DNA of 64,000 bases from Clostridium sp. CAG:1000 (GCA_000436975.1 HG000339.1:20796-84795), one strand, 5' to 3'. Positions 1-64,000 are shown, counted from the stretch's first letter. Numbers and translations are program-made. The notes: generated by a model from the letters alone, not told the origin.

Positions 1-120
1 AATTGGTGGAAAAAGAACAAATTCATAATCTTTACTATTAATTTTATCAAACGAAGTCTTAAATTTAACCATATCATCATAAAGCATATAACTTTTTTGG
101 TTAAGTATAATCTTCTTCAT
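1..120 (-). CDS. triosephosphate isomerase-like protein, N-terminal part only (gene runs off the window start)
   Basis: Not in ORF track. ATG at 118-120 (minus) gives MKKIILNQKSYMLYDDMVKFKTSFDKINSKDYEFVLFPPI. It lies directly downstream of pgk as in gap-pgk-tpi operons, but the GNWKMN-type signature is divergent. Confidence 0.35.
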   Translation of the reverse strand, partial: MKKIILNQKSYMLYDDMVKFKTSFDKINSKDYEFVLFPPI

Positions 121-129
121 AAAAACCTC

Positions 130-1269
130 CTAACCTTGTAATCTTTCAAGTGTTTTAAATCTTTTTCCCTCTAAATATTCTAATGTTGCTCCACCACCTG
201 TAGATACAAATGTAAATTTAGCCCCAAGTTTCTTTGCACAAGCTACAATATCACCACCGGCTAAAATTGTAACAATTGATTGCTTATTTAAATATGTCAT
301 TAAAGATTTAGTGCCCTCAGCAAATCTTTCATCTTCATATTTTCCCAAAGGTCCATTCCATAATACTAAATTACTATCAAATATTGCTTCTTTATATTTA
401 GAAATAGTTTTGGGACCTATATCGTATAAAATGTCATCATCGCTGATGTTTTCAACTTCTACCACACCATGTTCAGAAACAAAGTCGACAGGAAGTATTA
501 TTTTTTTACCATTTGTTTCTAATAGATTTTTAGCATACTCAAGTTTATCTTCTACCACTTCATTTTTACCTACATTATATCCTTTCGCTTTTAGGAATGT
601 AAAGCACATAGCACCACCAAGTAATAATTTGTCACATGTATTTATTAAATTATTTATTACATCTATTTTATCATCAACTTTGCCTCCACCAAGTATCATT
701 GTTTTCCTTTGATGAATTGCTTTATTAAGCATAGTAACTTCTTCTTCAACTAAAAATCCGGCATAAGATTTTAAATACTTACTGATACCATATGTTGAAG
801 CATGACATCTGTGAGAAGAACCAAAAGCATCAAAAACAAATATATCTCCTAAACTAGCCCAATATTTAGATAATGCTTCATCACAAGAACTTTCAAGTGA
901 TTTGGGATAATCTTCAAATCTAGTATTTTCAACAAGCACTATTTCACTAGGCTCTAAATTTTCTATTGTTTTTTCAAGAATATCTCCTCTTGTTACAGGT
1001 ACAAAATAAACCGGAGCATTTACTAAAGTAGATAAATGTTTTGCAACTATTTCAAGAGAATATTTTTCTTTATCCTCTTTAGTTTTAATTCTTCCTAAAT
1101 GAGATAATAATATTACTTTGGCATTATGATCCAAAAGATATTTTATTGTTTTCAAGCTTGACACAATTCTTGTATCATCGACTATCTTACCATTCTCTAT
1201 TGGAACATTAAAATCCACTCTTACTATAACTTTTTTTCCATTAACATTAGCTTTTTTAATACTCTCCAT
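130..1269 (-). CDS. pgk: phosphoglycerate kinase
   Basis: 379 aa. N-terminus KKVIVRVDFNVPIENGKIVDDTRI and C-terminal STGGGATLEYLEGK are typical PGK motifs. Confidence 0.95.
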   Translation of the reverse strand: MESIKKANVNGKKVIVRVDFNVPIENGKIVDDTRIVSSLKTIKYLLDHNAKVILLSHLGRIKTKEDKEKYSLEIVAKHLSTLVNAPVYFVPVTRGDILEKTIENLEPSEIVLVENTRFEDYPKSLESSCDEALSKYWASLGDIFVFDAFGSSHRCHASTYGISKYLKSYAGFLVEEEVTMLNKAIHQRKTMILGGGKVDDKIDVINNLINTCDKLLLGGAMCFTFLKAKGYNVGKNEVVEDKLEYAKNLLETNGKKIILPVDFVSEHGVVEVENISDDDILYDIGPKTISKYKEAIFDSNLVLWNGPLGKYEDERFAEGTKSLMTYLNKQSIVTILAGGDIVACAKKLGAKFTFVSTGGGATLEYLEGKRFKTLERLQG

Positions 1270-1835
1270 TATTTTTCCCCACTTTCATATTTATTATATA
1301 TATTTAAAGCGTTATCTTTAAGTTTCTCTAAAGTAGTATTACAAATTTCAATATCAAAATCATTAAAATCATCTAAATCAATCTCTGTCGGATGATTCTT
1401 TTGTTCTTCAGTAAGACCATTATCAAAATCAGGCCTATTTATATGAATTGTTATTAACTGTGGATAAGCTTTTTTAAGATCATTAATTTCTTTTTTAAGT
1501 CTAACATCACTAATTATAATCGCATCATAGAAATATGAAAATATTTCTATGTCATCTATCATCCTATTAATAAACAAATCGTCTTTTTTTAATTTTTGTC
1601 TTATTACATTAGTTCCAAGTTGTTGTAAAAATTCTCTAGGCTTAGTTTCTTCACTTAAATCCCATCCTGTCATTTCACGAGCATAATATTTAATATACTT
1701 TGCGAGCTGAGTTACTATAACTTTCTTACCATGGCTTTCATATGCCTCTTTTAAATAAGCAGAAAATGTATCTTTCCCATGCTTTGCTTTACCACCTACA
1801 ATAAATATTCTAGGATTCTTGTTTCTTATTTCCAT
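1269..1835 (-). CDS. P-loop kinase-like protein (dNMP-kinase-like)
   Basis: 188 aa with a Walker-A-like GGKAKHGKDT near the N-terminus. Family assignment is from memory only. Confidence 0.4.
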   Translation of the reverse strand: MEIRNKNPRIFIVGGKAKHGKDTFSAYLKEAYESHGKKVIVTQLAKYIKYYAREMTGWDLSEETKPREFLQQLGTNVIRQKLKKDDLFINRMIDDIEIFSYFYDAIIISDVRLKKEINDLKKAYPQLITIHINRPDFDNGLTEEQKNHPTEIDLDDFNDFDIEICNTTLEKLKDNALNIYNKYESGEK

Positions 1836-2874
1836 CTTTAACCTCCTTAGTATTTTCTGGCAATATCATCCACGCATTAGGTAAATATCTTTCACCAGAA
1901 TATCCATATCCCACAGGTGTATTGATAAGTTTACCATTAGCATACATTGCACTACTACCACCACCATCAAGATTAGCAGCATTATAAGCCTTATATCTAA
2001 CGAATATATCTTTGAGTTCAGTCATAGATATACCAAACGAATCTTTACTTCGGCCATCAATACATAGTAGTAGAACAATTCCATCTTGTCTTTGACCTAT
2101 TGCGCTTCTGTTAGCAATTCCCCAGCCACCATTTCCTTTAAATTCGCTTTCTTTTCCGTTAACTATTAAGAAAGGTCCAAATTCAACAGCTCTGTCCATT
2201 CCATCTTTTATAGCTTCTGCGGCTGATTTTTTGGTAAGCATCAATACATTATCTTTTGTAAATCCTATAAGACCTCCACCTTTATTTATTTTTTTACCTA
2301 CATATTTAACTTTGCCATCTAAAATTGTAGTACCGGTATTTCTATTACCATATTTTGTAAATACACCCGATGCATTCATCGCCACTAGTGCGTTATTGTT
2401 CTTTGCCATTGTTGACAAATACTCTCCACCAGCACCAAAACCTTTAGAAAATACAAGTCTTAATTTGGAAGGTTTATATACAACAACCATATAGCCCTTC
2501 CATTTGCTTCCACTTATATTTACAAGTTTATATATATCATTATTTTTATCTCTTTTTAGTACTTGCTCTTCATAAATACTTTCATAAGTACCAGTATCCA
2601 AAACAGGTTTAGTATTAATTTTACTAATGTCAGTAGGGCTGTCAGATTCAATTATCTTGTTGTTAGCAAGTATCTTTTCTACCATTTCCTCACTATATAA
2701 AACATAGGCAAAATATTTATGATTCATAGTTGTCATCGCGGTAGTAACTAAATAGTCTCTAAAGAATGAAAACGGACCATATGCCAAAAAGAAGCAGATA
2801 AGAACTATAACATCTACTATTATTAAAGCAATACTAAATTTACTATTTTTACTACTCTTACTTTTTTTAGCCAT
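1810..2874 (-). CDS. phosphodiester glycosidase family protein (NAGPA/DUF2233-like), membrane anchored
   Basis: 354 aa with an N-terminal TM helix and a C-terminal ANLDGGGSSAMY motif typical of this family. Confidence 0.6.
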   Translation of the reverse strand: MAKKSKSSKNSKFSIALIIVDVIVLICFFLAYGPFSFFRDYLVTTAMTTMNHKYFAYVLYSEEMVEKILANNKIIESDSPTDISKINTKPVLDTGTYESIYEEQVLKRDKNNDIYKLVNISGSKWKGYMVVVYKPSKLRLVFSKGFGAGGEYLSTMAKNNNALVAMNASGVFTKYGNRNTGTTILDGKVKYVGKKINKGGGLIGFTKDNVLMLTKKSAAEAIKDGMDRAVEFGPFLIVNGKESEFKGNGGWGIANRSAIGQRQDGIVLLLCIDGRSKDSFGISMTELKDIFVRYKAYNAANLDGGGSSAMYANGKLINTPVGYGYSGERYLPNAWMILPENTKEVKDGNKKQES

Positions 2875-4234
2875 TATTCTCTCCTAATACAAATGGACTC
2901 TTTTCACTTCCATCTCCAGATAATATATCAAGACTACTTTTTAAATATAAACAAGGCCTTAAATTATACGTTGATGTTACTAAGTCTCCATAAAAGTTTC
3001 CCTCTGCGCTAATTACATCTATTGATTTATTATCGCCGATACCTTTACTTAATAGGAAAACATTTTTAACATCATTTATATACATATCTCCTAGGGAAAG
3101 CATGCCCACGTTAGCATTTAATACAGTTTTATAAGCATCAAGAAAACTTAGTGTTTCTGTGTTTAACTCCCCTACAGGCCATGAACTCTTAACGATATAC
3201 TTATTATTTTTAAGAGTCTTATAATAATTATTATTTAAATAATATCCTACATTATCTTTATTTAAAGAATAAGTGTTATTAGAACCAAACTTCTTAGCCA
3301 CAATCTTTCCATTTTCTTTTATAGCTTCGCTTTGAGCTATTTTAATTTTACCATTTTCTATTCCAATAACTTTAAAGCTAGTATTGGAATATTTAACAAA
3401 TGATCCCACATAGACATCCGATAATTTTTTAATGTCATGGCTTTCTATTTTATATGGATTTTCTTTAGTACCATTACCACTTATTATCTCACTACTACCA
3501 GAAAATGTTATAACTGCTCTTACTCCTAATGCTTTTCTATTAGTATTATCAAGTGCAATCTCCCCACTGCTGGTAACATAATAGTTAGAATTATTATTAT
3601 CAACGGTACTTAAGAAATAAGAGTCTTTAATATTTAAGAAACTTTCTTTACCACCAGAAACATAATAATCATATAATGATAAAATACCAATCTTATGTTT
3701 TTCATTCGCTTTATCACAAGTTATTTTAGTTAAATCATCTATTTTGTCATCACACATAGATGTATTTATTAACAAACTATCACTGTTAAATAAATTATTC
3801 TCAAATATACCACTATTTTTAATAGCTGATTTATTTAACCACGTATTAATATTAGAAAGAGAAAAACCATTTTTCAAATTTCCATACATAATCGTTAAAC
3901 TACTATCTGATACAGCCTTAATTTTATTATCTTTATCAACAGATAGAATTCTAAATAATATACCAGAATATTCTAAATAGTTATCGTTAGTATTTCCCTT
4001 GAACGTATATGTCTTAGTATCATCATCATAAACAAGACCATTATTTATATCAACATAACTTCTTTTTTTAATAATGCTATCTACAATCAAATTAGATTCA
4101 TCAACCGTATTATGTTCTTTATTATAATAAATAATTAGTCTGGTAACATAAAATATAACAATAATAAATAACACTAATATATTTAGTGCTACTAATACGG
4201 GTGTAATTTTAAGTCTCTTTCTAGTCTTAGCCAT
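2867..4234 (-). CDS. membrane-anchored extracellular protein, function unknown
   Basis: 455 aa with an N-terminal TM helix, Asn/Ser rich. Overlaps both neighbours, suggesting an operon with the CotH cluster. Confidence 0.5.
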   Translation of the reverse strand: MAKTRKRLKITPVLVALNILVLFIIVIFYVTRLIIYYNKEHNTVDESNLIVDSIIKKRSYVDINNGLVYDDDTKTYTFKGNTNDNYLEYSGILFRILSVDKDNKIKAVSDSSLTIMYGNLKNGFSLSNINTWLNKSAIKNSGIFENNLFNSDSLLINTSMCDDKIDDLTKITCDKANEKHKIGILSLYDYYVSGGKESFLNIKDSYFLSTVDNNNSNYYVTSSGEIALDNTNRKALGVRAVITFSGSSEIISGNGTKENPYKIESHDIKKLSDVYVGSFVKYSNTSFKVIGIENGKIKIAQSEAIKENGKIVAKKFGSNNTYSLNKDNVGYYLNNNYYKTLKNNKYIVKSSWPVGELNTETLSFLDAYKTVLNANVGMLSLGDMYINDVKNVFLLSKGIGDNKSIDVISAEGNFYGDLVTSTYNLRPCLYLKSSLDILSGDGSEKSPFVLGENNG

Positions 4235-4245
4235 TATAATACTTC

Positions 4246-4929
4246 CTAATCTCCAAAATCATTTTGATATGCTATTAAACTAGCATTAATAAGCCCATCA
4301 ACATTACTAAATTGATCAACCATTTTTGTTTCAATATCACCATTTTTATCTTTAACATCAACTTCTAATGATAATTCAACTTTACCACCGAATATAGATT
4401 TACTTCTAACTTTAAACTTCTTGATATTTTTTAATTTTCGCATAACATCATTATGAGCACTTGCCTCATATTTAAGAACCAATAAATATCTACTAGCAGT
4501 TTTGAAACCCATTAAATAACTAGCAAAATATAAAATACCTATTCCTAATGAAGCTGCCAAAGCAGGAATATATAAACCAGCACCAGCCATTATTCCGGCA
4601 GCTATTCCCCAGAACATAAATCCAGTATCAACAGGCTCTTTAACAGCAGTTCTAAATCTTACAATAGATAAAGCACCTACCATACCTAAAGATAAAGAGA
4701 TGTTAGAACTAATTGTTCTTATGATAATTGAAGTTACCATACAAAGCATCAATATACATAATGAAAATGCTTTTGAATAAACAACCCCTGTATAAGTCTT
4801 CTTATAAACATAGATTATAAATAACCCAATTACAAATGCCACCAGTAGAGATAAAAGTATACTTCCCACAGATATAGTTCCTGTAAAATTTTCCAAAACA
4901 GATTTTTTAATAGTATCAACTACACTCAT
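4246..4929 (-). CDS. DUF4956 domain membrane protein
   Basis: 227 aa, multi-TM, with the motif VRFRTAVKEPVDTGFMFWGIAAG. Usual partner of VTC-domain and CotH genes. Confidence 0.6.
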   Translation of the reverse strand: MSVVDTIKKSVLENFTGTISVGSILLSLLVAFVIGLFIIYVYKKTYTGVVYSKAFSLCILMLCMVTSIIIRTISSNISLSLGMVGALSIVRFRTAVKEPVDTGFMFWGIAAGIMAGAGLYIPALAASLGIGILYFASYLMGFKTASRYLLVLKYEASAHNDVMRKLKNIKKFKVRSKSIFGGKVELSLEVDVKDKNGDIETKMVDQFSNVDGLINASLIAYQNDFGD

Positions 4930-4941
4930 TTAATTCACTCC

Positions 4942-5625
4942 TCACTTAATACTTCTACATATAGCAAACTTACTCACAGCCTCTCGAACCGACGGAACTG
5001 TACTTAATATATTTGCTATATGAGAAGGTAATACCTCATTATATTTAACTTCCAATACTTGTTTATCATTTTCAATAACCCTATATGTTGGACTTTTATC
5101 ATCAAACAAATCATAATTATAAAGTCCGCTTTTAATGTTAGAATCAAATGTAATTCTAACATCACTTACCGGATAAATAAATGCTACTCTATTATATTCA
5201 ACTATAATAGATGGAAGTAATCCCTTTAGTTTAATATCATTTAGAAATTCTTCAAGTAATCCTTCAGGATTTTTAATCTCATTTATTTTACCATTTAATA
5301 TTTTACTATATATGCCTTTTGAAATCAACATCTGTTCCTTAGAAGTTAAATTATTATGCTTCATTTTTTTCTCAAGTCTTATAAAATTATCATCATCATT
5401 ATATGTTCTAATTCTGAACTTCTTCCTATACAAAACACCATCAAGTTTTTCGTAATAAGAGTTAGAATTTATGTCATCAAAATATAAGCTTTTAATAACA
5501 TATGATCCATCAGATAAAGCATTTTTATCCTTATCTAATATTAATGATAACTGACTTTTTAAAACCTCAGCACACCCATTAGATATTTTAAATTTTAACT
5601 CATGCCTATATTTATATTTTTTCAC
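4942..5625 (-). CDS. VTC (polyphosphate-polymerase-like, CYTH-type) domain protein
   Basis: 227 aa starting YRHELKF, soluble, overlapping the CotH gene end. Confidence 0.6.
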   Translation of the reverse strand: MKKYKYRHELKFKISNGCAEVLKSQLSLILDKDKNALSDGSYVIKSLYFDDINSNSYYEKLDGVLYRKKFRIRTYNDDDNFIRLEKKMKHNNLTSKEQMLISKGIYSKILNGKINEIKNPEGLLEEFLNDIKLKGLLPSIIVEYNRVAFIYPVSDVRITFDSNIKSGLYNYDLFDDKSPTYRVIENDKQVLEVKYNEVLPSHIANILSTVPSVREAVSKFAICRSIK

Positions 5626-8534
5626 TTAACATCACCAAAATACTTATTCATATCACTATTAGAAAGGCCAAAAAATGATTTGGCTTGACTTACCATATAT
5701 TTATTTCTCTTACGAGCAAAATTTTTCATTGAACTAACATTACTTTTCCACTCGTCATAAGAAGCAACATTCCATCTACTCAAGTTTCTCTTAATTTCAT
5801 CCTCACTAATCTCATTAATTACTGAATCTATTTTCTTTATAACGTTATCACTATTCCATGTGTTTTTAAGATTATATGAAAGTCTTTCAACAAATGTCTT
5901 CTTAAACTCACTACTTTTTAATAAATTTCTAAGAAGAGTTGTCGGAAAATTTCCATATCCAATACCTGAAGGTGTAGTATAATATTTATAATAATTAACA
6001 TCCACATTATAAAATGCAGAGTCTAAATCATAATATATAAATTTCCATTTTCCAGAATCAACTAACGGATTAGAAAAATATCTCATATTTACTATATCAT
6101 AGTTAGATGGCCATATTTCAGAAATCCAGAAATCACAATAACCCACTATATCTATTTGCTCTTTGATTTTATTATAATTTTTCACATCACTAAGAGTGTT
6201 GCTATTAGTGAAACTGACCATTTTATTATATTTAGTATTTGTACCTATTTTAACCTCTCCATCTATTCTTAATAAATCAGTGTTTTCTTTTGTTGCTTTA
6301 ACATTATAATGATTTGATATAAAAGATTCATCTACCTTTTCTCTTATAAAATATAATCCCCAATATTCACCATTCAGATATAAAGCAACTGGTTTATATG
6401 CTTGAACATCAACATCAGTATATTCACCAACTAAAGATGTCGCAACTATATCTCTAATCAATGTTTTTTTTGACCATTCAAATTCATCTTGACTGCCGGT
6501 TCTTAATACCAATGAATCAAATACAGAACTGTCTACAGTATCAAATACCTTATATTTTAAACTTCCTTCTCCATATTTTTTCTTAAATTTTATTTCATAA
6601 CTTTTCTTCTTATAACTTCTAGTAGACCCACCAAAAAGTTTTAACCCAGCACCAATAGAAAATCCAGTACCCTCAGAATCAAAGTACTCAACAAAGCAAG
6701 GCTCGATTACACTACTATTTAAGGCTGTATGAGTATTGACATTTGAGAGTGCTTTTTTATCAATAGAAATAGACATTACATTTATTTTATGATTCTCATT
6801 CAATATATAAGAATATGTATTAGTCTTACTTTGAAGTTTTCCATTATCTTTACTCATAGTTCTTAAAACAGTAGTCTTCTTTATAGTTAGAGGACTACTG
6901 TATACTTTTGAAGAAGTTGTTGGAACTGAACCATCTAATGTGTAATAAATTTTATCTCCACCAGTTAATGCAACCTCAATAGAATCTGTTTTATTATATA
7001 CACCACTTTTCTTATTAGCGGTTGGTAAATAAGATATGCTCATCGTACCATTTGAATTTTTTGCTTTTGGTGTTGGCTTACTAAAATAATATATACCATC
7101 ATCACTTTTACCAATTGAATATCCTGAAGGCACTTCTGATATGAATAAAGTATCAATTATTTTTCTGTCTTTTGTTAGATATAAACTTTCTACACTTGAT
7201 AATTTAAACGGAGCGTGTACATAAGAATCATTACTAAGATTTGTTTCGCCAGATGCCATTACTATATAGTACTCACCTTTTTTTAGTTCAATTTTAGGTA
7301 ATTTAAATTCACAAATTGAATTAATACTTGTAGTTAAACAATAATCACTTAATTTAATAGTTTTATTGCTATTATTATATAACTCAATCCAATCATAATA
7401 ATTTCCACCATTTTGAGGTAAATATTCATAATTAGAATTCATTGCTTCGTTTATAATTAAATCTTTTGGCGCTTTAATATATTCACTTTGAAATTTCATT
7501 TGTCCATCTACTGTATTAGGATATCCCGGTGTAATGCTAGAACTTTGTGCAAAACCATTTTCTGTTCTAACATACGCCATACCATTTCCTAAATTATTGT
7601 ATTCTACTCTATCAATTACTTTACCTTTATTATTTGAGAGTACTGCATAACCATTTTTACTCTTTAGTTTAAATCCTGTACTTAGTTCACCTTTTTTGCT
7701 ACTAGTACCACTAGTATAAATAACTAATGTTTCACCAGAAGTTATTACTCTATTTGGAAATTGCCATTTAAAGCTACAATCAACATCATTTGATAAACTA
7801 TAATTTTCCAAATTAATACTTTTATTTGATACGTTTATTATTTCAATATAACCACTGTATTCACCATTTTTATTTTTAAAATTTCCTTTATTATTAGCAA
7901 GTATCTCATTTATTTTTAAATCAGAGTCCCCCTCTGCCATTAATGATTTAAGAAATTCTTTATGTCCCTTTAAGTTATTAGTAAAACCAGGTGTTGGATT
8001 TTCTATTACCCATAGCCCATTTTCATCTCTTGCCATTACACTTCCGGAATCAAGAGAAACAGTTTTAACAGCATCTATTACTTTACCATTTGGTCTAAAT
8101 AATGAAACAACTTCTCCGCCGCTAGATTTAAGTTTAAATGATGCGTTTAATCCATCTAATTTCTTACCACTTAAAAATACAACAATATATGATTTTGCCT
8201 TAATAGTTGTTTTAGGAAATATCCATTTAACTTTATTATTTTCATCCCCAAGACCATAATCCTTAAGTTCAATATCTTTATCACTACCATTATATAATTC
8301 TAAATAGTCATATATGCCGCCATCAAAAGATGCTATTGTTCCATTGTTCCCAGTCATTATCTCATTAATAACGAGAGACTTAACCGATGTCTCTTTATTA
8401 TCTAGTTCTTTCTTTTCAAGAGAATTACTATTTTTATCTTTAAATATACCAAGTAATATAAAAATGACTAATAAAAGCCCACTAATTACAAAAAATGATA
8501 TGTTATTTTTAAATTTCTTAACATTAAATTTCAT
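5622..8534 (-). CDS. CotH kinase family protein with N-terminal lamin-tail-like repeats
   Basis: 970 aa with an N-terminal TM helix. Repeated segments (INEIMT.., INEILANN.., INEAMNSN..) resemble LTD domains; the C-terminal half is CotH-like. Confidence 0.65.
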   Translation of the reverse strand: MKFNVKKFKNNISFFVISGLLLVIFILLGIFKDKNSNSLEKKELDNKETSVKSLVINEIMTGNNGTIASFDGGIYDYLELYNGSDKDIELKDYGLGDENNKVKWIFPKTTIKAKSYIVVFLSGKKLDGLNASFKLKSSGGEVVSLFRPNGKVIDAVKTVSLDSGSVMARDENGLWVIENPTPGFTNNLKGHKEFLKSLMAEGDSDLKINEILANNKGNFKNKNGEYSGYIEIINVSNKSINLENYSLSNDVDCSFKWQFPNRVITSGETLVIYTSGTSSKKGELSTGFKLKSKNGYAVLSNNKGKVIDRVEYNNLGNGMAYVRTENGFAQSSSITPGYPNTVDGQMKFQSEYIKAPKDLIINEAMNSNYEYLPQNGGNYYDWIELYNNSNKTIKLSDYCLTTSINSICEFKLPKIELKKGEYYIVMASGETNLSNDSYVHAPFKLSSVESLYLTKDRKIIDTLFISEVPSGYSIGKSDDGIYYFSKPTPKAKNSNGTMSISYLPTANKKSGVYNKTDSIEVALTGGDKIYYTLDGSVPTTSSKVYSSPLTIKKTTVLRTMSKDNGKLQSKTNTYSYILNENHKINVMSISIDKKALSNVNTHTALNSSVIEPCFVEYFDSEGTGFSIGAGLKLFGGSTRSYKKKSYEIKFKKKYGEGSLKYKVFDTVDSSVFDSLVLRTGSQDEFEWSKKTLIRDIVATSLVGEYTDVDVQAYKPVALYLNGEYWGLYFIREKVDESFISNHYNVKATKENTDLLRIDGEVKIGTNTKYNKMVSFTNSNTLSDVKNYNKIKEQIDIVGYCDFWISEIWPSNYDIVNMRYFSNPLVDSGKWKFIYYDLDSAFYNVDVNYYKYYTTPSGIGYGNFPTTLLRNLLKSSEFKKTFVERLSYNLKNTWNSDNVIKKIDSVINEISEDEIKRNLSRWNVASYDEWKSNVSSMKNFARKRNKYMVSQAKSFFGLSNSDMNKYFGDVK

Positions 8535-8614
8535 AATAAAACTCCTATTATAATTATATAATAATAAGAGTTTCTTTTCTATAAAATTTTGTATATATTT
8601 TAAAACTTTACACT

Positions 8615-10417
8615 CTATTCAACAGTTACAGATTTAGCAAGATTTCTCGGTTTATCAATATCACATTTTCTTAGCTTAGCAACTTCATACGAAAGTAATT
8701 GACATGAAACCATAAGAAGTAAATTTTGAACATATTCACTAGTTAATGGAATAACTATTTCGTAATCAGCAACATTTTTTTCAATATTTATGGATTCTTT
8801 TCTTATTATGATAATTTTTGCCTTACGACTTTTTGCTTCAAGAACATTGCTCAAAGTCTTTTCATATACTGAAAATTCTGTCATAAGTGCTATTACTGGA
8901 GTATTCTTTGATAATAAAGCTATGGGACCATGTTTAAGCTCACCAGCAGCAAAGCACTCGCTGTGTATATATGATATTTCTTTTAATTTTAAACTTGCTT
9001 CATAACAACTATATATATCTATACCACGACCAATGTAATATATATCATCAGATTTATATATTGCTTTAGCTATAATTTTGTAATTAGGATTTTCTATAAC
9101 TTTTTTTATTAATTGAGGTAATTTCTTAAACTCTTCAAATATTCTAAGAACCTCATCTTTTTTAATAATTCTTTTAGAGTACATATATTTTAACATAAGC
9201 AAACTACATAAATAACTTTGAGCAAAATATCCTTTAGTAGTCGCAACACATATCTCAGGACCAGCGAGCATAGGCATTACATATTTAGCTTCTCTTGCTA
9301 TTGTAGAAGACACCACATTTACTATTGCTAATGTATCTATACATTTACTATTACACATTCTAAGAACAGCAAGAGTATCAGCAGTCTCACCACTCTGTGA
9401 TATTAATACAACTAAAACATCTTTATCAAAATAATGATTAGTATATCTATATTCACTAGCTACATAACAATTAACATAAAAATCTTTTGATGAACAATAT
9501 TTATCAGCAAAATATTTAGCAACTAATGATGCATTATAAGCACTACCACATGCTACGAAATCTATTCTTTTGTATTTAGTTAAATCAATAACTAAATCAG
9601 AAAATTTATCATTAGGAATATACTTAGAATATAATTTTTTAGCAAGTTCTTCTTGCTCATTAATTTCTTTAAGCATATAGTGGTCATAACCATTTTTATT
9701 AGCAGTTTCCCTATCCCAACTAGCTGTTTCTATTTTCTTCTTTATTATTACACCATCATAATAAATATTAAAGTCTTTATCAGCTTCAACTATTTCGTTA
9801 TCATCTAAATATATATATTTATTTGTATAATCTATTATTGCACTTATATCGCTAGCAATAAAATGTTCTTTAGAACCTATGCCTAATACTAAAGGGGCAT
9901 CTTTTCTAACGCCATATATTTTAGATACACCCTCAAAAATAACACCAATCGCATAACTTCCTTTTAATTTATGAATTGCTTTATCAATTGCTTCAACTGG
10001 GTTAGTTCCATCATAAAATGAATCTATTAATGCAGCAATCCTTTCACTATCAGTATCTGATTTAAAAGAATACTTGCTCTTTAGTTCTCTTTCTATTTCT
10101 TTATAATTTTCAATTATTCCGTTGTGTACAACACTTACTTTGTTAACAACTTGTGGATGTGCATTTAATTCACTAACTTCACCATGAGTTGCCCATCTTG
10201 TATGGCCTATACCACACGTAGAGTTATTTAAATCAATCTTTTTTAATTTCTTTTTTAAATTCTCAATTTTACCAACAGATTTAACTGTTCTTATCTTATT
10301 ATTATCAAGTACACTAATACCTGCAGAATCATATCCACGGTATTCTACACACTCAAGTCCATGTATTATTACACTACCTATATTCTTCTTTCCAACATAA
10401 CCTATTATTCCACACAT
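8615..10417 (-). CDS. glmS: glutamine--fructose-6-phosphate aminotransferase
   Basis: MCGIIGY N-terminal nucleophile and tandem SIS domains. I place the start at ATG 10415-10417, preceded by AAGGAG; the ORF-track start at 10447 is 10 codons upstream. Confidence 0.95.
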   Translation of the reverse strand: MCGIIGYVGKKNIGSVIIHGLECVEYRGYDSAGISVLDNNKIRTVKSVGKIENLKKKLKKIDLNNSTCGIGHTRWATHGEVSELNAHPQVVNKVSVVHNGIIENYKEIERELKSKYSFKSDTDSERIAALIDSFYDGTNPVEAIDKAIHKLKGSYAIGVIFEGVSKIYGVRKDAPLVLGIGSKEHFIASDISAIIDYTNKYIYLDDNEIVEADKDFNIYYDGVIIKKKIETASWDRETANKNGYDHYMLKEINEQEELAKKLYSKYIPNDKFSDLVIDLTKYKRIDFVACGSAYNASLVAKYFADKYCSSKDFYVNCYVASEYRYTNHYFDKDVLVVLISQSGETADTLAVLRMCNSKCIDTLAIVNVVSSTIAREAKYVMPMLAGPEICVATTKGYFAQSYLCSLLMLKYMYSKRIIKKDEVLRIFEEFKKLPQLIKKVIENPNYKIIAKAIYKSDDIYYIGRGIDIYSCYEASLKLKEISYIHSECFAAGELKHGPIALLSKNTPVIALMTEFSVYEKTLSNVLEAKSRKAKIIIIRKESINIEKNVADYEIVIPLTSEYVQNLLLMVSCQLLSYEVAKLRKCDIDKPRNLAKSVTVE

Positions 10418-10496
10418 ATAATTCTCCTTATATAAATTATAAAACATTAAAATAATTATTTCAGCAAATTGGACATAATTTTACATAGCAAAATAA

Positions 10497-10514
10497 AAGA
10501 ACAATATTGTTCTT
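10497..10514 (-). terminator. intrinsic terminator after gap
   Basis: Hairpin AAGAACAATATTGTTCTT overlapping the gap stop codon, followed on the minus strand by a T-rich run. Confidence 0.6.
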
Positions 10515-11508
10515 ACATAAATAACTTCATTGTTCTTATCATTTGAGCGGTGTATCCTACTTCATTATCATACCACGCAACGACTTTTAATAATTGTTTT
10601 CCATCACTTTCAACTATGTTAGTTAACAACCCATCAACAGTCGCACCAACCTCTTCACCAATAATATCACAACTAACAATGGGATCTTCAGTATATTTTA
10701 AGCACTTGCTTTGATTAGATTTAAACATATTATTAACAGATTCTTTAGTAACAGACTTTTCAAGTTCTAAAGTAACATCTATAACACTACCGTCTCCTAC
10801 AGGAACTCTAAACGCAAGACCATCCATCTTTCCTTTTAAACTTGGAATCACTTTACCAATTTGAGATGCTGCTCCTGTTGATGTAGGTATAATATTTAAA
10901 GATGCTGCTCTACCACGTCTTGCCATAATACCTTTTTTATGAGGAATATCTAATGTTTCTTGATCATTTGTAATAGCATGTACAGTTGTCATAAATCCTT
11001 CTTTGATTATAAATTTATCATTTATTAATTTAAGTACTGGTGCAAGACAATTAGTCGTACAACTAGCCGCGCTTATAACTTCATCAGATTTATTTAAAAT
11101 GTTGTGATTAACACCATATACTATAGTTTTAACTTCATCCTTAGCAGGAGCACTTATAATAACATGCTTAGCCCCAGCATCTAAATGAGCTTTGCATTTT
11201 TCTTTTGATGTAAACACACCTGTACATTCAAGAACTATATCAACACCTAATGCTTTCCATGGAAGTTTAGAAGGATCCATCTCAGCAAATACTTTGATTT
11301 TCTTATTTTTAACTATTAATTCATCAGAATCAAATGATATTTTACTTTTATTTGTTCTATGAACTGAATCATATTTATAAAGATATGCAAGTTGTACTGG
11401 ATCAGTTAAATCATTAATTGCTACTACTTCTATATCCTTATCATTTTCTAATAATCTAAGTGCTGTTCTTCCTATTCTACCAAAACCATTAATTGCTACT
11501 CTTAACAT
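10513..11508 (-). CDS. gap: glyceraldehyde-3-phosphate dehydrogenase
   Basis: 331 aa with INGFGRIGR and the SCTTNC active site. Confidence 0.95.
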   Translation of the reverse strand: MLRVAINGFGRIGRTALRLLENDKDIEVVAINDLTDPVQLAYLYKYDSVHRTNKSKISFDSDELIVKNKKIKVFAEMDPSKLPWKALGVDIVLECTGVFTSKEKCKAHLDAGAKHVIISAPAKDEVKTIVYGVNHNILNKSDEVISAASCTTNCLAPVLKLINDKFIIKEGFMTTVHAITNDQETLDIPHKKGIMARRGRAASLNIIPTSTGAASQIGKVIPSLKGKMDGLAFRVPVGDGSVIDVTLELEKSVTKESVNNMFKSNQSKCLKYTEDPIVSCDIIGEEVGATVDGLLTNIVESDGKQLLKVVAWYDNEVGYTAQMIRTMKLFM

Positions 11509-11519
11509 AATTTCATCTC

Positions 11520-13175
11520 CTATTCAAAATATCCATTTCCTATAAATTCTCTTAATACGCTTGTTTGAGGTACATATTCACTAGGTATATTCAAGAAACA
11601 TTTTAAGAAGTTTAATACTCTTATTGCCTCTTCATAATATACTGAATCCGGGTTAATTGAATATAATAGTGGTTCTGCATATGTTCTTAATACGCCAACC
11701 TCATATGCAAGTGAAGTATTAATTATAATATCAGCAGTTCTTTGATATGGGTAAACATACTTTTCTTCACTCTTTCTCATACCCATCCAAGCATTTAATG
11801 TATCCTCAGCTGAATAACCTCTATGTTGATAATCTCTAACCATTCTTCTTATAAATCTTATATCAATTGTTGATATGTGATTATGCCTATCAAGCCCAAT
11901 TGGAGTAAATGGACTAATGTATACTTTTAATTTATTTTTCTTATCAATAGATGAATTTAATTTTTCATTTATTGCATGAAGCCCTTCAACTATAATAATT
12001 TGATTTTCTTTCAAACTTACAGGTTTACTTTTATATTCTTTCTCACCTGTAATAAAATTATACTTAGGCATAACTACTTCTTTACCATTTAATAAACTCT
12101 TAAGTTGTAAATTAAATAATTTCATATCAATTGCATCAATTATTTCATACTCATAACTACCATCTTCTTTTCTTGGAGTGTCTTTTCTCTCGACAAAATA
12201 ATCATCAGTTGATATTACAAAAGTATCTTTTCCTTTAGATTTTAAATATAAAGCAAGCTTTTTAGATGTAGTTGTTTTCCCGCTTGAAGAAGGGCCTGAT
12301 ATAAAGACTACCTTAATATGTTTGTTGTTCACTATTTTAGTAGCAAGAGTTTCCATATTTTGATCATACAATATTTCATTTGTTTGAATGAAGTCAGCTA
12401 TTTTACCATCAGTAATAATTTTATTAATATCTCCTGCATATCTAACTCCCATAGATAACAGCTTCTTTTCATAAGTTGTAAATGCATTCATAACAAGAGG
12501 AGAAGGAGTATAAGAAGGCAAACTATTTTCAATTGGATAACTTATTGCTATTCCATTTGGTGATATATAAGTTAAATCAAATCTACTAAGTATTTTTGTA
12601 CTAGCTGGCATAAGAAAATAGAAATAGTTATATGTATCCCCTAATTCATACATAGTTACAGAGTCATTAGTCATATATTTATAATTTAATGATTTTTCTG
12701 TTTCTTTAAAACTATTAACATAATCTATCGCATCACTTCTAGAAACACTAATGTGTTTTATTTCCATGTCACTAGCAATAATTTCTTTCATTTTTTTCTT
12801 TATTGCTTTGACTGTAAACGCATCAACTTTTTTATTAATCTTAATTTCACTATATATAGACTTATCAATTGAATGTTTAATATTTACAATCGCATTATCA
12901 CCATATAATTCTTTAACCGCCAAAATATACACATATTTTAAACCTTTTATGTATATTTGTCTTCCAATTCTATCACTAATTCTTATATACTTTACATTAG
13001 AGTCTTCAATCAACTCAAAATCAGTCGCAACGCAAACTCCATTAATTCTAAGTGCTATAACTTGATCATTTTGATTAATTAATTTAAGTACGTCCTTTAC
13101 TTCTGTACCTTTATCAACCTCTAAAACACTACCATCCTCAAATGTTAACTTAACTTTATTATTCACAACTATCAA
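11520..13175 (-). CDS. TGS-domain / uridine-kinase-like nucleoside kinase family protein
   Basis: 551 aa. P-loop ISGPSSSGKTTT in the C-terminal half and a TGS-like N-terminus. Confidence 0.65.
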   Translation of the reverse strand: MIVVNNKVKLTFEDGSVLEVDKGTEVKDVLKLINQNDQVIALRINGVCVATDFELIEDSNVKYIRISDRIGRQIYIKGLKYVYILAVKELYGDNAIVNIKHSIDKSIYSEIKINKKVDAFTVKAIKKKMKEIIASDMEIKHISVSRSDAIDYVNSFKETEKSLNYKYMTNDSVTMYELGDTYNYFYFLMPASTKILSRFDLTYISPNGIAISYPIENSLPSYTPSPLVMNAFTTYEKKLLSMGVRYAGDINKIITDGKIADFIQTNEILYDQNMETLATKIVNNKHIKVVFISGPSSSGKTTTSKKLALYLKSKGKDTFVISTDDYFVERKDTPRKEDGSYEYEIIDAIDMKLFNLQLKSLLNGKEVVMPKYNFITGEKEYKSKPVSLKENQIIIVEGLHAINEKLNSSIDKKNKLKVYISPFTPIGLDRHNHISTIDIRFIRRMVRDYQHRGYSAEDTLNAWMGMRKSEEKYVYPYQRTADIIINTSLAYEVGVLRTYAEPLLYSINPDSVYYEEAIRVLNFLKCFLNIPSEYVPQTSVLREFIGNGYFE

Positions 13176-13270
13176 CCTCTTATTATTATGATACTAATAT
13201 CATATCAAAAATTCATTATTTTGTGAATATTTATTCATTATTTTATTAAAATATAACTAGGAGGAATATA

Positions 13271-13837
13271 ATGCATATACCATATATTGTAGAAAAGTAT
13301 GATGGAAGTGAAAAAGTATTCGATTTATATTCAAAATTATTATTAGAAAGAATTATATTCATAGAAGGGGAAATAAACGATAAAACAGCAAACATTATAA
13401 CAGCGGAACTTTTATATTTAGATTCTTTAAATAGTGATGATATTTATATTTATATAAATTCACCAGGGGGAAGCATAACAGCAGGATTTGCTATATATGA
13501 TACTATGAACTACGTAAAAAGTGATATAGTTACAATAGGTATCGGAATGTGCGCTTCAATGGCAGCTTTTTTACTATCAAGTGGTACAAAAGGTAAAAGA
13601 TCTGCTCTTAAAAATACAGAAGTAATGATACATCAACCACTAGGTGGCATTAATGGACAAGCAACAGAAATCCAAATCGCCGCAGAAAGAATATTAAAAT
13701 TAAAAGATAGAATAAATAAAATTCTTTCAAAAAATACAAAAAAACCTCTCTCAAAAGTCAAAAAAGACACAGAAAGAGATCACTTTTTAAACTCAGAAGA
13801 AGCATTAAACTATGGAATCATAGATAATATTATCTAA
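13271..13837 (+). CDS. clpP: ATP-dependent Clp protease proteolytic subunit
   Basis: 188 aa with INSPGGS, the GMCASMAAF catalytic Ser context and IHQPLGG. AGGAGG RBS upstream. Confidence 0.95.
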
Positions 13838-14757
13838 CCACCGATATTCTCTATTATTTCTTTTATTTTTCTAAATCTATGATTAATACAACTTTTACTA
13901 ATAGGTTTTTCAGTTTCACTACTTATTATTTCTGCTAGCTCAGCCATTGAACTTTCAGGATACTTTTCTTTATAAAAACAAATTTCTTTAATTTTATCAT
14001 CAAGAAGGTCTATATCAATCAAACCCTTAAGTTTTGCTATTAATTTTAGTTGTTCATTACTGGCTTGAATACTCTTATCAACATTTGCCTGCTCACAATT
14101 ATTTAAACGATTAGTCATATTTTTATGATCCCTGTATATTCTTATATCTTCAAAGTAGAAAAGAGCATTAGTGGCATTAAGCATTTTAATAAAATCACTT
14201 ATTCTCTCAGCTTCTTTAATATATACCATATAATTTTTATCACGCTTTATTAATTTACTCTTAAAATGCATTTCATTTAACAAGTTATTAACATACTCTG
14301 CAGTATTATAATTAGATATTACAAACTCACAATGATATCTACTAGTTTTAGGATCATTTATACTACCACACATTAAAAAGACTCCTCTTAAATATGATTG
14401 CTTATCACGAATGTCATCCACTAAATATAATGAAGGAACATAAATTCTTTCATTATTTTTTATTATACACAGATCATTAAGTATCAAATCCACCTTATCT
14501 CCAACTATTAATACAATAAGTTTATTGCCTCTAAGTGTATTAACCTCTCCTGTATCCATTTTAATATCAACATGATATATTTCTTTTAATAGTTTATATA
14601 TTCTTTTAGCTACACTTGCATTTTCAGTATATATTTCAAATTTATTATCTTCTATTTTAACTGAAATATTTAGAATTCCGGATAATTCAGCCATATTTTC
14701 AGATAAACTATATATATCATTACTAATTTCTGTTTTAATTTTACTTGTAAAAGACAT
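13834..14757 (-). CDS. whiA: DNA-binding protein WhiA
   Basis: [12 protein letters not shown]-terminus, LAGLIDADG-like middle region and a C-terminal HTH. The start is moved to the second ATG (GGTGA RBS); the ORF track starts at 14772. Confidence 0.88.
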
Positions 14758-14827
14758 ACGAATCACCAACATAATTATAATTTAAAAACAGAAAAAACAC
14801 AAATAAAAAGATATAAATTAATATATC

Positions 14828-15997
14828 TTAATATCTAGAAGTAAATCTTTTGCCCTTTGCAGGAAATGAAACATAGTTTCTTGGTTGAAGGTAACTATTT
14901 TCCTTCATAATAGAGAAATGCAAATGAGGGCCAGTAGTACAATAATCATAACTCTCACCACCACCACTACCTGCAATTACTGTATTAACAGTTACATAGT
15001 CCCCTAAATTAACCTTAATTGTATGTACATGCATATAGACTGTTACGAATTCTTTACCATTAACTAAATGTTTTACATATATTTTATTTCCACCGCAACT
15101 CGAACCTGCTATATTAGGATTTTTAACTCTAGCAATTTTAGTAACAACTCCATTAGCTGCTGGATATACATTAGTACCAATAGGGACGCCTAAATCTATC
15201 CCACTATGAAGCGTCCAAATATGTCTAGTTGGGTGATATCTCATACCAAATTCACTAGTAACCGTTGCTTTAACAAGAGGCCTTATAAATCCGGTTGAAG
15301 AAGGTACTTTCAAACAAACATTAATATCGGTGTCCTCACTACATCCATTATTTTTAAATTCCTTTTTAAAGTACTCATATTGTTTTTTACTTGCATCCAT
15401 ATCTTCTTCAATATCTACATGCTCATCAACCAATTGATTTAATGAAACATTGGCACTGTTAAGCAAGTTATTTAACTTATCCATTTCTTTTTCAGAATCT
15501 TCTATTTGCTTAGCAAGTTTTTTTTGAAGTTGCTTATTCTCTTCTATCTTTTTATACATATCATCAATAAGCTCATCATTATACTTAGTAAGTTGTTCAA
15601 CTATTGCTGAACGATATATGAAATCTGTAAATGAAGTTGCTTCAAATATATACTCTAAATATACATTGTCCCCTTCGGAAATCTGCATAAAAGAAAGTAA
15701 ATTATCTATTTCTTTTTTCTTTTCTTCTATTTCTTTATTTAATTCTTCAATCTTTGCTTTTGAGTTCTCTATATCTTTTTGATATTTTGCTATGTTATTA
15801 CCAACATTTCCAATGTCACCTTGAAGACTATTTATTTTTGACTTAGCCTCAGCTTGTTTATTTTTAGAATTGTTATATTTAGCCAAATCTTTTTCGTATT
15901 GTATTCTATAATCTTTAAGAGATATTGCAGCAACATTATTAACAAGCATAAAGAATGAAAAAGCACAAAGAATTATTCTACTAACTTTCTTCATCAT
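14828..15997 (-). CDS. M23 family peptidoglycan metalloendopeptidase with long coiled coil (PcsB/EnvC-like FtsEX partner)
   Basis: 389 aa with a signal/TM segment, a coiled-coil N-terminal half, and HSGIDLG / HLHF LytM motifs. Overlaps the ftsX stop. Confidence 0.8.
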   Translation of the reverse strand: MMKKVSRIILCAFSFFMLVNNVAAISLKDYRIQYEKDLAKYNNSKNKQAEAKSKINSLQGDIGNVGNNIAKYQKDIENSKAKIEELNKEIEEKKKEIDNLLSFMQISEGDNVYLEYIFEATSFTDFIYRSAIVEQLTKYNDELIDDMYKKIEENKQLQKKLAKQIEDSEKEMDKLNNLLNSANVSLNQLVDEHVDIEEDMDASKKQYEYFKKEFKNNGCSEDTDINVCLKVPSSTGFIRPLVKATVTSEFGMRYHPTRHIWTLHSGIDLGVPIGTNVYPAANGVVTKIARVKNPNIAGSSCGGNKIYVKHLVNGKEFVTVYMHVHTIKVNLGDYVTVNTVIAGSGGGESYDYCTTGPHLHFSIMKENSYLQPRNYVSFPAKGKRFTSRY

Positions 15998-16914
15998 ACT
16001 TTCAAATATTTCCTTACAGCTCTAAAGCTACCAAATGCTCCAACTACTACTGCCACCGCAATTATAACACCCATAACTTTATATACTATACTTGCAGGTG
16101 TTGCAAGCTTAATAATTGCTGTAAACAATTGGCCACCTAATTTATCATATAAATATTTATATCCATAACAACAAACGATAATCGGTAAAATAGAACCCAA
16201 TATACCAAGAATAATACCTTCGAAAAAGAATGGTTGTCTAATAAATGAATTACTAGCACCAACAAGTCTTCTTATTTCTATTTCTCTTCTTCTTGATTGA
16301 ATAGTTATTTTGATAGTATTGCTGATTAAAAATGCTGTTACTAAAACCAAGGCAATTACTACTCCATAAGATATTTTCTTTACTATATCAAATATTTTAA
16401 CAAGCTCTTCAACTGAACCTTCTCCATATTTAACAAGTGCAACTTTTTCTATCTTCTTAATTTCAGATGCAGTATCACCTATTTTATTAATATCATCAAC
16501 TTTTACTAAGTATGTATCTTGCAATGGATTTGTTTCTTTAGTATATTCAGACATTATACTATTAAAAACCTCTGACTCCCCTTGCATATCTTTTCTTATT
16601 GACTCTTTTGAATTAAATTTAATTTCTTTAACATTATCAAGCTTATCTAGTTCAGTTCTTACTTTAGATAATTCTAAATCAGTAGCTTTTCTATCGATAA
16701 ATACAACAATAGTCATATCACTTTCTATAGCACTAGTAAAATGATTAACGTTATAAGAAAGCAGTATACTAAATCCAACTAATACCAAAGTAATTGTTAT
16801 ACATACAATACTAGCCATAGATAAAGAAAAGTTACGAAAAACTCCCTTGAATGACTCATCAATATTTTTACCTAATATTCTAAATGCCTTCACTCTTATA
16901 CTTTCCTTTCTCAC
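15994..16914 (-). CDS. ftsX: cell division permease FtsX
   Basis: 306 aa with four TM helices and a large first extracellular loop, immediately after ftsE. Confidence 0.85.
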   Translation of the reverse strand: MRKESIRVKAFRILGKNIDESFKGVFRNFSLSMASIVCITITLVLVGFSILLSYNVNHFTSAIESDMTIVVFIDRKATDLELSKVRTELDKLDNVKEIKFNSKESIRKDMQGESEVFNSIMSEYTKETNPLQDTYLVKVDDINKIGDTASEIKKIEKVALVKYGEGSVEELVKIFDIVKKISYGVVIALVLVTAFLISNTIKITIQSRRREIEIRRLVGASNSFIRQPFFFEGIILGILGSILPIIVCCYGYKYLYDKLGGQLFTAIIKLATPASIVYKVMGVIIAVAVVVGAFGSFRAVRKYLKV

Positions 16915-17578
16915 TATCTTTAGCTATTAAACCTTTTTCTACAACTATTACTCTTTTTTTCATTTTATTTACTATATCTTTATCATGAGTAGCCATTATA
17001 ATAGTAGTTCCTAAGTCTTTATTAATGCTATCTATTACTTTCATAATCTCCATTGAAGTTTCTGGATCCAAATTACCAGTTGGTTCATCACAAATGAGCA
17101 CTTTCGGTTCATTGACAATTGCTCTTGCAATTGAAACCCTTTGTTGTTCACCACCAGAAAGTTCATCAGGAAAACTTCTTAATTTATCTTTTAGTCCAAC
17201 CTGTTCTACAGCTTTAATAACTCTTTTCCTTATGTCAGATTCTTTATATCCATATATCTCAAGAGCAAAAGCTACATTTTCATATACTGTTTTCTTAGGT
17301 AACAACTTGTAATCTTGAAACACAATACCAAGTTTTCTTCTAATTTTATATACTTTTCTATTTTTAAGTTTAGAAACATTTACTCCACCAACATATACAT
17401 CCCCTTTAGTTGGTTTTTCTTGTCTATATAATAATTTAATTAATGTTGACTTCCCGCTTCCTGATGCCCCTATAACAAATATAAATTCTCCCTTAGATAT
17501 TTGCAAATTAACATCACATAAAGCAGTTACTCCATTAGGATATCTCTTACTAACATCTCTTAATTCTATTAATTGCAT
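16880..17578 (-). CDS. ftsE: cell division ATP-binding protein FtsE
   Basis: 232 aa with Walker A GASGSGKST, signature LSGGEQQR and Walker B LICDEPTG. Confidence 0.9.
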   Translation of the reverse strand: MQLIELRDVSKRYPNGVTALCDVNLQISKGEFIFVIGASGSGKSTLIKLLYRQEKPTKGDVYVGGVNVSKLKNRKVYKIRRKLGIVFQDYKLLPKKTVYENVAFALEIYGYKESDIRKRVIKAVEQVGLKDKLRSFPDELSGGEQQRVSIARAIVNEPKVLICDEPTGNLDPETSMEIMKVIDSINKDLGTTIIMATHDKDIVNKMKKRVIVVEKGLIAKDSEKGKYKSEGI

Positions 17579-17606
17579 AACTCCTCCTATAAATACTATA
17601 GATTAT

Positions 17607-18530
17607 TTAAAAAACAATTTTTTCTTTTTTAGTGCCACCAAGCACTTCATAGCAATCACTTACCACAATAAATGCTGTGTCATCTATTTCTTTAATTGCA
17701 CTCTTTAAAAATGAATATTTTTCAGTTGGAACAACACACATAAGAACCTTTTGTCTTTTATTTGTATATGCTCCCTTACTATATAATTCAGTAACACCAC
17801 TTTCAATAATATCTAATATGAATGCAACAACCTCTTCTTCCTTAGAAGTTTGAATATAAAACATTTTAGAATCACTTATTCCTATTAACACCTTATCAAC
17901 AATGTAAGTCGAAATAAATGAGATAATAATACCATACATGATAGATGTATATCCAAACACTATACCGCCTATTCCAATAATAATAAATGCAATACATCTA
18001 AGTATTTTACCAAGAGGCATTTTCTTATATTTCTGTATTATTAATGCAAGTATACTATTTCCGCCAGTATTAAACCCTGCTTTATAAACTAAACTTTCTC
18101 CAAAGCCTCCACATACACCAGCAGCTAGTACATACAATAAAATATTATCAAATGAGAAATTAATTAAATGTGGAATCCCTTCAGTAGCATATAAAAATAA
18201 TGTATATATAAGTGCTCCAACCGCACTCATTAAAGAATCTTTAAATCCAAGTGTAAAGAAACTGGCAGTAATACATATCAAATTAGCCATTAATATTACG
18301 GTACTTACATCAATACCACATAATTTGTTAAGAACAATACCTATACCACCAAATCCGCCTGATATAAAATTATTAGGTACAAAAAATAAATTAAACGATA
18401 GTGCTGAAATAAAACAACCAACTACCAAAAGTATACTTCTAGTAGCTTGCTCTTTTTTTAGTACCCTTCTTTGAATTTTCTCATTATTTCTTTTTCTAAA
18501 TAACCACATAATATTCTTCTCCATTATCAA
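17607..18530 (-). CDS. YitT family membrane protein (DUF2179 C-terminal domain)
   Basis: 307 aa, multi-TM, with a soluble C-terminal domain typical of YitT. Confidence 0.7.
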   Translation of the reverse strand: MIMEKNIMWLFRKRNNEKIQRRVLKKEQATRSILLVVGCFISALSFNLFFVPNNFISGGFGGIGIVLNKLCGIDVSTVILMANLICITASFFTLGFKDSLMSAVGALIYTLFLYATEGIPHLINFSFDNILLYVLAAGVCGGFGESLVYKAGFNTGGNSILALIIQKYKKMPLGKILRCIAFIIIGIGGIVFGYTSIMYGIIISFISTYIVDKVLIGISDSKMFYIQTSKEEEVVAFILDIIESGVTELYSKGAYTNKRQKVLMCVVPTEKYSFLKSAIKEIDDTAFIVVSDCYEVLGGTKKEKIVF

Positions 18531-18603
18531 TTATAACAAATATAGGATATTTTTTCTATTGTTTTAAAATTAATTTCACAAAAGTGTAAATAAAAAAGAA
18601 TAT

Positions 18604-19671
18604 TTAACATTGACGTAAATACGCAAGTAAAAATTCTTTTATATCACCATCTAACACTTGGCTAATATTGGATGTTTCATAATTAGTTCTAGTATCCTTA
18701 ACTAATGTATATGGACACATTACATAACTTCTTATTGCACTACCAAAATTAACATCCATTACATTTCCTTTTAAATCCTTGATTTTTTCATTAAATTCTT
18801 TTAATTTTAATATATATAGTTTATTTTTTAACATTTCCATAGCTCTTTGCTTATTTTGAATTTGACTTCGCTCTAATTGGCACGATGTTACTATTCCAGT
18901 AGGTATATGAGTTATTCTAACAGCTGAGTCTGTTGTATTAACACCTTGCCCACCACAACCACTAGATCTATATACATCTATTCTTAAATCACTTTCATTT
19001 ATTTCTACATCTAAATTTTTATTTATTTGTGGCGTTACTAATACGCTAGCAAATGAAGTGTGTCTTCTAGAATTACTATCAAAAGGACTTATTCTAACAA
19101 GACGATGTACCCCAGTTTCTCCCTTTAAGTAACCGAAAGGATAATAACCTTTAACAAGTATAGTCACTCCTTTTATACCAACTTCTTCACCATCTTGCCT
19201 ACTTATTTCTTCATAAGTATAACCATTCTTTTCAAAGTATCTTATATACATCCTATATAACATGCTAGCCCAATCATTACTTTCCGTACCACCTGCGCCA
19301 GAGTGTATTTCCATATAGCAATTAGAGGAATCAAACTCACCATTTAATATAGTTGATATTTTAAGATTCTCAATATCACTATTAAGTTTATCAAGCTCAC
19401 TATCAACATAATCAATGTCAATTGATGCCATTTCTATCAAAGTATCAATATTTTCTTTAATACTAGAATATTCATCGATAATTTTTCTAAGTGACTTATA
19501 TTCATTTAATATATCTTTAGTATTTTTAACATTAGTCCAAAAGTCAGGTCTATTTATTATGGCATCAAGCTCCCTAAGTCTATTTTCTTTTTCGAATATG
19601 TTAAGTTTACTCCCAATATCCTCTAACGTGTTTTTATACTCATTTAATTTTTTAATAATATCTTTTTCCAT
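18604..19671 (-). CDS. prfB: peptide chain release factor 2, encoded in a single frame
   Basis: 355 aa with SPF (RISPFDSNSRRHTSFASV) and GGQ (SSGCGGQGVNTTDSAVRITH) motifs. The N-terminus is contiguous, so there is no +1 frameshift site. Confidence 0.9.
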   Translation of the reverse strand: MEKDIIKKLNEYKNTLEDIGSKLNIFEKENRLRELDAIINRPDFWTNVKNTKDILNEYKSLRKIIDEYSSIKENIDTLIEMASIDIDYVDSELDKLNSDIENLKISTILNGEFDSSNCYMEIHSGAGGTESNDWASMLYRMYIRYFEKNGYTYEEISRQDGEEVGIKGVTILVKGYYPFGYLKGETGVHRLVRISPFDSNSRRHTSFASVLVTPQINKNLDVEINESDLRIDVYRSSGCGGQGVNTTDSAVRITHIPTGIVTSCQLERSQIQNKQRAMEMLKNKLYILKLKEFNEKIKDLKGNVMDVNFGSAIRSYVMCPYTLVKDTRTNYETSNISQVLDGDIKEFLLAYLRQC

Positions 19672-19677
19672 ATGTAA

Positions 19678-19686
19678 ATTATATCA
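19678..19686 (-). promoter_or_regulatory. extended -10 element (TGATATAAT) 6 nt upstream of the prfB ATG
   Basis: Minus strand reads TTGATATAATTTACATATG. There is no Shine-Dalgarno between the upstream terminator and the ATG. Confidence 0.4.
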
Positions 19687-19693
19687 AATAAAA

Positions 19694-19713
19694 AAGAACT
19701 TTTAAAGGTTCTT
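19694..19713 (-). terminator. intrinsic terminator of the thioredoxin-like gene
   Basis: AAGAACCTTTAAAAGTTCTT hairpin (stop codon in the loop) followed by TTTTTTATTT on the minus strand. Confidence 0.65.
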
Positions 19714-20178
19714 ATCTAAATAAATATCTTTGCTATTTTTATGATTATTCTTAATCAACTTAAGTATTTCATCATTATAACTCTCATCATATCCAATATA
19801 ATATTTATCCTCAATTATTGTTAAAGGTATTCCACTATCCTTTGAAATATTTAACTTATCTTTAAATTCATTCATTATTTTTTGATTTTCTTCACTATTC
19901 CATACCTCAAATCCGTATACATGAATCTTATCATAATATTTAGGCGCAATTCTATTTAAAAACTTCCACTCTTCTTCACAATGAGGACATCCTTTTCCCC
20001 AAAATAAATATATGTTTAATTTATTTTCATCGTAAACCACGTCAGTTAGTTTACTATTCATTGTAATAGTACTCTTAATTTTATTTTCATTCATTTTATT
20101 TGATATATTTATAAGTACTATAAATAATATAAATATAAAAGTAATAAGACTAATTATTAGTATTTTCTTCTTGTTCAT
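19702..20178 (-). CDS. membrane-anchored thioredoxin-fold protein
   Basis: 158 aa with an N-terminal TM helix and a WGKGCPHCEEEW CxxC motif. Confidence 0.6.
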   Translation of the reverse strand: MNKKKILIISLITFIFILFIVLINISNKMNENKIKSTITMNSKLTDVVYDENKLNIYLFWGKGCPHCEEEWKFLNRIAPKYYDKIHVYGFEVWNSEENQKIMNEFKDKLNISKDSGIPLTIIEDKYYIGYDESYNDEILKLIKNNHKNSKDIYLDKNL

Positions 20179-20770
20179 TATTTCCTCCTAACGACATTCC
20201 ATTTAATATATTAGCTAACTCTAAATATTCATCTGATAAACAATACTCTCTTTCACAATTACCATAATTAATTCTATAGCAATTATTAAGCTTAATAACT
20301 CTATTTATTTTATATATTGAGTATTTAGAATTATTCTTGATTTTAGAGAAATCTCCATTGCTTATAAATTCAAGTAAACTCTTTCTCTTAATATATTCAT
20401 TTATTTCATAAAACAGTATTAAAAGTCCAATTATAAACCAGCCTATTAACTCAAGATTCAAAAAATATAAAACAACTAAAGAAATACCCTCTATCAAAAT
20501 TATATTCTTAATATTCGGTAAAACAATATACAAATCATTCTCACTATAGACGATTACATCCCTTAGATATTCTTTATTGTTATCTTTATTTTTTATATAA
20601 ATTTGATATGCAAATACACATACTAATATAATACACATTATTTTAAATAACAAACTAAATCCCAAAAACAAACTAAATGCACACATAAATATTATAATGT
20701 ACGAAACCATATCAGCACGACTAATTTCATAATTTTTCTTTTTATAAAACATTTTACTCATACCTATCAC
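20150..20770 (-). CDS. hypothetical membrane protein
   Basis: 206 aa with several TM helices and no recognisable motif. Confidence 0.4.
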   Translation of the reverse strand: MIGMSKMFYKKKNYEISRADMVSYIIIFMCAFSLFLGFSLLFKIMCIILVCVFAYQIYIKNKDNNKEYLRDVIVYSENDLYIVLPNIKNIILIEGISLVVLYFLNLELIGWFIIGLLILFYEINEYIKRKSLLEFISNGDFSKIKNNSKYSIYKINRVIKLNNCYRINYGNCEREYCLSDEYLELANILNGMSLGGNNEQEENTNN

Positions 20771-21083
20771 AACATAATTATAACATTATTGGTACTGAAA
20801 AAGTCCATTTTTTATGAACTTTACATTATATATTTTTCATATTTGTTCGGTGTATTATCCTAAATGCATAAGTATCACTATACTTTATCAATTTATTCAA
20901 AAGGAAATTAATATATTTTTTTCATAAATTGCTACCATTTGATTTTAAGTTTTAACTGTTCTATTTCTTATTTTTTTATCATTTCCCATACTAGATTGAT
21001 TAATTTGCTAATACTTTTCTGAATTTTTTGACATAGTTTCTTCATTTAGCAGTATCAGTCAAATCATTTATATTACATAAAAA

Positions 21084-21566
21084 CTATATTTTCTTTATCA
21101 TTGTTTTCATTCTTTCATGATAATCTTCTTTATTATAAAAATTCTTACCAATATCATTGTAAGCGAATACATCAACTATAACATATTCACAACCAACGGA
21201 TTTAAAGTATTCTTCCATTTTATTTATTAGTGCTTGTCCTATGCCTTTACTTCTAATTTTATTTGTAACTATTAATTCTGTAATTTCTCCTCTTTTAGGG
21301 CATTTGTAATCTAGGTAATCATGTTCATCATAAGGAAATATACAGCCCATAATCAAGCCTATTGCTTTGCCATCTTCTACCGCTAAATAACATTTGCCAT
21401 TGTTTTGGCTAACTTCTTCTAAATCTATAGTTGCCATTTTCTCTCGATATTCAGGATGAACTTGATCCAAATGATCTTTATCAATTGACACAATGTATTC
21501 TTCAAGTTCTACTAACAAGTCTTTAACATCTTCTAGATATTTATCTTCATATTCTATTACTTGCAT
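21084..21566 (-). CDS. GNAT family N-acetyltransferase
   Basis: 160 aa with a Q/RxxGxG/A-like acetyl-CoA motif (RSKGIGQALI). Confidence 0.75.
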   Translation of the reverse strand: MQVIEYEDKYLEDVKDLLVELEEYIVSIDKDHLDQVHPEYREKMATIDLEEVSQNNGKCYLAVEDGKAIGLIMGCIFPYDEHDYLDYKCPKRGEITELIVTNKIRSKGIGQALINKMEEYFKSVGCEYVIVDVFAYNDIGKNFYNKEDYHERMKTMIKKI

Positions 21567-21802
21567 TTTTTAATCACCTCATATACTTCAAATATAATTT
21601 TTAAGCTATTTTATTAAAATAATTCACATAACTTTCTTTCCGGTCGTTTAACGGTCTATTCTCACCCTTTAATTTTGCTACATCTAATATAACATTTTAA
21701 AATTCAGCTATAATTATCTTGTTTGTTTTTATAAAACATGCATTTTTTGAATTGGCCAATAATAACATATCCCCAGTTTCAATTGATAAAAGGTTTGCAG
21801 GT

Positions 21803-21859
21803 TTATTTACCACAACAGTTTTTGTACTTTTTGCCACTTCCACAAGCTCCCTTTTTGAG
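21803..21859 (-). pseudogene. displaced remnant of the secA 3' end (C-terminal zinc-finger codons)
   Basis: Minus-strand translation LKKGACGSGKKYKNCCGK* compares with the intact SecA end DLCPCGSGKKYKQCCGK* at 45277. An in-frame stop lies about 35 codons upstream and there is no start. Many synonymous differences, so this is not a recent duplicate. Confidence 0.6.
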
Positions 21860-21980
21860 CATATTATCACTATATTTGGTACATATAGTATTATGGCTTT
21901 TAGCCTTATTTTATGGGCATTTAGTACATATTATTATCAGTATTATTTGTATTATAAATATTACTAATAATTTGTTCAAT

Positions 21981-22000
21981 GTGGACAAAATGTGGACAAA
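21981..22000. repeat. tandem GTGGACAAAA/TGTGGACAAA repeat, left cluster
   Basis: The 20-mer GTGGACAAAATGTGGACAAA is identical to 45198-45217. A third copy ACGTGGACAAAA lies at 22063-22074. Confidence 0.8.
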
Positions 22001-22073
22001 GTCATCATACATTTTATCTTTTGTTTCCAAGGAAATTATATCATATATTGATTACTTAATCAACGTGGACAAA

Positions 22074-22105
22074 AAAGCACTTTTAGTTTTTTCTAAAAAT
22101 GCTTT
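22074..22105 (-). terminator. intrinsic terminator after the S-subunit gene
   Basis: AAAGCATTTTTAG-loop-CTAAAAGTGCTTT hairpin followed by TTTTTT on the minus strand. Confidence 0.6.
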
Positions 22106-22110
22106 ATTTT

Positions 22111-23181
22111 TTATATTAATCCTGTTTGTACTAAATTAACTTTATTAGTTTCTTCGTTAAATATTTGTGTCATATATTTCTTCATGTATTCCCAATCTGG
22201 TGTTTCATCTTCTTTTACTGGTAGGTAAAAAGAAAAGTCTGTTTTTATATGTCTATTTAATTCATCAATAAAAGCTTTATAGTAAGTTCTACTTTCTTTA
22301 AAAATCATGGTTGCTATAAATTGTTTAACCTCAAAAGGCATATCCCATTTTGGAATTAGAACAATAACATTTTGACTAGTATAGTATTCTTTTGGTTGTA
22401 CAAAACATGAACCTAAATATTCTCCTCCTAGAGAAACTGTTAAAGTTCCTGCTGGATATGGTTTTAAATTTTCTATACGATCAACACATGTTGTTATTCC
22501 ATTATTTGCATTTGCTCTTCCAACAAAATTTATTGTTGGGTCTATATCAACCATCTTTGCTTTATCTAATTTTGTTCCCATATCTATATCAAACATATTT
22601 TTATCATATAAATGAAATCTTTTCCATTTTATTACATTCAAAGGATTGTTATTCGTATTGGATTTTGAAAGATTAATAATATCATTTTTAGTTTCTAAAA
22701 TCACATTTTTCATATATGATTCCATATATTCCCAATCCGGTTCTTCATTTGAATTTACAGGTAAAGGTATTTGTTCTGATAAAATTTTATCTTTAGTTAC
22801 AGCATCATTCCAAGAATACTTTTGTCCAAAATATGTTTTTATTAATGAAACTAAATATAAATAACATTCTTCACTTATATCATAATCTTTAACTCTTATT
22901 ACAAAATTATGACTATCATTTGAAACAAAATCATCTTTTTGATAAGTTATAGTAAAAGTTTTCCCTCCTACTAAAATACAATGTCCTTTTATTATTTCAT
23001 ATTTTGAAGCATCTATATAAGCATAAACGCCATTATTATATGCACTAGCTGTTACATAAGGAGTTTCCCCACTGCCATCTTCTATATCTCTTGCTAATAT
23101 ATTTCCAGTATTTTTGCACGTAAATAATTTGTTACAATCAAAATTTTTCCAATTTGATATATCAATCATTACTATCACCAT
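22111..23181 (-). CDS. restriction-modification specificity (S) subunit with two target-recognition domains
   Basis: 356 aa with two TRD-like halves, each ending in the conserved spacer PDWEYM(E/K)xYM. Overlaps the upstream methylase gene. Confidence 0.8.
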   Translation of the reverse strand: MVIVMIDISNWKNFDCNKLFTCKNTGNILARDIEDGSGETPYVTASAYNNGVYAYIDASKYEIIKGHCILVGGKTFTITYQKDDFVSNDSHNFVIRVKDYDISEECYLYLVSLIKTYFGQKYSWNDAVTKDKILSEQIPLPVNSNEEPDWEYMESYMKNVILETKNDIINLSKSNTNNNPLNVIKWKRFHLYDKNMFDIDMGTKLDKAKMVDIDPTINFVGRANANNGITTCVDRIENLKPYPAGTLTVSLGGEYLGSCFVQPKEYYTSQNVIVLIPKWDMPFEVKQFIATMIFKESRTYYKAFIDELNRHIKTDFSFYLPVKEDETPDWEYMKKYMTQIFNEETNKVNLVQTGLI

Positions 23182-24967
23182 CTTTACTTAAACAGATATT
23201 TATTTTATCTTTATTTTCAGTGATATTACTTGCATATAATGTAGCATTTAATAATTTATCTGAAAATTCTTTACTATCAATTCCTTTTTCAAAAAGTATG
23301 TAATCCATTGCGGTTTTTCTAAAATCAGACTCATATATTTCAAATGGCTTTTGAGGTACTTGATAACTTAAACAATCAGCAGGCGAAATCCATTGAATTG
23401 TTTTATCGCCAGATTGTTTATTAATAACATCTACCCAGTAATCTTCATAACCTTGCCATTTGTTCTTAACATCATGTCTACCTTGATTTTTTACTGTGAT
23501 TAATCCATCTTCTTCAATATAGCATGCAAAGATTTGCTTATCATTTTGAGGAATACCTGCTTCAAATATAAATACTGAAGTAGTCACTCCCTCCGAGAAT
23601 GTTTTATCTGGTAATTTTACTATCTTTTTTAATGTATGCTTTTGTAGAATTCTTTTGATAATAGTATTGCTAACTTTTTCTAACTTTTTTTCCGGAAGTA
23701 TGAATGCACATAATGTTCCACGTTGTACATTATCAAGTACATTTTTTACTATTTGAATACAACCATACTTATTCTCAAATGGTGGATTCATTAATACCTT
23801 TGTTATTGGTTTTGACTTTATCCATTCACATGCTTCTTCTGTTCTAGAATCTAGTTGTGTAAGGTTTGTTTTTCCATCTTTATGAATTAGCATATTAGCA
23901 CATGCAAGAGCATATATTTCTCTATCAAATTCAATACCATATAATTGTCTTGATTTAATATTTTTAGCAGTTAATGTGTTAATGCCACCAGCTTCACTTA
24001 TCATATTACACATAGCTTTAACCAAGAAAGCACCTGATCCACAAGCTGCATCTAATATCACATCGTCTTTGTTAACTCCAATTAATCTATACATTAATGA
24101 TGTTACATGATCTGGAGTAAAAACTTGTCCACTTTCAGATTTTTTCTTATATCTATTAAATTCATTAAAGAAGATACCCATAACATCTTCACCATTCCAA
24201 TAATCACTATTTATAGAATCACTTATTTCTGTAACCCATTCAATGAAATTTGAAATAGCTTCTTGATTACTAGTCGTATTCATCTTTATATCAGAAAAAA
24301 CTTCTAATAGAATGTCAATTTTCGGATTAACATTATCCTCATTTTTTAATTCAGTTTTTAAAGTTGATTTAATACATGCTGAGAATGTTTCATAATCCAT
24401 TTTTTTATTTAATGGAGCATCGTATCTTTTTGCTACTAAAGCACATGCTGTAAAAATCATTCTATGATATAAATTTTTAATACCAAATTCGGTATGCAAG
24501 CAATTATTTATCTTAGCAGTTAAAGAGTAGATTTTATCTTTATCTATTTTGTTTTTATTTAATAATCCAATATAGTATTCTTTATTTTGCAATTCATTAG
24601 TTGTTTCAATCTCATTATTATTTCTATAAACTTTAATATCAAAACCATTATAAAGAATACCAATTACATTTTTATATTTTGTTAATGCTATAGTACAATT
24701 CTTTTTAATTTCTTCAATTTGTTTATCTTTTAATTCAACTAAAGAAGATTTTGCTTCTAATATTATTGCAGGATCATTCGTATTATCTGGAAGATACCAA
24801 CCGTCCGGTTTGTCATTAACTCCTTTAAATCCTAATTGATTAAAAGTTGTTAATTGTCCAACACCTGCTTTTACGTTTTTAATTTCTTCTTTAAAGCCTA
24901 GTATATAACCAGCCATTTCCCTAATTTCATCTTCTGTATAATTTTGATTATTTAATATACCTGCCAT
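23162..24967 (-). CDS. fused PD-(D/E)xK nuclease / N6-adenine methyltransferase (BcgI A-subunit-like, Type IIB/IIG-like)
   Basis: 601 aa. N-terminal PDGWYLPDNTNDPAIILEAK (PD..ExK), SAM motif DAACGSGAFL and catalytic NPPF (VLMNPPFENKYG). No separate HsdR in the window. Confidence 0.65.
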   Translation of the reverse strand: MAGILNNQNYTEDEIREMAGYILGFKEEIKNVKAGVGQLTTFNQLGFKGVNDKPDGWYLPDNTNDPAIILEAKSSLVELKDKQIEEIKKNCTIALTKYKNVIGILYNGFDIKVYRNNNEIETTNELQNKEYYIGLLNKNKIDKDKIYSLTAKINNCLHTEFGIKNLYHRMIFTACALVAKRYDAPLNKKMDYETFSACIKSTLKTELKNEDNVNPKIDILLEVFSDIKMNTTSNQEAISNFIEWVTEISDSINSDYWNGEDVMGIFFNEFNRYKKKSESGQVFTPDHVTSLMYRLIGVNKDDVILDAACGSGAFLVKAMCNMISEAGGINTLTAKNIKSRQLYGIEFDREIYALACANMLIHKDGKTNLTQLDSRTEEACEWIKSKPITKVLMNPPFENKYGCIQIVKNVLDNVQRGTLCAFILPEKKLEKVSNTIIKRILQKHTLKKIVKLPDKTFSEGVTTSVFIFEAGIPQNDKQIFACYIEEDGLITVKNQGRHDVKNKWQGYEDYWVDVINKQSGDKTIQWISPADCLSYQVPQKPFEIYESDFRKTAMDYILFEKGIDSKEFSDKLLNATLYASNITENKDKINICLSKDGDSND

Positions 24968-24968
24968 A

Positions 24969-25190
24969 TTATTTCACACCTTCCTTTATTGTCTTAAATT
25001 CAACTAAATTACTGATATCGCAATCAAGAACCTCAGCAATTTTCTTTAACGAATTTAAACTGATTTCTTCATCTTTAGCAATTTTTGATATTGTAGTTGA
25101 AGATAACTTTGTTAATTTTTTTAATCTTGTTTTTGTCATTTTATGCTTCTTTAATTCACACTCTAATGGTAAATAAGATATCTCTTTCAT
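24969..25190 (-). CDS. XRE-family HTH protein, possible R-M controller (C) protein
   Basis: 73 aa HTH. Its stop lies 1 nt before the methylase ATG. Confidence 0.55.
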   Translation of the reverse strand: MKEISYLPLECELKKHKMTKTRLKKLTKLSSTTISKIAKDEEISLNSLKKIAEVLDCDISNLVEFKTIKEGVK

Positions 25191-25292
25191 ACTATCATCA
25201 CACCTTATAAATATTATAACATATTTATCTTTATAATGATAGAGATTTTGTGTATTTTTGCAAAATATAAGTTTATAAATATAAATATATGT

Positions 25293-25306
25293 TTTACAAT
25301 TGTAAA
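25293..25306. promoter_or_regulatory. perfect 14-bp palindrome TTTACAATTGTAAA upstream of the C-protein/R-M operon
   Basis: Seen directly. Its half-site is related to the palindrome at 30192-30209 upstream of another XRE gene. Confidence 0.35.
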
Positions 25307-25465
25307 CATTAAAATACGTGGCACGTTTTGTTACGAAGTAATGAAACTTGCGATAGTATTTTTCTTTTTTATGAATCTCAATGATGGAATAAAAAAGGCA
25401 CCTTTACTACTTACGTTAGTTTGTAGTATTGGTGCTTAATGGGATTCCAAAGGGTTTATCCTTGG

Positions 25466-25505
25466 CACACATTGTTATTGGCTCTGCCAATATCATAGTG
25501 TGTTA
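25466..25505 (+). promoter_or_regulatory. candidate MobV-type oriT (inverted repeat plus ATAGTGTGTTA nick-region motif)
   Basis: CACACATTGTTATTGGCTCTGCCAATATCATAGTGTG hairpin ending in GTGTG/TTA. As I recall it, the pMV158 oriT nick region is TATAGTGTG/TTATAC. Lies 20 nt from the relaxase stop. Confidence 0.45.
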
Positions 25506-25526
25506 CTATCTTGTCAGAAAGATAGT

Positions 25527-26711
25527 CTAAAGAACAAGACTGTCGTCTTTTTCCTTATTCTTCTTTTTACCACTAATAAACTCTTCAAATTCATCATTAA
25601 ATTCATCTTCTTTATGTCTAGGTATTAATCCATCAGCTACTAAATGATATACAAAATTAGCCATTTTATTGATAACATTTTTTAATGTATCAATTGTATT
25701 AGATAAAGTAAATGCTTTATATCTTAAATTAGTATTTTCATATTTTAAATTTCTATTTTCATCTTCTAGTTTCATATTTTGTTGATGTATTTTTGAATAA
25801 TCATTTGTTACCTCTTTAAGGTTTTTATAAGCATTATTTAGTTTAGGTTTTAAATCTTTAACTTTCTTTGCTTCTTCTACTACTTTATTCATACTATCAA
25901 AAGTTTCTTTCTTAACTTTAACAGATTCTTTATCAAACATAATTGTTTTATTTGATTTCATTTTTTCTTCTAATTCATTAATTGATTTTGATAACTTATC
26001 ATCTTTTAGATCTAGTTCATTAGTTAATGATTTAGTTAGTTTCTTAAACTCTTTAATATTAATATGCTCTCTATCGCTATGTTTAGTTCCTCTTTCTAAA
26101 GCAAAACCACACATATTTAGATATTCACAATATTCATCTTGTAACTCACTCAAGTGTTCTTTATCATGTATAAATTGCTTTTTAGATATTGTATACCTTT
26201 CTGTATTAGTTCTTTTATCTAGCTTCTTAACTAGTGGGACTACAACACAATGAATATGAGGTGTTTTTTCATCCATATGTAATGTTGCATGTAATATTTG
26301 ATTATCTTCATATCCTAACCCAAAATGTACAAATTCCATACATCTATAAGCCCAATTTTTAATTGCTTCTTTACTCATATCATTAAAGAATGTGTGTGTT
26401 GCAGTGAAAACTAATTCATCTGCAACAACACTTTTTGATTTATCTACCATTTGTCTAAAAGTTCTTTTTCTATCTTCTCTTTCATTTTTCATTCTTTCTT
26501 CATGTTCTTTTTTATAGTCTTTAGTTATTTCATAAAAGCCTTTAACATATTTCATATTAAGTGGAAAAAGTTCTACATTATCTTTTGTTTTAGATAAGTC
26601 TATATCAGGATTAGATTGATATGCTTTTTTCTCTCTTTTGTTATGTGATCCAATTTGTGCTAAATCATTTAAAGTATAAATTGGTTCACTTCTAAATATT
26701 GCATAATTCAT
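25527..26711 (-). CDS. MobV (Mob/Pre) family relaxase
   Basis: 394 aa with a HMDEKTPHIHCVVVP (HxDE..PHxH) motif and a coiled-coil C-terminus. Confidence 0.8.
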   Translation of the reverse strand: MNYAIFRSEPIYTLNDLAQIGSHNKREKKAYQSNPDIDLSKTKDNVELFPLNMKYVKGFYEITKDYKKEHEERMKNEREDRKRTFRQMVDKSKSVVADELVFTATHTFFNDMSKEAIKNWAYRCMEFVHFGLGYEDNQILHATLHMDEKTPHIHCVVVPLVKKLDKRTNTERYTISKKQFIHDKEHLSELQDEYCEYLNMCGFALERGTKHSDREHINIKEFKKLTKSLTNELDLKDDKLSKSINELEEKMKSNKTIMFDKESVKVKKETFDSMNKVVEEAKKVKDLKPKLNNAYKNLKEVTNDYSKIHQQNMKLEDENRNLKYENTNLRYKAFTLSNTIDTLKNVINKMANFVYHLVADGLIPRHKEDEFNDEFEEFISGKKKNKEKDDSLVL

Positions 26712-27988
26712 ACTAATTTACCTTCTTGTATTTGAAATCTTATAGCATTTTCTATAACATTAGACTTATTATTTTTATCAAATAACTCTACAGCACTCTT
26801 TCTATTATCCTCTAAACTGGTAATATAATAGTTCTCTGTTGTTTCTACATTTCTATGCCCTAACAAATTAGCTACATCATTAATCTTAGTTCCATTATTT
26901 AATACTTTAGTTGCATATGTTCCTCTTAAATCATAGAATCTACATTTTTCTATTCCTAATTCACTATGAATTATTTTAAATGGATATTTAGGAACATCAG
27001 TTCCAGAGAATGATCCATCATCATTAGTAAATACTAGATTTAATTTTTCTTCATTATTTTTGTTAATAACTATTCTTTTATCAACAACTTTTCCATTATC
27101 ATTTTTTATAGTTTCTAAATGGTAGTATTTATAATCTTTATCAAATATTCCTTTAAGATATTCTTGTCTTTCTTTAAAGTTTTTTAATGCTGTTATTAAT
27201 GTATTTCCAATATATATTTGTCTTGTTCCAGATATAGTTTTAGTCGTACCTAAATACCATCTTCCTAAACTATCTTTAGGTTTATCATATAAATTATGTC
27301 TTATATTTATTATTCCATTTTCTAAATCAATATCTTCCCAAGTAAGTGCAAATACTTCTCCAGTTCTCATACCTGTATAACAAGATGTTAAGAACGATGC
27401 TACGAAAGTAGCATTGTCCTTAAATCTATCTATTATTTTATCTATTTCTTCATTTGTATAATAATGTCTTTTATTATTTAGTTCTTCTTCTATTTTAGGT
27501 AATCTTAATGTTAGAGCTGGATTATACTTTATAAATCCATATAAATTACATGCATCTCTAAATGATCCTTTAATAACTTTTAATATATTTTTATAATATG
27601 TTTTAGAATGATTATATTCATTAACTAAATCAGTTATAAATGAATTTAAAGCAACACTTGTTATTGTTGATAGTTTATATTTTCCTATATTCTTTTTTAG
27701 ATATTTATTAATAATTATTTTATATGTTTGAATAGTATTATATTTTAGATTATTCATACAATAATTTTTTAACCAATAATCAAGATAATCTGAATAAGAT
27801 AAATCACATTGTTTAAATGAAATACCTGCATTTAAATATTCAGTATATGCAAGGGATCCAGATTCTAAAGCTTCTGCCTTAGTTCTAAAACCTGATTTAC
27901 TTAACCATTGTCTTTTATTATCTACCTTAGCTATTTCAATTCTATATTCATAGAAATTTCCTCTTTTTCTGATATTTATTTTACTCAT
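26708..27988 (-). CDS. int: tyrosine integrase with N-terminal AP2-like arm-binding domain (integrase A)
   Basis: 426 aa with KRGNFYEYRIE..SKSGF N-terminus and catalytic region YDLRGTYATK..LGHRNVETTENYY. Paralog of the integrase at 43753-45060. Confidence 0.85.
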   Translation of the reverse strand: MSKINIRKRGNFYEYRIEIAKVDNKRQWLSKSGFRTKAEALESGSLAYTEYLNAGISFKQCDLSYSDYLDYWLKNYCMNNLKYNTIQTYKIIINKYLKKNIGKYKLSTITSVALNSFITDLVNEYNHSKTYYKNILKVIKGSFRDACNLYGFIKYNPALTLRLPKIEEELNNKRHYYTNEEIDKIIDRFKDNATFVASFLTSCYTGMRTGEVFALTWEDIDLENGIINIRHNLYDKPKDSLGRWYLGTTKTISGTRQIYIGNTLITALKNFKERQEYLKGIFDKDYKYYHLETIKNDNGKVVDKRIVINKNNEEKLNLVFTNDDGSFSGTDVPKYPFKIIHSELGIEKCRFYDLRGTYATKVLNNGTKINDVANLLGHRNVETTENYYITSLEDNRKSAVELFDKNNKSNVIENAIRFQIQEGKLV

Positions 27989-28220
27989 TTACTTCTACCT
28001 CAATTACTATCTTTTTAATATCAGATAAATTAGATAAATCTTTTCCCTCATTTTGAATCAAGAATCTTTCTAGTGAAGATTTTAATACTTTTAAACTTCC
28101 CAATTTAATAGCTGGTAAATATCCTTTTTTAATTAATTCATAAATATAATTTGGACTAGAATGTAATATAGACGATACTTCATGAACTGTATAAACTAAC
28201 TTATCATTCATCTGAATCAC
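27981..28220 (-). CDS. xis: excisionase-type HTH DNA-binding protein
   Basis: 79 aa; YTVHEVSSILHSSPNYIYELIKKGYLPAIKLG is typical of the excisionase/MerR-like family. Overlaps int. Confidence 0.6.
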   Translation of the reverse strand: MIQMNDKLVYTVHEVSSILHSSPNYIYELIKKGYLPAIKLGSLKVLKSSLERFLIQNEGKDLSNLSDIKKIVIEVEVNE

Positions 28221-28731
28221 TATCCTCTCCAGTAATCTCTCTTATCATTCTTTCCATTTCAGCTTGTTCTTCAGGAGTAGCAGGTTCAGATTTAATATCT
28301 TCATTAAGCCACCAAGGAACTGGTGTTTTATCATATTTATCACTATTATATTTATATTTATTTCTATTATTATATTTATTATTATGTTTAACTGAATAGT
28401 CAATATCTTCTTGATTATTTGATTTATCTCTTATTGACCAATTAGCCCATATATCATCAACTAATTGAATAACCCTTCTAGTATTTTTATCATTGTGATC
28501 ATAAATACATTTAATTAATCCTATCTTTTCTAATTTCTTAATATGTCTTGAAGCTGTTTCTATTGTTATATTATACATTTCAGATAATCTCTTATTCGTT
28601 ATCCAACAATATCCTTCCTTTTTGCATAAGTATATAATACGTTCAGCAATCAATTTTTCTTCTGGTGTTAATAATTTTGTTTCATAAATGTGTTTCGGTA
28701 CTATTGCATAAATTACAATATAGTTTTCCAT
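28204..28731 (-). CDS. winged-helix DNA-binding protein (element regulator or replication-initiator-like)
   Basis: 175 aa with an HTH (NITIETASRHIKKLEKIGLI) and an acidic C-terminus. First gene of the xis-int-mob operon. Confidence 0.45.
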   Translation of the reverse strand: MENYIVIYAIVPKHIYETKLLTPEEKLIAERIIYLCKKEGYCWITNKRLSEMYNITIETASRHIKKLEKIGLIKCIYDHNDKNTRRVIQLVDDIWANWSIRDKSNNQEDIDYSVKHNNKYNNRNKYKYNSDKYDKTPVPWWLNEDIKSEPATPEEQAEMERMIREITGEDSDSDE

Positions 28732-28879
28732 GTTTCTAATCTCCTTTCAAATTACTGAACATCGGCCTTTGTTCAATACCATTATCTCGAATATTGATTA
28801 TTTGAAACATGTCAAAAAAATCTCTATTTTAATCCTTAAAAACTATTTTTATTTTTCCTAAATTATTCCTACAAAAAAA

Positions 28880-28897
28880 GTAGGTATTTCTACCTAC
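28880..28897 (-). terminator. intrinsic terminator
   Basis: GTAGGTAGAAATACCTAC followed by TTTTTTTG on the minus strand. Confidence 0.65.
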
Positions 28898-28900
28898 ATA

Positions 28901-28927
28901 GTTCGTAATATCTTAATATGACGATCC
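28901..28927. repeat. junction motif J1
   Basis: GTTCGTAATATCTTAATATGACGATCC ends 2 nt from the stop of 28930-29400. Near-perfect dyad CGTAATAT-CTTA-ATATGACG. Confidence 0.75.
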
Positions 28928-28929
28928 TT

Positions 28930-29400
28930 TTATTTATCAAATTTGAATAATTCAAGAACAATAGAAACTATAAAAAGAGTAATACCACTATATAAAAATG
29001 TATATCTAATTATATTCCAATGTCTATCATCAGGAAATATACGATTTAATACTATATTTAAAATAAATGCAACAATAATAATTGCCATAAATACATAAGA
29101 AATAATCGTTAATACCTTTTTTCTTTTATCAATTTGTTTTCTTAATTTAATTAAATTTTCCTCGGATTTATTCATATAATCATTCCCTTTAATTTTTTCA
29201 CCAGATAATAATTCATTAACATTAATATCTAACTCATTACATAAGTCTTTTAATAAAGAATAATCTGGCATTGTATTGCCATTTTCCCATCTACTAATTG
29301 ATTTACTTGTAACACCTAATTTTTCTGCTAATTGTTCTTGAGTTAAACCATTTTCTTTTCTACAATTTAAAATAAATTTTCCTATTTTAATTTGATCCAT
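28930..29400 (-). CDS. XRE-family HTH regulator with C-terminal TM helices
   Basis: 156 aa starting MDQIKIGKFILNCRKENGLTQEQLAEKLGV, with two TM helices. Paralog of 39016-39639. Confidence 0.7.
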   Translation of the reverse strand: MDQIKIGKFILNCRKENGLTQEQLAEKLGVTSKSISRWENGNTMPDYSLLKDLCNELDINVNELLSGEKIKGNDYMNKSEENLIKLRKQIDKRKKVLTIISYVFMAIIIVAFILNIVLNRIFPDDRHWNIIRYTFLYSGITLFIVSIVLELFKFDK

Positions 29401-29524
29401 ATTATCCTTCCTTTCACAAATGATTATATGATTATTACCTATAAAACTACAGGACAGAAACTGAGAGTTAAATAGTATATATCTATTTTACCACAATAAT
29501 GATAGATTCTTTCATATCAAAAAA

Positions 29525-29540
29525 GTTCGGAATATTACTA
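29525..29540. repeat. junction half-motif K1
   Basis: GTTCGGAATATTACTA. The exact 12-mer CGGAATATTACT also occurs at 32733 and 39767. Confidence 0.7.
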
Positions 29541-29544
29541 AAAA

Positions 29545-29568
29545 AAGATGAGATTTTTTTCTCATCTT
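29545..29568 (-). terminator. intrinsic terminator between J2 and K1
   Basis: AAGATGAGAAAAAAATCTCATCTT followed by TTTTTTT on the minus strand. Confidence 0.65.
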
Positions 29569-29571
29569 AAT

Positions 29572-29599
29572 GTACGGGAATATCTTAATATTCTAATCG
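29572..29599. repeat. junction motif J2
   Basis: GTACGGGAATATCTTAATATTCTAATCG ends 2 nt from the stop of 29602-30114. Contains the dyad GAATAT-CTTA-ATATTC. Confidence 0.75.
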
Positions 29600-29601
29600 T
29601 T

Positions 29602-30114
29602 TTATTTTTCTCTTTTTATAAATAATATTATTATAACTGTAATTATAATAATTAATAATGGTGCTATTCTAAAAAATGTCCACTCAAATGAGTGCCATAA
29701 TGTTCCAATAACAGACCATTCAGGATTACCATAATCCCATGTTAAATATGGGCTACCTAATAGTGCTAATAAAACGAAGAAAAATATTAAACATATGTCT
29801 ATTATTAGTAATACTATAATTTTTCTTTTTCTTTTTTGTTTTTGACTAATCGATAATTGTTCATTAATTACTTCCAATTTTTCAGATATTACTTTTAAAT
29901 CATTTGTTTCTTTTTCCTCTATACTTTCTCCAAGAATTTCACTAACTGGCGTTTCAAAAAGTTCTGATATTGTTACTAGCATTTCAGCATCTGGAACTGA
30001 TAAACCTGTTTCCCATTTAGAAATAGTTTGTCTTACGACATTTAACTTAATACTTAATTCTTCTTGTGAAAGTCCCTTGTTCTTTCTTAATGTTTTTAGA
30101 TTATCTTTTAACAT
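29602..30114 (-). CDS. XRE-family HTH regulator with C-terminal TM helices
   Basis: 170 aa with an N-terminal HTH (LSQEELSIKLNVVRQTISKWE) and two TM helices. Confidence 0.7.
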   Translation of the reverse strand: MLKDNLKTLRKNKGLSQEELSIKLNVVRQTISKWETGLSVPDAEMLVTISELFETPVSEILGESIEEKETNDLKVISEKLEVINEQLSISQKQKRKRKIIVLLIIDICLIFFFVLLALLGSPYLTWDYGNPEWSVIGTLWHSFEWTFFRIAPLLIIIITVIIILFIKREK

Positions 30115-30191
30115 ATTACAATTTCTCCTTTCATCAAGTTAAGTTTATTACAAATATGCCGTTGCTACAAGCAATGTATTTTAACATTTGA

Positions 30192-30209
30192 TTTTGCAAT
30201 TAATTGTAA
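30192..30209. promoter_or_regulatory. palindrome TTTGCAATTAATTGTAAA upstream of the XRE gene (candidate operator)
   Basis: The central CAATTAATTG is a perfect palindrome, located between the TGGTAAAAT -10-like box and the RBS. Confidence 0.35.
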
Positions 30210-30250
30210 ATAAAAATTAACTATTTCATAACTATTTTACCATACAAAAA

Positions 30251-30264
30251 GGAACTTTCGTTCC
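30251..30264 (-). terminator. short intrinsic terminator overlapping the J3 end
   Basis: GGAACGAAAGTTCC followed by TTTTTG on the minus strand. Confidence 0.5.
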
Positions 30265-30285
30265 TAATATCTTAATCTTCCGATC
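30260..30285. repeat. junction motif J3
   Basis: GTTCCTAATATCTTAATCTTCCGATC ends 3 nt from the stop of 30289-31176. Shares the 17-mer ATATCTTAATCTTCCGA with J6. Confidence 0.8.
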
Positions 30286-30288
30286 ATT

Positions 30289-31176
30289 CTAGAATAATGA
30301 TATTTGTTCATTATCCTTTATTTCTTTTTTATATGCTTTAATAATATCTTTCATATTATAAAGTATTCCATACTTATCACATTCATTAGTAAACACTTTA
30401 TATAATGATTTATAGTTAGGAACAGCACAATTATATCTTTCTCCATAATATTTGATATATTTTTCTTTTAAACCTTTAAAATGTTTATCTAATTTTTCAA
30501 AATAATAATCTCTTTGATTTTCTCTTAAAGTCATTCCCACATATGTATGAATAAACTTTGCTCCACTTTCATAAGCCATTTTAACTAATTTTTTAATATC
30601 TTCTTCATTATCAGTAATAAATGGTAGAACTGGATTCATCATTATTCCTGTAAATATACCATTATCAGATAATATTTTTATTGCTTCAAATCTTTTAGAA
30701 GATGCACATACATGGGGTTCAATTATCTTAGATAATTCATCATTAGGAGTTGTTATTGTAAATTTAATGATTACATTATTCTTTGAATTAATTTCTTTAA
30801 GTAAATCTAAATCTCTTAAAATCAAATCACTCTTTGTATCAATAGAAACCCCAAAGTTATATTTTAATAGAAGTTTTAATGCTCCTCTTGTTTGCTCATA
30901 TTGTTTCTCAAGTGGATTATAAGTATCAGACATTGAGCCAATACCTACAACACCTTTCTCTTTCTTTTTAGATAATTCACTTTCTAATATTGCAAGTGCA
31001 TTTTCTTTTCCTTTAGGAATATCAAAATTATCTATATGATAGCAATTACTTCTACTATCACAATATATACAACCATGAGAGCAACCTCTATATAGGTTCA
31101 TATTATAATCTATACCATACCAGTCAGAACCATATTTGACTTTTGATAGTATAGTTTTTGCTTTTACAAATTCCAT
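30289..31176 (-). CDS. radical SAM protein, SPL/DNA-photolyase-like family (COG1533-like)
   Basis: 295 aa with a CSHGCIYC (Cx3Cx2C) cluster near the N-terminus. Confidence 0.7.
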   Translation of the reverse strand: MEFVKAKTILSKVKYGSDWYGIDYNMNLYRGCSHGCIYCDSRSNCYHIDNFDIPKGKENALAILESELSKKKEKGVVGIGSMSDTYNPLEKQYEQTRGALKLLLKYNFGVSIDTKSDLILRDLDLLKEINSKNNVIIKFTITTPNDELSKIIEPHVCASSKRFEAIKILSDNGIFTGIMMNPVLPFITDNEEDIKKLVKMAYESGAKFIHTYVGMTLRENQRDYYFEKLDKHFKGLKEKYIKYYGERYNCAVPNYKSLYKVFTNECDKYGILYNMKDIIKAYKKEIKDNEQISLF

Positions 31177-31177
31177 A

Positions 31178-31921
31178 TTACTTAATTAACTTCTCAAATG
31201 CATTTGCATTTAATATTGTATTTGAAACAAATTTTCCTTTATAAAAGTTTGCCCAGTTATTGAATACACATGGTGCATTTTTTGCTTTCTCTAGTGAATC
31301 TATTTTTATGAAATTTAATTTAATACCTTTATCTTTTGCATAATCAGATAATTCTTTTACTTCATATTCTACATAAGGACATTCATTAGAATAATAAATT
31401 GTAAAATCCTCGCTATCAATTTCCATCTTACGAGCTGTATCACTAAATTTAGGTGTATCTTTATCATCAAAAGAAAGTGCCATTAATTCATAATCATTGA
31501 TTGTATCTACAACTTTAAATCCATAGTGTTCAAAGAATTTCTTGTCTCCAATAAATGGTTTTTTCTTTTGTGATACTAATGTACAAACACCACTCATTTT
31601 TTTAGATTTAGCATCTTCAATAGCATATTCTAATAAATCTTTACCAATACCTTTTCCTTTAAAACTACCAGCAACCCATAAACAATAAATATGCATATAG
31701 TTTTTACCATTAATAGGAACCCAAGCAGTTTCTATTGGTTCATATTCAATAAAGATTTTACCTCTTGCATTTAGTTTTCTAAATATATGACCATCTTTTA
31801 ATTTACCTTTAATCCATTCTTTCTTCTTATCAACACCATCTTGATGTTTAGGATCTCCAATTGCACAACAAATATGTTCTTCTTCAATATTATTTTCATC
31901 TAAATTAATATATTCATTCAT
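31178..31921 (-). CDS. GNAT N-acetyltransferase with YoaP-like C-terminal domain
   Basis: 247 aa with the GNAT motif GSFKGKGIGKDLL. The C-terminal domain resembles B. subtilis YoaP (from memory). Its stop lies 1 nt before the radical SAM ATG. Confidence 0.6.
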   Translation of the reverse strand: MNEYINLDENNIEEEHICCAIGDPKHQDGVDKKKEWIKGKLKDGHIFRKLNARGKIFIEYEPIETAWVPINGKNYMHIYCLWVAGSFKGKGIGKDLLEYAIEDAKSKKMSGVCTLVSQKKKPFIGDKKFFEHYGFKVVDTINDYELMALSFDDKDTPKFSDTARKMEIDSEDFTIYYSNECPYVEYEVKELSDYAKDKGIKLNFIKIDSLEKAKNAPCVFNNWANFYKGKFVSNTILNANAFEKLIK

Positions 31922-31955
31922 AGTTCACACCTCATATCCATTATACCATGAAAAA

Positions 31956-31975
31956 AGAGAATTTTTGCATTCTCT
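31956..31975 (-). terminator. hairpin plus T-run directly after J4
   Basis: AGAGAATGCAAAAATTCTCT followed by TTTTT on the minus strand, then the TGGTATAAT -10 box. Confidence 0.55.
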
Positions 31976-31995
31976 TAATATCTTAATCTTTAGAT
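31974..31995. repeat. junction motif J4
   Basis: CTTAATATCTTAATCTTTAGAT, between the hsp20 terminator and the GNAT promoter. Confidence 0.65.
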
Positions 31996-32039
31996 ATATT
32001 TCTTTTTTTAGAGAATTTTACGTATCATAATTATAAAAA

Positions 32040-32066
32040 GCAAAAGGATTAAACCAATCCTTTTGC
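32040..32066 (-). terminator. intrinsic terminator of hsp20
   Basis: GCAAAAGGATTGGTTTAATCCTTTTGC followed by TTTTTAT on the minus strand. Confidence 0.7.
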
Positions 32067-32072
32067 AATTCA

Positions 32073-32498
32073 TTATTTGATTTCGATATACTTTCTATTT
32101 TTGATTTGTTTGTTTTCTTTTTTAGGAACTTCAATCTTTAATGTTCCATCTTCAAATTTAGCTTTGATATCTTCTTCTGTAACTTCATCTCCAACATAGA
32201 AACTACGGGATGCTTCACCATAAAATCTTTCGCGTCTAATATACTTACCATGTTTATCCTTTTCATCATTTTTACTTTCTTGTTTAGCATGAACTGTTAA
32301 ATACCCATCTTCTAAACTTATTTTAACATTGTCTTTCTTCATTCCTGGCAAATCAATGGCAAGTTCATAGTTATTATCCTTTTCCTCAATATCTGTTCTC
32401 ATCATCTTGTTGTCATTTTTTGGCATAAAGAATGAATCATCAAAGATATCATCAAACAAATCAAAATTTCTTCTTGGTACTAACATCATATCTATCAA
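32073..32498 (-). CDS. Hsp20/alpha-crystallin family small heat-shock protein
   Basis: 141 aa with an alpha-crystallin domain (DIEEKDNNYELAIDLPGMKKDNVKISLEDGYLTV .. GTLKIEVPK). Confidence 0.9.
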   Translation of the reverse strand: MIDMMLVPRRNFDLFDDIFDDSFFMPKNDNKMMRTDIEEKDNNYELAIDLPGMKKDNVKISLEDGYLTVHAKQESKNDEKDKHGKYIRRERFYGEASRSFYVGDEVTEEDIKAKFEDGTLKIEVPKKENKQIKNRKYIEIK

Positions 32499-32595
32499 CT
32501 TCCTTTCCTAAATGTGTTGAGCCATTTGAGGTAAGCACATATCAAATATATAATTTTAATACCATAGTGAGTATCTTTTTCTCACTACAATTATA

Positions 32596-32636
32596 ATTAT
32601 ACTCAAAAATTAGCAGTTGTCAATACAAAGTGCTAA
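32596..32636 (-). promoter_or_regulatory. sigma-A-type promoter overlapped by a CIRCE-like inverted repeat
   Basis: Minus strand TTAGCACTT-N9-AACTGCTAA (CIRCE consensus TTAGCACTC-N9-GAGTGCTAA). TTGACA lies inside it, then a 16-nt spacer and TATAAT. Confidence 0.55.
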
Positions 32637-32674
32637 TTTTTATTCTTTTGGATATAGATTTAGAAATATTTAAT

Positions 32675-32692
32675 CCTAATATCTTAAAATTC
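32675..32692. repeat. junction motif J5a (diverged)
   Basis: CCTAATATCTTAAAATTC. Confidence 0.5.
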
Positions 32693-32720
32693 AAAGCAAT
32701 GAAAAAGGCCAAAATCTTCA

Positions 32721-32754
32721 TTCTAATCTTAACGGAATATTACTTTTTCCGAAC
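32721..32754. repeat. junction motif J5b/K3
   Basis: TTCTAATCTTAACGGAATATTACTTTTTCCGAAC. Contains the exact 12-mer CGGAATATTACT and a TTCGGAA arm. Confidence 0.7.
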
Positions 32755-32757
32755 AAA

Positions 32758-32782
32758 AAAAGACTAGAAATTCTAGTCTTTT
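32758..32782. repeat. target-site duplication, left copy (a terminator hairpin)
   Basis: AAAAGACTAGAAATTCTAGTCTTTT is identical to 34439-34463. Confidence 0.85.
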
Positions 32783-34438
32783 CAGACTGTTGACAAATAG
32801 GTAAATAAAATTGCTTATTTGTCTTTTTTGTTGATTATTATTGCTTATAAACATCATATACACCTATTAGGTATAATGATGTAGTGCAAACTTTTTAAGA
32901 TTCATGCACGCATAAAGGAGAGTCAACTCACGGTGGACTCTTTCTTTTGATTTAAAGTATGTTTTTCGTAAACCATACTTGGTTTTACCATCTGCAAAGA
33001 TTCGTTCTATATGTTGCGGTCTTTGCTTATATATTTCTTTGACATCTTCTTGATGTCGATAATCATTAGTCATTTCTTTATATCCTTCCCATACATGTCT
33101 TAATACTTGTTTATATTTTCCTTTTGTACATTGTTCTTTAAATGGACAATTAGCACAATCATTAGAAGATGATTTATAAATAACAGATCCATCTTTATTC
33201 ATTGAGGTTGGTATTAAGTCTTTATTATTAGGACAAATATAAATATCATTGTACTCATCATATGTAAATTCATATTTTTTGAAATATCCTTTTCGATATC
33301 CTTTTCTTGTATAAGGAAAGGCTGGTATCATATCTAAATCTATTATTGTTTTACAAATATGGTTAGTAAGGTAGGCTGCATCGCCAACGAAATATTTTAT
33401 ATTAGAAATATCAAAATGATTTGTTAAATTTTCGAAAGATTGATAGAAAGAAACCGAATCATGAACATTACTTGGATTAGTATCTACTGTTAATACATAA
33501 TTATTGTTATCACATATTACACTTGAATTGTATCCAAACATTTTTTCTTTATCACTTTTGTATAACATTCCTGCATCTTTATCAGTATCACTTGCTATTA
33601 TTTCTTTTTCTCCTATAACTTCATTTGTATCTACTTCTTCGTTACATTTAATTATTCTTTCTACTTCTTCAAAATATTCTTCTTCTGTTAAATTTTCATC
33701 ATGTAGTTCCTTTAATGCCATCTCTAAATCCAATTCTTTTTGATATTTCTTAGCCTCTATTTTTACTGTTTCCTTGTGATTTTTTTTCTTATTTGCATTT
33801 GCTTTAGTATGGGTTGAATCTATATATACTGCTGTCATATCTAAACAATCCCAGTTTATTAATAAATCTATTACCTTATCGAATACTGTTTGTAATAAAT
33901 CTTTTTCTAATTTACAAAATTTTCTTTTATAATTTTGTGAATATGTTGAATGATCTGGAACTTTTTCTCCTAATTCATATCCAATAAACCATCTATACAA
34001 AATATTATATTGAATATCCTCATATGTTCTTCTTAAACTATCTATATTAAAAAGAAACTTTAATATATGAATTTTTACTAATACAACTGGATCAATACTT
34101 TTTCTTCCAACTGTTGAATATAGTTTTTCTACTTCTTCATATACAAAGTTCCAATCAAAATGTTTTTCTATTACTCTTAAAAAATGATTTTCTGGAATCA
34201 TACTTTCTATATTTATAAATTCATTTGAAAATTGTTTTATTTTTCTTTTGGTCATTGCCATTTTTTCATCACTTACTTTCTTTACTTTGTCCAATAATAT
34301 TATAACATTTTTTCATAAAAAAAGTAAGGACTGTAAGCTTTAAAATTTGGACAAAATAAAGCATCCTTACTTATTAAGTATATAACATTTTTGAAAAAAT
34401 AAAAAGACCATTAACAAAATTTATTTGTCAACAGTCTG
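32783..34438 (-). mobile_element. IS1182-family insertion sequence (1656 bp)
   Basis: 17-bp perfect terminal inverted repeats CAGACTGTTGACAAATA, a single DDE transposase ORF, and 25-bp direct repeats on both flanks. Confidence 0.85.
32867..34294 (-). CDS. IS1182/IS5-type DDE transposase
   Basis: 475 aa. N-terminal ENHFLRVIEKHFDW..GRKSIDPVVLVKI (InsH-type N-domain) and a C-terminal Cys-rich DDE region. Confidence 0.85.
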   Translation of the reverse strand: MDKVKKVSDEKMAMTKRKIKQFSNEFINIESMIPENHFLRVIEKHFDWNFVYEEVEKLYSTVGRKSIDPVVLVKIHILKFLFNIDSLRRTYEDIQYNILYRWFIGYELGEKVPDHSTYSQNYKRKFCKLEKDLLQTVFDKVIDLLINWDCLDMTAVYIDSTHTKANANKKKNHKETVKIEAKKYQKELDLEMALKELHDENLTEEEYFEEVERIIKCNEEVDTNEVIGEKEIIASDTDKDAGMLYKSDKEKMFGYNSSVICDNNNYVLTVDTNPSNVHDSVSFYQSFENLTNHFDISNIKYFVGDAAYLTNHICKTIIDLDMIPAFPYTRKGYRKGYFKKYEFTYDEYNDIYICPNNKDLIPTSMNKDGSVIYKSSSNDCANCPFKEQCTKGKYKQVLRHVWEGYKEMTNDYRHQEDVKEIYKQRPQHIERIFADGKTKYGLRKTYFKSKERVHRELTLLYACMNLKKFALHHYT

Positions 34439-34463
34439 AAAAGACTAGAAATTCTAGTCTTTT
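34439..34463. repeat. target-site duplication, right copy
   Basis: AAAAGACTAGAAATTCTAGTCTTTT is identical to 32758-32782. Confidence 0.85.
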
Positions 34464-34578
34464 GTTTTATTATTTACTTATTTTTTCATTGATTGCGGCC
34501 TGAATTGCAGTATAACTCGCATCACATATATGAATTAATTCTTATTTGTGAAAATATATAACTATATTTATATAATTA

Positions 34579-37143
34579 TTATAACCACTCACCAAATTTT
34601 TTAATATATATACTTTTTACTATTTGTGCAATTACTCCATATATTACTACAAAACCAATTAAATATAAATAATATATAGCTGGTAATATTACGAAGTTAA
34701 ATCCTGTTGTAAAGCTTAATACTATAGGTACAGTTATAGTTGCAACTATTGTTAAGAATGTTAATAGTAATAAAGTATTACTTGGTCTAGATTTTGTAAT
34801 ATGATTTGTTCTTATATAGAATATCATAAATGTTTCTGTAACAATACACTCAACAAACCATGCTGTTTGGAAATAAGCTTGTAAATTAATTGAATTATAT
34901 TTTAATACAAACCAGAATACTAGGAATGCTACTATATCTGTAATTGATGAGATAACTCCAAATACAACCATAAATCTTCCTATTGATTTTATTTCCCACT
35001 TTTTTACTTTCCTTAAGAAAACTTCATCAACATTATCATATGGTATACCAATTTGTGATAATTCTACAATAAAATCTTGTATTAACATTTGAATTGGTAA
35101 TAACGGTAAGAATGGTAAAAATATAGATGCAATTAAGATACTAAATACATCCCCAAAGTCTTGACTTAAAGCTAGTTTCATATATTTTAATATATTTCCA
35201 TAAACAGTTCTACCTTCTATAACACCATTATGTATTACTTCTAAGTTTTGTTCTAAAAGAATTATATCACTTGATTCTTTGGCAATATCTGTTCCTCCAT
35301 CTACACTTATTCCGACATCAGAACTTCTTAGTGCTGGAGCATCATTTACTCCATCACCCATATATCCTACTGAATGTCCATTTTTTCTTAGAATTGATAC
35401 TACTCTTTCTTTTTGCATTGGATTCATTCTTGCAAATATATCTATTTCTTCTACTTTTTTACTTAGTTCATAATCATTTAATTCATCTATTTCTTTTCCA
35501 GTTAAAATTTTAGTTTCTATTCCAACAGCATTACATATATTTTTAGTTGCAAAAGCATTATCTCCAGTTAGTATTTTTATATCTACACCATATTCTTTTA
35601 ATTTTTTAATAGTTTGTTCTGCTGATGGTTTTGGTGGATCCAAGAATGCAATTAAGCCAATTAATGTAAAATCCACTTCATCTTCTGCATCATACTCATC
35701 TACACCAGTATATTCTGGTTTAACTGCTAGAGCAATTACTTGCATTCCATCTTTTGCCATTTCTTCGGCTTTTTTATTTACTTTTTCTTTTATTTCTTTT
35801 GTAATTGGAACCTCTTCTCCATTTACTCGTGCCATATCACATACTTTTACTACTTCTTCTAATGCTCCTTTGGCAATTACTCTAATTTTATCATGATGAG
35901 TCACAACTATTGATGATCTTTTTCTCATATAATCAAATGGAATTTCATCTATTTTTTTATAGTTAGATATATCTACATCATGACTTTTGGCATATTGAAT
36001 TATAGCTTTATCTACTATATTTTTATACCCCGTACCAAGAGAACTATTAACATATGCACATTTTAGTACATAATCATCATCTTCTCCATCAACATTAATA
36101 TACTTTTGTAGTTCAATGTTGTTCTTTGTAAGAGTTCCTGTTTTATCAGTACATAACACATCCATAGAACCTAAATTTTGAATTGATTTAATACTTTTAA
36201 CTAGAGTATTCTTTTTAGCTAATGCTTTACTTCCTTTAGTTAAGTTAACATTAACTATCATTGGTAACATACTAGGTGTAATACCTACAGCGACTGATAA
36301 AGCGAACAATATTGCTTGATTGATATTTCCTCTTATCATTCCATAAATTACAAATACTAATATACAAATTATCACCATACATTTAATAAGAAGCCCTGTA
36401 ATATGATTCATACCTTTATCAAAAGTTGTTTCTTCTTTAACTACTTCTTTTTGTTTGTTCATATTACCTATAAATGTATCAAGTCCAGTTTTAATAACTA
36501 CACCTTTTCCTTGACCACTTATAACATTACAACCCATTAAACATATATTATTCATATCTATAGGATCATTAGGTTTACTTTCTGTATTGATATTCTTTTC
36601 TACTGCTGCACTTTCACCAGTAAATGCTGATTGATTAATAAATAAGTCTTTACTTTCAAACAAATATAAATCTGCTGGTATAACACTTCCTGCACTTAAT
36701 GTAATAATATCTCCATAGACTACTTTTTCTTGTCTTATTTCTTTTTGTTTACCTTCTCTTATAACATCAGTAAATATTCTTATTTGTTCTTTTAATTTTT
36801 CATTAAATTTATATGTGGACCAATCTTGACTAAACCTTATAATAACACTTATTAATGCAATACCAAGTATTATAAAAACACCTATTTTATCATCTGTAAT
36901 AAAATCAATTGTGGCAAGTAAAAATAATATTAAGACAAACTTATCCTTTAATGCTTCAAACATAAAATATAATGGGGTTTTCTTTTTTCTATTAGTTGCG
37001 ATGTTTTCTCCATATTCTTCTAATCTATGACGAAAAGCATTTATATTTAGTCCATCTTCATTTGTTTTAAATAGTTCCATTATTTCTTCTTTACTTTTAG
37101 AAGATAATTCTTTGTACTCTAAATCATTATTCATTATTCTCAC
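34579..37143 (-). CDS. mgtA: magnesium-importing P-type ATPase (MgtA type)
   Basis: 854 aa with DKTGTLT and GDGVNDAPALRSSDVGISVDGGTDIAKESSDIILLE. The C-terminal block FLPFLPLLPIQMLIQ..IPYDNVD..GRFMVVFGVISSITDI matches E. coli MgtA as I recall it. Confidence 0.85.
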   Translation of the reverse strand: MRIMNNDLEYKELSSKSKEEIMELFKTNEDGLNINAFRHRLEEYGENIATNRKKKTPLYFMFEALKDKFVLILFLLATIDFITDDKIGVFIILGIALISVIIRFSQDWSTYKFNEKLKEQIRIFTDVIREGKQKEIRQEKVVYGDIITLSAGSVIPADLYLFESKDLFINQSAFTGESAAVEKNINTESKPNDPIDMNNICLMGCNVISGQGKGVVIKTGLDTFIGNMNKQKEVVKEETTFDKGMNHITGLLIKCMVIICILVFVIYGMIRGNINQAILFALSVAVGITPSMLPMIVNVNLTKGSKALAKKNTLVKSIKSIQNLGSMDVLCTDKTGTLTKNNIELQKYINVDGEDDDYVLKCAYVNSSLGTGYKNIVDKAIIQYAKSHDVDISNYKKIDEIPFDYMRKRSSIVVTHHDKIRVIAKGALEEVVKVCDMARVNGEEVPITKEIKEKVNKKAEEMAKDGMQVIALAVKPEYTGVDEYDAEDEVDFTLIGLIAFLDPPKPSAEQTIKKLKEYGVDIKILTGDNAFATKNICNAVGIETKILTGKEIDELNDYELSKKVEEIDIFARMNPMQKERVVSILRKNGHSVGYMGDGVNDAPALRSSDVGISVDGGTDIAKESSDIILLEQNLEVIHNGVIEGRTVYGNILKYMKLALSQDFGDVFSILIASIFLPFLPLLPIQMLIQDFIVELSQIGIPYDNVDEVFLRKVKKWEIKSIGRFMVVFGVISSITDIVAFLVFWFVLKYNSINLQAYFQTAWFVECIVTETFMIFYIRTNHITKSRPSNTLLLLTFLTIVATITVPIVLSFTTGFNFVILPAIYYLYLIGFVVIYGVIAQIVKSIYIKKFGEWL

Positions 37144-37205
37144 ATCCTACAATTATTTTACCACAAAATTAAATGATTAAATTATTGAATGTGACTTAAT
37201 TTAAA

Positions 37206-37228
37206 AAGGCTAGATTTCTCTAGTCTTA
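37206..37228 (-). terminator. intrinsic terminator between the small ORF and mgtA
   Basis: AAGACTAGAGAAATCTAGCCTT followed by TTTAA on the minus strand, starting about 10 nt after the small-ORF stop. Confidence 0.5.
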
Positions 37229-37474
37229 TTTATTTAATTACTTATTGTTTTTTGCTTTGATTGCAGCTTGTTCTGCTGTGGATTTACTTGGTCGAAATGG
37301 CATACCGCTGCGATGTTTCGAGGTCATAACCCATAGTCGCTGTATCGTTACGTGGGCGAATCTTAATACCGCCGTAACGTTGCGTGATCTTTAGCTTTAT
37401 AGCCACCATCAAGTTACGTGGGCGATACTTTTAACTATATTTATCATCTCTCCATATTTGTTTTACAATGTCAT

Positions 37475-37497
37475 CGTGATATCTTAATCTTCCGAAC
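37475..37497. repeat. junction motif J6
   Basis: CGTGATATCTTAATCTTCCGAAC ends 5 nt from the stop of the TraX gene. Confidence 0.8.
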
Positions 37498-37502
37498 AAT
37501 CA

Positions 37503-38180
37503 TTATTTAAAAATTATTGGTATATTTCCATATATTACTAATCTTATAATTCCTATAATAATTAAATGCAATGGATAATATATGTAAAATAAATATTTCA
37601 GATTTACTTTACCTCTTTCACCATTATATAAATATAATACTGGAATAGTTAAACAAGTAAACAATTGTAACAATCCATATACTTTATCTAGGAAAATAAA
37701 ATAAACAGTTGCATACATTAATGTTCCAAGCATCATCATTATCATTTGTTTTTTAAAATTGCCTCTATATTTATTCATAAATATTATTGAAAATACAGCT
37801 ATACAACTCCAATCTGATGGAAATGTTATTACAAATATTAAAATCATTAATAACACTTTTAACTTTTCGTTTATCTTACTATCAAATATGGCAAGAAGTG
37901 CTACTGCCCAAGCAAGAGACCACATAATACTTGTTCCATTAAATATAGAGTTAGGTATAAACGGTATACCAAATGCTAAACAGAAAGCAAAATGAGAAAT
38001 AAATGCAAATAAAAATAATCTTATTAAATATTTTTTTAAATTATGAGTATGATTATACCCTTCTACGATGAAAAACCACATTATTGGAGCTGTTAATCTT
38101 CCAATAATATGAAGTAACATTACATACCAGATTTTTTGGCATCCTGGAAATGCTAACCACGTTAAATGATCTATTGTCAT
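37503..38180 (-). CDS. TraX family membrane protein
   Basis: 225 aa from an internal ATG. The conserved N-terminus KKLNSNHLKLIAIIAMTIDH continues in frame upstream to an ACG preceded by AAAGGTGAG, so the start is uncertain. Confidence 0.65.
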   Translation of the reverse strand: MTIDHLTWLAFPGCQKIWYVMLLHIIGRLTAPIMWFFIVEGYNHTHNLKKYLIRLFLFAFISHFAFCLAFGIPFIPNSIFNGTSIMWSLAWAVALLAIFDSKINEKLKVLLMILIFVITFPSDWSCIAVFSIIFMNKYRGNFKKQMIMMMLGTLMYATVYFIFLDKVYGLLQLFTCLTIPVLYLYNGERGKVNLKYLFYIYYPLHLIIIGIIRLVIYGNIPIIFK

Positions 38181-38257
38181 CGCAATTATTGCAATAAGTT
38201 TTAAATGATTTGAATTTAATTTTTTCGTTTTCTCACCTTTATAATTATATTATCTTT

Positions 38258-39016
38258 TTAAATATATAAAATCCATATTAATTTAGAAATCAAATGACAG
38301 CCAAAATGTGCTAGCATTGAATATCCTATTCCATATTTTCTATATAGCCATCCAAATGATAATCCAAATAATCCATTCATCAATAAACATCTAAATAATA
38401 ATAATCCATCAATATATCCAAAAGTTTGAATATTTGCAGGTATATGTAATAAGGCAAATAATAATGCAGATATTACATTTGCGATGATAAATACTTTTGT
38501 TGGTGTTTTATTTTCTTTTCTATAAAATATTTTAGATATAATCCATGATAATAATGACATAAAAAATAATCTTAATAATATTTCTTCAAATACAGCTCCA
38601 TAAGTTAATGATGCAATAATATATTCTAAAGATGGTTTACTATCATAACTATGTAATATAGGATCACTAAAGCTTCCAAACACATATCTATCAAATAGAC
38701 TTAATAATAAACCACCAATAATAGAAATAATAATTACTCCTATTATTGCATTTTTGTTTTTCTCTATTTTTTTCCATAATCCCATCTTATTCGATAAGAC
38801 TAAGCCAATTGCTCCTAATATAACTGCATACAATGCTATTTGTAAAATTGATACAATAATAACTACTTCTTTTGAACCAGCTTGTTTTATTGCATCATCA
38901 ATTATTTTTTGATCTAATGAATTTATTGAATATATTGTAGTAAAATACCCACCAATAATACACATTAAAATCATAAATATAAAGAATTTCCAATTTTCTT
39001 TTATATATTTTTTCAT
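38258..39016 (-). CDS. CPBP family intramembrane glutamic endopeptidase (CAAX/Abi-type)
   Basis: 252 aa, multi-TM, with motifs EEILLRLFF and FALLH. Confidence 0.75.
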   Translation of the reverse strand: MKKYIKENWKFFIFMILMCIIGGYFTTIYSINSLDQKIIDDAIKQAGSKEVVIIVSILQIALYAVILGAIGLVLSNKMGLWKKIEKNKNAIIGVIIISIIGGLLLSLFDRYVFGSFSDPILHSYDSKPSLEYIIASLTYGAVFEEILLRLFFMSLLSWIISKIFYRKENKTPTKVFIIANVISALLFALLHIPANIQTFGYIDGLLLFRCLLMNGLFGLSFGWLYRKYGIGYSMLAHFGCHLISKLIWILYI

Positions 39017-39639
39017 TATTTGTTTTCTCCCTTATTCATTACTTTTTTAGCCATTGTTCTTTTACCACATTTAGGACATTTTTGATATCTAGATGTACCC
39101 ATATGTGGAGCCATCAATAATTTAAAGTAATTTTTTTCTTCAAATATATGATGACAATGTTTGCACTCATAATATCCTGCATCTACTTCAAGTTTAAATC
39201 CATAGAAACACACAATTAGTAATATAGCTGTTGAAACACAAATAATTGTAGCTAATATTGGACCTTCTTCTAATAATATAGAAGATATAACCATAAGAGC
39301 TACATAAAATATAAAGGCTGTTATAGTTAATACCCACATATTTGTAATTAATCTTTTGTTTTTTAGTTCATCTTGTTTAGCAAGTTCTACTAATAATTCT
39401 TCATTTTTCTTTTCATAATCCTTCATATCAATTCTTTCGCCATTTAAAAGTTCATTGACATTTATATCAAGTATATTACACAAGTCTAGCATCTTATCAG
39501 CATCTGGTAAAGATAAACCTCTTTCCCATTTTGATACAGCTCGATCCGTAATAAATAATTTTTCTGCTAATTGTTCTTGAGTTATGTTTTTTTCTTTTCT
39601 ACAATTAGCAATAAATTTTCCAATCTTAATTAAATCCAT
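39016..39639 (-). CDS. XRE-family HTH regulator with TM helices and a C-terminal zinc-ribbon
   Basis: MDLIKIGKFIANCRKEKNITQEQLAEKL, two TM helices, CKHC..CPKC. The start is moved to the second ATG behind AAAGGAG; the ORF track starts at 39657. Confidence 0.7.
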   Translation of the reverse strand: MDLIKIGKFIANCRKEKNITQEQLAEKLFITDRAVSKWERGLSLPDADKMLDLCNILDINVNELLNGERIDMKDYEKKNEELLVELAKQDELKNKRLITNMWVLTITAFIFYVALMVISSILLEEGPILATIICVSTAILLIVCFYGFKLEVDAGYYECKHCHHIFEEKNYFKLLMAPHMGTSRYQKCPKCGKRTMAKKVMNKGENK

Positions 39640-39763
39640 GAACTTTTCTCCTTTCATGACTTAATTATAAAATAAGCCATTTATTAGTTACACATACCAA
39701 TGGTTGAGTTGATATTCTATATCTATTTTACCATAAAAATAGTGAATATTTTTATTTATTAAT

Positions 39764-39780
39764 GAACGGAATATTACTAT
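39764..39780. repeat. junction half-motif K2
   Basis: GAACGGAATATTACTAT lies immediately after the Fic terminator. Confidence 0.7.
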
Positions 39781-39782
39781 AA

Positions 39783-39804
39783 ACAGAACACATTTGTGTT
39801 CTGT
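39783..39804 (-). terminator. intrinsic terminator of the recombinase-fic unit
   Basis: ACAGAACACAAATGTGTTCTGT begins right after the fic stop and is followed by TTTAT. Confidence 0.6.
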
Positions 39805-40800
39805 TTATACTTTATAATACATTTGGTTTTTACTGGTTGGTTTATCTGGATTAGTCATTTTTATCAATCCATTTTCTAATGCAGGATTTAAGTAATTATC
39901 TCTAAATGAAATACGTGATTTCATATCTAGTTTTTCCATTAATTCGGATGTTGTCATAGCTACTCCACTTTCCATTACATCTAATAACTTATTAACATAT
40001 GAACTAACATGATTTGCTTGTACACTAGTACTATCCATCAAATCTTCTAATGTTTCATCAATCATTTTTAACATAAATTCTATAAACTCAGTAGAATTAC
40101 CATTATGATCACAATTAGCAATAGCAGAATAGTATTCTTCTTGATATTTTTTTATTTGAGATTCAATTGGAACATATTCAAAAAGTTTTTCCCAGTTTGA
40201 AAGTATTACATTTTGCCATAATCTAGCAGTTCTCCCATTTCCATCTTTAAATGGATGGATAAATACAAATTCATAATGGAATACTGAAGATAGTATTAAT
40301 GGATGAATTATACCATTGTTATCTTCCATCCATTTAAATAATTGTTTCATTAACTCATCAACTTGTTCAGGTGGTGGACAAACATGAATACAATTTCCTT
40401 TTTCATCAAAGACTCCTTCATTTCCTTTTCTAAACTCACCAGATTCATCTACTGTAAGGTATGTCATTACACCATGGACTTTTTTTAAATCTTTAATTGA
40501 ATATTGATTAACTTCTTTTATTAATTTATATGCTTCATAGGCATTTTTAACTTCTTGTATTTCATCTTGAGGACCTATTACTTTTTTTCCATCAATAATA
40601 TCTTTTACCTGATCGAATGATAATGAATTTGCTTCAATAGCTAATGATGAATGAATAGAGCGAATCCTATTATTCCTTCTTAGAACTGGCATTTTATTTA
40701 AATCTTTATAATTATCTAACTTACCAATTTTTTTCATTATGTTTGATATTTTGTCTAACATAATATTAGTAATATCAAATGGTGGTATGTAATTATCCAT
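39805..40800 (-). CDS. Fic family protein
   Basis: 331 aa with the Fic motif HPFKDGNGRTARL and an N-terminal SSLAIEAN segment at the usual inhibitory-helix position. Confidence 0.85.
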   Translation of the reverse strand: MDNYIPPFDITNIMLDKISNIMKKIGKLDNYKDLNKMPVLRRNNRIRSIHSSLAIEANSLSFDQVKDIIDGKKVIGPQDEIQEVKNAYEAYKLIKEVNQYSIKDLKKVHGVMTYLTVDESGEFRKGNEGVFDEKGNCIHVCPPPEQVDELMKQLFKWMEDNNGIIHPLILSSVFHYEFVFIHPFKDGNGRTARLWQNVILSNWEKLFEYVPIESQIKKYQEEYYSAIANCDHNGNSTEFIEFMLKMIDETLEDLMDSTSVQANHVSSYVNKLLDVMESGVAMTTSELMEKLDMKSRISFRDNYLNPALENGLIKMTNPDKPTSKNQMYYKV

Positions 40801-40829
40801 ATAAAATCACCTCAAATTCTTGTAATAAT

Positions 40830-40858
40830 ATTATATCATTTAATAGCATGATAGTCAA
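40830..40858 (-). promoter_or_regulatory. near-consensus sigma-A promoter for fic
   Basis: TTGACT, a 17-nt spacer and TGATATAAT on the minus strand. Flanked upstream by ATACAAGA direct repeats. Confidence 0.6.
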
Positions 40859-40894
40859 TTATCTTGTATGTTTTTCTATATGTTTTCTTGTATA

Positions 40895-41857
40895 CTAGCA
40901 AATGTATTTTCTATGAGATATTTTTACATTATTTTGATTAACAAACGCATAATGGAGTGTTGTATCTATTTTGGTATGTCCTAGTAAATGCTGAACTTGT
41001 TCAATTGGCATTCCTTTATCTATTGCTTTAGTTGCAAGTGTCCTTCTAAATTTATGAGGATGTACTTTTTCTTCTCCTAGTTCTTTTCCAAGTTTTTGTA
41101 GCATTAATTCTATTCCTCTGCTTTTCAATCTATCATAAGGTTTATTATTACTTACAAATAATGCTTCATTATTATCTATTCTATTATTCAAATAATCTTC
41201 CATATGTAATTTTGCTTTACCATCAAAGTATACTTCTCTCATCTTTTTACCTTTACCAAATACTAAGCATGATTTATTCTCGAAATTAATATCATCTCTA
41301 TTAAGATTAACAAGTTCACTTATTCTTATACCTGATGAAGCTAATAAATCTATAATAGCTAAATTTCTTATATTGGTACAACCATTTCTTAATCTTTCCA
41401 TTAATTCATCTGAATATGTTTCTTTAATTAAAAACTCTGTTTTTATTTTATGTATTCTTCTAATTGGACTTTTAACTATATAATCTTCTACTTCAAGAAA
41501 AGTAAAGAAACTAGATAAAGATCTTCTTACTCCATCAATAGTTAAATTATTACAACTATTGTTTGATTGATAATATGATAAAAACTCTCTAATATCATCA
41601 GTTTCAATTGTTCTTACATCTTTATCTAAATAGGATAACATCTTATAAATATGTATTTTATAATTTTTAATAGTTAATTCAGAACATCCTTCTATTCTTT
41701 TAGAATTAATAAACTTATTAACATATTCATCATTAGATATTTCTTTCTTTTCAATCTCAATTTTCTTATATAATACTTCCTGTAATTTAGACATTTGATA
41801 ATTATTCAAATATCTATTCATTTCTGAACTTATAGTTCTAATTATATTCTCATTCAT
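40895..41857 (-). CDS. tyrosine recombinase, XerC/XerD-like (no arm-binding domain)
   Basis: 320 aa with SAM-like N-domain and catalytic region ASSGIRISEL .. HPHKFRRTLATK .. LLGHTKIDTTLHY. Confidence 0.85.
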   Translation of the reverse strand: MNENIIRTISSEMNRYLNNYQMSKLQEVLYKKIEIEKKEISNDEYVNKFINSKRIEGCSELTIKNYKIHIYKMLSYLDKDVRTIETDDIREFLSYYQSNNSCNNLTIDGVRRSLSSFFTFLEVEDYIVKSPIRRIHKIKTEFLIKETYSDELMERLRNGCTNIRNLAIIDLLASSGIRISELVNLNRDDINFENKSCLVFGKGKKMREVYFDGKAKLHMEDYLNNRIDNNEALFVSNNKPYDRLKSRGIELMLQKLGKELGEEKVHPHKFRRTLATKAIDKGMPIEQVQHLLGHTKIDTTLHYAFVNQNNVKISHRKYIC

Positions 41858-41936
41858 AAAACCATTCTCCTTTCAAATAAGAATGGTTTTTATTATATAT
41901 AAAAACTAGGTGATAGCAAAATCATCTAGTTTAAAT

Positions 41937-41962
41937 GTACGGAAATTCTTAATAGTGCGATT
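41937..41962. repeat. junction motif J8
   Basis: GTACGGAAATTCTTAATAGTGCGATT overlaps the stop of 41961-42824. Confidence 0.65.
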
Positions 41963-42824
41963 AATTACTTTTTTCTTTTACGGTATATGTATCTCTCCTG
42001 ATAGAAATATCGAATGTTATTTTATCGCCATCAGGTGATTCTAGTATAAATTCAGTTTTACCGGCTTTTTTAAATTCTGCATGAACTTTCCAATCTTCAA
42101 TACCACTTTCATATCTGATACTTAATTCACCATATTTATTATCAGTAAGATAAACTTTATAATTATCATCAAACTTATATTTTTCGCCATTGAATAATAT
42201 ATCCGTACTATATACTGGTGGATTTATTATACATATAATTGTAAGTGCAATAATTATTATGCTACTTATTACTACCCCAGTAATTTTTATTTTTTTATTA
42301 TTAAATATAGCTAATGGATAGATTATTAATGCACTCATACAAAAAATAGTAGTTAATAGATGTCTTGGAAAAGAAAACATCGTTTTAGATAAATAACCAG
42401 CACACTCTTCTCCAGTTAATAATAACATCGGAATAAGAATTAATAATCCCCACCATTTATCTTTTTTCATGTAATATCCTATAAAACCCATAGGAAGACA
42501 AGCTATTGTCCATAAAAACCAAAATCTATAATATGTATTAAATAAATTACTTTGTTTAATTATATCCTGAACTAAATATACTAATGGTTGACTAATTAAA
42601 AAGAAGATAAAACATTTTAATGCTGAATCTTTAGGAGATTTACTATTCATAATAATAAATATTCCAAAAAAGATCCATACTTCAAAGGTAACAGTTAAAT
42701 CATTAAATGAAGTATCTTTTGCTATTGGTAACATTGCCATAACTGCTGTATATATACCTACAAATATTGAAAACACAACCAACTTTTTCCAAGTTAAATT
42801 AATTCCGCCAAATAATTTTTTCAC
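41961..42824 (-). CDS. hypothetical polytopic membrane protein with a soluble C-terminal domain
   Basis: 287 aa, about 7 TM helices, GTG start, no recognisable motif. Confidence 0.5.
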   Translation of the reverse strand: MKKLFGGINLTWKKLVVFSIFVGIYTAVMAMLPIAKDTSFNDLTVTFEVWIFFGIFIIMNSKSPKDSALKCFIFFLISQPLVYLVQDIIKQSNLFNTYYRFWFLWTIACLPMGFIGYYMKKDKWWGLLILIPMLLLTGEECAGYLSKTMFSFPRHLLTTIFCMSALIIYPLAIFNNKKIKITGVVISSIIIIALTIICIINPPVYSTDILFNGEKYKFDDNYKVYLTDNKYGELSIRYESGIEDWKVHAEFKKAGKTEFILESPDGDKITFDISIRRDTYTVKEKSN

Positions 42825-42890
42825 TTTATCACGCTCATTTCCATATCATTATAACACACTTTTACATTTTTTTATCGGTAATTAAATATA

Positions 42891-42913
42891 TCGTAAGATT
42901 ACTAATTTCCGAT
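42891..42913. repeat. junction motif J9 (diverged core ATTACTAAT)
   Basis: TCGTAAGATTACTAATTTCCGAT ends at the base before the stop of 42914-43537. Part of a larger inverted repeat ATCGGTAATTA..TAATTTCCGAT (42874-42913). Confidence 0.6.
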
Positions 42914-43537
42914 TTATTTATTATTACTTATTGTTACAATACATCTATCAGCTAACATATTTTTTAAAAAGTCATCTGATTCCATTTTTTTAACATTTTT
43001 AATGTTTAATTGTATAGCCATTTTAATATATGCACTTTTCTTTGATAAATAATAACCATTTTTATATGTCATTAATCTATCCATTAATTCTTCATCAGTT
43101 TCGGGTGGATTATCAAATTCTAAAGATTTTATTATAAATTTTTCTACTTCATTTAATTTATCATAAGATGCTTTTACTTTTTTCAAAAGATTAGTACATA
43201 ACTCTATTGATTTATCATAAGCTTTTCTATCTAATGTAATAACACTAGTATTTGTTGTAGATATATAAGAATAATCAGTAGCTAAATCATAGGATAAAGT
43301 ATAATCTTTAACATTTTCATCAATAAAAATTTTAAACTCCAAGTCTTCAGTTATTTCATATTTCAATGCCTCTTGATACATAGCATGAACTAACATATTT
43401 GTAGATAATATATCTACTATTTCAACAAAATCATTTTTTAGTTCAATATAATCATATTGTTCAATTATTTTGTTAGATAATGTTCCTTTATTATCTAATA
43501 ATTCAGCTTGTAATTTACCATCCTTTACTTTAATCAT
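42914..43537 (-). CDS. hypothetical protein, C-terminus weakly sigma-70 region-4/ArpU-like
   Basis: Start moved to MIKVKDGKL behind AAGGGTGG; the ORF track starts at 43579. The family guess is weak. Confidence 0.45.
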   Translation of the reverse strand: MIKVKDGKLQAELLDNKGTLSNKIIEQYDYIELKNDFVEIVDILSTNMLVHAMYQEALKYEITEDLEFKIFIDENVKDYTLSYDLATDYSYISTTNTSVITLDRKAYDKSIELCTNLLKKVKASYDKLNEVEKFIIKSLEFDNPPETDEELMDRLMTYKNGYYLSKKSAYIKMAIQLNIKNVKKMESDDFLKNMLADRCIVTISNNK

Positions 43538-43570
43538 TTTACCACCCTTACTTCTAAATACTACGAAAAA

Positions 43571-43612
43571 AGGTGTCAATAGTATTAAAGTGTTTAAATA
43601 CTACCGACACCT
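43571..43612 (-). terminator. long intrinsic terminator after integrase B
   Basis: AGGTGTCGGTAGTATTTAAACACTTTAATACTATTGACACCT followed by TTTTTTCG on the minus strand. Confidence 0.65.
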
Positions 43613-43630
43613 CTAAATAATTCATTATAA

Positions 43631-43650
43631 AGATTTATTAATTTCGATTG
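43631..43650. repeat. junction motif J10 (J9-like)
   Basis: AGATTTATTAATTTCGATTG compares with J9 AGATTACTAATTTCCGATT. Lies between the integrase B stop and its terminator. Confidence 0.45.
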
Positions 43651-43752
43651 TTTTTTCATAGCTGTACCTCCATTTCTAGAGAATACCTCTTTCATTGGTT
43701 ATATATATTATCACTTTTTAAAAATTTGTCAATTCCTTATTTAGGGAATGAA

Positions 43753-45060
43753 CTAATCTTGGTATTCTATATCTTGTACAGGCGGAATATCTAAAGTATT
43801 AGCATAATCTTCAAATTTATTAACTGTTTCAGTTTCCATTTTATTTGTTACTCTAACATATATATTATATGTAGTCATTATAGTTGAATGTCCTAATCTT
43901 TTAGATACTGCTTTTATATCAGCGCCTTGTTCTATTAATCTAGTTGCATGAGTATCTCTAAAATCATGAAATCTACAAGGTATTCCAAGTTCATAATTAA
44001 TAACTTTAAATGCATGTCTTGGTGATTCAGTTCCTCTAAAATCTCCATTAGCTCTTACAAATACTAATTTAGCTTCAGGTAGATCTACTTTTATTTCAGC
44101 CTTAGCATCAACTATTTTTATTTCAGGTCTATTTGTGTATTCATTCATTATTCTTTTTTCATAATGTTTTAGATAAGATTCTCCATAGTATTCTTTATTT
44201 TCTTCTTGAAGTTTCTTATATTCTTTTAATGCTTTGACTAATGTATCTCCTATAGATATTGTTCTTTGACTTTGAGGATTTTTACAAGTACCATAACTCC
44301 ATACTTCAACAGAGTGTCCTTTACTTATACAATATCTTTTAGGTAGTCCATACTTATTCTTTTTAATAATATTTTTATTAACAGTTATAGTCTTTTTTTC
44401 AAAATTAATATTATCCCAAGTTAATCCATATACTTCTGATACTCTCATTCCTGTGTAATATGCTGTTAGAAATGAATAATAAATATAAGGAACATCTTTA
44501 AATCTATCTAATATCTTTTCTATTTCTTCCTGAGTAAATATATGTGCTGGATCTCCACATACTACTTCATATCTTGGAATATGTACTTTTTCAGCAGGAT
44601 TTTCATTTATAAAATTAACTGAATAACATGCATATCTTAATGAACCTTTTACTACTTTCATAATGTTTTTTAAATACCATTTAGATAAATTCTTTTCTAC
44701 AAATATCTTATTAATAAATTCTTGTAACATTTGAGAATCAATTTGCCATAGTGCATATCTTCCTAACATAGGTTTTAAGTATAGTTTAATAATATTTAAA
44801 TATGTAACAATGGTTGAATATTTTAAATTAAAATTACAATAAGTATCAATCCAATAATCTAAGTAATCAGAATATGACATATCTTTATTTCTTCTAACTC
44901 TTCCTATCTTATAATATTCTGTATAATCTAATGCACCTTGATTTAATGCATCCTGTCTTGTTGGAAATCCTGATTTAGATATCCATTTTCTTGTGCCATC
45001 AACCGAAGCAGTTTCAAATCGGTATTCATATACCTTTCCACGTTTTCTTACGCTTACCAT
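43753..45060 (-). CDS. int: tyrosine integrase with AP2-like arm-binding N-terminus (integrase B), adjacent to secA
   Basis: MVSVRKRGKVYEYRFE..SKSGF N-terminus and catalytic FHDFRDTHATR..LGHSTIMTTYNIY. Start moved to the ATG behind AAGGAGAG; the ORF track starts at 45117. Confidence 0.85.
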   Translation of the reverse strand: MVSVRKRGKVYEYRFETASVDGTRKWISKSGFPTRQDALNQGALDYTEYYKIGRVRRNKDMSYSDYLDYWIDTYCNFNLKYSTIVTYLNIIKLYLKPMLGRYALWQIDSQMLQEFINKIFVEKNLSKWYLKNIMKVVKGSLRYACYSVNFINENPAEKVHIPRYEVVCGDPAHIFTQEEIEKILDRFKDVPYIYYSFLTAYYTGMRVSEVYGLTWDNINFEKKTITVNKNIIKKNKYGLPKRYCISKGHSVEVWSYGTCKNPQSQRTISIGDTLVKALKEYKKLQEENKEYYGESYLKHYEKRIMNEYTNRPEIKIVDAKAEIKVDLPEAKLVFVRANGDFRGTESPRHAFKVINYELGIPCRFHDFRDTHATRLIEQGADIKAVSKRLGHSTIMTTYNIYVRVTNKMETETVNKFEDYANTLDIPPVQDIEYQD

Positions 45061-45130
45061 TTTTATACTCTCCTTTTCTAAAATTGGTAAACAAAAAATG
45101 CCATCGAATGATGACATTTATCTTTATAAA

Positions 45131-45251
45131 TTGTCCACAAAACGTGTACTAAATTTCACAACATTTTTTGCCCTATTGTCCACAATTTTAAATTTACGTG
45201 GACAAAATGTGGACAAATGGCAATTTTCGGTCAATTTTTACGTGGACAAAA
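45131..45251. repeat. cluster of five GTGGACAA motifs between integrase B and the secA stop
   Basis: Inverted copies TTGTCCACAA at 45131 and 45176. Direct tandem copy at 45198-45217 (identical 20-mer to 21981-22000) and ACGTGGACAAAA at 45240-45251. Confidence 0.8.
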
Positions 45252-45276
45252 TCCTCGCAAACCCTTATATTTCCTA

Positions 45277-47763
45277 CTACTTACCACAACATTGTTTGTA
45301 TTTTTTCCCTGAGCCGCAAGGGCATAAGTCATTTCTACCTACTTTTTTATCAGCTTTTTTAGGTTTACTCTTAACACCCTCTTTGACATCATTAGTTTTA
45401 ATATTTTTAACTTCTTCTCTTTCTATATTTTGTCTAACTTCAGCATTAAGCAAGAAATTTGATATTTCAGCAGAAATATTAGCCATCATGTTATCAAATA
45501 AATCAAAGCCTTCTAATGCATAAACCTGAAGTGGATTACTTTGTGCATAACCACGAAGTCCAACGCCCTCTTTTAACGCTTCCATTGCATCTAATTGATC
45601 CATCCAATTCTTATCTATACATCTAAGTGATATTGATTTTTCAAAATCATCTTGAATATCTTTAGGCACATCTTCAAGTTTTTTACTATAGTCATCTACT
45701 ACTATTTCATATATGAAATCTATTAATTCGTTAATATCTTTATTAAAATCTTCTTTCTTTAGTTTTCTTTTCTTTAAATATCTAGCATTAAATAATTCTA
45801 TTAAATTATCAACATCATTACTAGTTAATTCACCATCAGTTAAATGACTGTGTACTTGATTAGAAACAAATTCTTTAAATGTATCTAAAACTCTATCTCT
45901 TATACTATCATTATCTAATATTTCATTTCTTCTATTATAAATAATTTCTCTTTGTTTACTAATAACATTATCAAAATCTAATAATCCTTTTCTCCTATCA
46001 AAGTTAAACCCTTCTACTTTCTTTTGAGCTGCTTCAATATTTTTAGAAATCATTTTATTTGAAATTGCTTGATCATCTTTGATACCTAATGTTTCCATCA
46101 CTGCTTTCATCTTTTCAGAACCAAACTTAATCATCAAGTCATCTTCCATTGATACGAAGAATCTTGTAGTACCCGGGTCTCCTTGACGTCCGGCACGTCC
46201 CCTTAATTGATTATCAATTCTTCTTGAATCGTGCCTTTCTGTACCAAGCACATACAAACCACCTAATTCACGCACACCTTCACCTAATTTAATATCAGTA
46301 CCACGTCCAGCCATATTTGTTGCTATAGTAACAGCATTCTTTTTACCAGCATTTTCTATGATATGTGCTTCTCTTTCATGATTCTTAGCATTTAATAATT
46401 CATGCTTAACGCCTGCTTTAGTTAATAATTGACTAACAAGTTCACTTGTTTCTACAGATGCAACACCAACAAGAACAGGTCTTCCAGTCTTATGTATTTC
46501 TTTTACAGTTTTAACAACTGCATTAAATTTGCCCTTAAGTGATGAATATATTAAATCTACTTGATCATCACGAATAACTGGTTTATTCGTTGGAATGCAT
46601 ACTACATTTGTATTATAAATATTTTGAAACTCTTCTTCCTCAGTTTTAGCAGTACCAGTCATACCACTTAACTTATTATACATTCTGAATAAATTTTGGA
46701 ATGTTATTGTTGCTAAAGTTTTAGTTTCTTCGTTAATAGTAACTCCTTCTTTAGCTTCTAATGCTTGATGTAAACCTTCACTAAATTGTCTGCCATGCAT
46801 TAATCTTCCTGTAAATGTATCAACAATAATAACTTTATCATTCTCAATTACGTAGTCAACATCTTTCTTAAATGCGTAATTAGCAGTTAATGCCTTATCT
46901 AAATTATGTACCATAACACTATTACTAATGTCATATAAATTATCCAAATGTAACATCTTTTCACAGTTTTTAACACCTTCTTCAGTAAGTGTTACTTTTT
47001 TAGTTTTTTCATCAACTACATAATCATCTATTTTAAGATTTTTAGCAACTCTATCTGCTTCTTTATATATATTAGCTGATTTAGCAGAACCACCTGATAT
47101 TATTAGCGGCGTTCTAGCCTCATCTATTAATATTGAGTCAACTTCATCAATAATAGCAAAATTCAATCCTCTTTGAGTTCTATTCTCTTTATGAACAACC
47201 ATATTATCTCTTAGATAATCAAAACCAAGTTCGTTATTTGTTGTATATGTTATATCAGCTTCATATGCTTCTTTTTTCTCTTTTGGAGATTTATCTCTTG
47301 TGTTAATACCAACACTAACTCCTAACAAGTCGTAAATTGGTCCCATCCATTGTGCATTACGTGTTGATAAGTATTCATTTGTTGTAATTACATGTACACC
47401 CTTGCCACTTAATGCATTTAAATAAGCAGGTAATACTGTTGTTAATGTTTTACCCTCACCAGTCTTCATTTCAGCAATATTTCCCCTGTGAATAGCAAGA
47501 CCACCTATCAATTGTACTCTAAATGGTTTTTCTCCTATTGCTCTAAAACATGCCTCTCGCGCTAATGCAAATGCTTCAACAGCTATATCATCAAGTTTCT
47601 CACCATCTTCAAGCCTTTTTTTAAATTCTTCTGTCTTAGCTTTAAATTCAATATCCTTTATACTTTGCATTTTCTCGTCTAAAGCTTCTATTTCATCAAC
47701 TATTTTATCTATCTTTTTTAATTCTTTCGTTTCATAATCAAATAAGTTTTTTAATAATCCCAT
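45277..47763 (-). CDS. secA: preprotein translocase ATPase SecA
   Basis: 828 aa with DEAD-like motor motifs (MKTGEGKTL, DEVDSILIDEARTPLIISG) and the C-terminal zinc finger CPCGSGKKYKQCCGK. Confidence 0.97.
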   Translation of the reverse strand: MGLLKNLFDYETKELKKIDKIVDEIEALDEKMQSIKDIEFKAKTEEFKKRLEDGEKLDDIAVEAFALAREACFRAIGEKPFRVQLIGGLAIHRGNIAEMKTGEGKTLTTVLPAYLNALSGKGVHVITTNEYLSTRNAQWMGPIYDLLGVSVGINTRDKSPKEKKEAYEADITYTTNNELGFDYLRDNMVVHKENRTQRGLNFAIIDEVDSILIDEARTPLIISGGSAKSANIYKEADRVAKNLKIDDYVVDEKTKKVTLTEEGVKNCEKMLHLDNLYDISNSVMVHNLDKALTANYAFKKDVDYVIENDKVIIVDTFTGRLMHGRQFSEGLHQALEAKEGVTINEETKTLATITFQNLFRMYNKLSGMTGTAKTEEEEFQNIYNTNVVCIPTNKPVIRDDQVDLIYSSLKGKFNAVVKTVKEIHKTGRPVLVGVASVETSELVSQLLTKAGVKHELLNAKNHEREAHIIENAGKKNAVTIATNMAGRGTDIKLGEGVRELGGLYVLGTERHDSRRIDNQLRGRAGRQGDPGTTRFFVSMEDDLMIKFGSEKMKAVMETLGIKDDQAISNKMISKNIEAAQKKVEGFNFDRRKGLLDFDNVISKQREIIYNRRNEILDNDSIRDRVLDTFKEFVSNQVHSHLTDGELTSNDVDNLIELFNARYLKKRKLKKEDFNKDINELIDFIYEIVVDDYSKKLEDVPKDIQDDFEKSISLRCIDKNWMDQLDAMEALKEGVGLRGYAQSNPLQVYALEGFDLFDNMMANISAEISNFLLNAEVRQNIEREEVKNIKTNDVKEGVKSKPKKADKKVGRNDLCPCGSGKKYKQCCGK

Positions 47764-47837
47764 GTTAATATCATCTCCACATGTTTAATTATAGCAAATA
47801 AAAAAAGAAAAGTGAAATATTTTCACCTTTCTATCAC

Positions 47838-48359
47838 TTAATTAGCCTCTATTAATCCATAATCAGAGTCACTTCTTTTATAAACAACATTTATTTTTCC
47901 AGTCTCTACATTCTTAAAAACAAAGAATGAATGTCCAAGAAGTTCCATTTGTGTAATTGCCTCTTCTTCATCTATAGGTTTTAAGTAAACCACTTTTCTT
48001 CTAACAATTTTTTGTTCTTCTTCTTCTAATAACTCATCTATTTCAGAAATATATTCTTCTTTAGCTCTTTTAATATTTAATTTACCTCTATATTTTTTAA
48101 ATTGTCTTTCTAATTTATCTATAACTAAATCTATTGCAGAATATAAATCAGGATTTACTACTTCTGCTCTTATATTATATTTTCCACTCCATATAGTAAT
48201 CTCAACTTTTTGATTATGTCCTTTAGCAGAAACTATTGCCTTAGCCTCTACCTCATCATTATCATCAAGATACTTTTCCAGTTTAGAAACCTTATTTTTA
48301 ATGTAATCACTTATAGCTTCTGTAACATCAATTTTGTTACCTCTAATGTTATATTTCAT
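47838..48359 (-). CDS. hpf: ribosome hibernation-promoting factor (long HPF)
   Basis: 173 aa starting MKYNIRGNKIDVTEAISDYI, with a C-terminal dimerisation domain. Confidence 0.9.
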   Translation of the reverse strand: MKYNIRGNKIDVTEAISDYIKNKVSKLEKYLDDNDEVEAKAIVSAKGHNQKVEITIWSGKYNIRAEVVNPDLYSAIDLVIDKLERQFKKYRGKLNIKRAKEEYISEIDELLEEEEQKIVRRKVVYLKPIDEEEAITQMELLGHSFFVFKNVETGKINVVYKRSDSDYGLIEAN

Positions 48360-48465
48360 AATTATTCCTCCTATAAATAGGATAACATAAAGTCAATACT
48401 ATTTCTATAAATTAAACAAAATTACACAAAAATTTTACAAAAAAACACACCTCAGTGTGCTTTTC

Positions 48466-48687
48466 CTATACTACTGTTAAGTTAACTTCTTTAACATTAA
48501 TAGCTTGGTTTCCTTTAGCAGTTTCTACTAATGTAAACTCAACTAAGTCACCTTCTTTTAATGATTTGTAGCCTTTTTGATCAATTGCAGAATAATGAAC
48601 GAAGATATCTTCATTTACTAAACCTTCATACTCAATAAACCCATATCCTTTATCATTATTGAACCATTTAACGCGACCTCTACTCAC
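48466..48687 (-). CDS. cold-shock domain protein
   Basis: 73 aa with [15 protein letters not shown] (RNP-1). GTG start behind GGAAGGTG. Confidence 0.9.
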
Positions 48688-48931
48688 TTTAACACCTTCC
48701 CTTCATAAAATAATGGTACTACTTACAACTGCTGCCGGCATAACTAATGTTATCAAATAATACACTTTTTTTACTTATTTTGTTATTAAAGGTTAAAATA
48801 TTGTCGCGAAACAGTTTTAAAAATTTATTTTTATTTTAAACAATACTTTTAAACAAAAAAAGTAGTCTTTCATGCAAGCATAAAAAAAAATCAGTTTTTT
48901 TATATTATGATAAACACGAAAGGAAGAAGTA

Positions 48932-49552
48932 ATGAAAGAAGTTATAATTAACAAAGCAATCAATAATGTACAAAAATATAATAATTACTCTAATACAAAG
49001 ATAAAAGAAATTAAATATGGTCTTGAATCAATATATTTAACTACATTTAAAATAATAGTAATTATGCTCATAAATACATTGATTGGAACAATAAAAGAAT
49101 TATTACTAATATTTTTATTTTATGGACTGCTCAGACTAATGGGGTTCGGACTTCATGCTAAAAAGTCATCGCACTGTTGGATATCATCATTACTTATGTT
49201 TGTTATTCTTCCGAATATAGCAAAGAAACTTTTGGTGCCTAAAACGATCCAAATAGTTTTATCATTAATAGGGCTAATATTTCTATCAATATATGCTCCT
49301 GCTGATACAAAAAAAAGACCTTTGATAAACAAAACAAAAAGAATCAAATATAAAGTGTTAACTATATTAATAACAATATCATATATTTTATACATAATAT
49401 TTACTAAGAATGTGTATATTAATAACATTTTAACAATCTCTATATTAATACAAACATTCTTAGTACTTCCTCTCTCATATAAGCTGTTTGGCTTAGAATA
49501 TAATAATTATAAAAATTATAAGAAAGGAGGACATTATGAAGTTAATAGCTAA
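48932..49552 (+). CDS. agrB: accessory gene regulator protein B (AgrB-type peptidase)
   Basis: 206 aa, multi-TM, with the conserved RLMGFGLHAKK region (GG/FG-xHA). Immediately followed by an AgrD-like ORF. Confidence 0.8.
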   Translation: MKEVIINKAINNVQKYNNYSNTKIKEIKYGLESIYLTTFKIIVIMLINTLIGTIKELLLIFLFYGLLRLMGFGLHAKKSSHCWISSLLMFVILPNIAKKLLVPKTIQIVLSLIGLIFLSIYAPADTKKRPLINKTKRIKYKVLTILITISYILYIIFTKNVYINNILTISILIQTFLVLPLSYKLFGLEYNNYKNYKKGGHYEVNS

Positions 49553-49652
49553 AATCACAGCTTTTCTTGGAGCATTAGTTGCAGCTACAGCTACTACAGG
49601 TTGTATAACAATTATATTAGATGAACCAGAAATGCCAGAAACATTATTATAA
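49536..49652 (+). CDS. agrD: AgrD-type autoinducing peptide precursor (38 aa)
   Basis: Not in ORF track. AGGAGG RBS, then MKLIAKITAFLGALVAATATTGCITIILDEPEMPETLL: amphipathic leader, single Cys, acidic DEPEMPE tail. Confidence 0.7.
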   Translation: MKLIAKITAFLGALVAATATTGCITIILDEPEMPETLL

Positions 49653-49688
49653 TAAAAACTTAAATAGTAACTACCCAAAAAAACAAAA

Positions 49689-49710
49689 AAATACTAGTAC
49701 CACCTAGTAT
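49689..49710. terminator. bidirectional terminator between agrD and the kinase gene
   Basis: AATACTAGTACCACCTAGTATT flanked by A-runs and T-runs. Confidence 0.6.
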
Positions 49711-49740
49711 TTTTTACTTATAAAAGGGTATTTACTACTG

Positions 49741-51054
49741 TCACTTCTCTTTTACATTAACAATTATTTCACTTACAAATCTATCGCCATGTATTTTTTG
49801 TACTAAGTTTACATTATTATTTTCCTTAACTATTTTATTTGCTAAAAACAATCCAAGACCGCGTCCGTTTCCTTTAGTAGAATAATATCTATTATGTAAC
49901 TTTTTAATATTTACTTTGTCTTTAAATGAGTTTTCCACTATTATATTTAACGTACCATCTAGTGCAGAAATATCTATTAAAACACTCTTTTCCTCACTTT
50001 CACAGGCAGCTTCATTAGCATTATCTAGAAGAATACTAAGTATTTTACACACAGAATTATAATCTTTGCCTTTTAATTCTTCAATTATTGGAGAAGCAGT
50101 ATTAGATATACGAGCCATTACATCAATATCAAGCTTTTTCATATTGTCAATTTTATAATATAGTATTCCTTTTAATCCGGTAGGTAATGTTCCTATATTT
50201 TTAATTGTTTCTTTACCGTTCTTTTCATATAAACAAATTATATCCTTCATTGATACATCAAAATCAATAGAATTCTTATCTTTTATACTCTTTAACAATA
50301 ACAAATTATTCAATGTTTCATGTCTATTCATTCTTTCTTCATCAATGATTTGTTCATATTTAGTCATATATTTTAATAAAGTTTCTGTTTTATTACTTTC
50401 TCTTTTAGCTTTTATATTATTTTTAACTGACATATACATCAATCCAGTAAAAATAAGTATTAATGCTATATTAGCTAAATAAGTTGATTTACTAAAGGAA
50501 TATTGATACTTGGATACAAGAATAATCACAGTAGCAGCAGTAAATATTAAAAATATACTTACTACTTTATCTTTATTTGATTCAGCTATAACTCTGTTTA
50601 ATAATTCATTACATTTTTTATTTCTTATTATTAGTATAGTTATTGAAAGCTCTAATATAGAAAATACCATTTTTAATATTATGCTTTCATTAAACTCTGA
50701 TACACTTGTAACATTTAACAAAATAGCAGCAACAGATAATATTATTTCAACTAGAACTGCTATTCCGTAACAAATAGTACATTTAACCAGTGTATCTTTA
50801 AAAGAGTCTCTAAATAACATCTTATACATTATAGTTAACATTGCTATACTAATTATTATTTTTGTTATTCCGATATTAATTAAATAATTATTAACAATAA
50901 ATAAAAACCCAAATACAAAAAATATAAGTAAAATTTTAATGTCTATTTTAAATTCTTTATCACTAAGTTCTTTATAACAAACTGCATGTAACCATATTGC
51001 TAAAACCGAAGTTATACTTAAAATTGCATTGCTACTCGGAAACATATTCGTCAA
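49741..51054 (-). CDS. agrC: AgrC-like membrane histidine kinase (HPK10/GHKL)
   Basis: 437 aa with about 6 N-terminal TM helices and C-terminal ATPase motifs (NANEA.., YSTKGNGRGLGLFLA). Confidence 0.75.
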   Translation of the reverse strand: MTNMFPSSNAILSITSVLAIWLHAVCYKELSDKEFKIDIKILLIFFVFGFLFIVNNYLINIGITKIIISIAMLTIMYKMLFRDSFKDTLVKCTICYGIAVLVEIILSVAAILLNVTSVSEFNESIILKMVFSILELSITILIIRNKKCNELLNRVIAESNKDKVVSIFLIFTAATVIILVSKYQYSFSKSTYLANIALILIFTGLMYMSVKNNIKAKRESNKTETLLKYMTKYEQIIDEERMNRHETLNNLLLLKSIKDKNSIDFDVSMKDIICLYEKNGKETIKNIGTLPTGLKGILYYKIDNMKKLDIDVMARISNTASPIIEELKGKDYNSVCKILSILLDNANEAACESEEKSVLIDISALDGTLNIIVENSFKDKVNIKKLHNRYYSTKGNGRGLGLFLANKIVKENNNVNLVQKIHGDRFVSEIIVNVKEK

Positions 51055-51748
51055 ACTCCTTTTTATGTTTTTTAGAAATCAAGTATCCAGAATTACCATC
51101 TCTAAAGTATACGATGCATTTATTCCAATCGATTTTAAAAATGTTTTTTTTATTTATTAATGTACCCTTTAAAGAAAGTGCAAAATATCCTGGTAATTCT
51201 TTTTTAATATCATTTATAGAAATATTTTGATATAACTCTCCTGTTCTGGTTACTATCTTTGTTCTTCGATCATCTCTTTGAATATAGTCAATATCTAAAT
51301 ATGGAATTTTGTAACCAATATTCTTATATGTGAATTTGTAACTTCCCATTTGATCTAATATTCTCATACATATATCAAAATTAATTTTTAAAATTGAATC
51401 AAAGTCTTCACTTTTACATACAAAGTCTAATAGTTGTAATCTTTCTTTGTAACTCTTGTAATATGCGCCACCGTGTGCAGTCAAAATAATAATTGGGCTT
51501 ACCCAATCATTATTTTTATTTCTTACTCTAGTTGCTACATCTATACCATCATGGCTTGGTAATTCAAGATCTAATATATAAATTGAGTTTTTAATATTTT
51601 TATCTATGTAATCATTAATTTTATCATCAATATCATTAAATTCATAAATTTTAAAATCAACATTATTATCCATCATATAAGTACATATAATGTTGTAAAC
51701 TCTTTTTCTGTGCATTATATTATCATCTATAATTACAAAATTAACCAT
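51032..51748 (-). CDS. agrA: LytTR-family response regulator (AgrA-like)
   Basis: 238 aa with a receiver domain (IIDD .. ILDLELP) and a C-terminal LytTR DNA-binding domain. Confidence 0.85.
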   Translation of the reverse strand: MVNFVIIDDNIMHRKRVYNIICTYMMDNNVDFKIYEFNDIDDKINDYIDKNIKNSIYILDLELPSHDGIDVATRVRNKNNDWVSPIIILTAHGGAYYKSYKERLQLLDFVCKSEDFDSILKINFDICMRILDQMGSYKFTYKNIGYKIPYLDIDYIQRDDRRTKIVTRTGELYQNISINDIKKELPGYFALSLKGTLINKKNIFKIDWNKCIVYFRDGNSGYLISKKHKKEFDEYVSE

Positions 51749-51870
51749 AAGTTACTCCTTTAAGTTACTGCTTACCATACATATTTAATGATACTACTTT
51801 TCGTATGCTTTTTCAATTAAAAAACCATTATTTATAAATAATTTCAAAAAAAAATAAACACTTACAGTGC

Positions 51871-52503
51871 TTACTCAAAATCACTAACTGACATAGTATA
51901 TAAATTTTCAGGATCTATAGAATTTCCTTTATAATATACTTCAAAATGTAGCATATTTTTATCTGAGGACTCAAGAGAAGATTTATTACTTACTCCTAGT
52001 ATTTCACCTTGAGATATTTTATATCCTACCTTTGCCGTTATGCTCTTTATATTACTATAAACAGATGTTAAATTCTCATTATGTTTAATCGTTACAACTT
52101 TTCCATACACATCATTATCTTCTATACTAATTATTTCTCCTGCTAATACAGATACTACATCAAACTCATCACTACATACATAATCTACTCCATTATTTTG
52201 CATATAGGTGTTTTCATATACAATTAATGAACTTTCTTGTTTTTTAGCCTCCGATTTATAATCATAAAATGTTCTACCAACTTTTACCTTGTCCGAAGTA
52301 AACGGTTTGATTATTGTATTAGACTCCGTTTTATTAACAGGTTCAACAATGTCTTCAAATACTGAATCTAATGTAAATTTAGTTTTATTACTGTCTTCCA
52401 CATAATTTTTAATGCCTGTAATAACTAATAATATACAAGCTACCATAACGCCAATTATACCAATATAGAAAATTGGCAATAAAACTTTATAATATTTTCC
52501 CAT
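51871..52503 (-). CDS. membrane-anchored M23/LytM-domain protein (SpoIIQ-like)
   Basis: 210 aa with an N-terminal TM helix and a C-terminal LytM fold (HFEVYYKGNSIDP). Adjacent to spoIID. Confidence 0.55.
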   Translation of the reverse strand: MGKYYKVLLPIFYIGIIGVMVACILLVITGIKNYVEDSNKTKFTLDSVFEDIVEPVNKTESNTIIKPFTSDKVKVGRTFYDYKSEAKKQESSLIVYENTYMQNNGVDYVCSDEFDVVSVLAGEIISIEDNDVYGKVVTIKHNENLTSVYSNIKSITAKVGYKISQGEILGVSNKSSLESSDKNMLHFEVYYKGNSIDPENLYTMSVSDFE

Positions 52504-52540
52504 AATTCACTCTCCTACTATTAGAATGAACTATTTTGTA

Positions 52541-53470
52541 TTATTTATTCATCATTTTTACACCAGTGTAATAATGATTAATTATGTCTGTATAATTATA
52601 GCCTTTTTGTGCCATGCCATTAGCCCCATACTGACTCATCCCAACGCCATGACCATATCCTTTTGTATGTATAATAACCTTATTATCCTTATTATTTATC
52701 GTAAAATCCGTAGACCTCAAAGACAAAAGTGATCTTATTTTTGTGCCCTTGTATTTATTATCATTAATATAAATATAATTCACCCTTCCATGTGAACATT
52801 TTTCAAACTTAATGCTTTCTATTTTTTTATCACTAATACCTAATTTTCTTAAAAAATCATCTTCTGTCATTTCAATACTCTTTTCTTTATATGAATATTG
52901 TTTATCCCATAGAGAATCAACTGATTTTAGATATGATAATTTTTTAACAAATACGTCTTCTGAATTTTCTGTGTACCCATTTGATATAGAAAAATATGCG
53001 GCATAAATTGGTTTATCGTTATATGATATATATTCCCCCTTCGTTTCATTAACTGCCAGTGATATTCTTTTATAATTACTCTCAAACTTATCTTTCCATC
53101 TAGATTTCAGTTTTTCTAAACTAGAATAACATTGATCAGAAGTAGTACTTGATAGAACATATTCACTATTAGTATCTAATTTATATAAAGCATAAGTTCT
53201 AGCTGCAACAGCCATTGCTTTTAATGCCTCAATTTCAAAAGAAGCTGGCATCTCACATGAAACCACACCAATTACATAATCTTCTAGGTCTAGCTTTTTA
53301 TTTTCATTTTGATGATTAACCATCACAGTAATAGAATCTCTTTCTTCTGGCTGTCCATGTTTTATTGCTTCACTTACTAATTTGTTATCAAAAGTGTGTT
53401 TATCATTTTGTTTATAACTACATAACATGATTATAAACATAATAAAAAATACTATGAATTTGTTCTTCAT
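52541..53470 (-). CDS. spoIID: stage II sporulation protein D (SpoIID/LytB lytic transglycosylase)
   Basis: 309 aa with C-terminal GYGHGVGMSQYGANGMA. Confidence 0.85.
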   Translation of the reverse strand: MKNKFIVFFIMFIIMLCSYKQNDKHTFDNKLVSEAIKHGQPEERDSITVMVNHQNENKKLDLEDYVIGVVSCEMPASFEIEALKAMAVAARTYALYKLDTNSEYVLSSTTSDQCYSSLEKLKSRWKDKFESNYKRISLAVNETKGEYISYNDKPIYAAYFSISNGYTENSEDVFVKKLSYLKSVDSLWDKQYSYKEKSIEMTEDDFLRKLGISDKKIESIKFEKCSHGRVNYIYINDNKYKGTKIRSLLSLRSTDFTINNKDNKVIIHTKGYGHGVGMSQYGANGMAQKGYNYTDIINHYYTGVKMMNK

Positions 53471-53492
53471 AGTATATTATATTCACAAAATA

Positions 53493-53903
53493 TTAATTTA
53501 GACCATTTAATATTTTATCTTTTTCTTTTTCGTATTCTTCTTTAGTTAAAACTTTATCATCATATAATTTTTTTAATTTTTCTAAACTTTCATATTTATT
53601 ATTATCAATGTTAGTATAATTTGTTTCATTACATTGACTTGCATTAAATAAATTATTAGTAACAACAAATACAAGGCCTAAAATTCCTGATATTTGATTG
53701 ATGAATAAAAATACGATTGTCCAAATAATTATAGCGTCTTTATGAGTCATTAATTCTTCGTCTGAAAGACTAGAATAATCTTTAAATTTTACTCCGCCTA
53801 TTATTAAAGGAATACCAACAATTGCTCCAAAGATTGTTAAGCAGCAAAGGATACCAATAACAATAGAAATAATTCCTGATATTTTTAACAATGATTTATC
53901 CAT
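53493..53903 (-). CDS. membrane protein with C-terminal SHOCT domain
   Basis: 136 aa with TM helices, then LEKLKKLYDDKVLTKEEYEKEKDKIL. Confidence 0.55.
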   Translation of the reverse strand: MDKSLLKISGIISIVIGILCCLTIFGAIVGIPLIIGGVKFKDYSSLSDEELMTHKDAIIIWTIVFLFINQISGILGLVFVVTNNLFNASQCNETNYTNIDNNKYESLEKLKKLYDDKVLTKEEYEKEKDKILNGLN

Positions 53904-54333
53904 TTTGTTCCACCTCCCTAATCTCTTCTACTCTTCTAATATGTCTTTCTTCATTTGAATATTTAGTATCAATAAATGTATCTAAAACTTCATCAAGATT
54001 GCTTATTTTTTCCGAAAGAGCCATCACATTTGACATGTTATGTTCCTTAGTTAATTTTGCTTCTTCTACTGTATTTACTTTACCACAACGAATACCATCA
54101 AATTTATTAGCAACTATACTCATGCCAATTCCTGTACCACATATTAAGATGCCCAAATCACATTCCTTGTTAAGAATTGCATTACATACTATTTTAGCAT
54201 ACTTAATATAATCAACATTATCTTTAGTATTTGTCCCATAATCAATATAATCTATATTTCTTTTCTTTAAGTGTTCAATTATTCTTTTTTTAACATCAAC
54301 TCCATGATGATCATTTCCAATTCCTATTGTCAC
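53896..54333 (-). CDS. rpiB: ribose-5-phosphate isomerase B
   Basis: 145 aa with IGIGNDHHG and ILICGTGIGMSIVANK. Confidence 0.85.
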   Translation of the reverse strand: MTIGIGNDHHGVDVKKRIIEHLKKRNIDYIDYGTNTKDNVDYIKYAKIVCNAILNKECDLGILICGTGIGMSIVANKFDGIRCGKVNTVEEAKLTKEHNMSNVMALSEKISNLDEVLDTFIDTKYSNEERHIRRVEEIREVEQNG

Positions 54334-54992
54334 AAATTTTCCTTCTTTCTATTATTAGATTTTTCAATTACTTTAGCTTCTTTTATTGTTTCACTACTAT
54401 TATTTACATAAACAACTTTTGTATTTGCAAGAAGATCATGTAGTCCTCTACCATCGTTCTTAAACATAATCATAATTATCGAAGCTGAAACTAATGTTGC
54501 ATCTATCATATTAATATATTTGCTTGTTGAAATATATAATCCTTTACTTGCAAAACTTATTAAACATATAAGTATTACTGATGTTAGTACACTATTTATT
54601 ATTAACATTCTAATTATAACCTGACTTAATTTTAATTTTTTGCCATCATTACTAACAACTTTTATTTTCATTAATTTTTTGCCAATAGTTTGTCCTTTAT
54701 TGTAATATTGAAATAATCCAAAATATAAAACCATTACGACAACATTTATTATTGATGTAGAAACACTATATTTATTTAAATCATACATAACATTTGTTGC
54801 TTGTTTTACAGTTTGACTATTATTAGTATTTTCACTCTCGGCAATTAAAGCTTTATAGCTTTCAAATGCTTGTTCATATTTTTCATAATTTGGATTTAAA
54901 GCTTCAATATTAGTAAACAGCCCTATTATAAAAACAACTATCATAAGATCAATTATATAAGCAAATGCTCTTTTCAATGTTGGCTTTTCCAT
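54330..54992 (-). CDS. RDD family membrane protein
   Basis: 220 aa with TM helices and the NDGRGLHDLLANT motif. Confidence 0.65.
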   Translation of the reverse strand: MEKPTLKRAFAYIIDLMIVVFIIGLFTNIEALNPNYEKYEQAFESYKALIAESENTNNSQTVKQATNVMYDLNKYSVSTSIINVVVMVLYFGLFQYYNKGQTIGKKLMKIKVVSNDGKKLKLSQVIIRMLIINSVLTSVILICLISFASKGLYISTSKYINMIDATLVSASIIMIMFKNDGRGLHDLLANTKVVYVNNSSETIKEAKVIEKSNNRKKENL

Positions 54993-56431
54993 TATTTACC
55001 TCCTTTTTTATAAAATATTGAGAATAGTGAACTCTTTCTCTTAATTAAACTATTACCATTATATTTATTGTTAATATTTTTAAATACTGTATTGGATAAA
55101 TCATATATGCTTCCCTCAGATAACGAATAATTATTTTTACTATAACTAATATCATCTACTATTATAGGAACTCTAACAGAAAAATTAATTTTACATAATT
55201 CCTGTTTTTTATTATACAACTCTTTTTCTATTCCATACAACGATGAAATTATTAATGCACCAGATATTTCTTTAATATAAGTATCTAAGATGCCAATTAT
55301 AATATCTATTTTTCTTAACTTTTCTTCAATGTCATCAACTAATTTACAGTCGCTAATATCATAATTAATAATTATTAATTCTTGCTCTTTATCTTTCAAA
55401 AAAGCTAGTAATTTATCTTTATCATATATGAAATCATCATCAGTAGCATAATATTTCAAGTCCGGATCTATTATATTTCTAAGCCCAGTAAAATAATAAT
55501 TTATAAATGGACATCTAGATTTCTTATCTAATATTAAACATTTTGAATTTATAGATTTAAGTGAATTTAACGCATATGTCGATGATACTGCAAAATTATT
55601 CATGAATGGTATTTTTTTATGTGATTTAACAGGAAATAAAGAGTAATATCCTATTGAATTAATATCTAAAGCTTTATATTTTTGAATATTTATTTCATCT
55701 ATGAACTGATCAACATTAACATTTGAATAATTAAAGAATAGAATTTGATCATTATTTTCAAGGGCAAAATCACTGTTTAGCATAAATGTCCTCATATTAT
55801 TCGGAGTAGTTCTAGTGCTAACACAAGTGTTAAATCTTTTTTCTATATCTTTCCACTTTTCTCCTACTACTGTAACAAACGATCTTATATAATCTCTTAA
55901 TGTTGATAAGTTGTTAATATTATTTTCCCCTGTTATTAATCCTATTTTTACTTTTGATGATACCTCATAATTAAGAGTATTAAAGTATGGTAACATAATT
56001 TTATAATCATTTAGTGACTTTTGCGTAAAAATCAAGTGAAGACATACTTTAGTATTTATATAAGTTAATATATATTTTAAGTACACACTCAAATGTTCTA
56101 TAGTAGTACTATTATCCCAATAACAAATAATATGTAATTTAGATTTATTGTTATTTGTTTGTTGAATAGCATATTGTAATACTTGATTATTTTTATATGT
56201 TTCATTATATATATTATTAGAAATTATACTATAAGAAAGTGGCATCTTAATGCCTATACTAAAATCTCTGTAAGCATCTTTATAATCTAAGTAATTACTT
56301 GTCAAAGATGAAAAAAATCCATCTTTAGTCAATCTATCTAAATTGGGCATTAATTCTTTTTTATATACATTATAAGAATCTTTTTGCTCAATACCAAAAC
56401 CATTTATTAGTAATAATATGTTTTTCTTCAT
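54992..56431 (-). CDS. divergent cofactor-independent phosphoglycerate mutase-like protein, probably non-catalytic
   Basis: 479 aa, collinear with iPGM blocks (LLLINGFG vs ILDGFG; ILFFNYSN vs IIFYNFRPDR; IIINYDISD vs IILNYANPDMVGH). The metal/Ser signature residues appear replaced. Confidence 0.4.
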   Translation of the reverse strand: MKKNILLLINGFGIEQKDSYNVYKKELMPNLDRLTKDGFFSSLTSNYLDYKDAYRDFSIGIKMPLSYSIISNNIYNETYKNNQVLQYAIQQTNNNKSKLHIICYWDNSTTIEHLSVYLKYILTYINTKVCLHLIFTQKSLNDYKIMLPYFNTLNYEVSSKVKIGLITGENNINNLSTLRDYIRSFVTVVGEKWKDIEKRFNTCVSTRTTPNNMRTFMLNSDFALENNDQILFFNYSNVNVDQFIDEINIQKYKALDINSIGYYSLFPVKSHKKIPFMNNFAVSSTYALNSLKSINSKCLILDKKSRCPFINYYFTGLRNIIDPDLKYYATDDDFIYDKDKLLAFLKDKEQELIIINYDISDCKLVDDIEEKLRKIDIIIGILDTYIKEISGALIISSLYGIEKELYNKKQELCKINFSVRVPIIVDDISYSKNNYSLSEGSIYDLSNTVFKNINNKYNGNSLIKRKSSLFSIFYKKGGK

Positions 56432-56448
56432 ATTTATCTCCTATAAAA

Positions 56449-59067
56449 TTATTTATTGTTTCTTCTAATATATTTGTATATTTCAATAATTAATAGCACT
56501 GGTAATGCTAAAATCAGTAAAATAAACATATGTGGATATGGTACACTATATGTTTGCAATAATATTGATAGAATAGGTACCTCCATTACGATAATTTGTA
56601 AAATAATTGTTAACACTATCGTTATTAGTACAAAAGGATTTTCTTTAAATCCATTTTTAAATACAGATTTTTCTTCACTTCTACAATTTAATACATGTAT
56701 ATTTTGCATAAATACCATTAAAGCCAATATATATCCTCTAGCATGTGCAACTTCAAAGTTCAAATATTTTATCATTATAAACCATACATCAAATACTATT
56801 ATGCCCATAAATAAGCCAGATGCTAGTATTTGCTTAATCATTTCTTTTTCAAACAAACTCTCACTTGTCTTCCTAGGCTTTTGTTTCATTATAGTATCTG
56901 TTTCACGTTCAAAAGATAATGCCATATCTTGAAGGCCATCTGTTACTAAATTTAGCCATAGCAATTGTATTGCTACTAACGGCATTGGTAAATTAAATAG
57001 TATTGCTAAAACAAAGAACAGTACCTCTGCAAAGCCACAAGATAAAAGTAATATACTTATTTTTCTAATATTTGAATAAGCATTTCTGCCTTCTTCTATA
57101 CCTGCAACAATTGAAGCAAAGTTATCATCTATTATGATCATATTTGCAGTTTCCTTAGCAACATCAGTACCACTTCCCATTGCAACACCAATATTTGCGG
57201 CTTTTATTGCAGGAGCATCATTTACACCATCCCCAGTTACAGCTACAAACTCACCCATTCTTTGTAGAGATTCAACGATTTTTAATTTTTGTAAAGGCGT
57301 AACTCTTGCAAATACTTTTTTGTTTTTTATGCAATCGTCAAATTCTTTTTCGTTCACACAAAATTCTAACTCTTCGCCCGTTATCACTTCATCATAATTT
57401 TTAACAATGCCTAACTCTTTTGCTATTGAAAAAGCTGTTAGTGAATGATCCCCTGTAATCATAAGCACTTTTATTCCTGCTCCAAAACACTCTTTTATTG
57501 AAGAAATAGCTTCCTTTCTTACAGGATCTATAAATCCTACCAAACCTACAAAGTTTAAATTTTTAATTTTTGATTCATCTATTTTTTTGCCTTTAATTTC
57601 TCCATCACAAATTGCAATTACTCTATACCCTTTACTAGCAAGTTCATCATTTTGTTTTAATATTTCTTCTTCATTTAATTTTTCTTTTTTACCGTTAACA
57701 AAACTATGTGAACAAAACTTAAGTATTTCTTCTACGGAACCCTTAGCGGTACAATGAACACCATTTCCATTATCATAAAATACTGCAGAGTATTTTTTTT
57801 CTGATTCATAGGGCACTTCTTTAATCTTCTTCATTGAATTATTATTAACTTTTAGCTTGTACGACAATGCCAAAAATGCAACATCAATTGAATCACCGAT
57901 TCTTTCCCACCTATTATTAACTCTTTCTAGTTTTGCTTCATTATTAATATATCCTAAACTAGCAATATACTTTGCATTATCAATATTTTTACCTTTTACC
58001 CCACCTACATCATTATAACCGTTTCCATCTATTTCATATATTTCATTATTCGGTAAAACTATTTTTTTAGCAGTTTGTTCATTTACTGTAAGAGTGCCAG
58101 TTTTATCACTCGCGATTACAGTACAACTTCCTAAACTTTCAACAGCAGTTAGCTTTTTGCATATTACATTCCTTTTGCTCATTTTATTAGACCCAATGGT
58201 CAATGCCATTGTTAAAGCAAGTGGTAACCCTTCAGGCATTGCCGATACTGATAAAGCAACCACAGCTAAAAATATTTCTAAAGGTTTGTAATCTTTATTA
58301 AAAAGTACTATAGCTATTATAACTGCAATTATCGCAATAATTAAAGTTATTTGCTTTGAAAACTTTTCCATTCTAATGGTTAATGGTGACTTAGATTCTT
58401 CAGTACTTGTAACTTTCTGAGCTATTTTTCCAACTTCTGTATTAATACCTGTTGAAGATACAACTGCTTTTGCCCTACCTGTTAATACAGAACATCCTGC
58501 ATATAAGCAACAATTGGTAATATTATTAATAGATGATTTGTCTGATTTACTAACAGCAATACTTTCTCCAGTTAGAATTGATTCATCAACAGTTAAATTA
58601 TTTGATTCTATTATCCTGCAGTCAGCCGGAATTTTGCTTCCTGACTCCAAAATTATTATATCCCCAGGAACAACTAAAGCCGAGTCTATTTCACAATGTT
58701 TAGCATCTCTAATTACTTTAACTTTTACTTTTATTAAATTTTTAAGAGCTTCAGAATTTTTATTTGCTTTAAATTCTTGTATAGTTGAAACTATCGCATC
58801 CACCATAATAATAAATAATATAGCTACCCCATCTAAGGTTTCTCCAACAACAAATGACAATATTGTGCACATAATAAGCACATATATTATTGGATCTTTA
58901 AGTGACTCAAAAAATATTTTATATAATGGTTTATTTTTTTCTTTTGGAAGTTCATTTAAACCATATTTAGACAATCTTTTTTTAACCTCTTTTTCACTTA
59001 GACCATCTATTGAAGTATTATAATTCTCTAAAATTTCTTTTTTTCTGCTTTTCATACTATCCACCAT
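56449..59067 (-). CDS. cation-transporting P-type ATPase (Ca2+/PMCA-SERCA-like)
   Basis: 872 aa with DKTGTLT, TGDGVNDAPAIKAANIGVAMG and PEGLP in TM4. Confidence 0.8.
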   Translation of the reverse strand: MVDSMKSRKKEILENYNTSIDGLSEKEVKKRLSKYGLNELPKEKNKPLYKIFFESLKDPIIYVLIMCTILSFVVGETLDGVAILFIIMVDAIVSTIQEFKANKNSEALKNLIKVKVKVIRDAKHCEIDSALVVPGDIIILESGSKIPADCRIIESNNLTVDESILTGESIAVSKSDKSSINNITNCCLYAGCSVLTGRAKAVVSSTGINTEVGKIAQKVTSTEESKSPLTIRMEKFSKQITLIIAIIAVIIAIVLFNKDYKPLEIFLAVVALSVSAMPEGLPLALTMALTIGSNKMSKRNVICKKLTAVESLGSCTVIASDKTGTLTVNEQTAKKIVLPNNEIYEIDGNGYNDVGGVKGKNIDNAKYIASLGYINNEAKLERVNNRWERIGDSIDVAFLALSYKLKVNNNSMKKIKEVPYESEKKYSAVFYDNGNGVHCTAKGSVEEILKFCSHSFVNGKKEKLNEEEILKQNDELASKGYRVIAICDGEIKGKKIDESKIKNLNFVGLVGFIDPVRKEAISSIKECFGAGIKVLMITGDHSLTAFSIAKELGIVKNYDEVITGEELEFCVNEKEFDDCIKNKKVFARVTPLQKLKIVESLQRMGEFVAVTGDGVNDAPAIKAANIGVAMGSGTDVAKETANMIIIDDNFASIVAGIEEGRNAYSNIRKISILLLSCGFAEVLFFVLAILFNLPMPLVAIQLLWLNLVTDGLQDMALSFERETDTIMKQKPRKTSESLFEKEMIKQILASGLFMGIIVFDVWFIMIKYLNFEVAHARGYILALMVFMQNIHVLNCRSEEKSVFKNGFKENPFVLITIVLTIILQIIVMEVPILSILLQTYSVPYPHMFILLILALPVLLIIEIYKYIRRNNK

Positions 59068-59117
59068 TATAATTATTATAAATTATTAATGATTTTTTTT
59101 CAATATAAAAGAATAAG

Positions 59118-60200
59118 CTAATCACTTATTCCTAATTTAACTTTAAAAGTTTTTTGCTCTTTCCCTCTGATTACTTTAATTTCAACTTCATCATTTGGTT
59201 CATATTTATACAAATAGTATCTTAACTCTGCCACACTTTTAACTTTATATTTTTCTATACCAATTATAACGTCCCCTTTTTCTAAACCTGCTTTATTACT
59301 AGGACCATTATCGGCTGTTGATATTACTATTACACCAGATGTTACCGAATTATCTATTTTTATCCCTTGCTTTGCTAAATAATAACCAGAAGTAGACATA
59401 TCAGCCATTTGAACACCTAAAAAAGGTCTTTGTATTTTTTCACCTTTAACTATTTTATTCGCATATAATAATGCATCTTCAATAGGTATTGAAAAACCTA
59501 TTCCTTCAATTTCTGATTGGACTATTTTCATTGAATTTATTCCGATTACTTCACCTGATACATTACATAAAGGCCCACCACTATTGCCAGGGTTTATTGC
59601 TGCATCAGTTTGCATAACATTCATTATCCAATCTTTAGATGAAGATGAGCCAACAGATACTTCTACCATTCTGTTTTTACCACTTAAAATTCCTCTTGTA
59701 ACAGTTCCTGAAAACTCAGAGCTCATCGGAGAACCAATTGTAAACACAGTATCGCCTACTTTAGCCTCCGAACTTTTACCTATCTTAGCAACATTTTTAG
59801 CATATTTTTTATCTATTTGTAAAACTGCAATATCGGCAAGTTCATCGCTTCCTAAAACCTTAGCTTCCAAACTCTCTCCATTAGTTAAAGTTATTTTTAT
59901 CTCGTCAGACGACTCAATAACATGATGATTGGTCATAATATAACCATCTTCAGCATAAATAAAACCAGAACCGATTCCTGAAAGTTTACCTTTTTTATAA
60001 TTCTCAACAACAACAACTGAATCATATATATTATCAATACCTGATGAAATACCCTCTTCATTAACTTTAACTACTTTTTGTATTTTACTTTCTGTCTTCA
60101 CTATACTATTAGGAAAATAATATATAAGCATATACATTAATGCACTTCCAGCAAATAATGATAATATGATGGTAACTATGTATGAAAGTTTTTTATTCAT
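59118..60200 (-). CDS. htrA: HtrA/DegP family serine protease with PDZ domain
   Basis: 360 aa with a TM anchor, TNHHV, GNSGGPL and a C-terminal PDZ domain. Confidence 0.85.
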   Translation of the reverse strand: MNKKLSYIVTIILSLFAGSALMYMLIYYFPNSIVKTESKIQKVVKVNEEGISSGIDNIYDSVVVVENYKKGKLSGIGSGFIYAEDGYIMTNHHVIESSDEIKITLTNGESLEAKVLGSDELADIAVLQIDKKYAKNVAKIGKSSEAKVGDTVFTIGSPMSSEFSGTVTRGILSGKNRMVEVSVGSSSSKDWIMNVMQTDAAINPGNSGGPLCNVSGEVIGINSMKIVQSEIEGIGFSIPIEDALLYANKIVKGEKIQRPFLGVQMADMSTSGYYLAKQGIKIDNSVTSGVIVISTADNGPSNKAGLEKGDVIIGIEKYKVKSVAELRYYLYKYEPNDEVEIKVIRGKEQKTFKVKLGISD

Positions 60201-60208
60201 AATGCCTC

Positions 60209-61138
60209 CTATTCTAAATATGATAATTGTTTATAATTTTCCGGAAATCCCATTCTATATAAAACCTTACTAACATCAATGACTTTAAGTTTACTTGAAA
60301 GTTTGTCTATTTCATAACAAATTTCATTCATCATCATTTTAAAATCATCTGTAGTTAATAACTCTTTAAGTATTATTAATAAAGCAAAAATGTCGTGTTT
60401 CCCATAAATATATTCATCATCAACTTTAGGAATACCTAACTGTAGATGAAAAGTTGTATCTGCTATAGTCTTTTGAGTTTCATGATTAAATAAAATATCT
60501 TCATGTGCACATAAATTTCTATAATTAGCAAGAATTGACATATAATTTTCTATTTTGTCTGGACTTAAATTATAATAATCAGCTATTTCTTTTCTATCCT
60601 CAGACTTAAGTATTGTAAATAATTCACTCATAAGGCCAAAACTTAATACTTTTACCCCTACCCACATTGGTATATAACCATAATTATTTATATAATGGCT
60701 AGTTGCTTGATGTTGATAACCATTTATTCTAATTTGCCTTTTTAATTTTCTAAGTAGGTCGTTAATTTGACTATTTTTTTCTTTACTTCTATCAAAATTA
60801 TTAATGTTTAAATAATCTTTTTCTTTATAACCATATTTTTTACTAAGAACATAACTATATATAGATTTGTAATTATTTTCAACAATCAAAACATTTTTAA
60901 AAATAATATTTCTAAAGAATCTGTCAAATGTAAATAATGAATATAACTCTTCAAAAGTAGTACCTTCAATAAATCTTTTTGTACCATTCATTAAAAATGG
61001 AGATCTATATCCATTCAAAAAAAAGTAATTTTCACGCAATAGTATTTCTCTAGCTTTATCATAATCTTCGAATACCATGCCCTTACTTCTTAATATTTCT
61101 ATTTGTTCATCAATTGTTTTAAATATTTTAGCAGCCAT
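60209..61138 (-). CDS. Abi family protein (AbiD/AbiF, Abi_2-like)
   Basis: 309 aa; ILANYRNLCAHEDILFN is typical of Abi_2 proteins. Inserted between htrA and rpsI downstream of the rpsI terminator. Confidence 0.65.
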   Translation of the reverse strand: MAAKIFKTIDEQIEILRSKGMVFEDYDKAREILLRENYFFLNGYRSPFLMNGTKRFIEGTTFEELYSLFTFDRFFRNIIFKNVLIVENNYKSIYSYVLSKKYGYKEKDYLNINNFDRSKEKNSQINDLLRKLKRQIRINGYQHQATSHYINNYGYIPMWVGVKVLSFGLMSELFTILKSEDRKEIADYYNLSPDKIENYMSILANYRNLCAHEDILFNHETQKTIADTTFHLQLGIPKVDDEYIYGKHDIFALLIILKELLTTDDFKMMMNEICYEIDKLSSKLKVIDVSKVLYRMGFPENYKQLSYLE

Positions 61139-61236
61139 CCCTATTACTCTCCTATGTTAAAATTATATCATAAATTGCTTTATTTAAAACTATTTTTTAA
61201 TATTTTTTATAACTTTGCAATATACCTGTCAACAAA

Positions 61237-61264
61237 AAGACTCAGCAAACAATTACTGAGTCTT
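61237..61264 (-). terminator. intrinsic terminator of the rplM-rpsI operon
   Basis: AAGACTCAGTAATTGTTTGCTGAGTCTT followed by TTTTG on the minus strand. Confidence 0.7.
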
Positions 61265-61276
61265 ACGTTAAATTTA

Positions 61277-61669
61277 CTATCTCTTACTGAATTGAGGTGC
61301 TCTACGAGCTTTCTTAAGGCCATATTTCTTTCTTTCTTTAATTCTAGCATCACGAGTGATCATTCCACTAGTTTTTAATACTGGTCTATTTTCACCATTA
61401 ACTAGCATTAAAGCTCTTGCTATACCTAATCTAATAGCACCGGTTTGCCCAGAAAAACCTCCACCTTTAACATTGATTTCAATATCAAATTTCTTTAAAG
61501 TATCAGTTAATTCTAATGGTTGGATTAAATCCATAACTAGTGTTTCGTAAGGCATATAATCCTTAACATCTTTTCCATTAACAGTAATTTTACCAGTTCC
61601 ATTAGTTAAAGTAACTTTAGCAACACTTCTTTTTCTTCTGCCTATTGCAGCATATTTATTTTCTGCCAT
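61277..61669 (-). CDS. rpsI: 30S ribosomal protein S9
   Basis: 130 aa ending [17 protein letters not shown]. Confidence 0.95.
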
Positions 61670-61670
61670 A

Positions 61671-62102
61671 TTATCTTACCTCTAAACTTTCTGGTTTTTG
61701 AGCTTGATGTTTATGTTCACTTCCAGCATAAACAAATAATTGCTTATAAATTTGTCTACCAAGTCTATTTTTTGGAAGCATACCTTTAACAGCTCTTTCT
61801 ACCATTTCAACAGGATATCTTTCTATCATAGTTCTTGCAGTTCTTTCTCTCAAACCACCTGGGTACCCACTATGATTATAGTACATTTTCTTATCTAACT
61901 TATTTCCAGTTAGATTAACCTTTTCAGCATTGATAATAATTACGTTGTCTCCGCAAGCAATATGAGGAGTATAAGTTGGTTTATTTTTTCCTCTTAATAC
62001 TGAAGCAGCTAAAGCAGCAACTTTACCTAAATTTTTGCCTTCAGCATCGATTATATACCACTTATGTTCAACGTCTTCTTTTCTTAACATAAATGTTTTC
62101 AT
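61671..62102 (-). CDS. rplM: 50S ribosomal protein L13
   Basis: [23 protein letters not shown]. Start moved to the ATG behind AAAGGAA; the ORF track extends to 62180. Confidence 0.92.
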
Positions 62103-62331
62103 ATTAATTCCTTTCTTTAATTTCCATGCTATCGCATTTGCAACTACGACATTTCTATCCCACAGAAACTGCACTTCCATTAAAATGTACCGGATATATT
62201 ATATAAAATGTATATGTAAAAGTCAAATGTTTTCAGTACTTTTTAAAAAAAAATATTATTTATATTAAAAATGGCTTCTTGACATTATAACCAACTTAAT
62301 TATATAATAGCAATATAATATGGAGGAATAA

Positions 62332-63378
62332 ATGAAAAGTAAAGGGTTGAAAATTATTTTAATTATTTTAATATTACTAACTGGAAGTGCAGGAGGTATC
62401 GGCTTTGTTCAGTCAAAAAAACAAACTGCGAATAATCCAAATGAAGAAAAAAATAAAATAACGTATGAATATTATTTGGAAGATGAACTTCAAGAAACAA
62501 TGCCTGTAAATACTCCGAATACAACTGATGAAAATGGAACCATTGTTGTAAGTGAACCTACTTATCAATTTTCAAGATTCACTTGTACAAATGATCTTAC
62601 CGGTGACTTTGATGTTGATAACTGGAAATTTATTCCGAAAGAAAATAAAACTAGTACATGTAAACTTTATTTTGTTAAAACTAATTATACCATAACATTA
62701 ACAGTTACTAATGGTGTTGAAGATGAAAATAATCCTAAAACAATTCAAAGAGAAAAAGATGGTAAATTTATTATAAAGCCTAACGAAGGGTATATATACA
62801 AAACAGCTGTATGTTCAGATAATAAAGAGGGTTCTTGGGATGAATCAACTAATACTTTTACCTTAAACGCTATTATGAAAGATATAACATGTAAAATTGA
62901 TTTTGATATAAAAAATTTACAGGCTGACATCACAGTAGTGAATGGTAAGGGTAATACCACAGAAAATACTAAATACGGTGAAAGTATTTCTGCTATAGTT
63001 CAACCAAACTCAGGATATGAAAAAGCAAAGATTGAGTGTACTAATAACCAAAGTGGAACTTTTACATCAAATAAGTTCACTATTCCAAAATTAACCGATA
63101 ATACAAAATGTACCATTACATTTGAAAAAGTTCCTGTAGTTAAACATACTCTAAAAATTAATATTGCTGATTCTACTAAATATTCAATATCAAGTGGTTC
63201 TGAATCCATGCCAGTAGATAATGGAAATGATGGAGTATTTGTTATTAATTCAACTGATGGTACTCAACCAATAGTTAAATGTAATAATATAGAATATAGT
63301 CCCGATGACACTGTTGGAAACTCATATAAATTTAAAATTTTACGTATAACAAAAGATATAACATGCAATATAAATTAA
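62332..63378 (+). CDS. membrane-anchored or secreted protein built of four ~75-aa repeats
   Basis: 348 aa with an N-terminal hydrophobic anchor. Each module ends in a T-C-x-(I/L)-x-F-like strand (TCKLYF, TCKIDF, KCTITF, TCNIN). Confidence 0.55.
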   Translation: MKSKGLKIILIILILLTGSAGGIGFVQSKKQTANNPNEEKNKITYEYYLEDELQETMPVNTPNTTDENGTIVVSEPTYQFSRFTCTNDLTGDFDVDNWKFIPKENKTSTCKLYFVKTNYTITLTVTNGVEDENNPKTIQREKDGKFIIKPNEGYIYKTAVCSDNKEGSWDESTNTFTLNAIMKDITCKIDFDIKNLQADITVVNGKGNTTENTKYGESISAIVQPNSGYEKAKIECTNNQSGTFTSNKFTIPKLTDNTKCTITFEKVPVVKHTLKINIADSTKYSISSGSESMPVDNGNDGVFVINSTDGTQPIVKCNNIEYSPDDTVGNSYKFKILRITKDITCNIN

Positions 63379-63446
63379 CGATAAACATATCGTTTTTTTA
63401 TTGAAAAAATATATTAAAAATGATAAATTATTTATGAGGAAAAAAT

Positions 63447-64000
63447 ATGTGGAAAATTGGAAATGTTAAAATTAATAATAGAGTGGTTTTCGCACCAATG
63501 GCAGGTATTTCTAATGAAAGTTATCGAACTATCATTAAAGAAATGGGCGCAGGTCTTATATATACAGAAATGGTTAGCACTATGGGAATAGTATACAATA
63601 GTAAAAATACAATGGACTTACTAAGAATAAATGATACTGAACGACCAATTAGTATACAAATATTTGGAAGTGATATAGAGAGTTTTGTCAAAGCCGCTAA
63701 ATTCGTAGAAGAAAATTATAAGCCTGATATTATTGATATAAATATGGGTTGTCCGGTACCAAAAGTGGCAATCAAATCACAAGCAGGTTCTGGTCTTCTT
63801 AAAGAACCAAAAAAAATTTATGATATAGTATCATCAGTAGTAAAAAATGTACGCACCCCAGTAACTGTTAAAATACGCGCTGGATGGGATAATGAAACAA
63901 TTAATTGTATAGAAGTTGCAAAAATTATTGAAAAAGCCGGAGCAAGTGCAATAGCCTTGCACCCTAGAACAAGAGTGCAAGGCTATAGCGGTAAAGCCAA
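63447..64000 (+). CDS. dus: tRNA-dihydrouridine synthase, N-terminal part (runs off the window end)
   Basis: Not in ORF track. GAGGA RBS, then MWKIGNVKINNRVVFAPMAGISNESYRTIIKEMGAGLIYTEMVS .. INMGCPVPKV. Confidence 0.85.
   Translation, partial: MWKIGNVKINNRVVFAPMAGISNESYRTIIKEMGAGLIYTEMVSTMGIVYNSKNTMDLLRINDTERPISIQIFGSDIESFVKAAKFVEENYKPDIIDINMGCPVPKVAIKSQAGSGLLKEPKKIYDIVSSVVKNVRTPVTVKIRAGWDNETINCIEVAKIIEKAGASAIALHPRTRVQGYSGKA

Follow-up and report, generated by a model that had tools for sequence, protein, structure and literature searches.

A probable IME inserted into the last codons of secA in an uncultured gut bacterium

The window analyzed here, a 64,000-nucleotide stretch of Clostridium sp. 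CAG:1000, contains a 23,474-bp segment between positions 21840 and 45319 that is very likely one single IME, inserted by a tyrosine integrase into the last codons of secA. The segment encodes tyrosine recombinases, is bounded by two sites spaced by exactly its own length, carries a relaxase without conjugative pore genes and shares its target with elements in unrelated hosts. Comparison with about 240 related loci (cited by L numbers) points at a classic tyrosine-integrase integration with accretion, and at an island of ordinary kind in an uncultured gut bacterium, whose novelty is the secA target. The target gene, the element ends and the adjoining unit are arranged as follows:

45277–47763, minus strand: secA (ORF and Pfam SecA domains)
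45314–45319, minus strand: attL core TTGCGG, the presumed crossover region (ATGTGG in most other copies)
45277–45313, minus strand: element-supplied secA end, 37 nt (11 codons SGKKYKQCCGK, stop codon and one base)
45118–45276, minus strand: left arm (P' arm), comprising a AAGGGTTTGCGAGG box followed by TTTGTCCAC/GTGGACAA repeats, three of them direct and two inverted
21846–22110, minus strand: right arm (P arm), in which TTTGTCCAC stands three times as a direct repeat (21981, 21992, 22065), ending ...AAAAAGGGAGC
21840–21845, minus strand: attR core TTGTGG (12 other right junctions diverge directly past TGTGG)
21792–21839, minus strand: displaced secA tail SGKKYKNCCGK and stop (21803–21839) with half hairpin ACCTGCAAACC, forming the next unit's left end rather than the island's
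21084–21566, minus strand: GNAT acetyltransferase gene (Pfam), a separate small cassette between island and conserved flank

Intact secA is an 828-aa ORF ending in ...CPCGSGKKYKQCCGK and a stop codon, with all SecA Pfam domains, among them SEC-C at residues 810–828. The start of the neighboring integrase ORF is 45117, or 45060 with the second ATG chosen in public gene calls, so that 160–217 nt separate it from the secA stop; the first-pass annotation, which placed the end of secA at 45277 and 160–220 nt from the integrase, was accurate on both counts. A terminator scan found no intrinsic terminator between the two genes. On the same strand, positions 21803–21859 translate into the 19 codons MLKKGACGSGKKYKNCCGK followed by a stop, and no secA-like sequence lies upstream. 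This fragment had been described as having an upstream in-frame stop and no start; the stop exists, 36 codons ahead of the fragment's own, but so does an ATG, 19 codons ahead. Both tail copies are 77% identical over 43 nt, similar yet divergent in DNA as originally observed, and TTACCACAACA occurs within the 64 kb only at 21807 and 45281. Since the peptide pattern CG[ST]G[KR]K[YFW]K.CC is matched twice in the six-frame translation and never in 300 shuffles, this two-copy pattern is not due to chance. Exactly two places in the window match a 125-nt profile of 77 related sites; the profile included both window copies and hence shows only the absence of a third window site.

Element boundaries were set by 38 left and 13 right junctions. 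The left junctions combine a variable left context (secA of ~30 species, or other units) with invariant sequence to the right of ATGTGG, whereas the 12 other right junctions share a common right end up to GGGAGCATGTGG and diverge directly after it. Integrase-free cassettes display the same two boundaries and the same hexamer. The crossover core is accordingly placed at the 6-bp (A/T)TG(T/C)GG within Pro-Cys-Gly codons, 37–42 nt ahead of the stop; a single base distinguishes the attL from the attR core, and neither matches the usual ATGTGG. The 11 nt of identity at TGTTGTGGTAA are indeed shared by both copies but were rejected as exchange point, being only conserved coding sequence, as the junctions sit at the hexamer. 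In L215 and L228, a native-like tail is followed by the element's downstream sequence; some junctions therefore lie outside the hexamer, and the ~45-nt stretch of similarity also undergoes gene conversion. A search for the predicted attP sequence gave a single match, a chromosomal tandem junction in L136, and none among viral contigs; neither an excised circle nor an empty site was observed for the strain of the window. The left arm is conserved together with the integrase in 37 other loci, and the right arm reaches 88–98% identity in about 20 loci, ending at the core in the 12 with readable junction. Of the seven exact GTGGACAAA copies in the window, six are no more than 270 nt from one of the two element ends, and the TTTGTCCAC repeats at both ends look like putative integrase arm sites.

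According to ORF domain scans, the DNA between the two secA-tail copies is entirely accessory or mobile, in line with the first-pass inventory of restriction-modification system, relaxase, integrases, insertion sequence and cargo. The backbone runs from integrase through cargo array, winged-helix protein, excisionase, second integrase and MobV relaxase to a BcgI-like restriction-modification system:

43753–45117, minus strand: tyrosine integrase Int454 (Pfam Phage_integrase and SAM_3; 435 aa from start 45060)
42914–43579, minus strand: conserved backbone gene, 221 aa, always adjoining Int454 (co-occurring in L099, L141, L165, L211 and L213)
28903–42913, minus strand: cargo array (Pfam, NCBIfam, PADLOC SoFic)
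32755–34466, minus strand: insertion sequence (DDE_Tnp_1_6/DUF772 transposase, 475 aa; 45-nt inverted repeats)
25527–28731, minus strand: second recombination/transfer module (Pfam; same order in L015, L151, L165, L179, L213 and L223)
28204–28731, minus strand: winged-helix protein (Pfam)
27981–28220, minus strand: excisionase-like HTH_17 protein (NCBIfam 26.1, just under the 28.8 cut-off)
26708–27988, minus strand: tyrosine integrase Int426 (Pfam)
25527–26711, minus strand: MobV relaxase (NCBIfam 116 bits, cut-off 100)
22111–25190, minus strand: BcgI-like (type IIB/IIG) restriction-modification cargo (Pfam N6_Mtase, Methylase_S)
24969–25190, minus strand: small HTH protein resembling a control protein (best PADLOC match Control_protein)
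23162–24967, minus strand: nuclease/methylase subunit, 601 aa (best PADLOC match REase_MTase_IIG)
22111–23181, minus strand: specificity subunit, 356 aa (best PADLOC match Specificity_II)

Copies of Int454 with 67–100% identity are located directly behind secA in many species. In alignments, Int454 retains all of the Arg, Lys, His-x-x-Arg, His and Tyr positions, and Int426 retains the catalytic positions except for a Tyr replacing the first His; Pfam Phage_integrase scores of the two integrases are 95 and 69 bits, and identity to the nearest phage integrases is only about 34%. The 221-aa backbone gene has no match in Pfam, NCBIfam or PADLOC. The cargo array encodes a membrane protein, XerA-like recombinase, Fic, HTH-zinc ribbon, CAAX protease and TraX, then a P-type ATPase, the insertion sequence, Hsp20, GNAT-YoaP, radical SAM and two HTH proteins. 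A conserved ~25-nt site closes most of these modules, which are swapped among strains and species. The insertion sequence sits inside a terminator palindrome and is absent, with the palindrome intact, from the otherwise 98–99.5% identical L240–L242; its insertion is hence nested and recent. With this insertion in the cargo zone, the IME copy of the window could be immobile. No oriT was located, and the ORFs scanned against Pfam included no coupling protein, no type IV secretion and no phage structural, packaging or lysis families, and the lack of such phage genes ruled against a prophage.

The two integrases are only 42% identical, and the segment might instead be a tandem of at least two independently integrated secA-targeting elements, one left-hand with Int454 and one with the Xis-Int426-Mob module, whose internal junction has decayed, leaving the outermost sites alone. 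Smaller units between secA-tail sites carry an Int426-like gene by itself (L007, L014, L108/L116), ICE-like elements beside secA carry an Int454-like gene by itself (L006, L008), and a truncated Int454-like gene lies upstream of the Xis-Int426-Mob module in L015; such accretion has been described for other IMEs (PMC5704250). We nevertheless regard a present-day tandem as improbable. The sensitive profile identified no third site in the window, the order of Int454 and Xis-Int426-Mob is kept in L151, L165, L179, L213 and L223, hosts of very different secA, and the set of TTTGTCCAC repeats is the same in the two outer arms, which together indicate spread as one unit, even if it originated by fusion. 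The backbone of the IME, with its two integrases, is probably the fusion product of two secA-targeting elements and now travels as a single one.

About 30 other species, with SecA proteins of only 54–66% identity, carry the element at the secA tail. In L213, for instance, Int454, Xis and Int426 are 99%, 100% and 98% identical to those of the window, behind a secA of only 58% identity. Loci encoding an identical SecA protein are polymorphic at this site: L236 harbors an IME 100% identical to that of the window, L240–L245 the same IME with other cargo, L237 and L238 an AraC/beta-lactamase-fold cassette and a phage-like element, and L239 and L243 a type I restriction-modification element. DNA of these strains diverges exactly past ATGTGG, while the encoded tail is still SGKKYKQCCGK, and the tail DNA of secA varies with the downstream unit. 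The element therefore provides the final 11 codons of secA, and with them two of the four cysteines that bind zinc. The earlier proposal that an element integrated at the secA 3' end and supplied a surrogate gene end is thus borne out by the shared position in ~30 species and by the strain divergence at the junction. Island-free relatives, a suggested comparison, were found at a distance, where hpf-secA-prfB-yitT form the contiguous ancestral order that the island interrupts in the window, but not nearby: none of the 10 same-species loci shown has an empty site, in a look-up by exact SecA that is blind to native-tail SecA.

That homologous recombination or gene conversion at the secA-tail repeat placed the island here, along with a larger chromosomal segment and without integrase, is very unlikely. 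The tails do have ~45 nt of 75–100% similar coding sequence in common, arrays of similar repeats invite exchange, and the junctions of L215 and L228 are shifted to the tail end. However, about 50 independent junctions break at the same hexamer despite similarity extending 40 nt further, an integrase gene and repeated arm motifs are present at the junction, and flanking homology is not available, as elements of 99% identity lie in hosts with secA only 54–66% identical.

To the far side of the island, the sequence stays variable, in comparison with the nearest other species, as far as 20189, where conserved synteny resumes. The displaced tail with its half hairpin is 100% identical over 55 nt to a functional secA end and cassette start in L103, and in 18 metagenome loci cassettes have this conserved sequence as their left end. 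The GNAT gene next to it also follows a secA-tail site in L155, behind the right end of the same element, and in L108, behind an unrelated unit. Because this cassette occurs in other contexts, the data support that the tail at 21803–21839 belongs to the GNAT cassette and represents an earlier surrogate end. The idea that integration pushed the old end to the far side holds insofar as a functional end was displaced; this end is not necessarily the ancestral one. SEC-C motifs (Pfam PF02810) also close other bacterial proteins, and the ATG makes a 19-codon ORF, but we consider it practically negligible that 21803–21859 is the decayed end of another SEC-C-type gene or of a duplicated secA, unrelated to the island borders: upstream of its Cys-Gly codons lies the conserved non-coding right end of the element, abutting the core in 12 other loci, downstream lies the conserved left end of cassettes, and there is no further similarity to secA or any gene. 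The tail of another zinc-ribbon (CxxC..CC) gene, a possibility raised at the outset, is excluded on the same grounds.

For integration of the IME by its integrase, the following course is predicted. In the attP of the circular element, the right end ...AAAAAGGGAGC would join the 6-bp core (A/T)TGTGG, followed by the element copy of the last 11 secA codons, the stop and the arm with TTTGTCCAC repeats. An integrase would bind these repeats, three direct ones per arm and two inverted ones beside the integrase gene, and strand exchange would take place within the core, in the Pro-Cys-Gly codons of the SecA C-terminal zinc finger. SecA would thereby be rebuilt with its first two zinc-binding cysteines chromosomal and its last two element-encoded, and the previously functional tail would be left dead at the far end of the element. 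Excision is predicted to involve the excisionase-like protein, and transfer the MobV relaxase together with conjugation machinery of another element.

The secA-tail site also hosts tandem arrays of small units, which open with a secA tail followed by a terminator-like hairpin. An Int454- or Int426-like gene is lacking in 49 of the 54 complete units; integrase-free units are numerous, with a median size of about 2 kb, and most arrays have no resident integrase alongside. Integrase-free units with the same hexamer boundaries, and a GNAT unit adjoining the island, correspond to CIMEs and tandem accretion. We tentatively raise the possibility, less likely than not, that the secA tail of these gut Bacilli is an integron-like gene-capture platform with two levels. 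One- or two-gene units with their own functional secA tail may be moved in trans by co-resident IME integrases and stack behind secA, and the ~25-nt site (A)TCGGAAGATTAAGATATTAGGAAC right after cargo stops may be a module exchange point inside IMEs; exchange at this site might be the job of the second integrase.

In Firmicutes, elements of the ICESt1/ICESt3 family target the 3' end of a housekeeping protein gene. Together with streptococcal IMEs, they share with the secA element a tyrosine integrase beside the target gene, a restored gene end with the displaced end marking the far border, a relaxase without mating apparatus, and tandem arrays formed by integration into an att site carrying the gene end. 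The secA element differs from this family in its target, with the core in zinc-finger codons, in its two non-adjacent integrases, and in the very small and numerous integrase-free units; the accretion scheme with decayed, integrase-free CIMEs is known (PMC5704250). A gammaproteobacterial mobilizable island in the thdF/trmE 3' end likewise forms tandem arrays in a protein-gene 3' end and needs a helper conjugative element (PMC5704250; PMC8409611), but has an unrelated backbone, another relaxase type and another target, and is not described as having small cassette arrays. Islander-type tRNA/tmRNA islands are reported to restore the split target and to leave a displaced fragment at the island end (PMC4383910), and dusA-specific integrases to form a dedicated family that in hundreds of genomes goes with a single protein-coding target (PMC4482086); these use an RNA gene or the dusA 5' end rather than the secA 3' end. 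Chromosomal integrons resemble the secA arrays in their fixed site, the same-strand array of small one- or two-gene units, a recombination-site copy per unit and the lack of a recombinase in most units. An integron was rejected, as the recombinases score far under the integron-integrase cut-off (56, 55 and 63 bits versus 265). Moreover, the array site is a coding tail with terminator-like hairpin instead of attC, and in place of promoterless attC cassettes we find units starting with a secA tail, with a TATAAT box and ribosome-binding site ahead of the GNAT gene at least in L155. The ICE/IME survey texts found do not mention 'secA', and no paper in the literature searched pairs 'end of secA' with 'integrase', in agreement with the first-pass remark that the secA 3' end is not known as a classic integration site.

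Related elements and small gene cassettes use the secA target in dozens of species. The essential gene secA joins the list of protein-coding integration targets, and the element itself contributes two of the finger's four zinc ligands. The core ATGTGG and the TTTGTCCAC arm repeats provide a predicted attB/attP pair for a widespread integrase family of uncultured gut Bacilli, which could be used to insert DNA site-specifically in organisms without genetics. The element also accounts for many metagenome assemblies breaking at the last secA codons. For these bacteria, the secA tail is a hotspot of strain-level accessory genes, including restriction-modification, Fic, ion pumps and acetyltransferases, and the small integrase-free units, together with the module-exchange sites inside the IME, represent a possible cassette system.

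The secA open reading frame (45277-47763, minus strand) encodes 828 residues ending in CPCGSGKKYKQCCGK and a stop codon, with all SecA domains present including the terminal SEC-C zinc motif, and the minus strand carries every gene in the secA-island part of the window. On the same strand, a displaced copy of the secA tail at 21803-21859 translates to MLKKGACGSGKKYKNCCGK and a stop, with an in-frame stop codon 36 codons upstream. The two tails, separated by 23,474 bp, are 77% identical over 43 nt; the 11-mer TTACCACAACA has only these two occurrences in the window, and the tail peptide pattern appeared in none of 300 shuffles of the window. These observations bear out the proposal of the first-pass annotation that two secA tails bracket an island. 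Its description of the displaced fragment likewise holds, except for the alleged absence of a start, as an ATG precedes the fragment.

The window has a G+C content of 26.8%. Its SecA is matched best by metagenome-assembled genomes that carry the labels Bacilli, Erysipelotrichaceae, Tenericutes or Clostridium sp. CAG:524; the source is an uncultured gut member of Bacilli. More distant relatives (Bacillales, Izemoplasmatales) share the gene order hpf-secA-prfB-yitT, whereas in the window hpf and secA are followed by 25 kb and only then by prfB and yitT. Compared with the nearest different species among the collected genomes, synteny ends at the secA stop codon and returns at 20189; that species carries a different 10-kb insert of its own. 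A relative with 74% SecA identity harbors two ordinary-looking genes between secA and prfB, and no integrase. Neither tRNA genes nor Rfam matches were found in the whole window.

The contig CHAT13-1 scaffold_82 of ENA assembly ERZ28579408 is 100% identical to the window. Searching for exact matches to the SecA protein of the window retrieved contigs from many samples. Among these comparison loci (L-numbers), L236 matches the window at 100% identity across 22.5 kb, L240-L245 contain the element of the window with other cargo, L237 and L238, from the same species, harbor an AraC/beta-lactamase-fold cassette, a phage-like element and then the IME (L099), and L239 and L243, also of this species, have an integrase element of another kind that includes a complete type I restriction-modification (R-M) system. 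Same-species strains agree at ~99% identity as far as ...TTATGCCCATGTGG and diverge immediately after it, yet all of them encode the tail SGKKYKQCCGK, and therefore the last 11 codons belong to the downstream unit. In L237/L238 (positions 12488-22487, continued in L099), the cassette behind secA encodes an AraC/GyrI-like regulator and a beta-lactamase-fold protein, and the phage-like element a 376-aa integrase, an S24 repressor, replication genes and a DpnII-type R-M system; the element of Int454, the integrase adjoining secA in the window, comes only after these. At the same secA site, L239/L243 (positions 12488-22487) carry genes for a PUA-like protein, HsdR, HsdM, several hsdS and a 321-aa recombinase, arranged as in a phase-variable type I system, with a different arm repeat (TGTTTCC).

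Element boundaries were defined via the repeat GTGGACAAA, present in seven exact copies in 64 kb, six of them just inside the two element ends. The doubled repeat used as a probe yielded 118 loci from species-level genomes. At left junctions (n=38), ATGTGG is followed on its right by near-invariant sequence (CTCAGGGAAAAAATACAAACAATGYTGTGGTAAGTAGTAGGAAATATAAGGGTTTGCGAGGATTTTGTCCACG), and an Int454 homologue, 67-100% identical, comes next wherever the contig goes on; the left side is either secA of ~30 species (54-66% identical to that of the window) or the end of an unrelated unit. At right junctions (n=12 others), the element terminates with ...ATATGCTCAAAAAGGGAGCATGTGG, with immediate divergence beyond. 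Because left and right junctions both break there, the exchange point is the hexamer (A/T)TG(T/C)GG, which in secA corresponds to Pro-Cys-Gly codons 37-42 nt upstream of the stop. Both cores in the window have T at the first position, unusual compared with other junctions:
45314-45319: attL core, TTGCGG
21840-21845: attR core, TTGTGG

Junction comparisons ruled out a crossover in the terminator-like hairpin past the stop codon or at TGTTGTGGTAA; the identity of the latter between the two copies, pointed out earlier, is genuine and reflects conserved coding sequence, not the crossover. An integron-style model with the site placed 3'-terminally in every unit was rejected as well, as the tail always accompanies the downstream unit. 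In L215 and L228 the junctions lie at the tail end, not at the hexamer, which points to occasional gene conversion.

Along the direction of secA, the island is organized as follows:
nearest secA: Int454 integrase and a conserved 221-aa protein
cargo: membrane protein, XerA-like recombinase, Fic (PADLOC SoFic), HTH-zinc ribbon, CAAX protease, TraX, P-type ATPase
further cargo: IS, Hsp20, GNAT-YoaP, radical SAM, two HTH proteins
mobility module: winged-helix protein, excisionase-like HTH_17 protein (Xis), second integrase Int426, MobV relaxase (above NCBIfam cut-off)
last genes: control-protein-like HTH and a BcgI-like R-M pair (601-aa nuclease/methylase, 356-aa specificity subunit)

Methylase and specificity genes had been taken for an incomplete type I system without HsdR, an assignment revised to BcgI-like on the basis of PADLOC. 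Neither conjugative pore genes nor phage structural genes were found in the island. The third recombinase (40895-41857, 320 aa) scores above the NCBIfam cut-off for the XerA type; it is itself cargo, as it lies beside Fic in a cargo module and strain variants of the element lack it. The IS (32755-34466) encodes a 475-aa DDE transposase with DUF772 and is inserted in a terminator palindrome, AAAAGACTAGAAATTCTAGTCTTTT, that follows the P-type ATPase gene, with the palindrome on either side of the insertion; it is missing from L240-L242, which are 98-99.5% identical around it. Upstream of the same ATPase gene, a ~260-nt stretch (37215-37475, minus strand) has a higher G+C content and contains TCGCCCACGTAAC twice, with no Rfam match and a folding energy that is not unusual (z = -0.34).

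Fifty-five nucleotides at the displaced tail (21792-21846), spanning the attR core, the stop and the next 11 nt, are 100% identical to the functional secA end of L103. In L103 they open a conserved cassette left end consisting of the tail, the hairpin ACCTGCAAACCCG...CGGGTTTTT and then ~30 nt, which is found behind secA or behind other units in 18 metagenome loci; the window retains only its first half. The sequence to the right of the remnant was considered as native chromosome, a reading rejected when the metagenome scan identified it as the conserved left end of mobile cassettes; with this query, the scan returned no empty site. The GNAT gene next to the remnant (21084-21566) recurs behind a secA-tail site elsewhere: in L155 it comes after the right end of the same IME, in L108 after an unrelated unit. 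We therefore read the remnant as a junction composed of the IME right end, the core and a GNAT cassette's left end. Prior to insertion of the IME it probably functioned as the end of secA, and it is not the ancestral secA end. A profile search of the window revealed no further site between the remnant and the conserved flank.

The profile recognizes only two secA-tail sites in the window. At least six other genomes share the backbone order Int454 ... winged helix-Xis-Int426-MobV, and in one of them 98-100% identical recombination proteins lie behind a secA 58% identical to that of the window, and the same repeat occupies both element arms. Based on the two sites, the recurring backbone order and the shared arm repeat, we treat the island as one unit today. 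Its backbone is probably the product of a fusion between an element with a left-end integrase and one with xis-int toward its right end, since each type also occurs alone; the N-terminal regions of Int454 and Int426 are similar. The initial interpretation is essentially right.

Classic tyrosine-integrase recombination would account for this architecture, with TTTGTCCAC repeats as putative arm-type sites on both sides, a short core common to attL and attR, a gene for an excisionase-like protein, and a relaxase that would serve mobilization. The predicted secA site without the island would be secA ...TTATGCCC(A/T)TG(T/C)GG joined to AAGTGGCAAAAAGTAC. The predicted attP, a core (A/T)TGTGG between AAAAAGGGAGC and CTCAGGGAAAAAATAC, was absent from viral contigs and occurs once only, at a chromosomal tandem junction in L136. 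The integrase gene starts 160 nt past the secA stop (217 nt with the second ATG), and no terminator separates the two, so read-through from secA is possible. In L006 and L008 (positions 12600-22490), more distant relatives of Int454 (58% identical) lie behind secA, and the genes after them encode ParA, ParB and a large surface protein of the SpaA type; this DNA probably represents a larger, possibly conjugative element with the same target and a candidate IME helper.

Applying the site profile to related loci revealed up to five secA-tail copies in a row behind secA. Complete units (n=54) span 0.7-7.8 kb with a median of ~2 kb, sizes biased to small because the fetched loci are 8-22 kb long, and the 23.5 kb of the window is the largest. 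An Int454- or Int426-like gene is present in 5 of the 54. One unit was found at various array positions across loci, with the hexamer at both boundaries. Some internal tails contain stops or have lost residues, while the secA-adjacent tails inspected keep the motif; a regular-expression count of intact versus broken tails is unreliable and was used qualitatively only, Cys-His and extended tails being normal variants. Tandem accretion of IMEs and integrase-free derivatives has been described for other targets (PMC5704250), and the arrays are such accretions. Many metagenome contigs end near the SecA C-terminus, at most a few dozen residues away, with SecA matches stopping at residues 797-819 (L002, L016, L019, L020, L023, L027). 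Residues 815-819 are the break point of many assemblies, as expected for a polymorphic repeat; these breaks are an assembly artefact of the repeated tail site, by which secA is parted from prfB in those bins.

Within the island, a ~25-nt site, (A)TCGGAAGATTAAGATATTAGGAAC, lies directly past the stop of most cargo genes and before the terminator hairpin, sometimes next to an inverted partner, TAGTAATATTCCGAAC:
28903-28930, minus strand: ~25-nt site
29579-29601, minus strand: ~25-nt site
30262-30289, minus strand: ~25-nt site
31973-32000, minus strand: ~25-nt site
32674-32701, minus strand: ~25-nt site
37474-37501, minus strand: ~25-nt site
42891-42913, minus strand: ~25-nt site

At least 35 copies were counted in 23 loci, always in the orientation of the gene, and breakpoints between related elements fall in or beside them: TraX is joined to the region after HTH170 in L211, radical SAM to the region after HTH156 in L213, and the 221-aa gene to Hsp20 in L136, and Hsp20 is replaced by VanZ in L241. 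Judged from these sequence comparisons, it looks like a candidate module-exchange site.

Literature searches returned no published description in which secA serves as attachment site: none of the retrieved ICE/IME survey texts mentions 'secA', papers combining secA with attB, prophage or integrated contain unrelated secA or SecA2 mentions only, and no paper matched 'end of secA' as a fixed phrase together with 'integrase'. The closest phage integrases are ~34% identical to those of the window, and by NCBIfam models the recombinases are not integron integrases. Islands that repair the gene they split, IMEs integrated at the 3' ends of housekeeping genes, and accretion in tandem are already known. 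We conclude that the secA-tail island is real and of a known type, and that its unusual features are the very small integrase-free units and the candidate second, internal module-exchange site.
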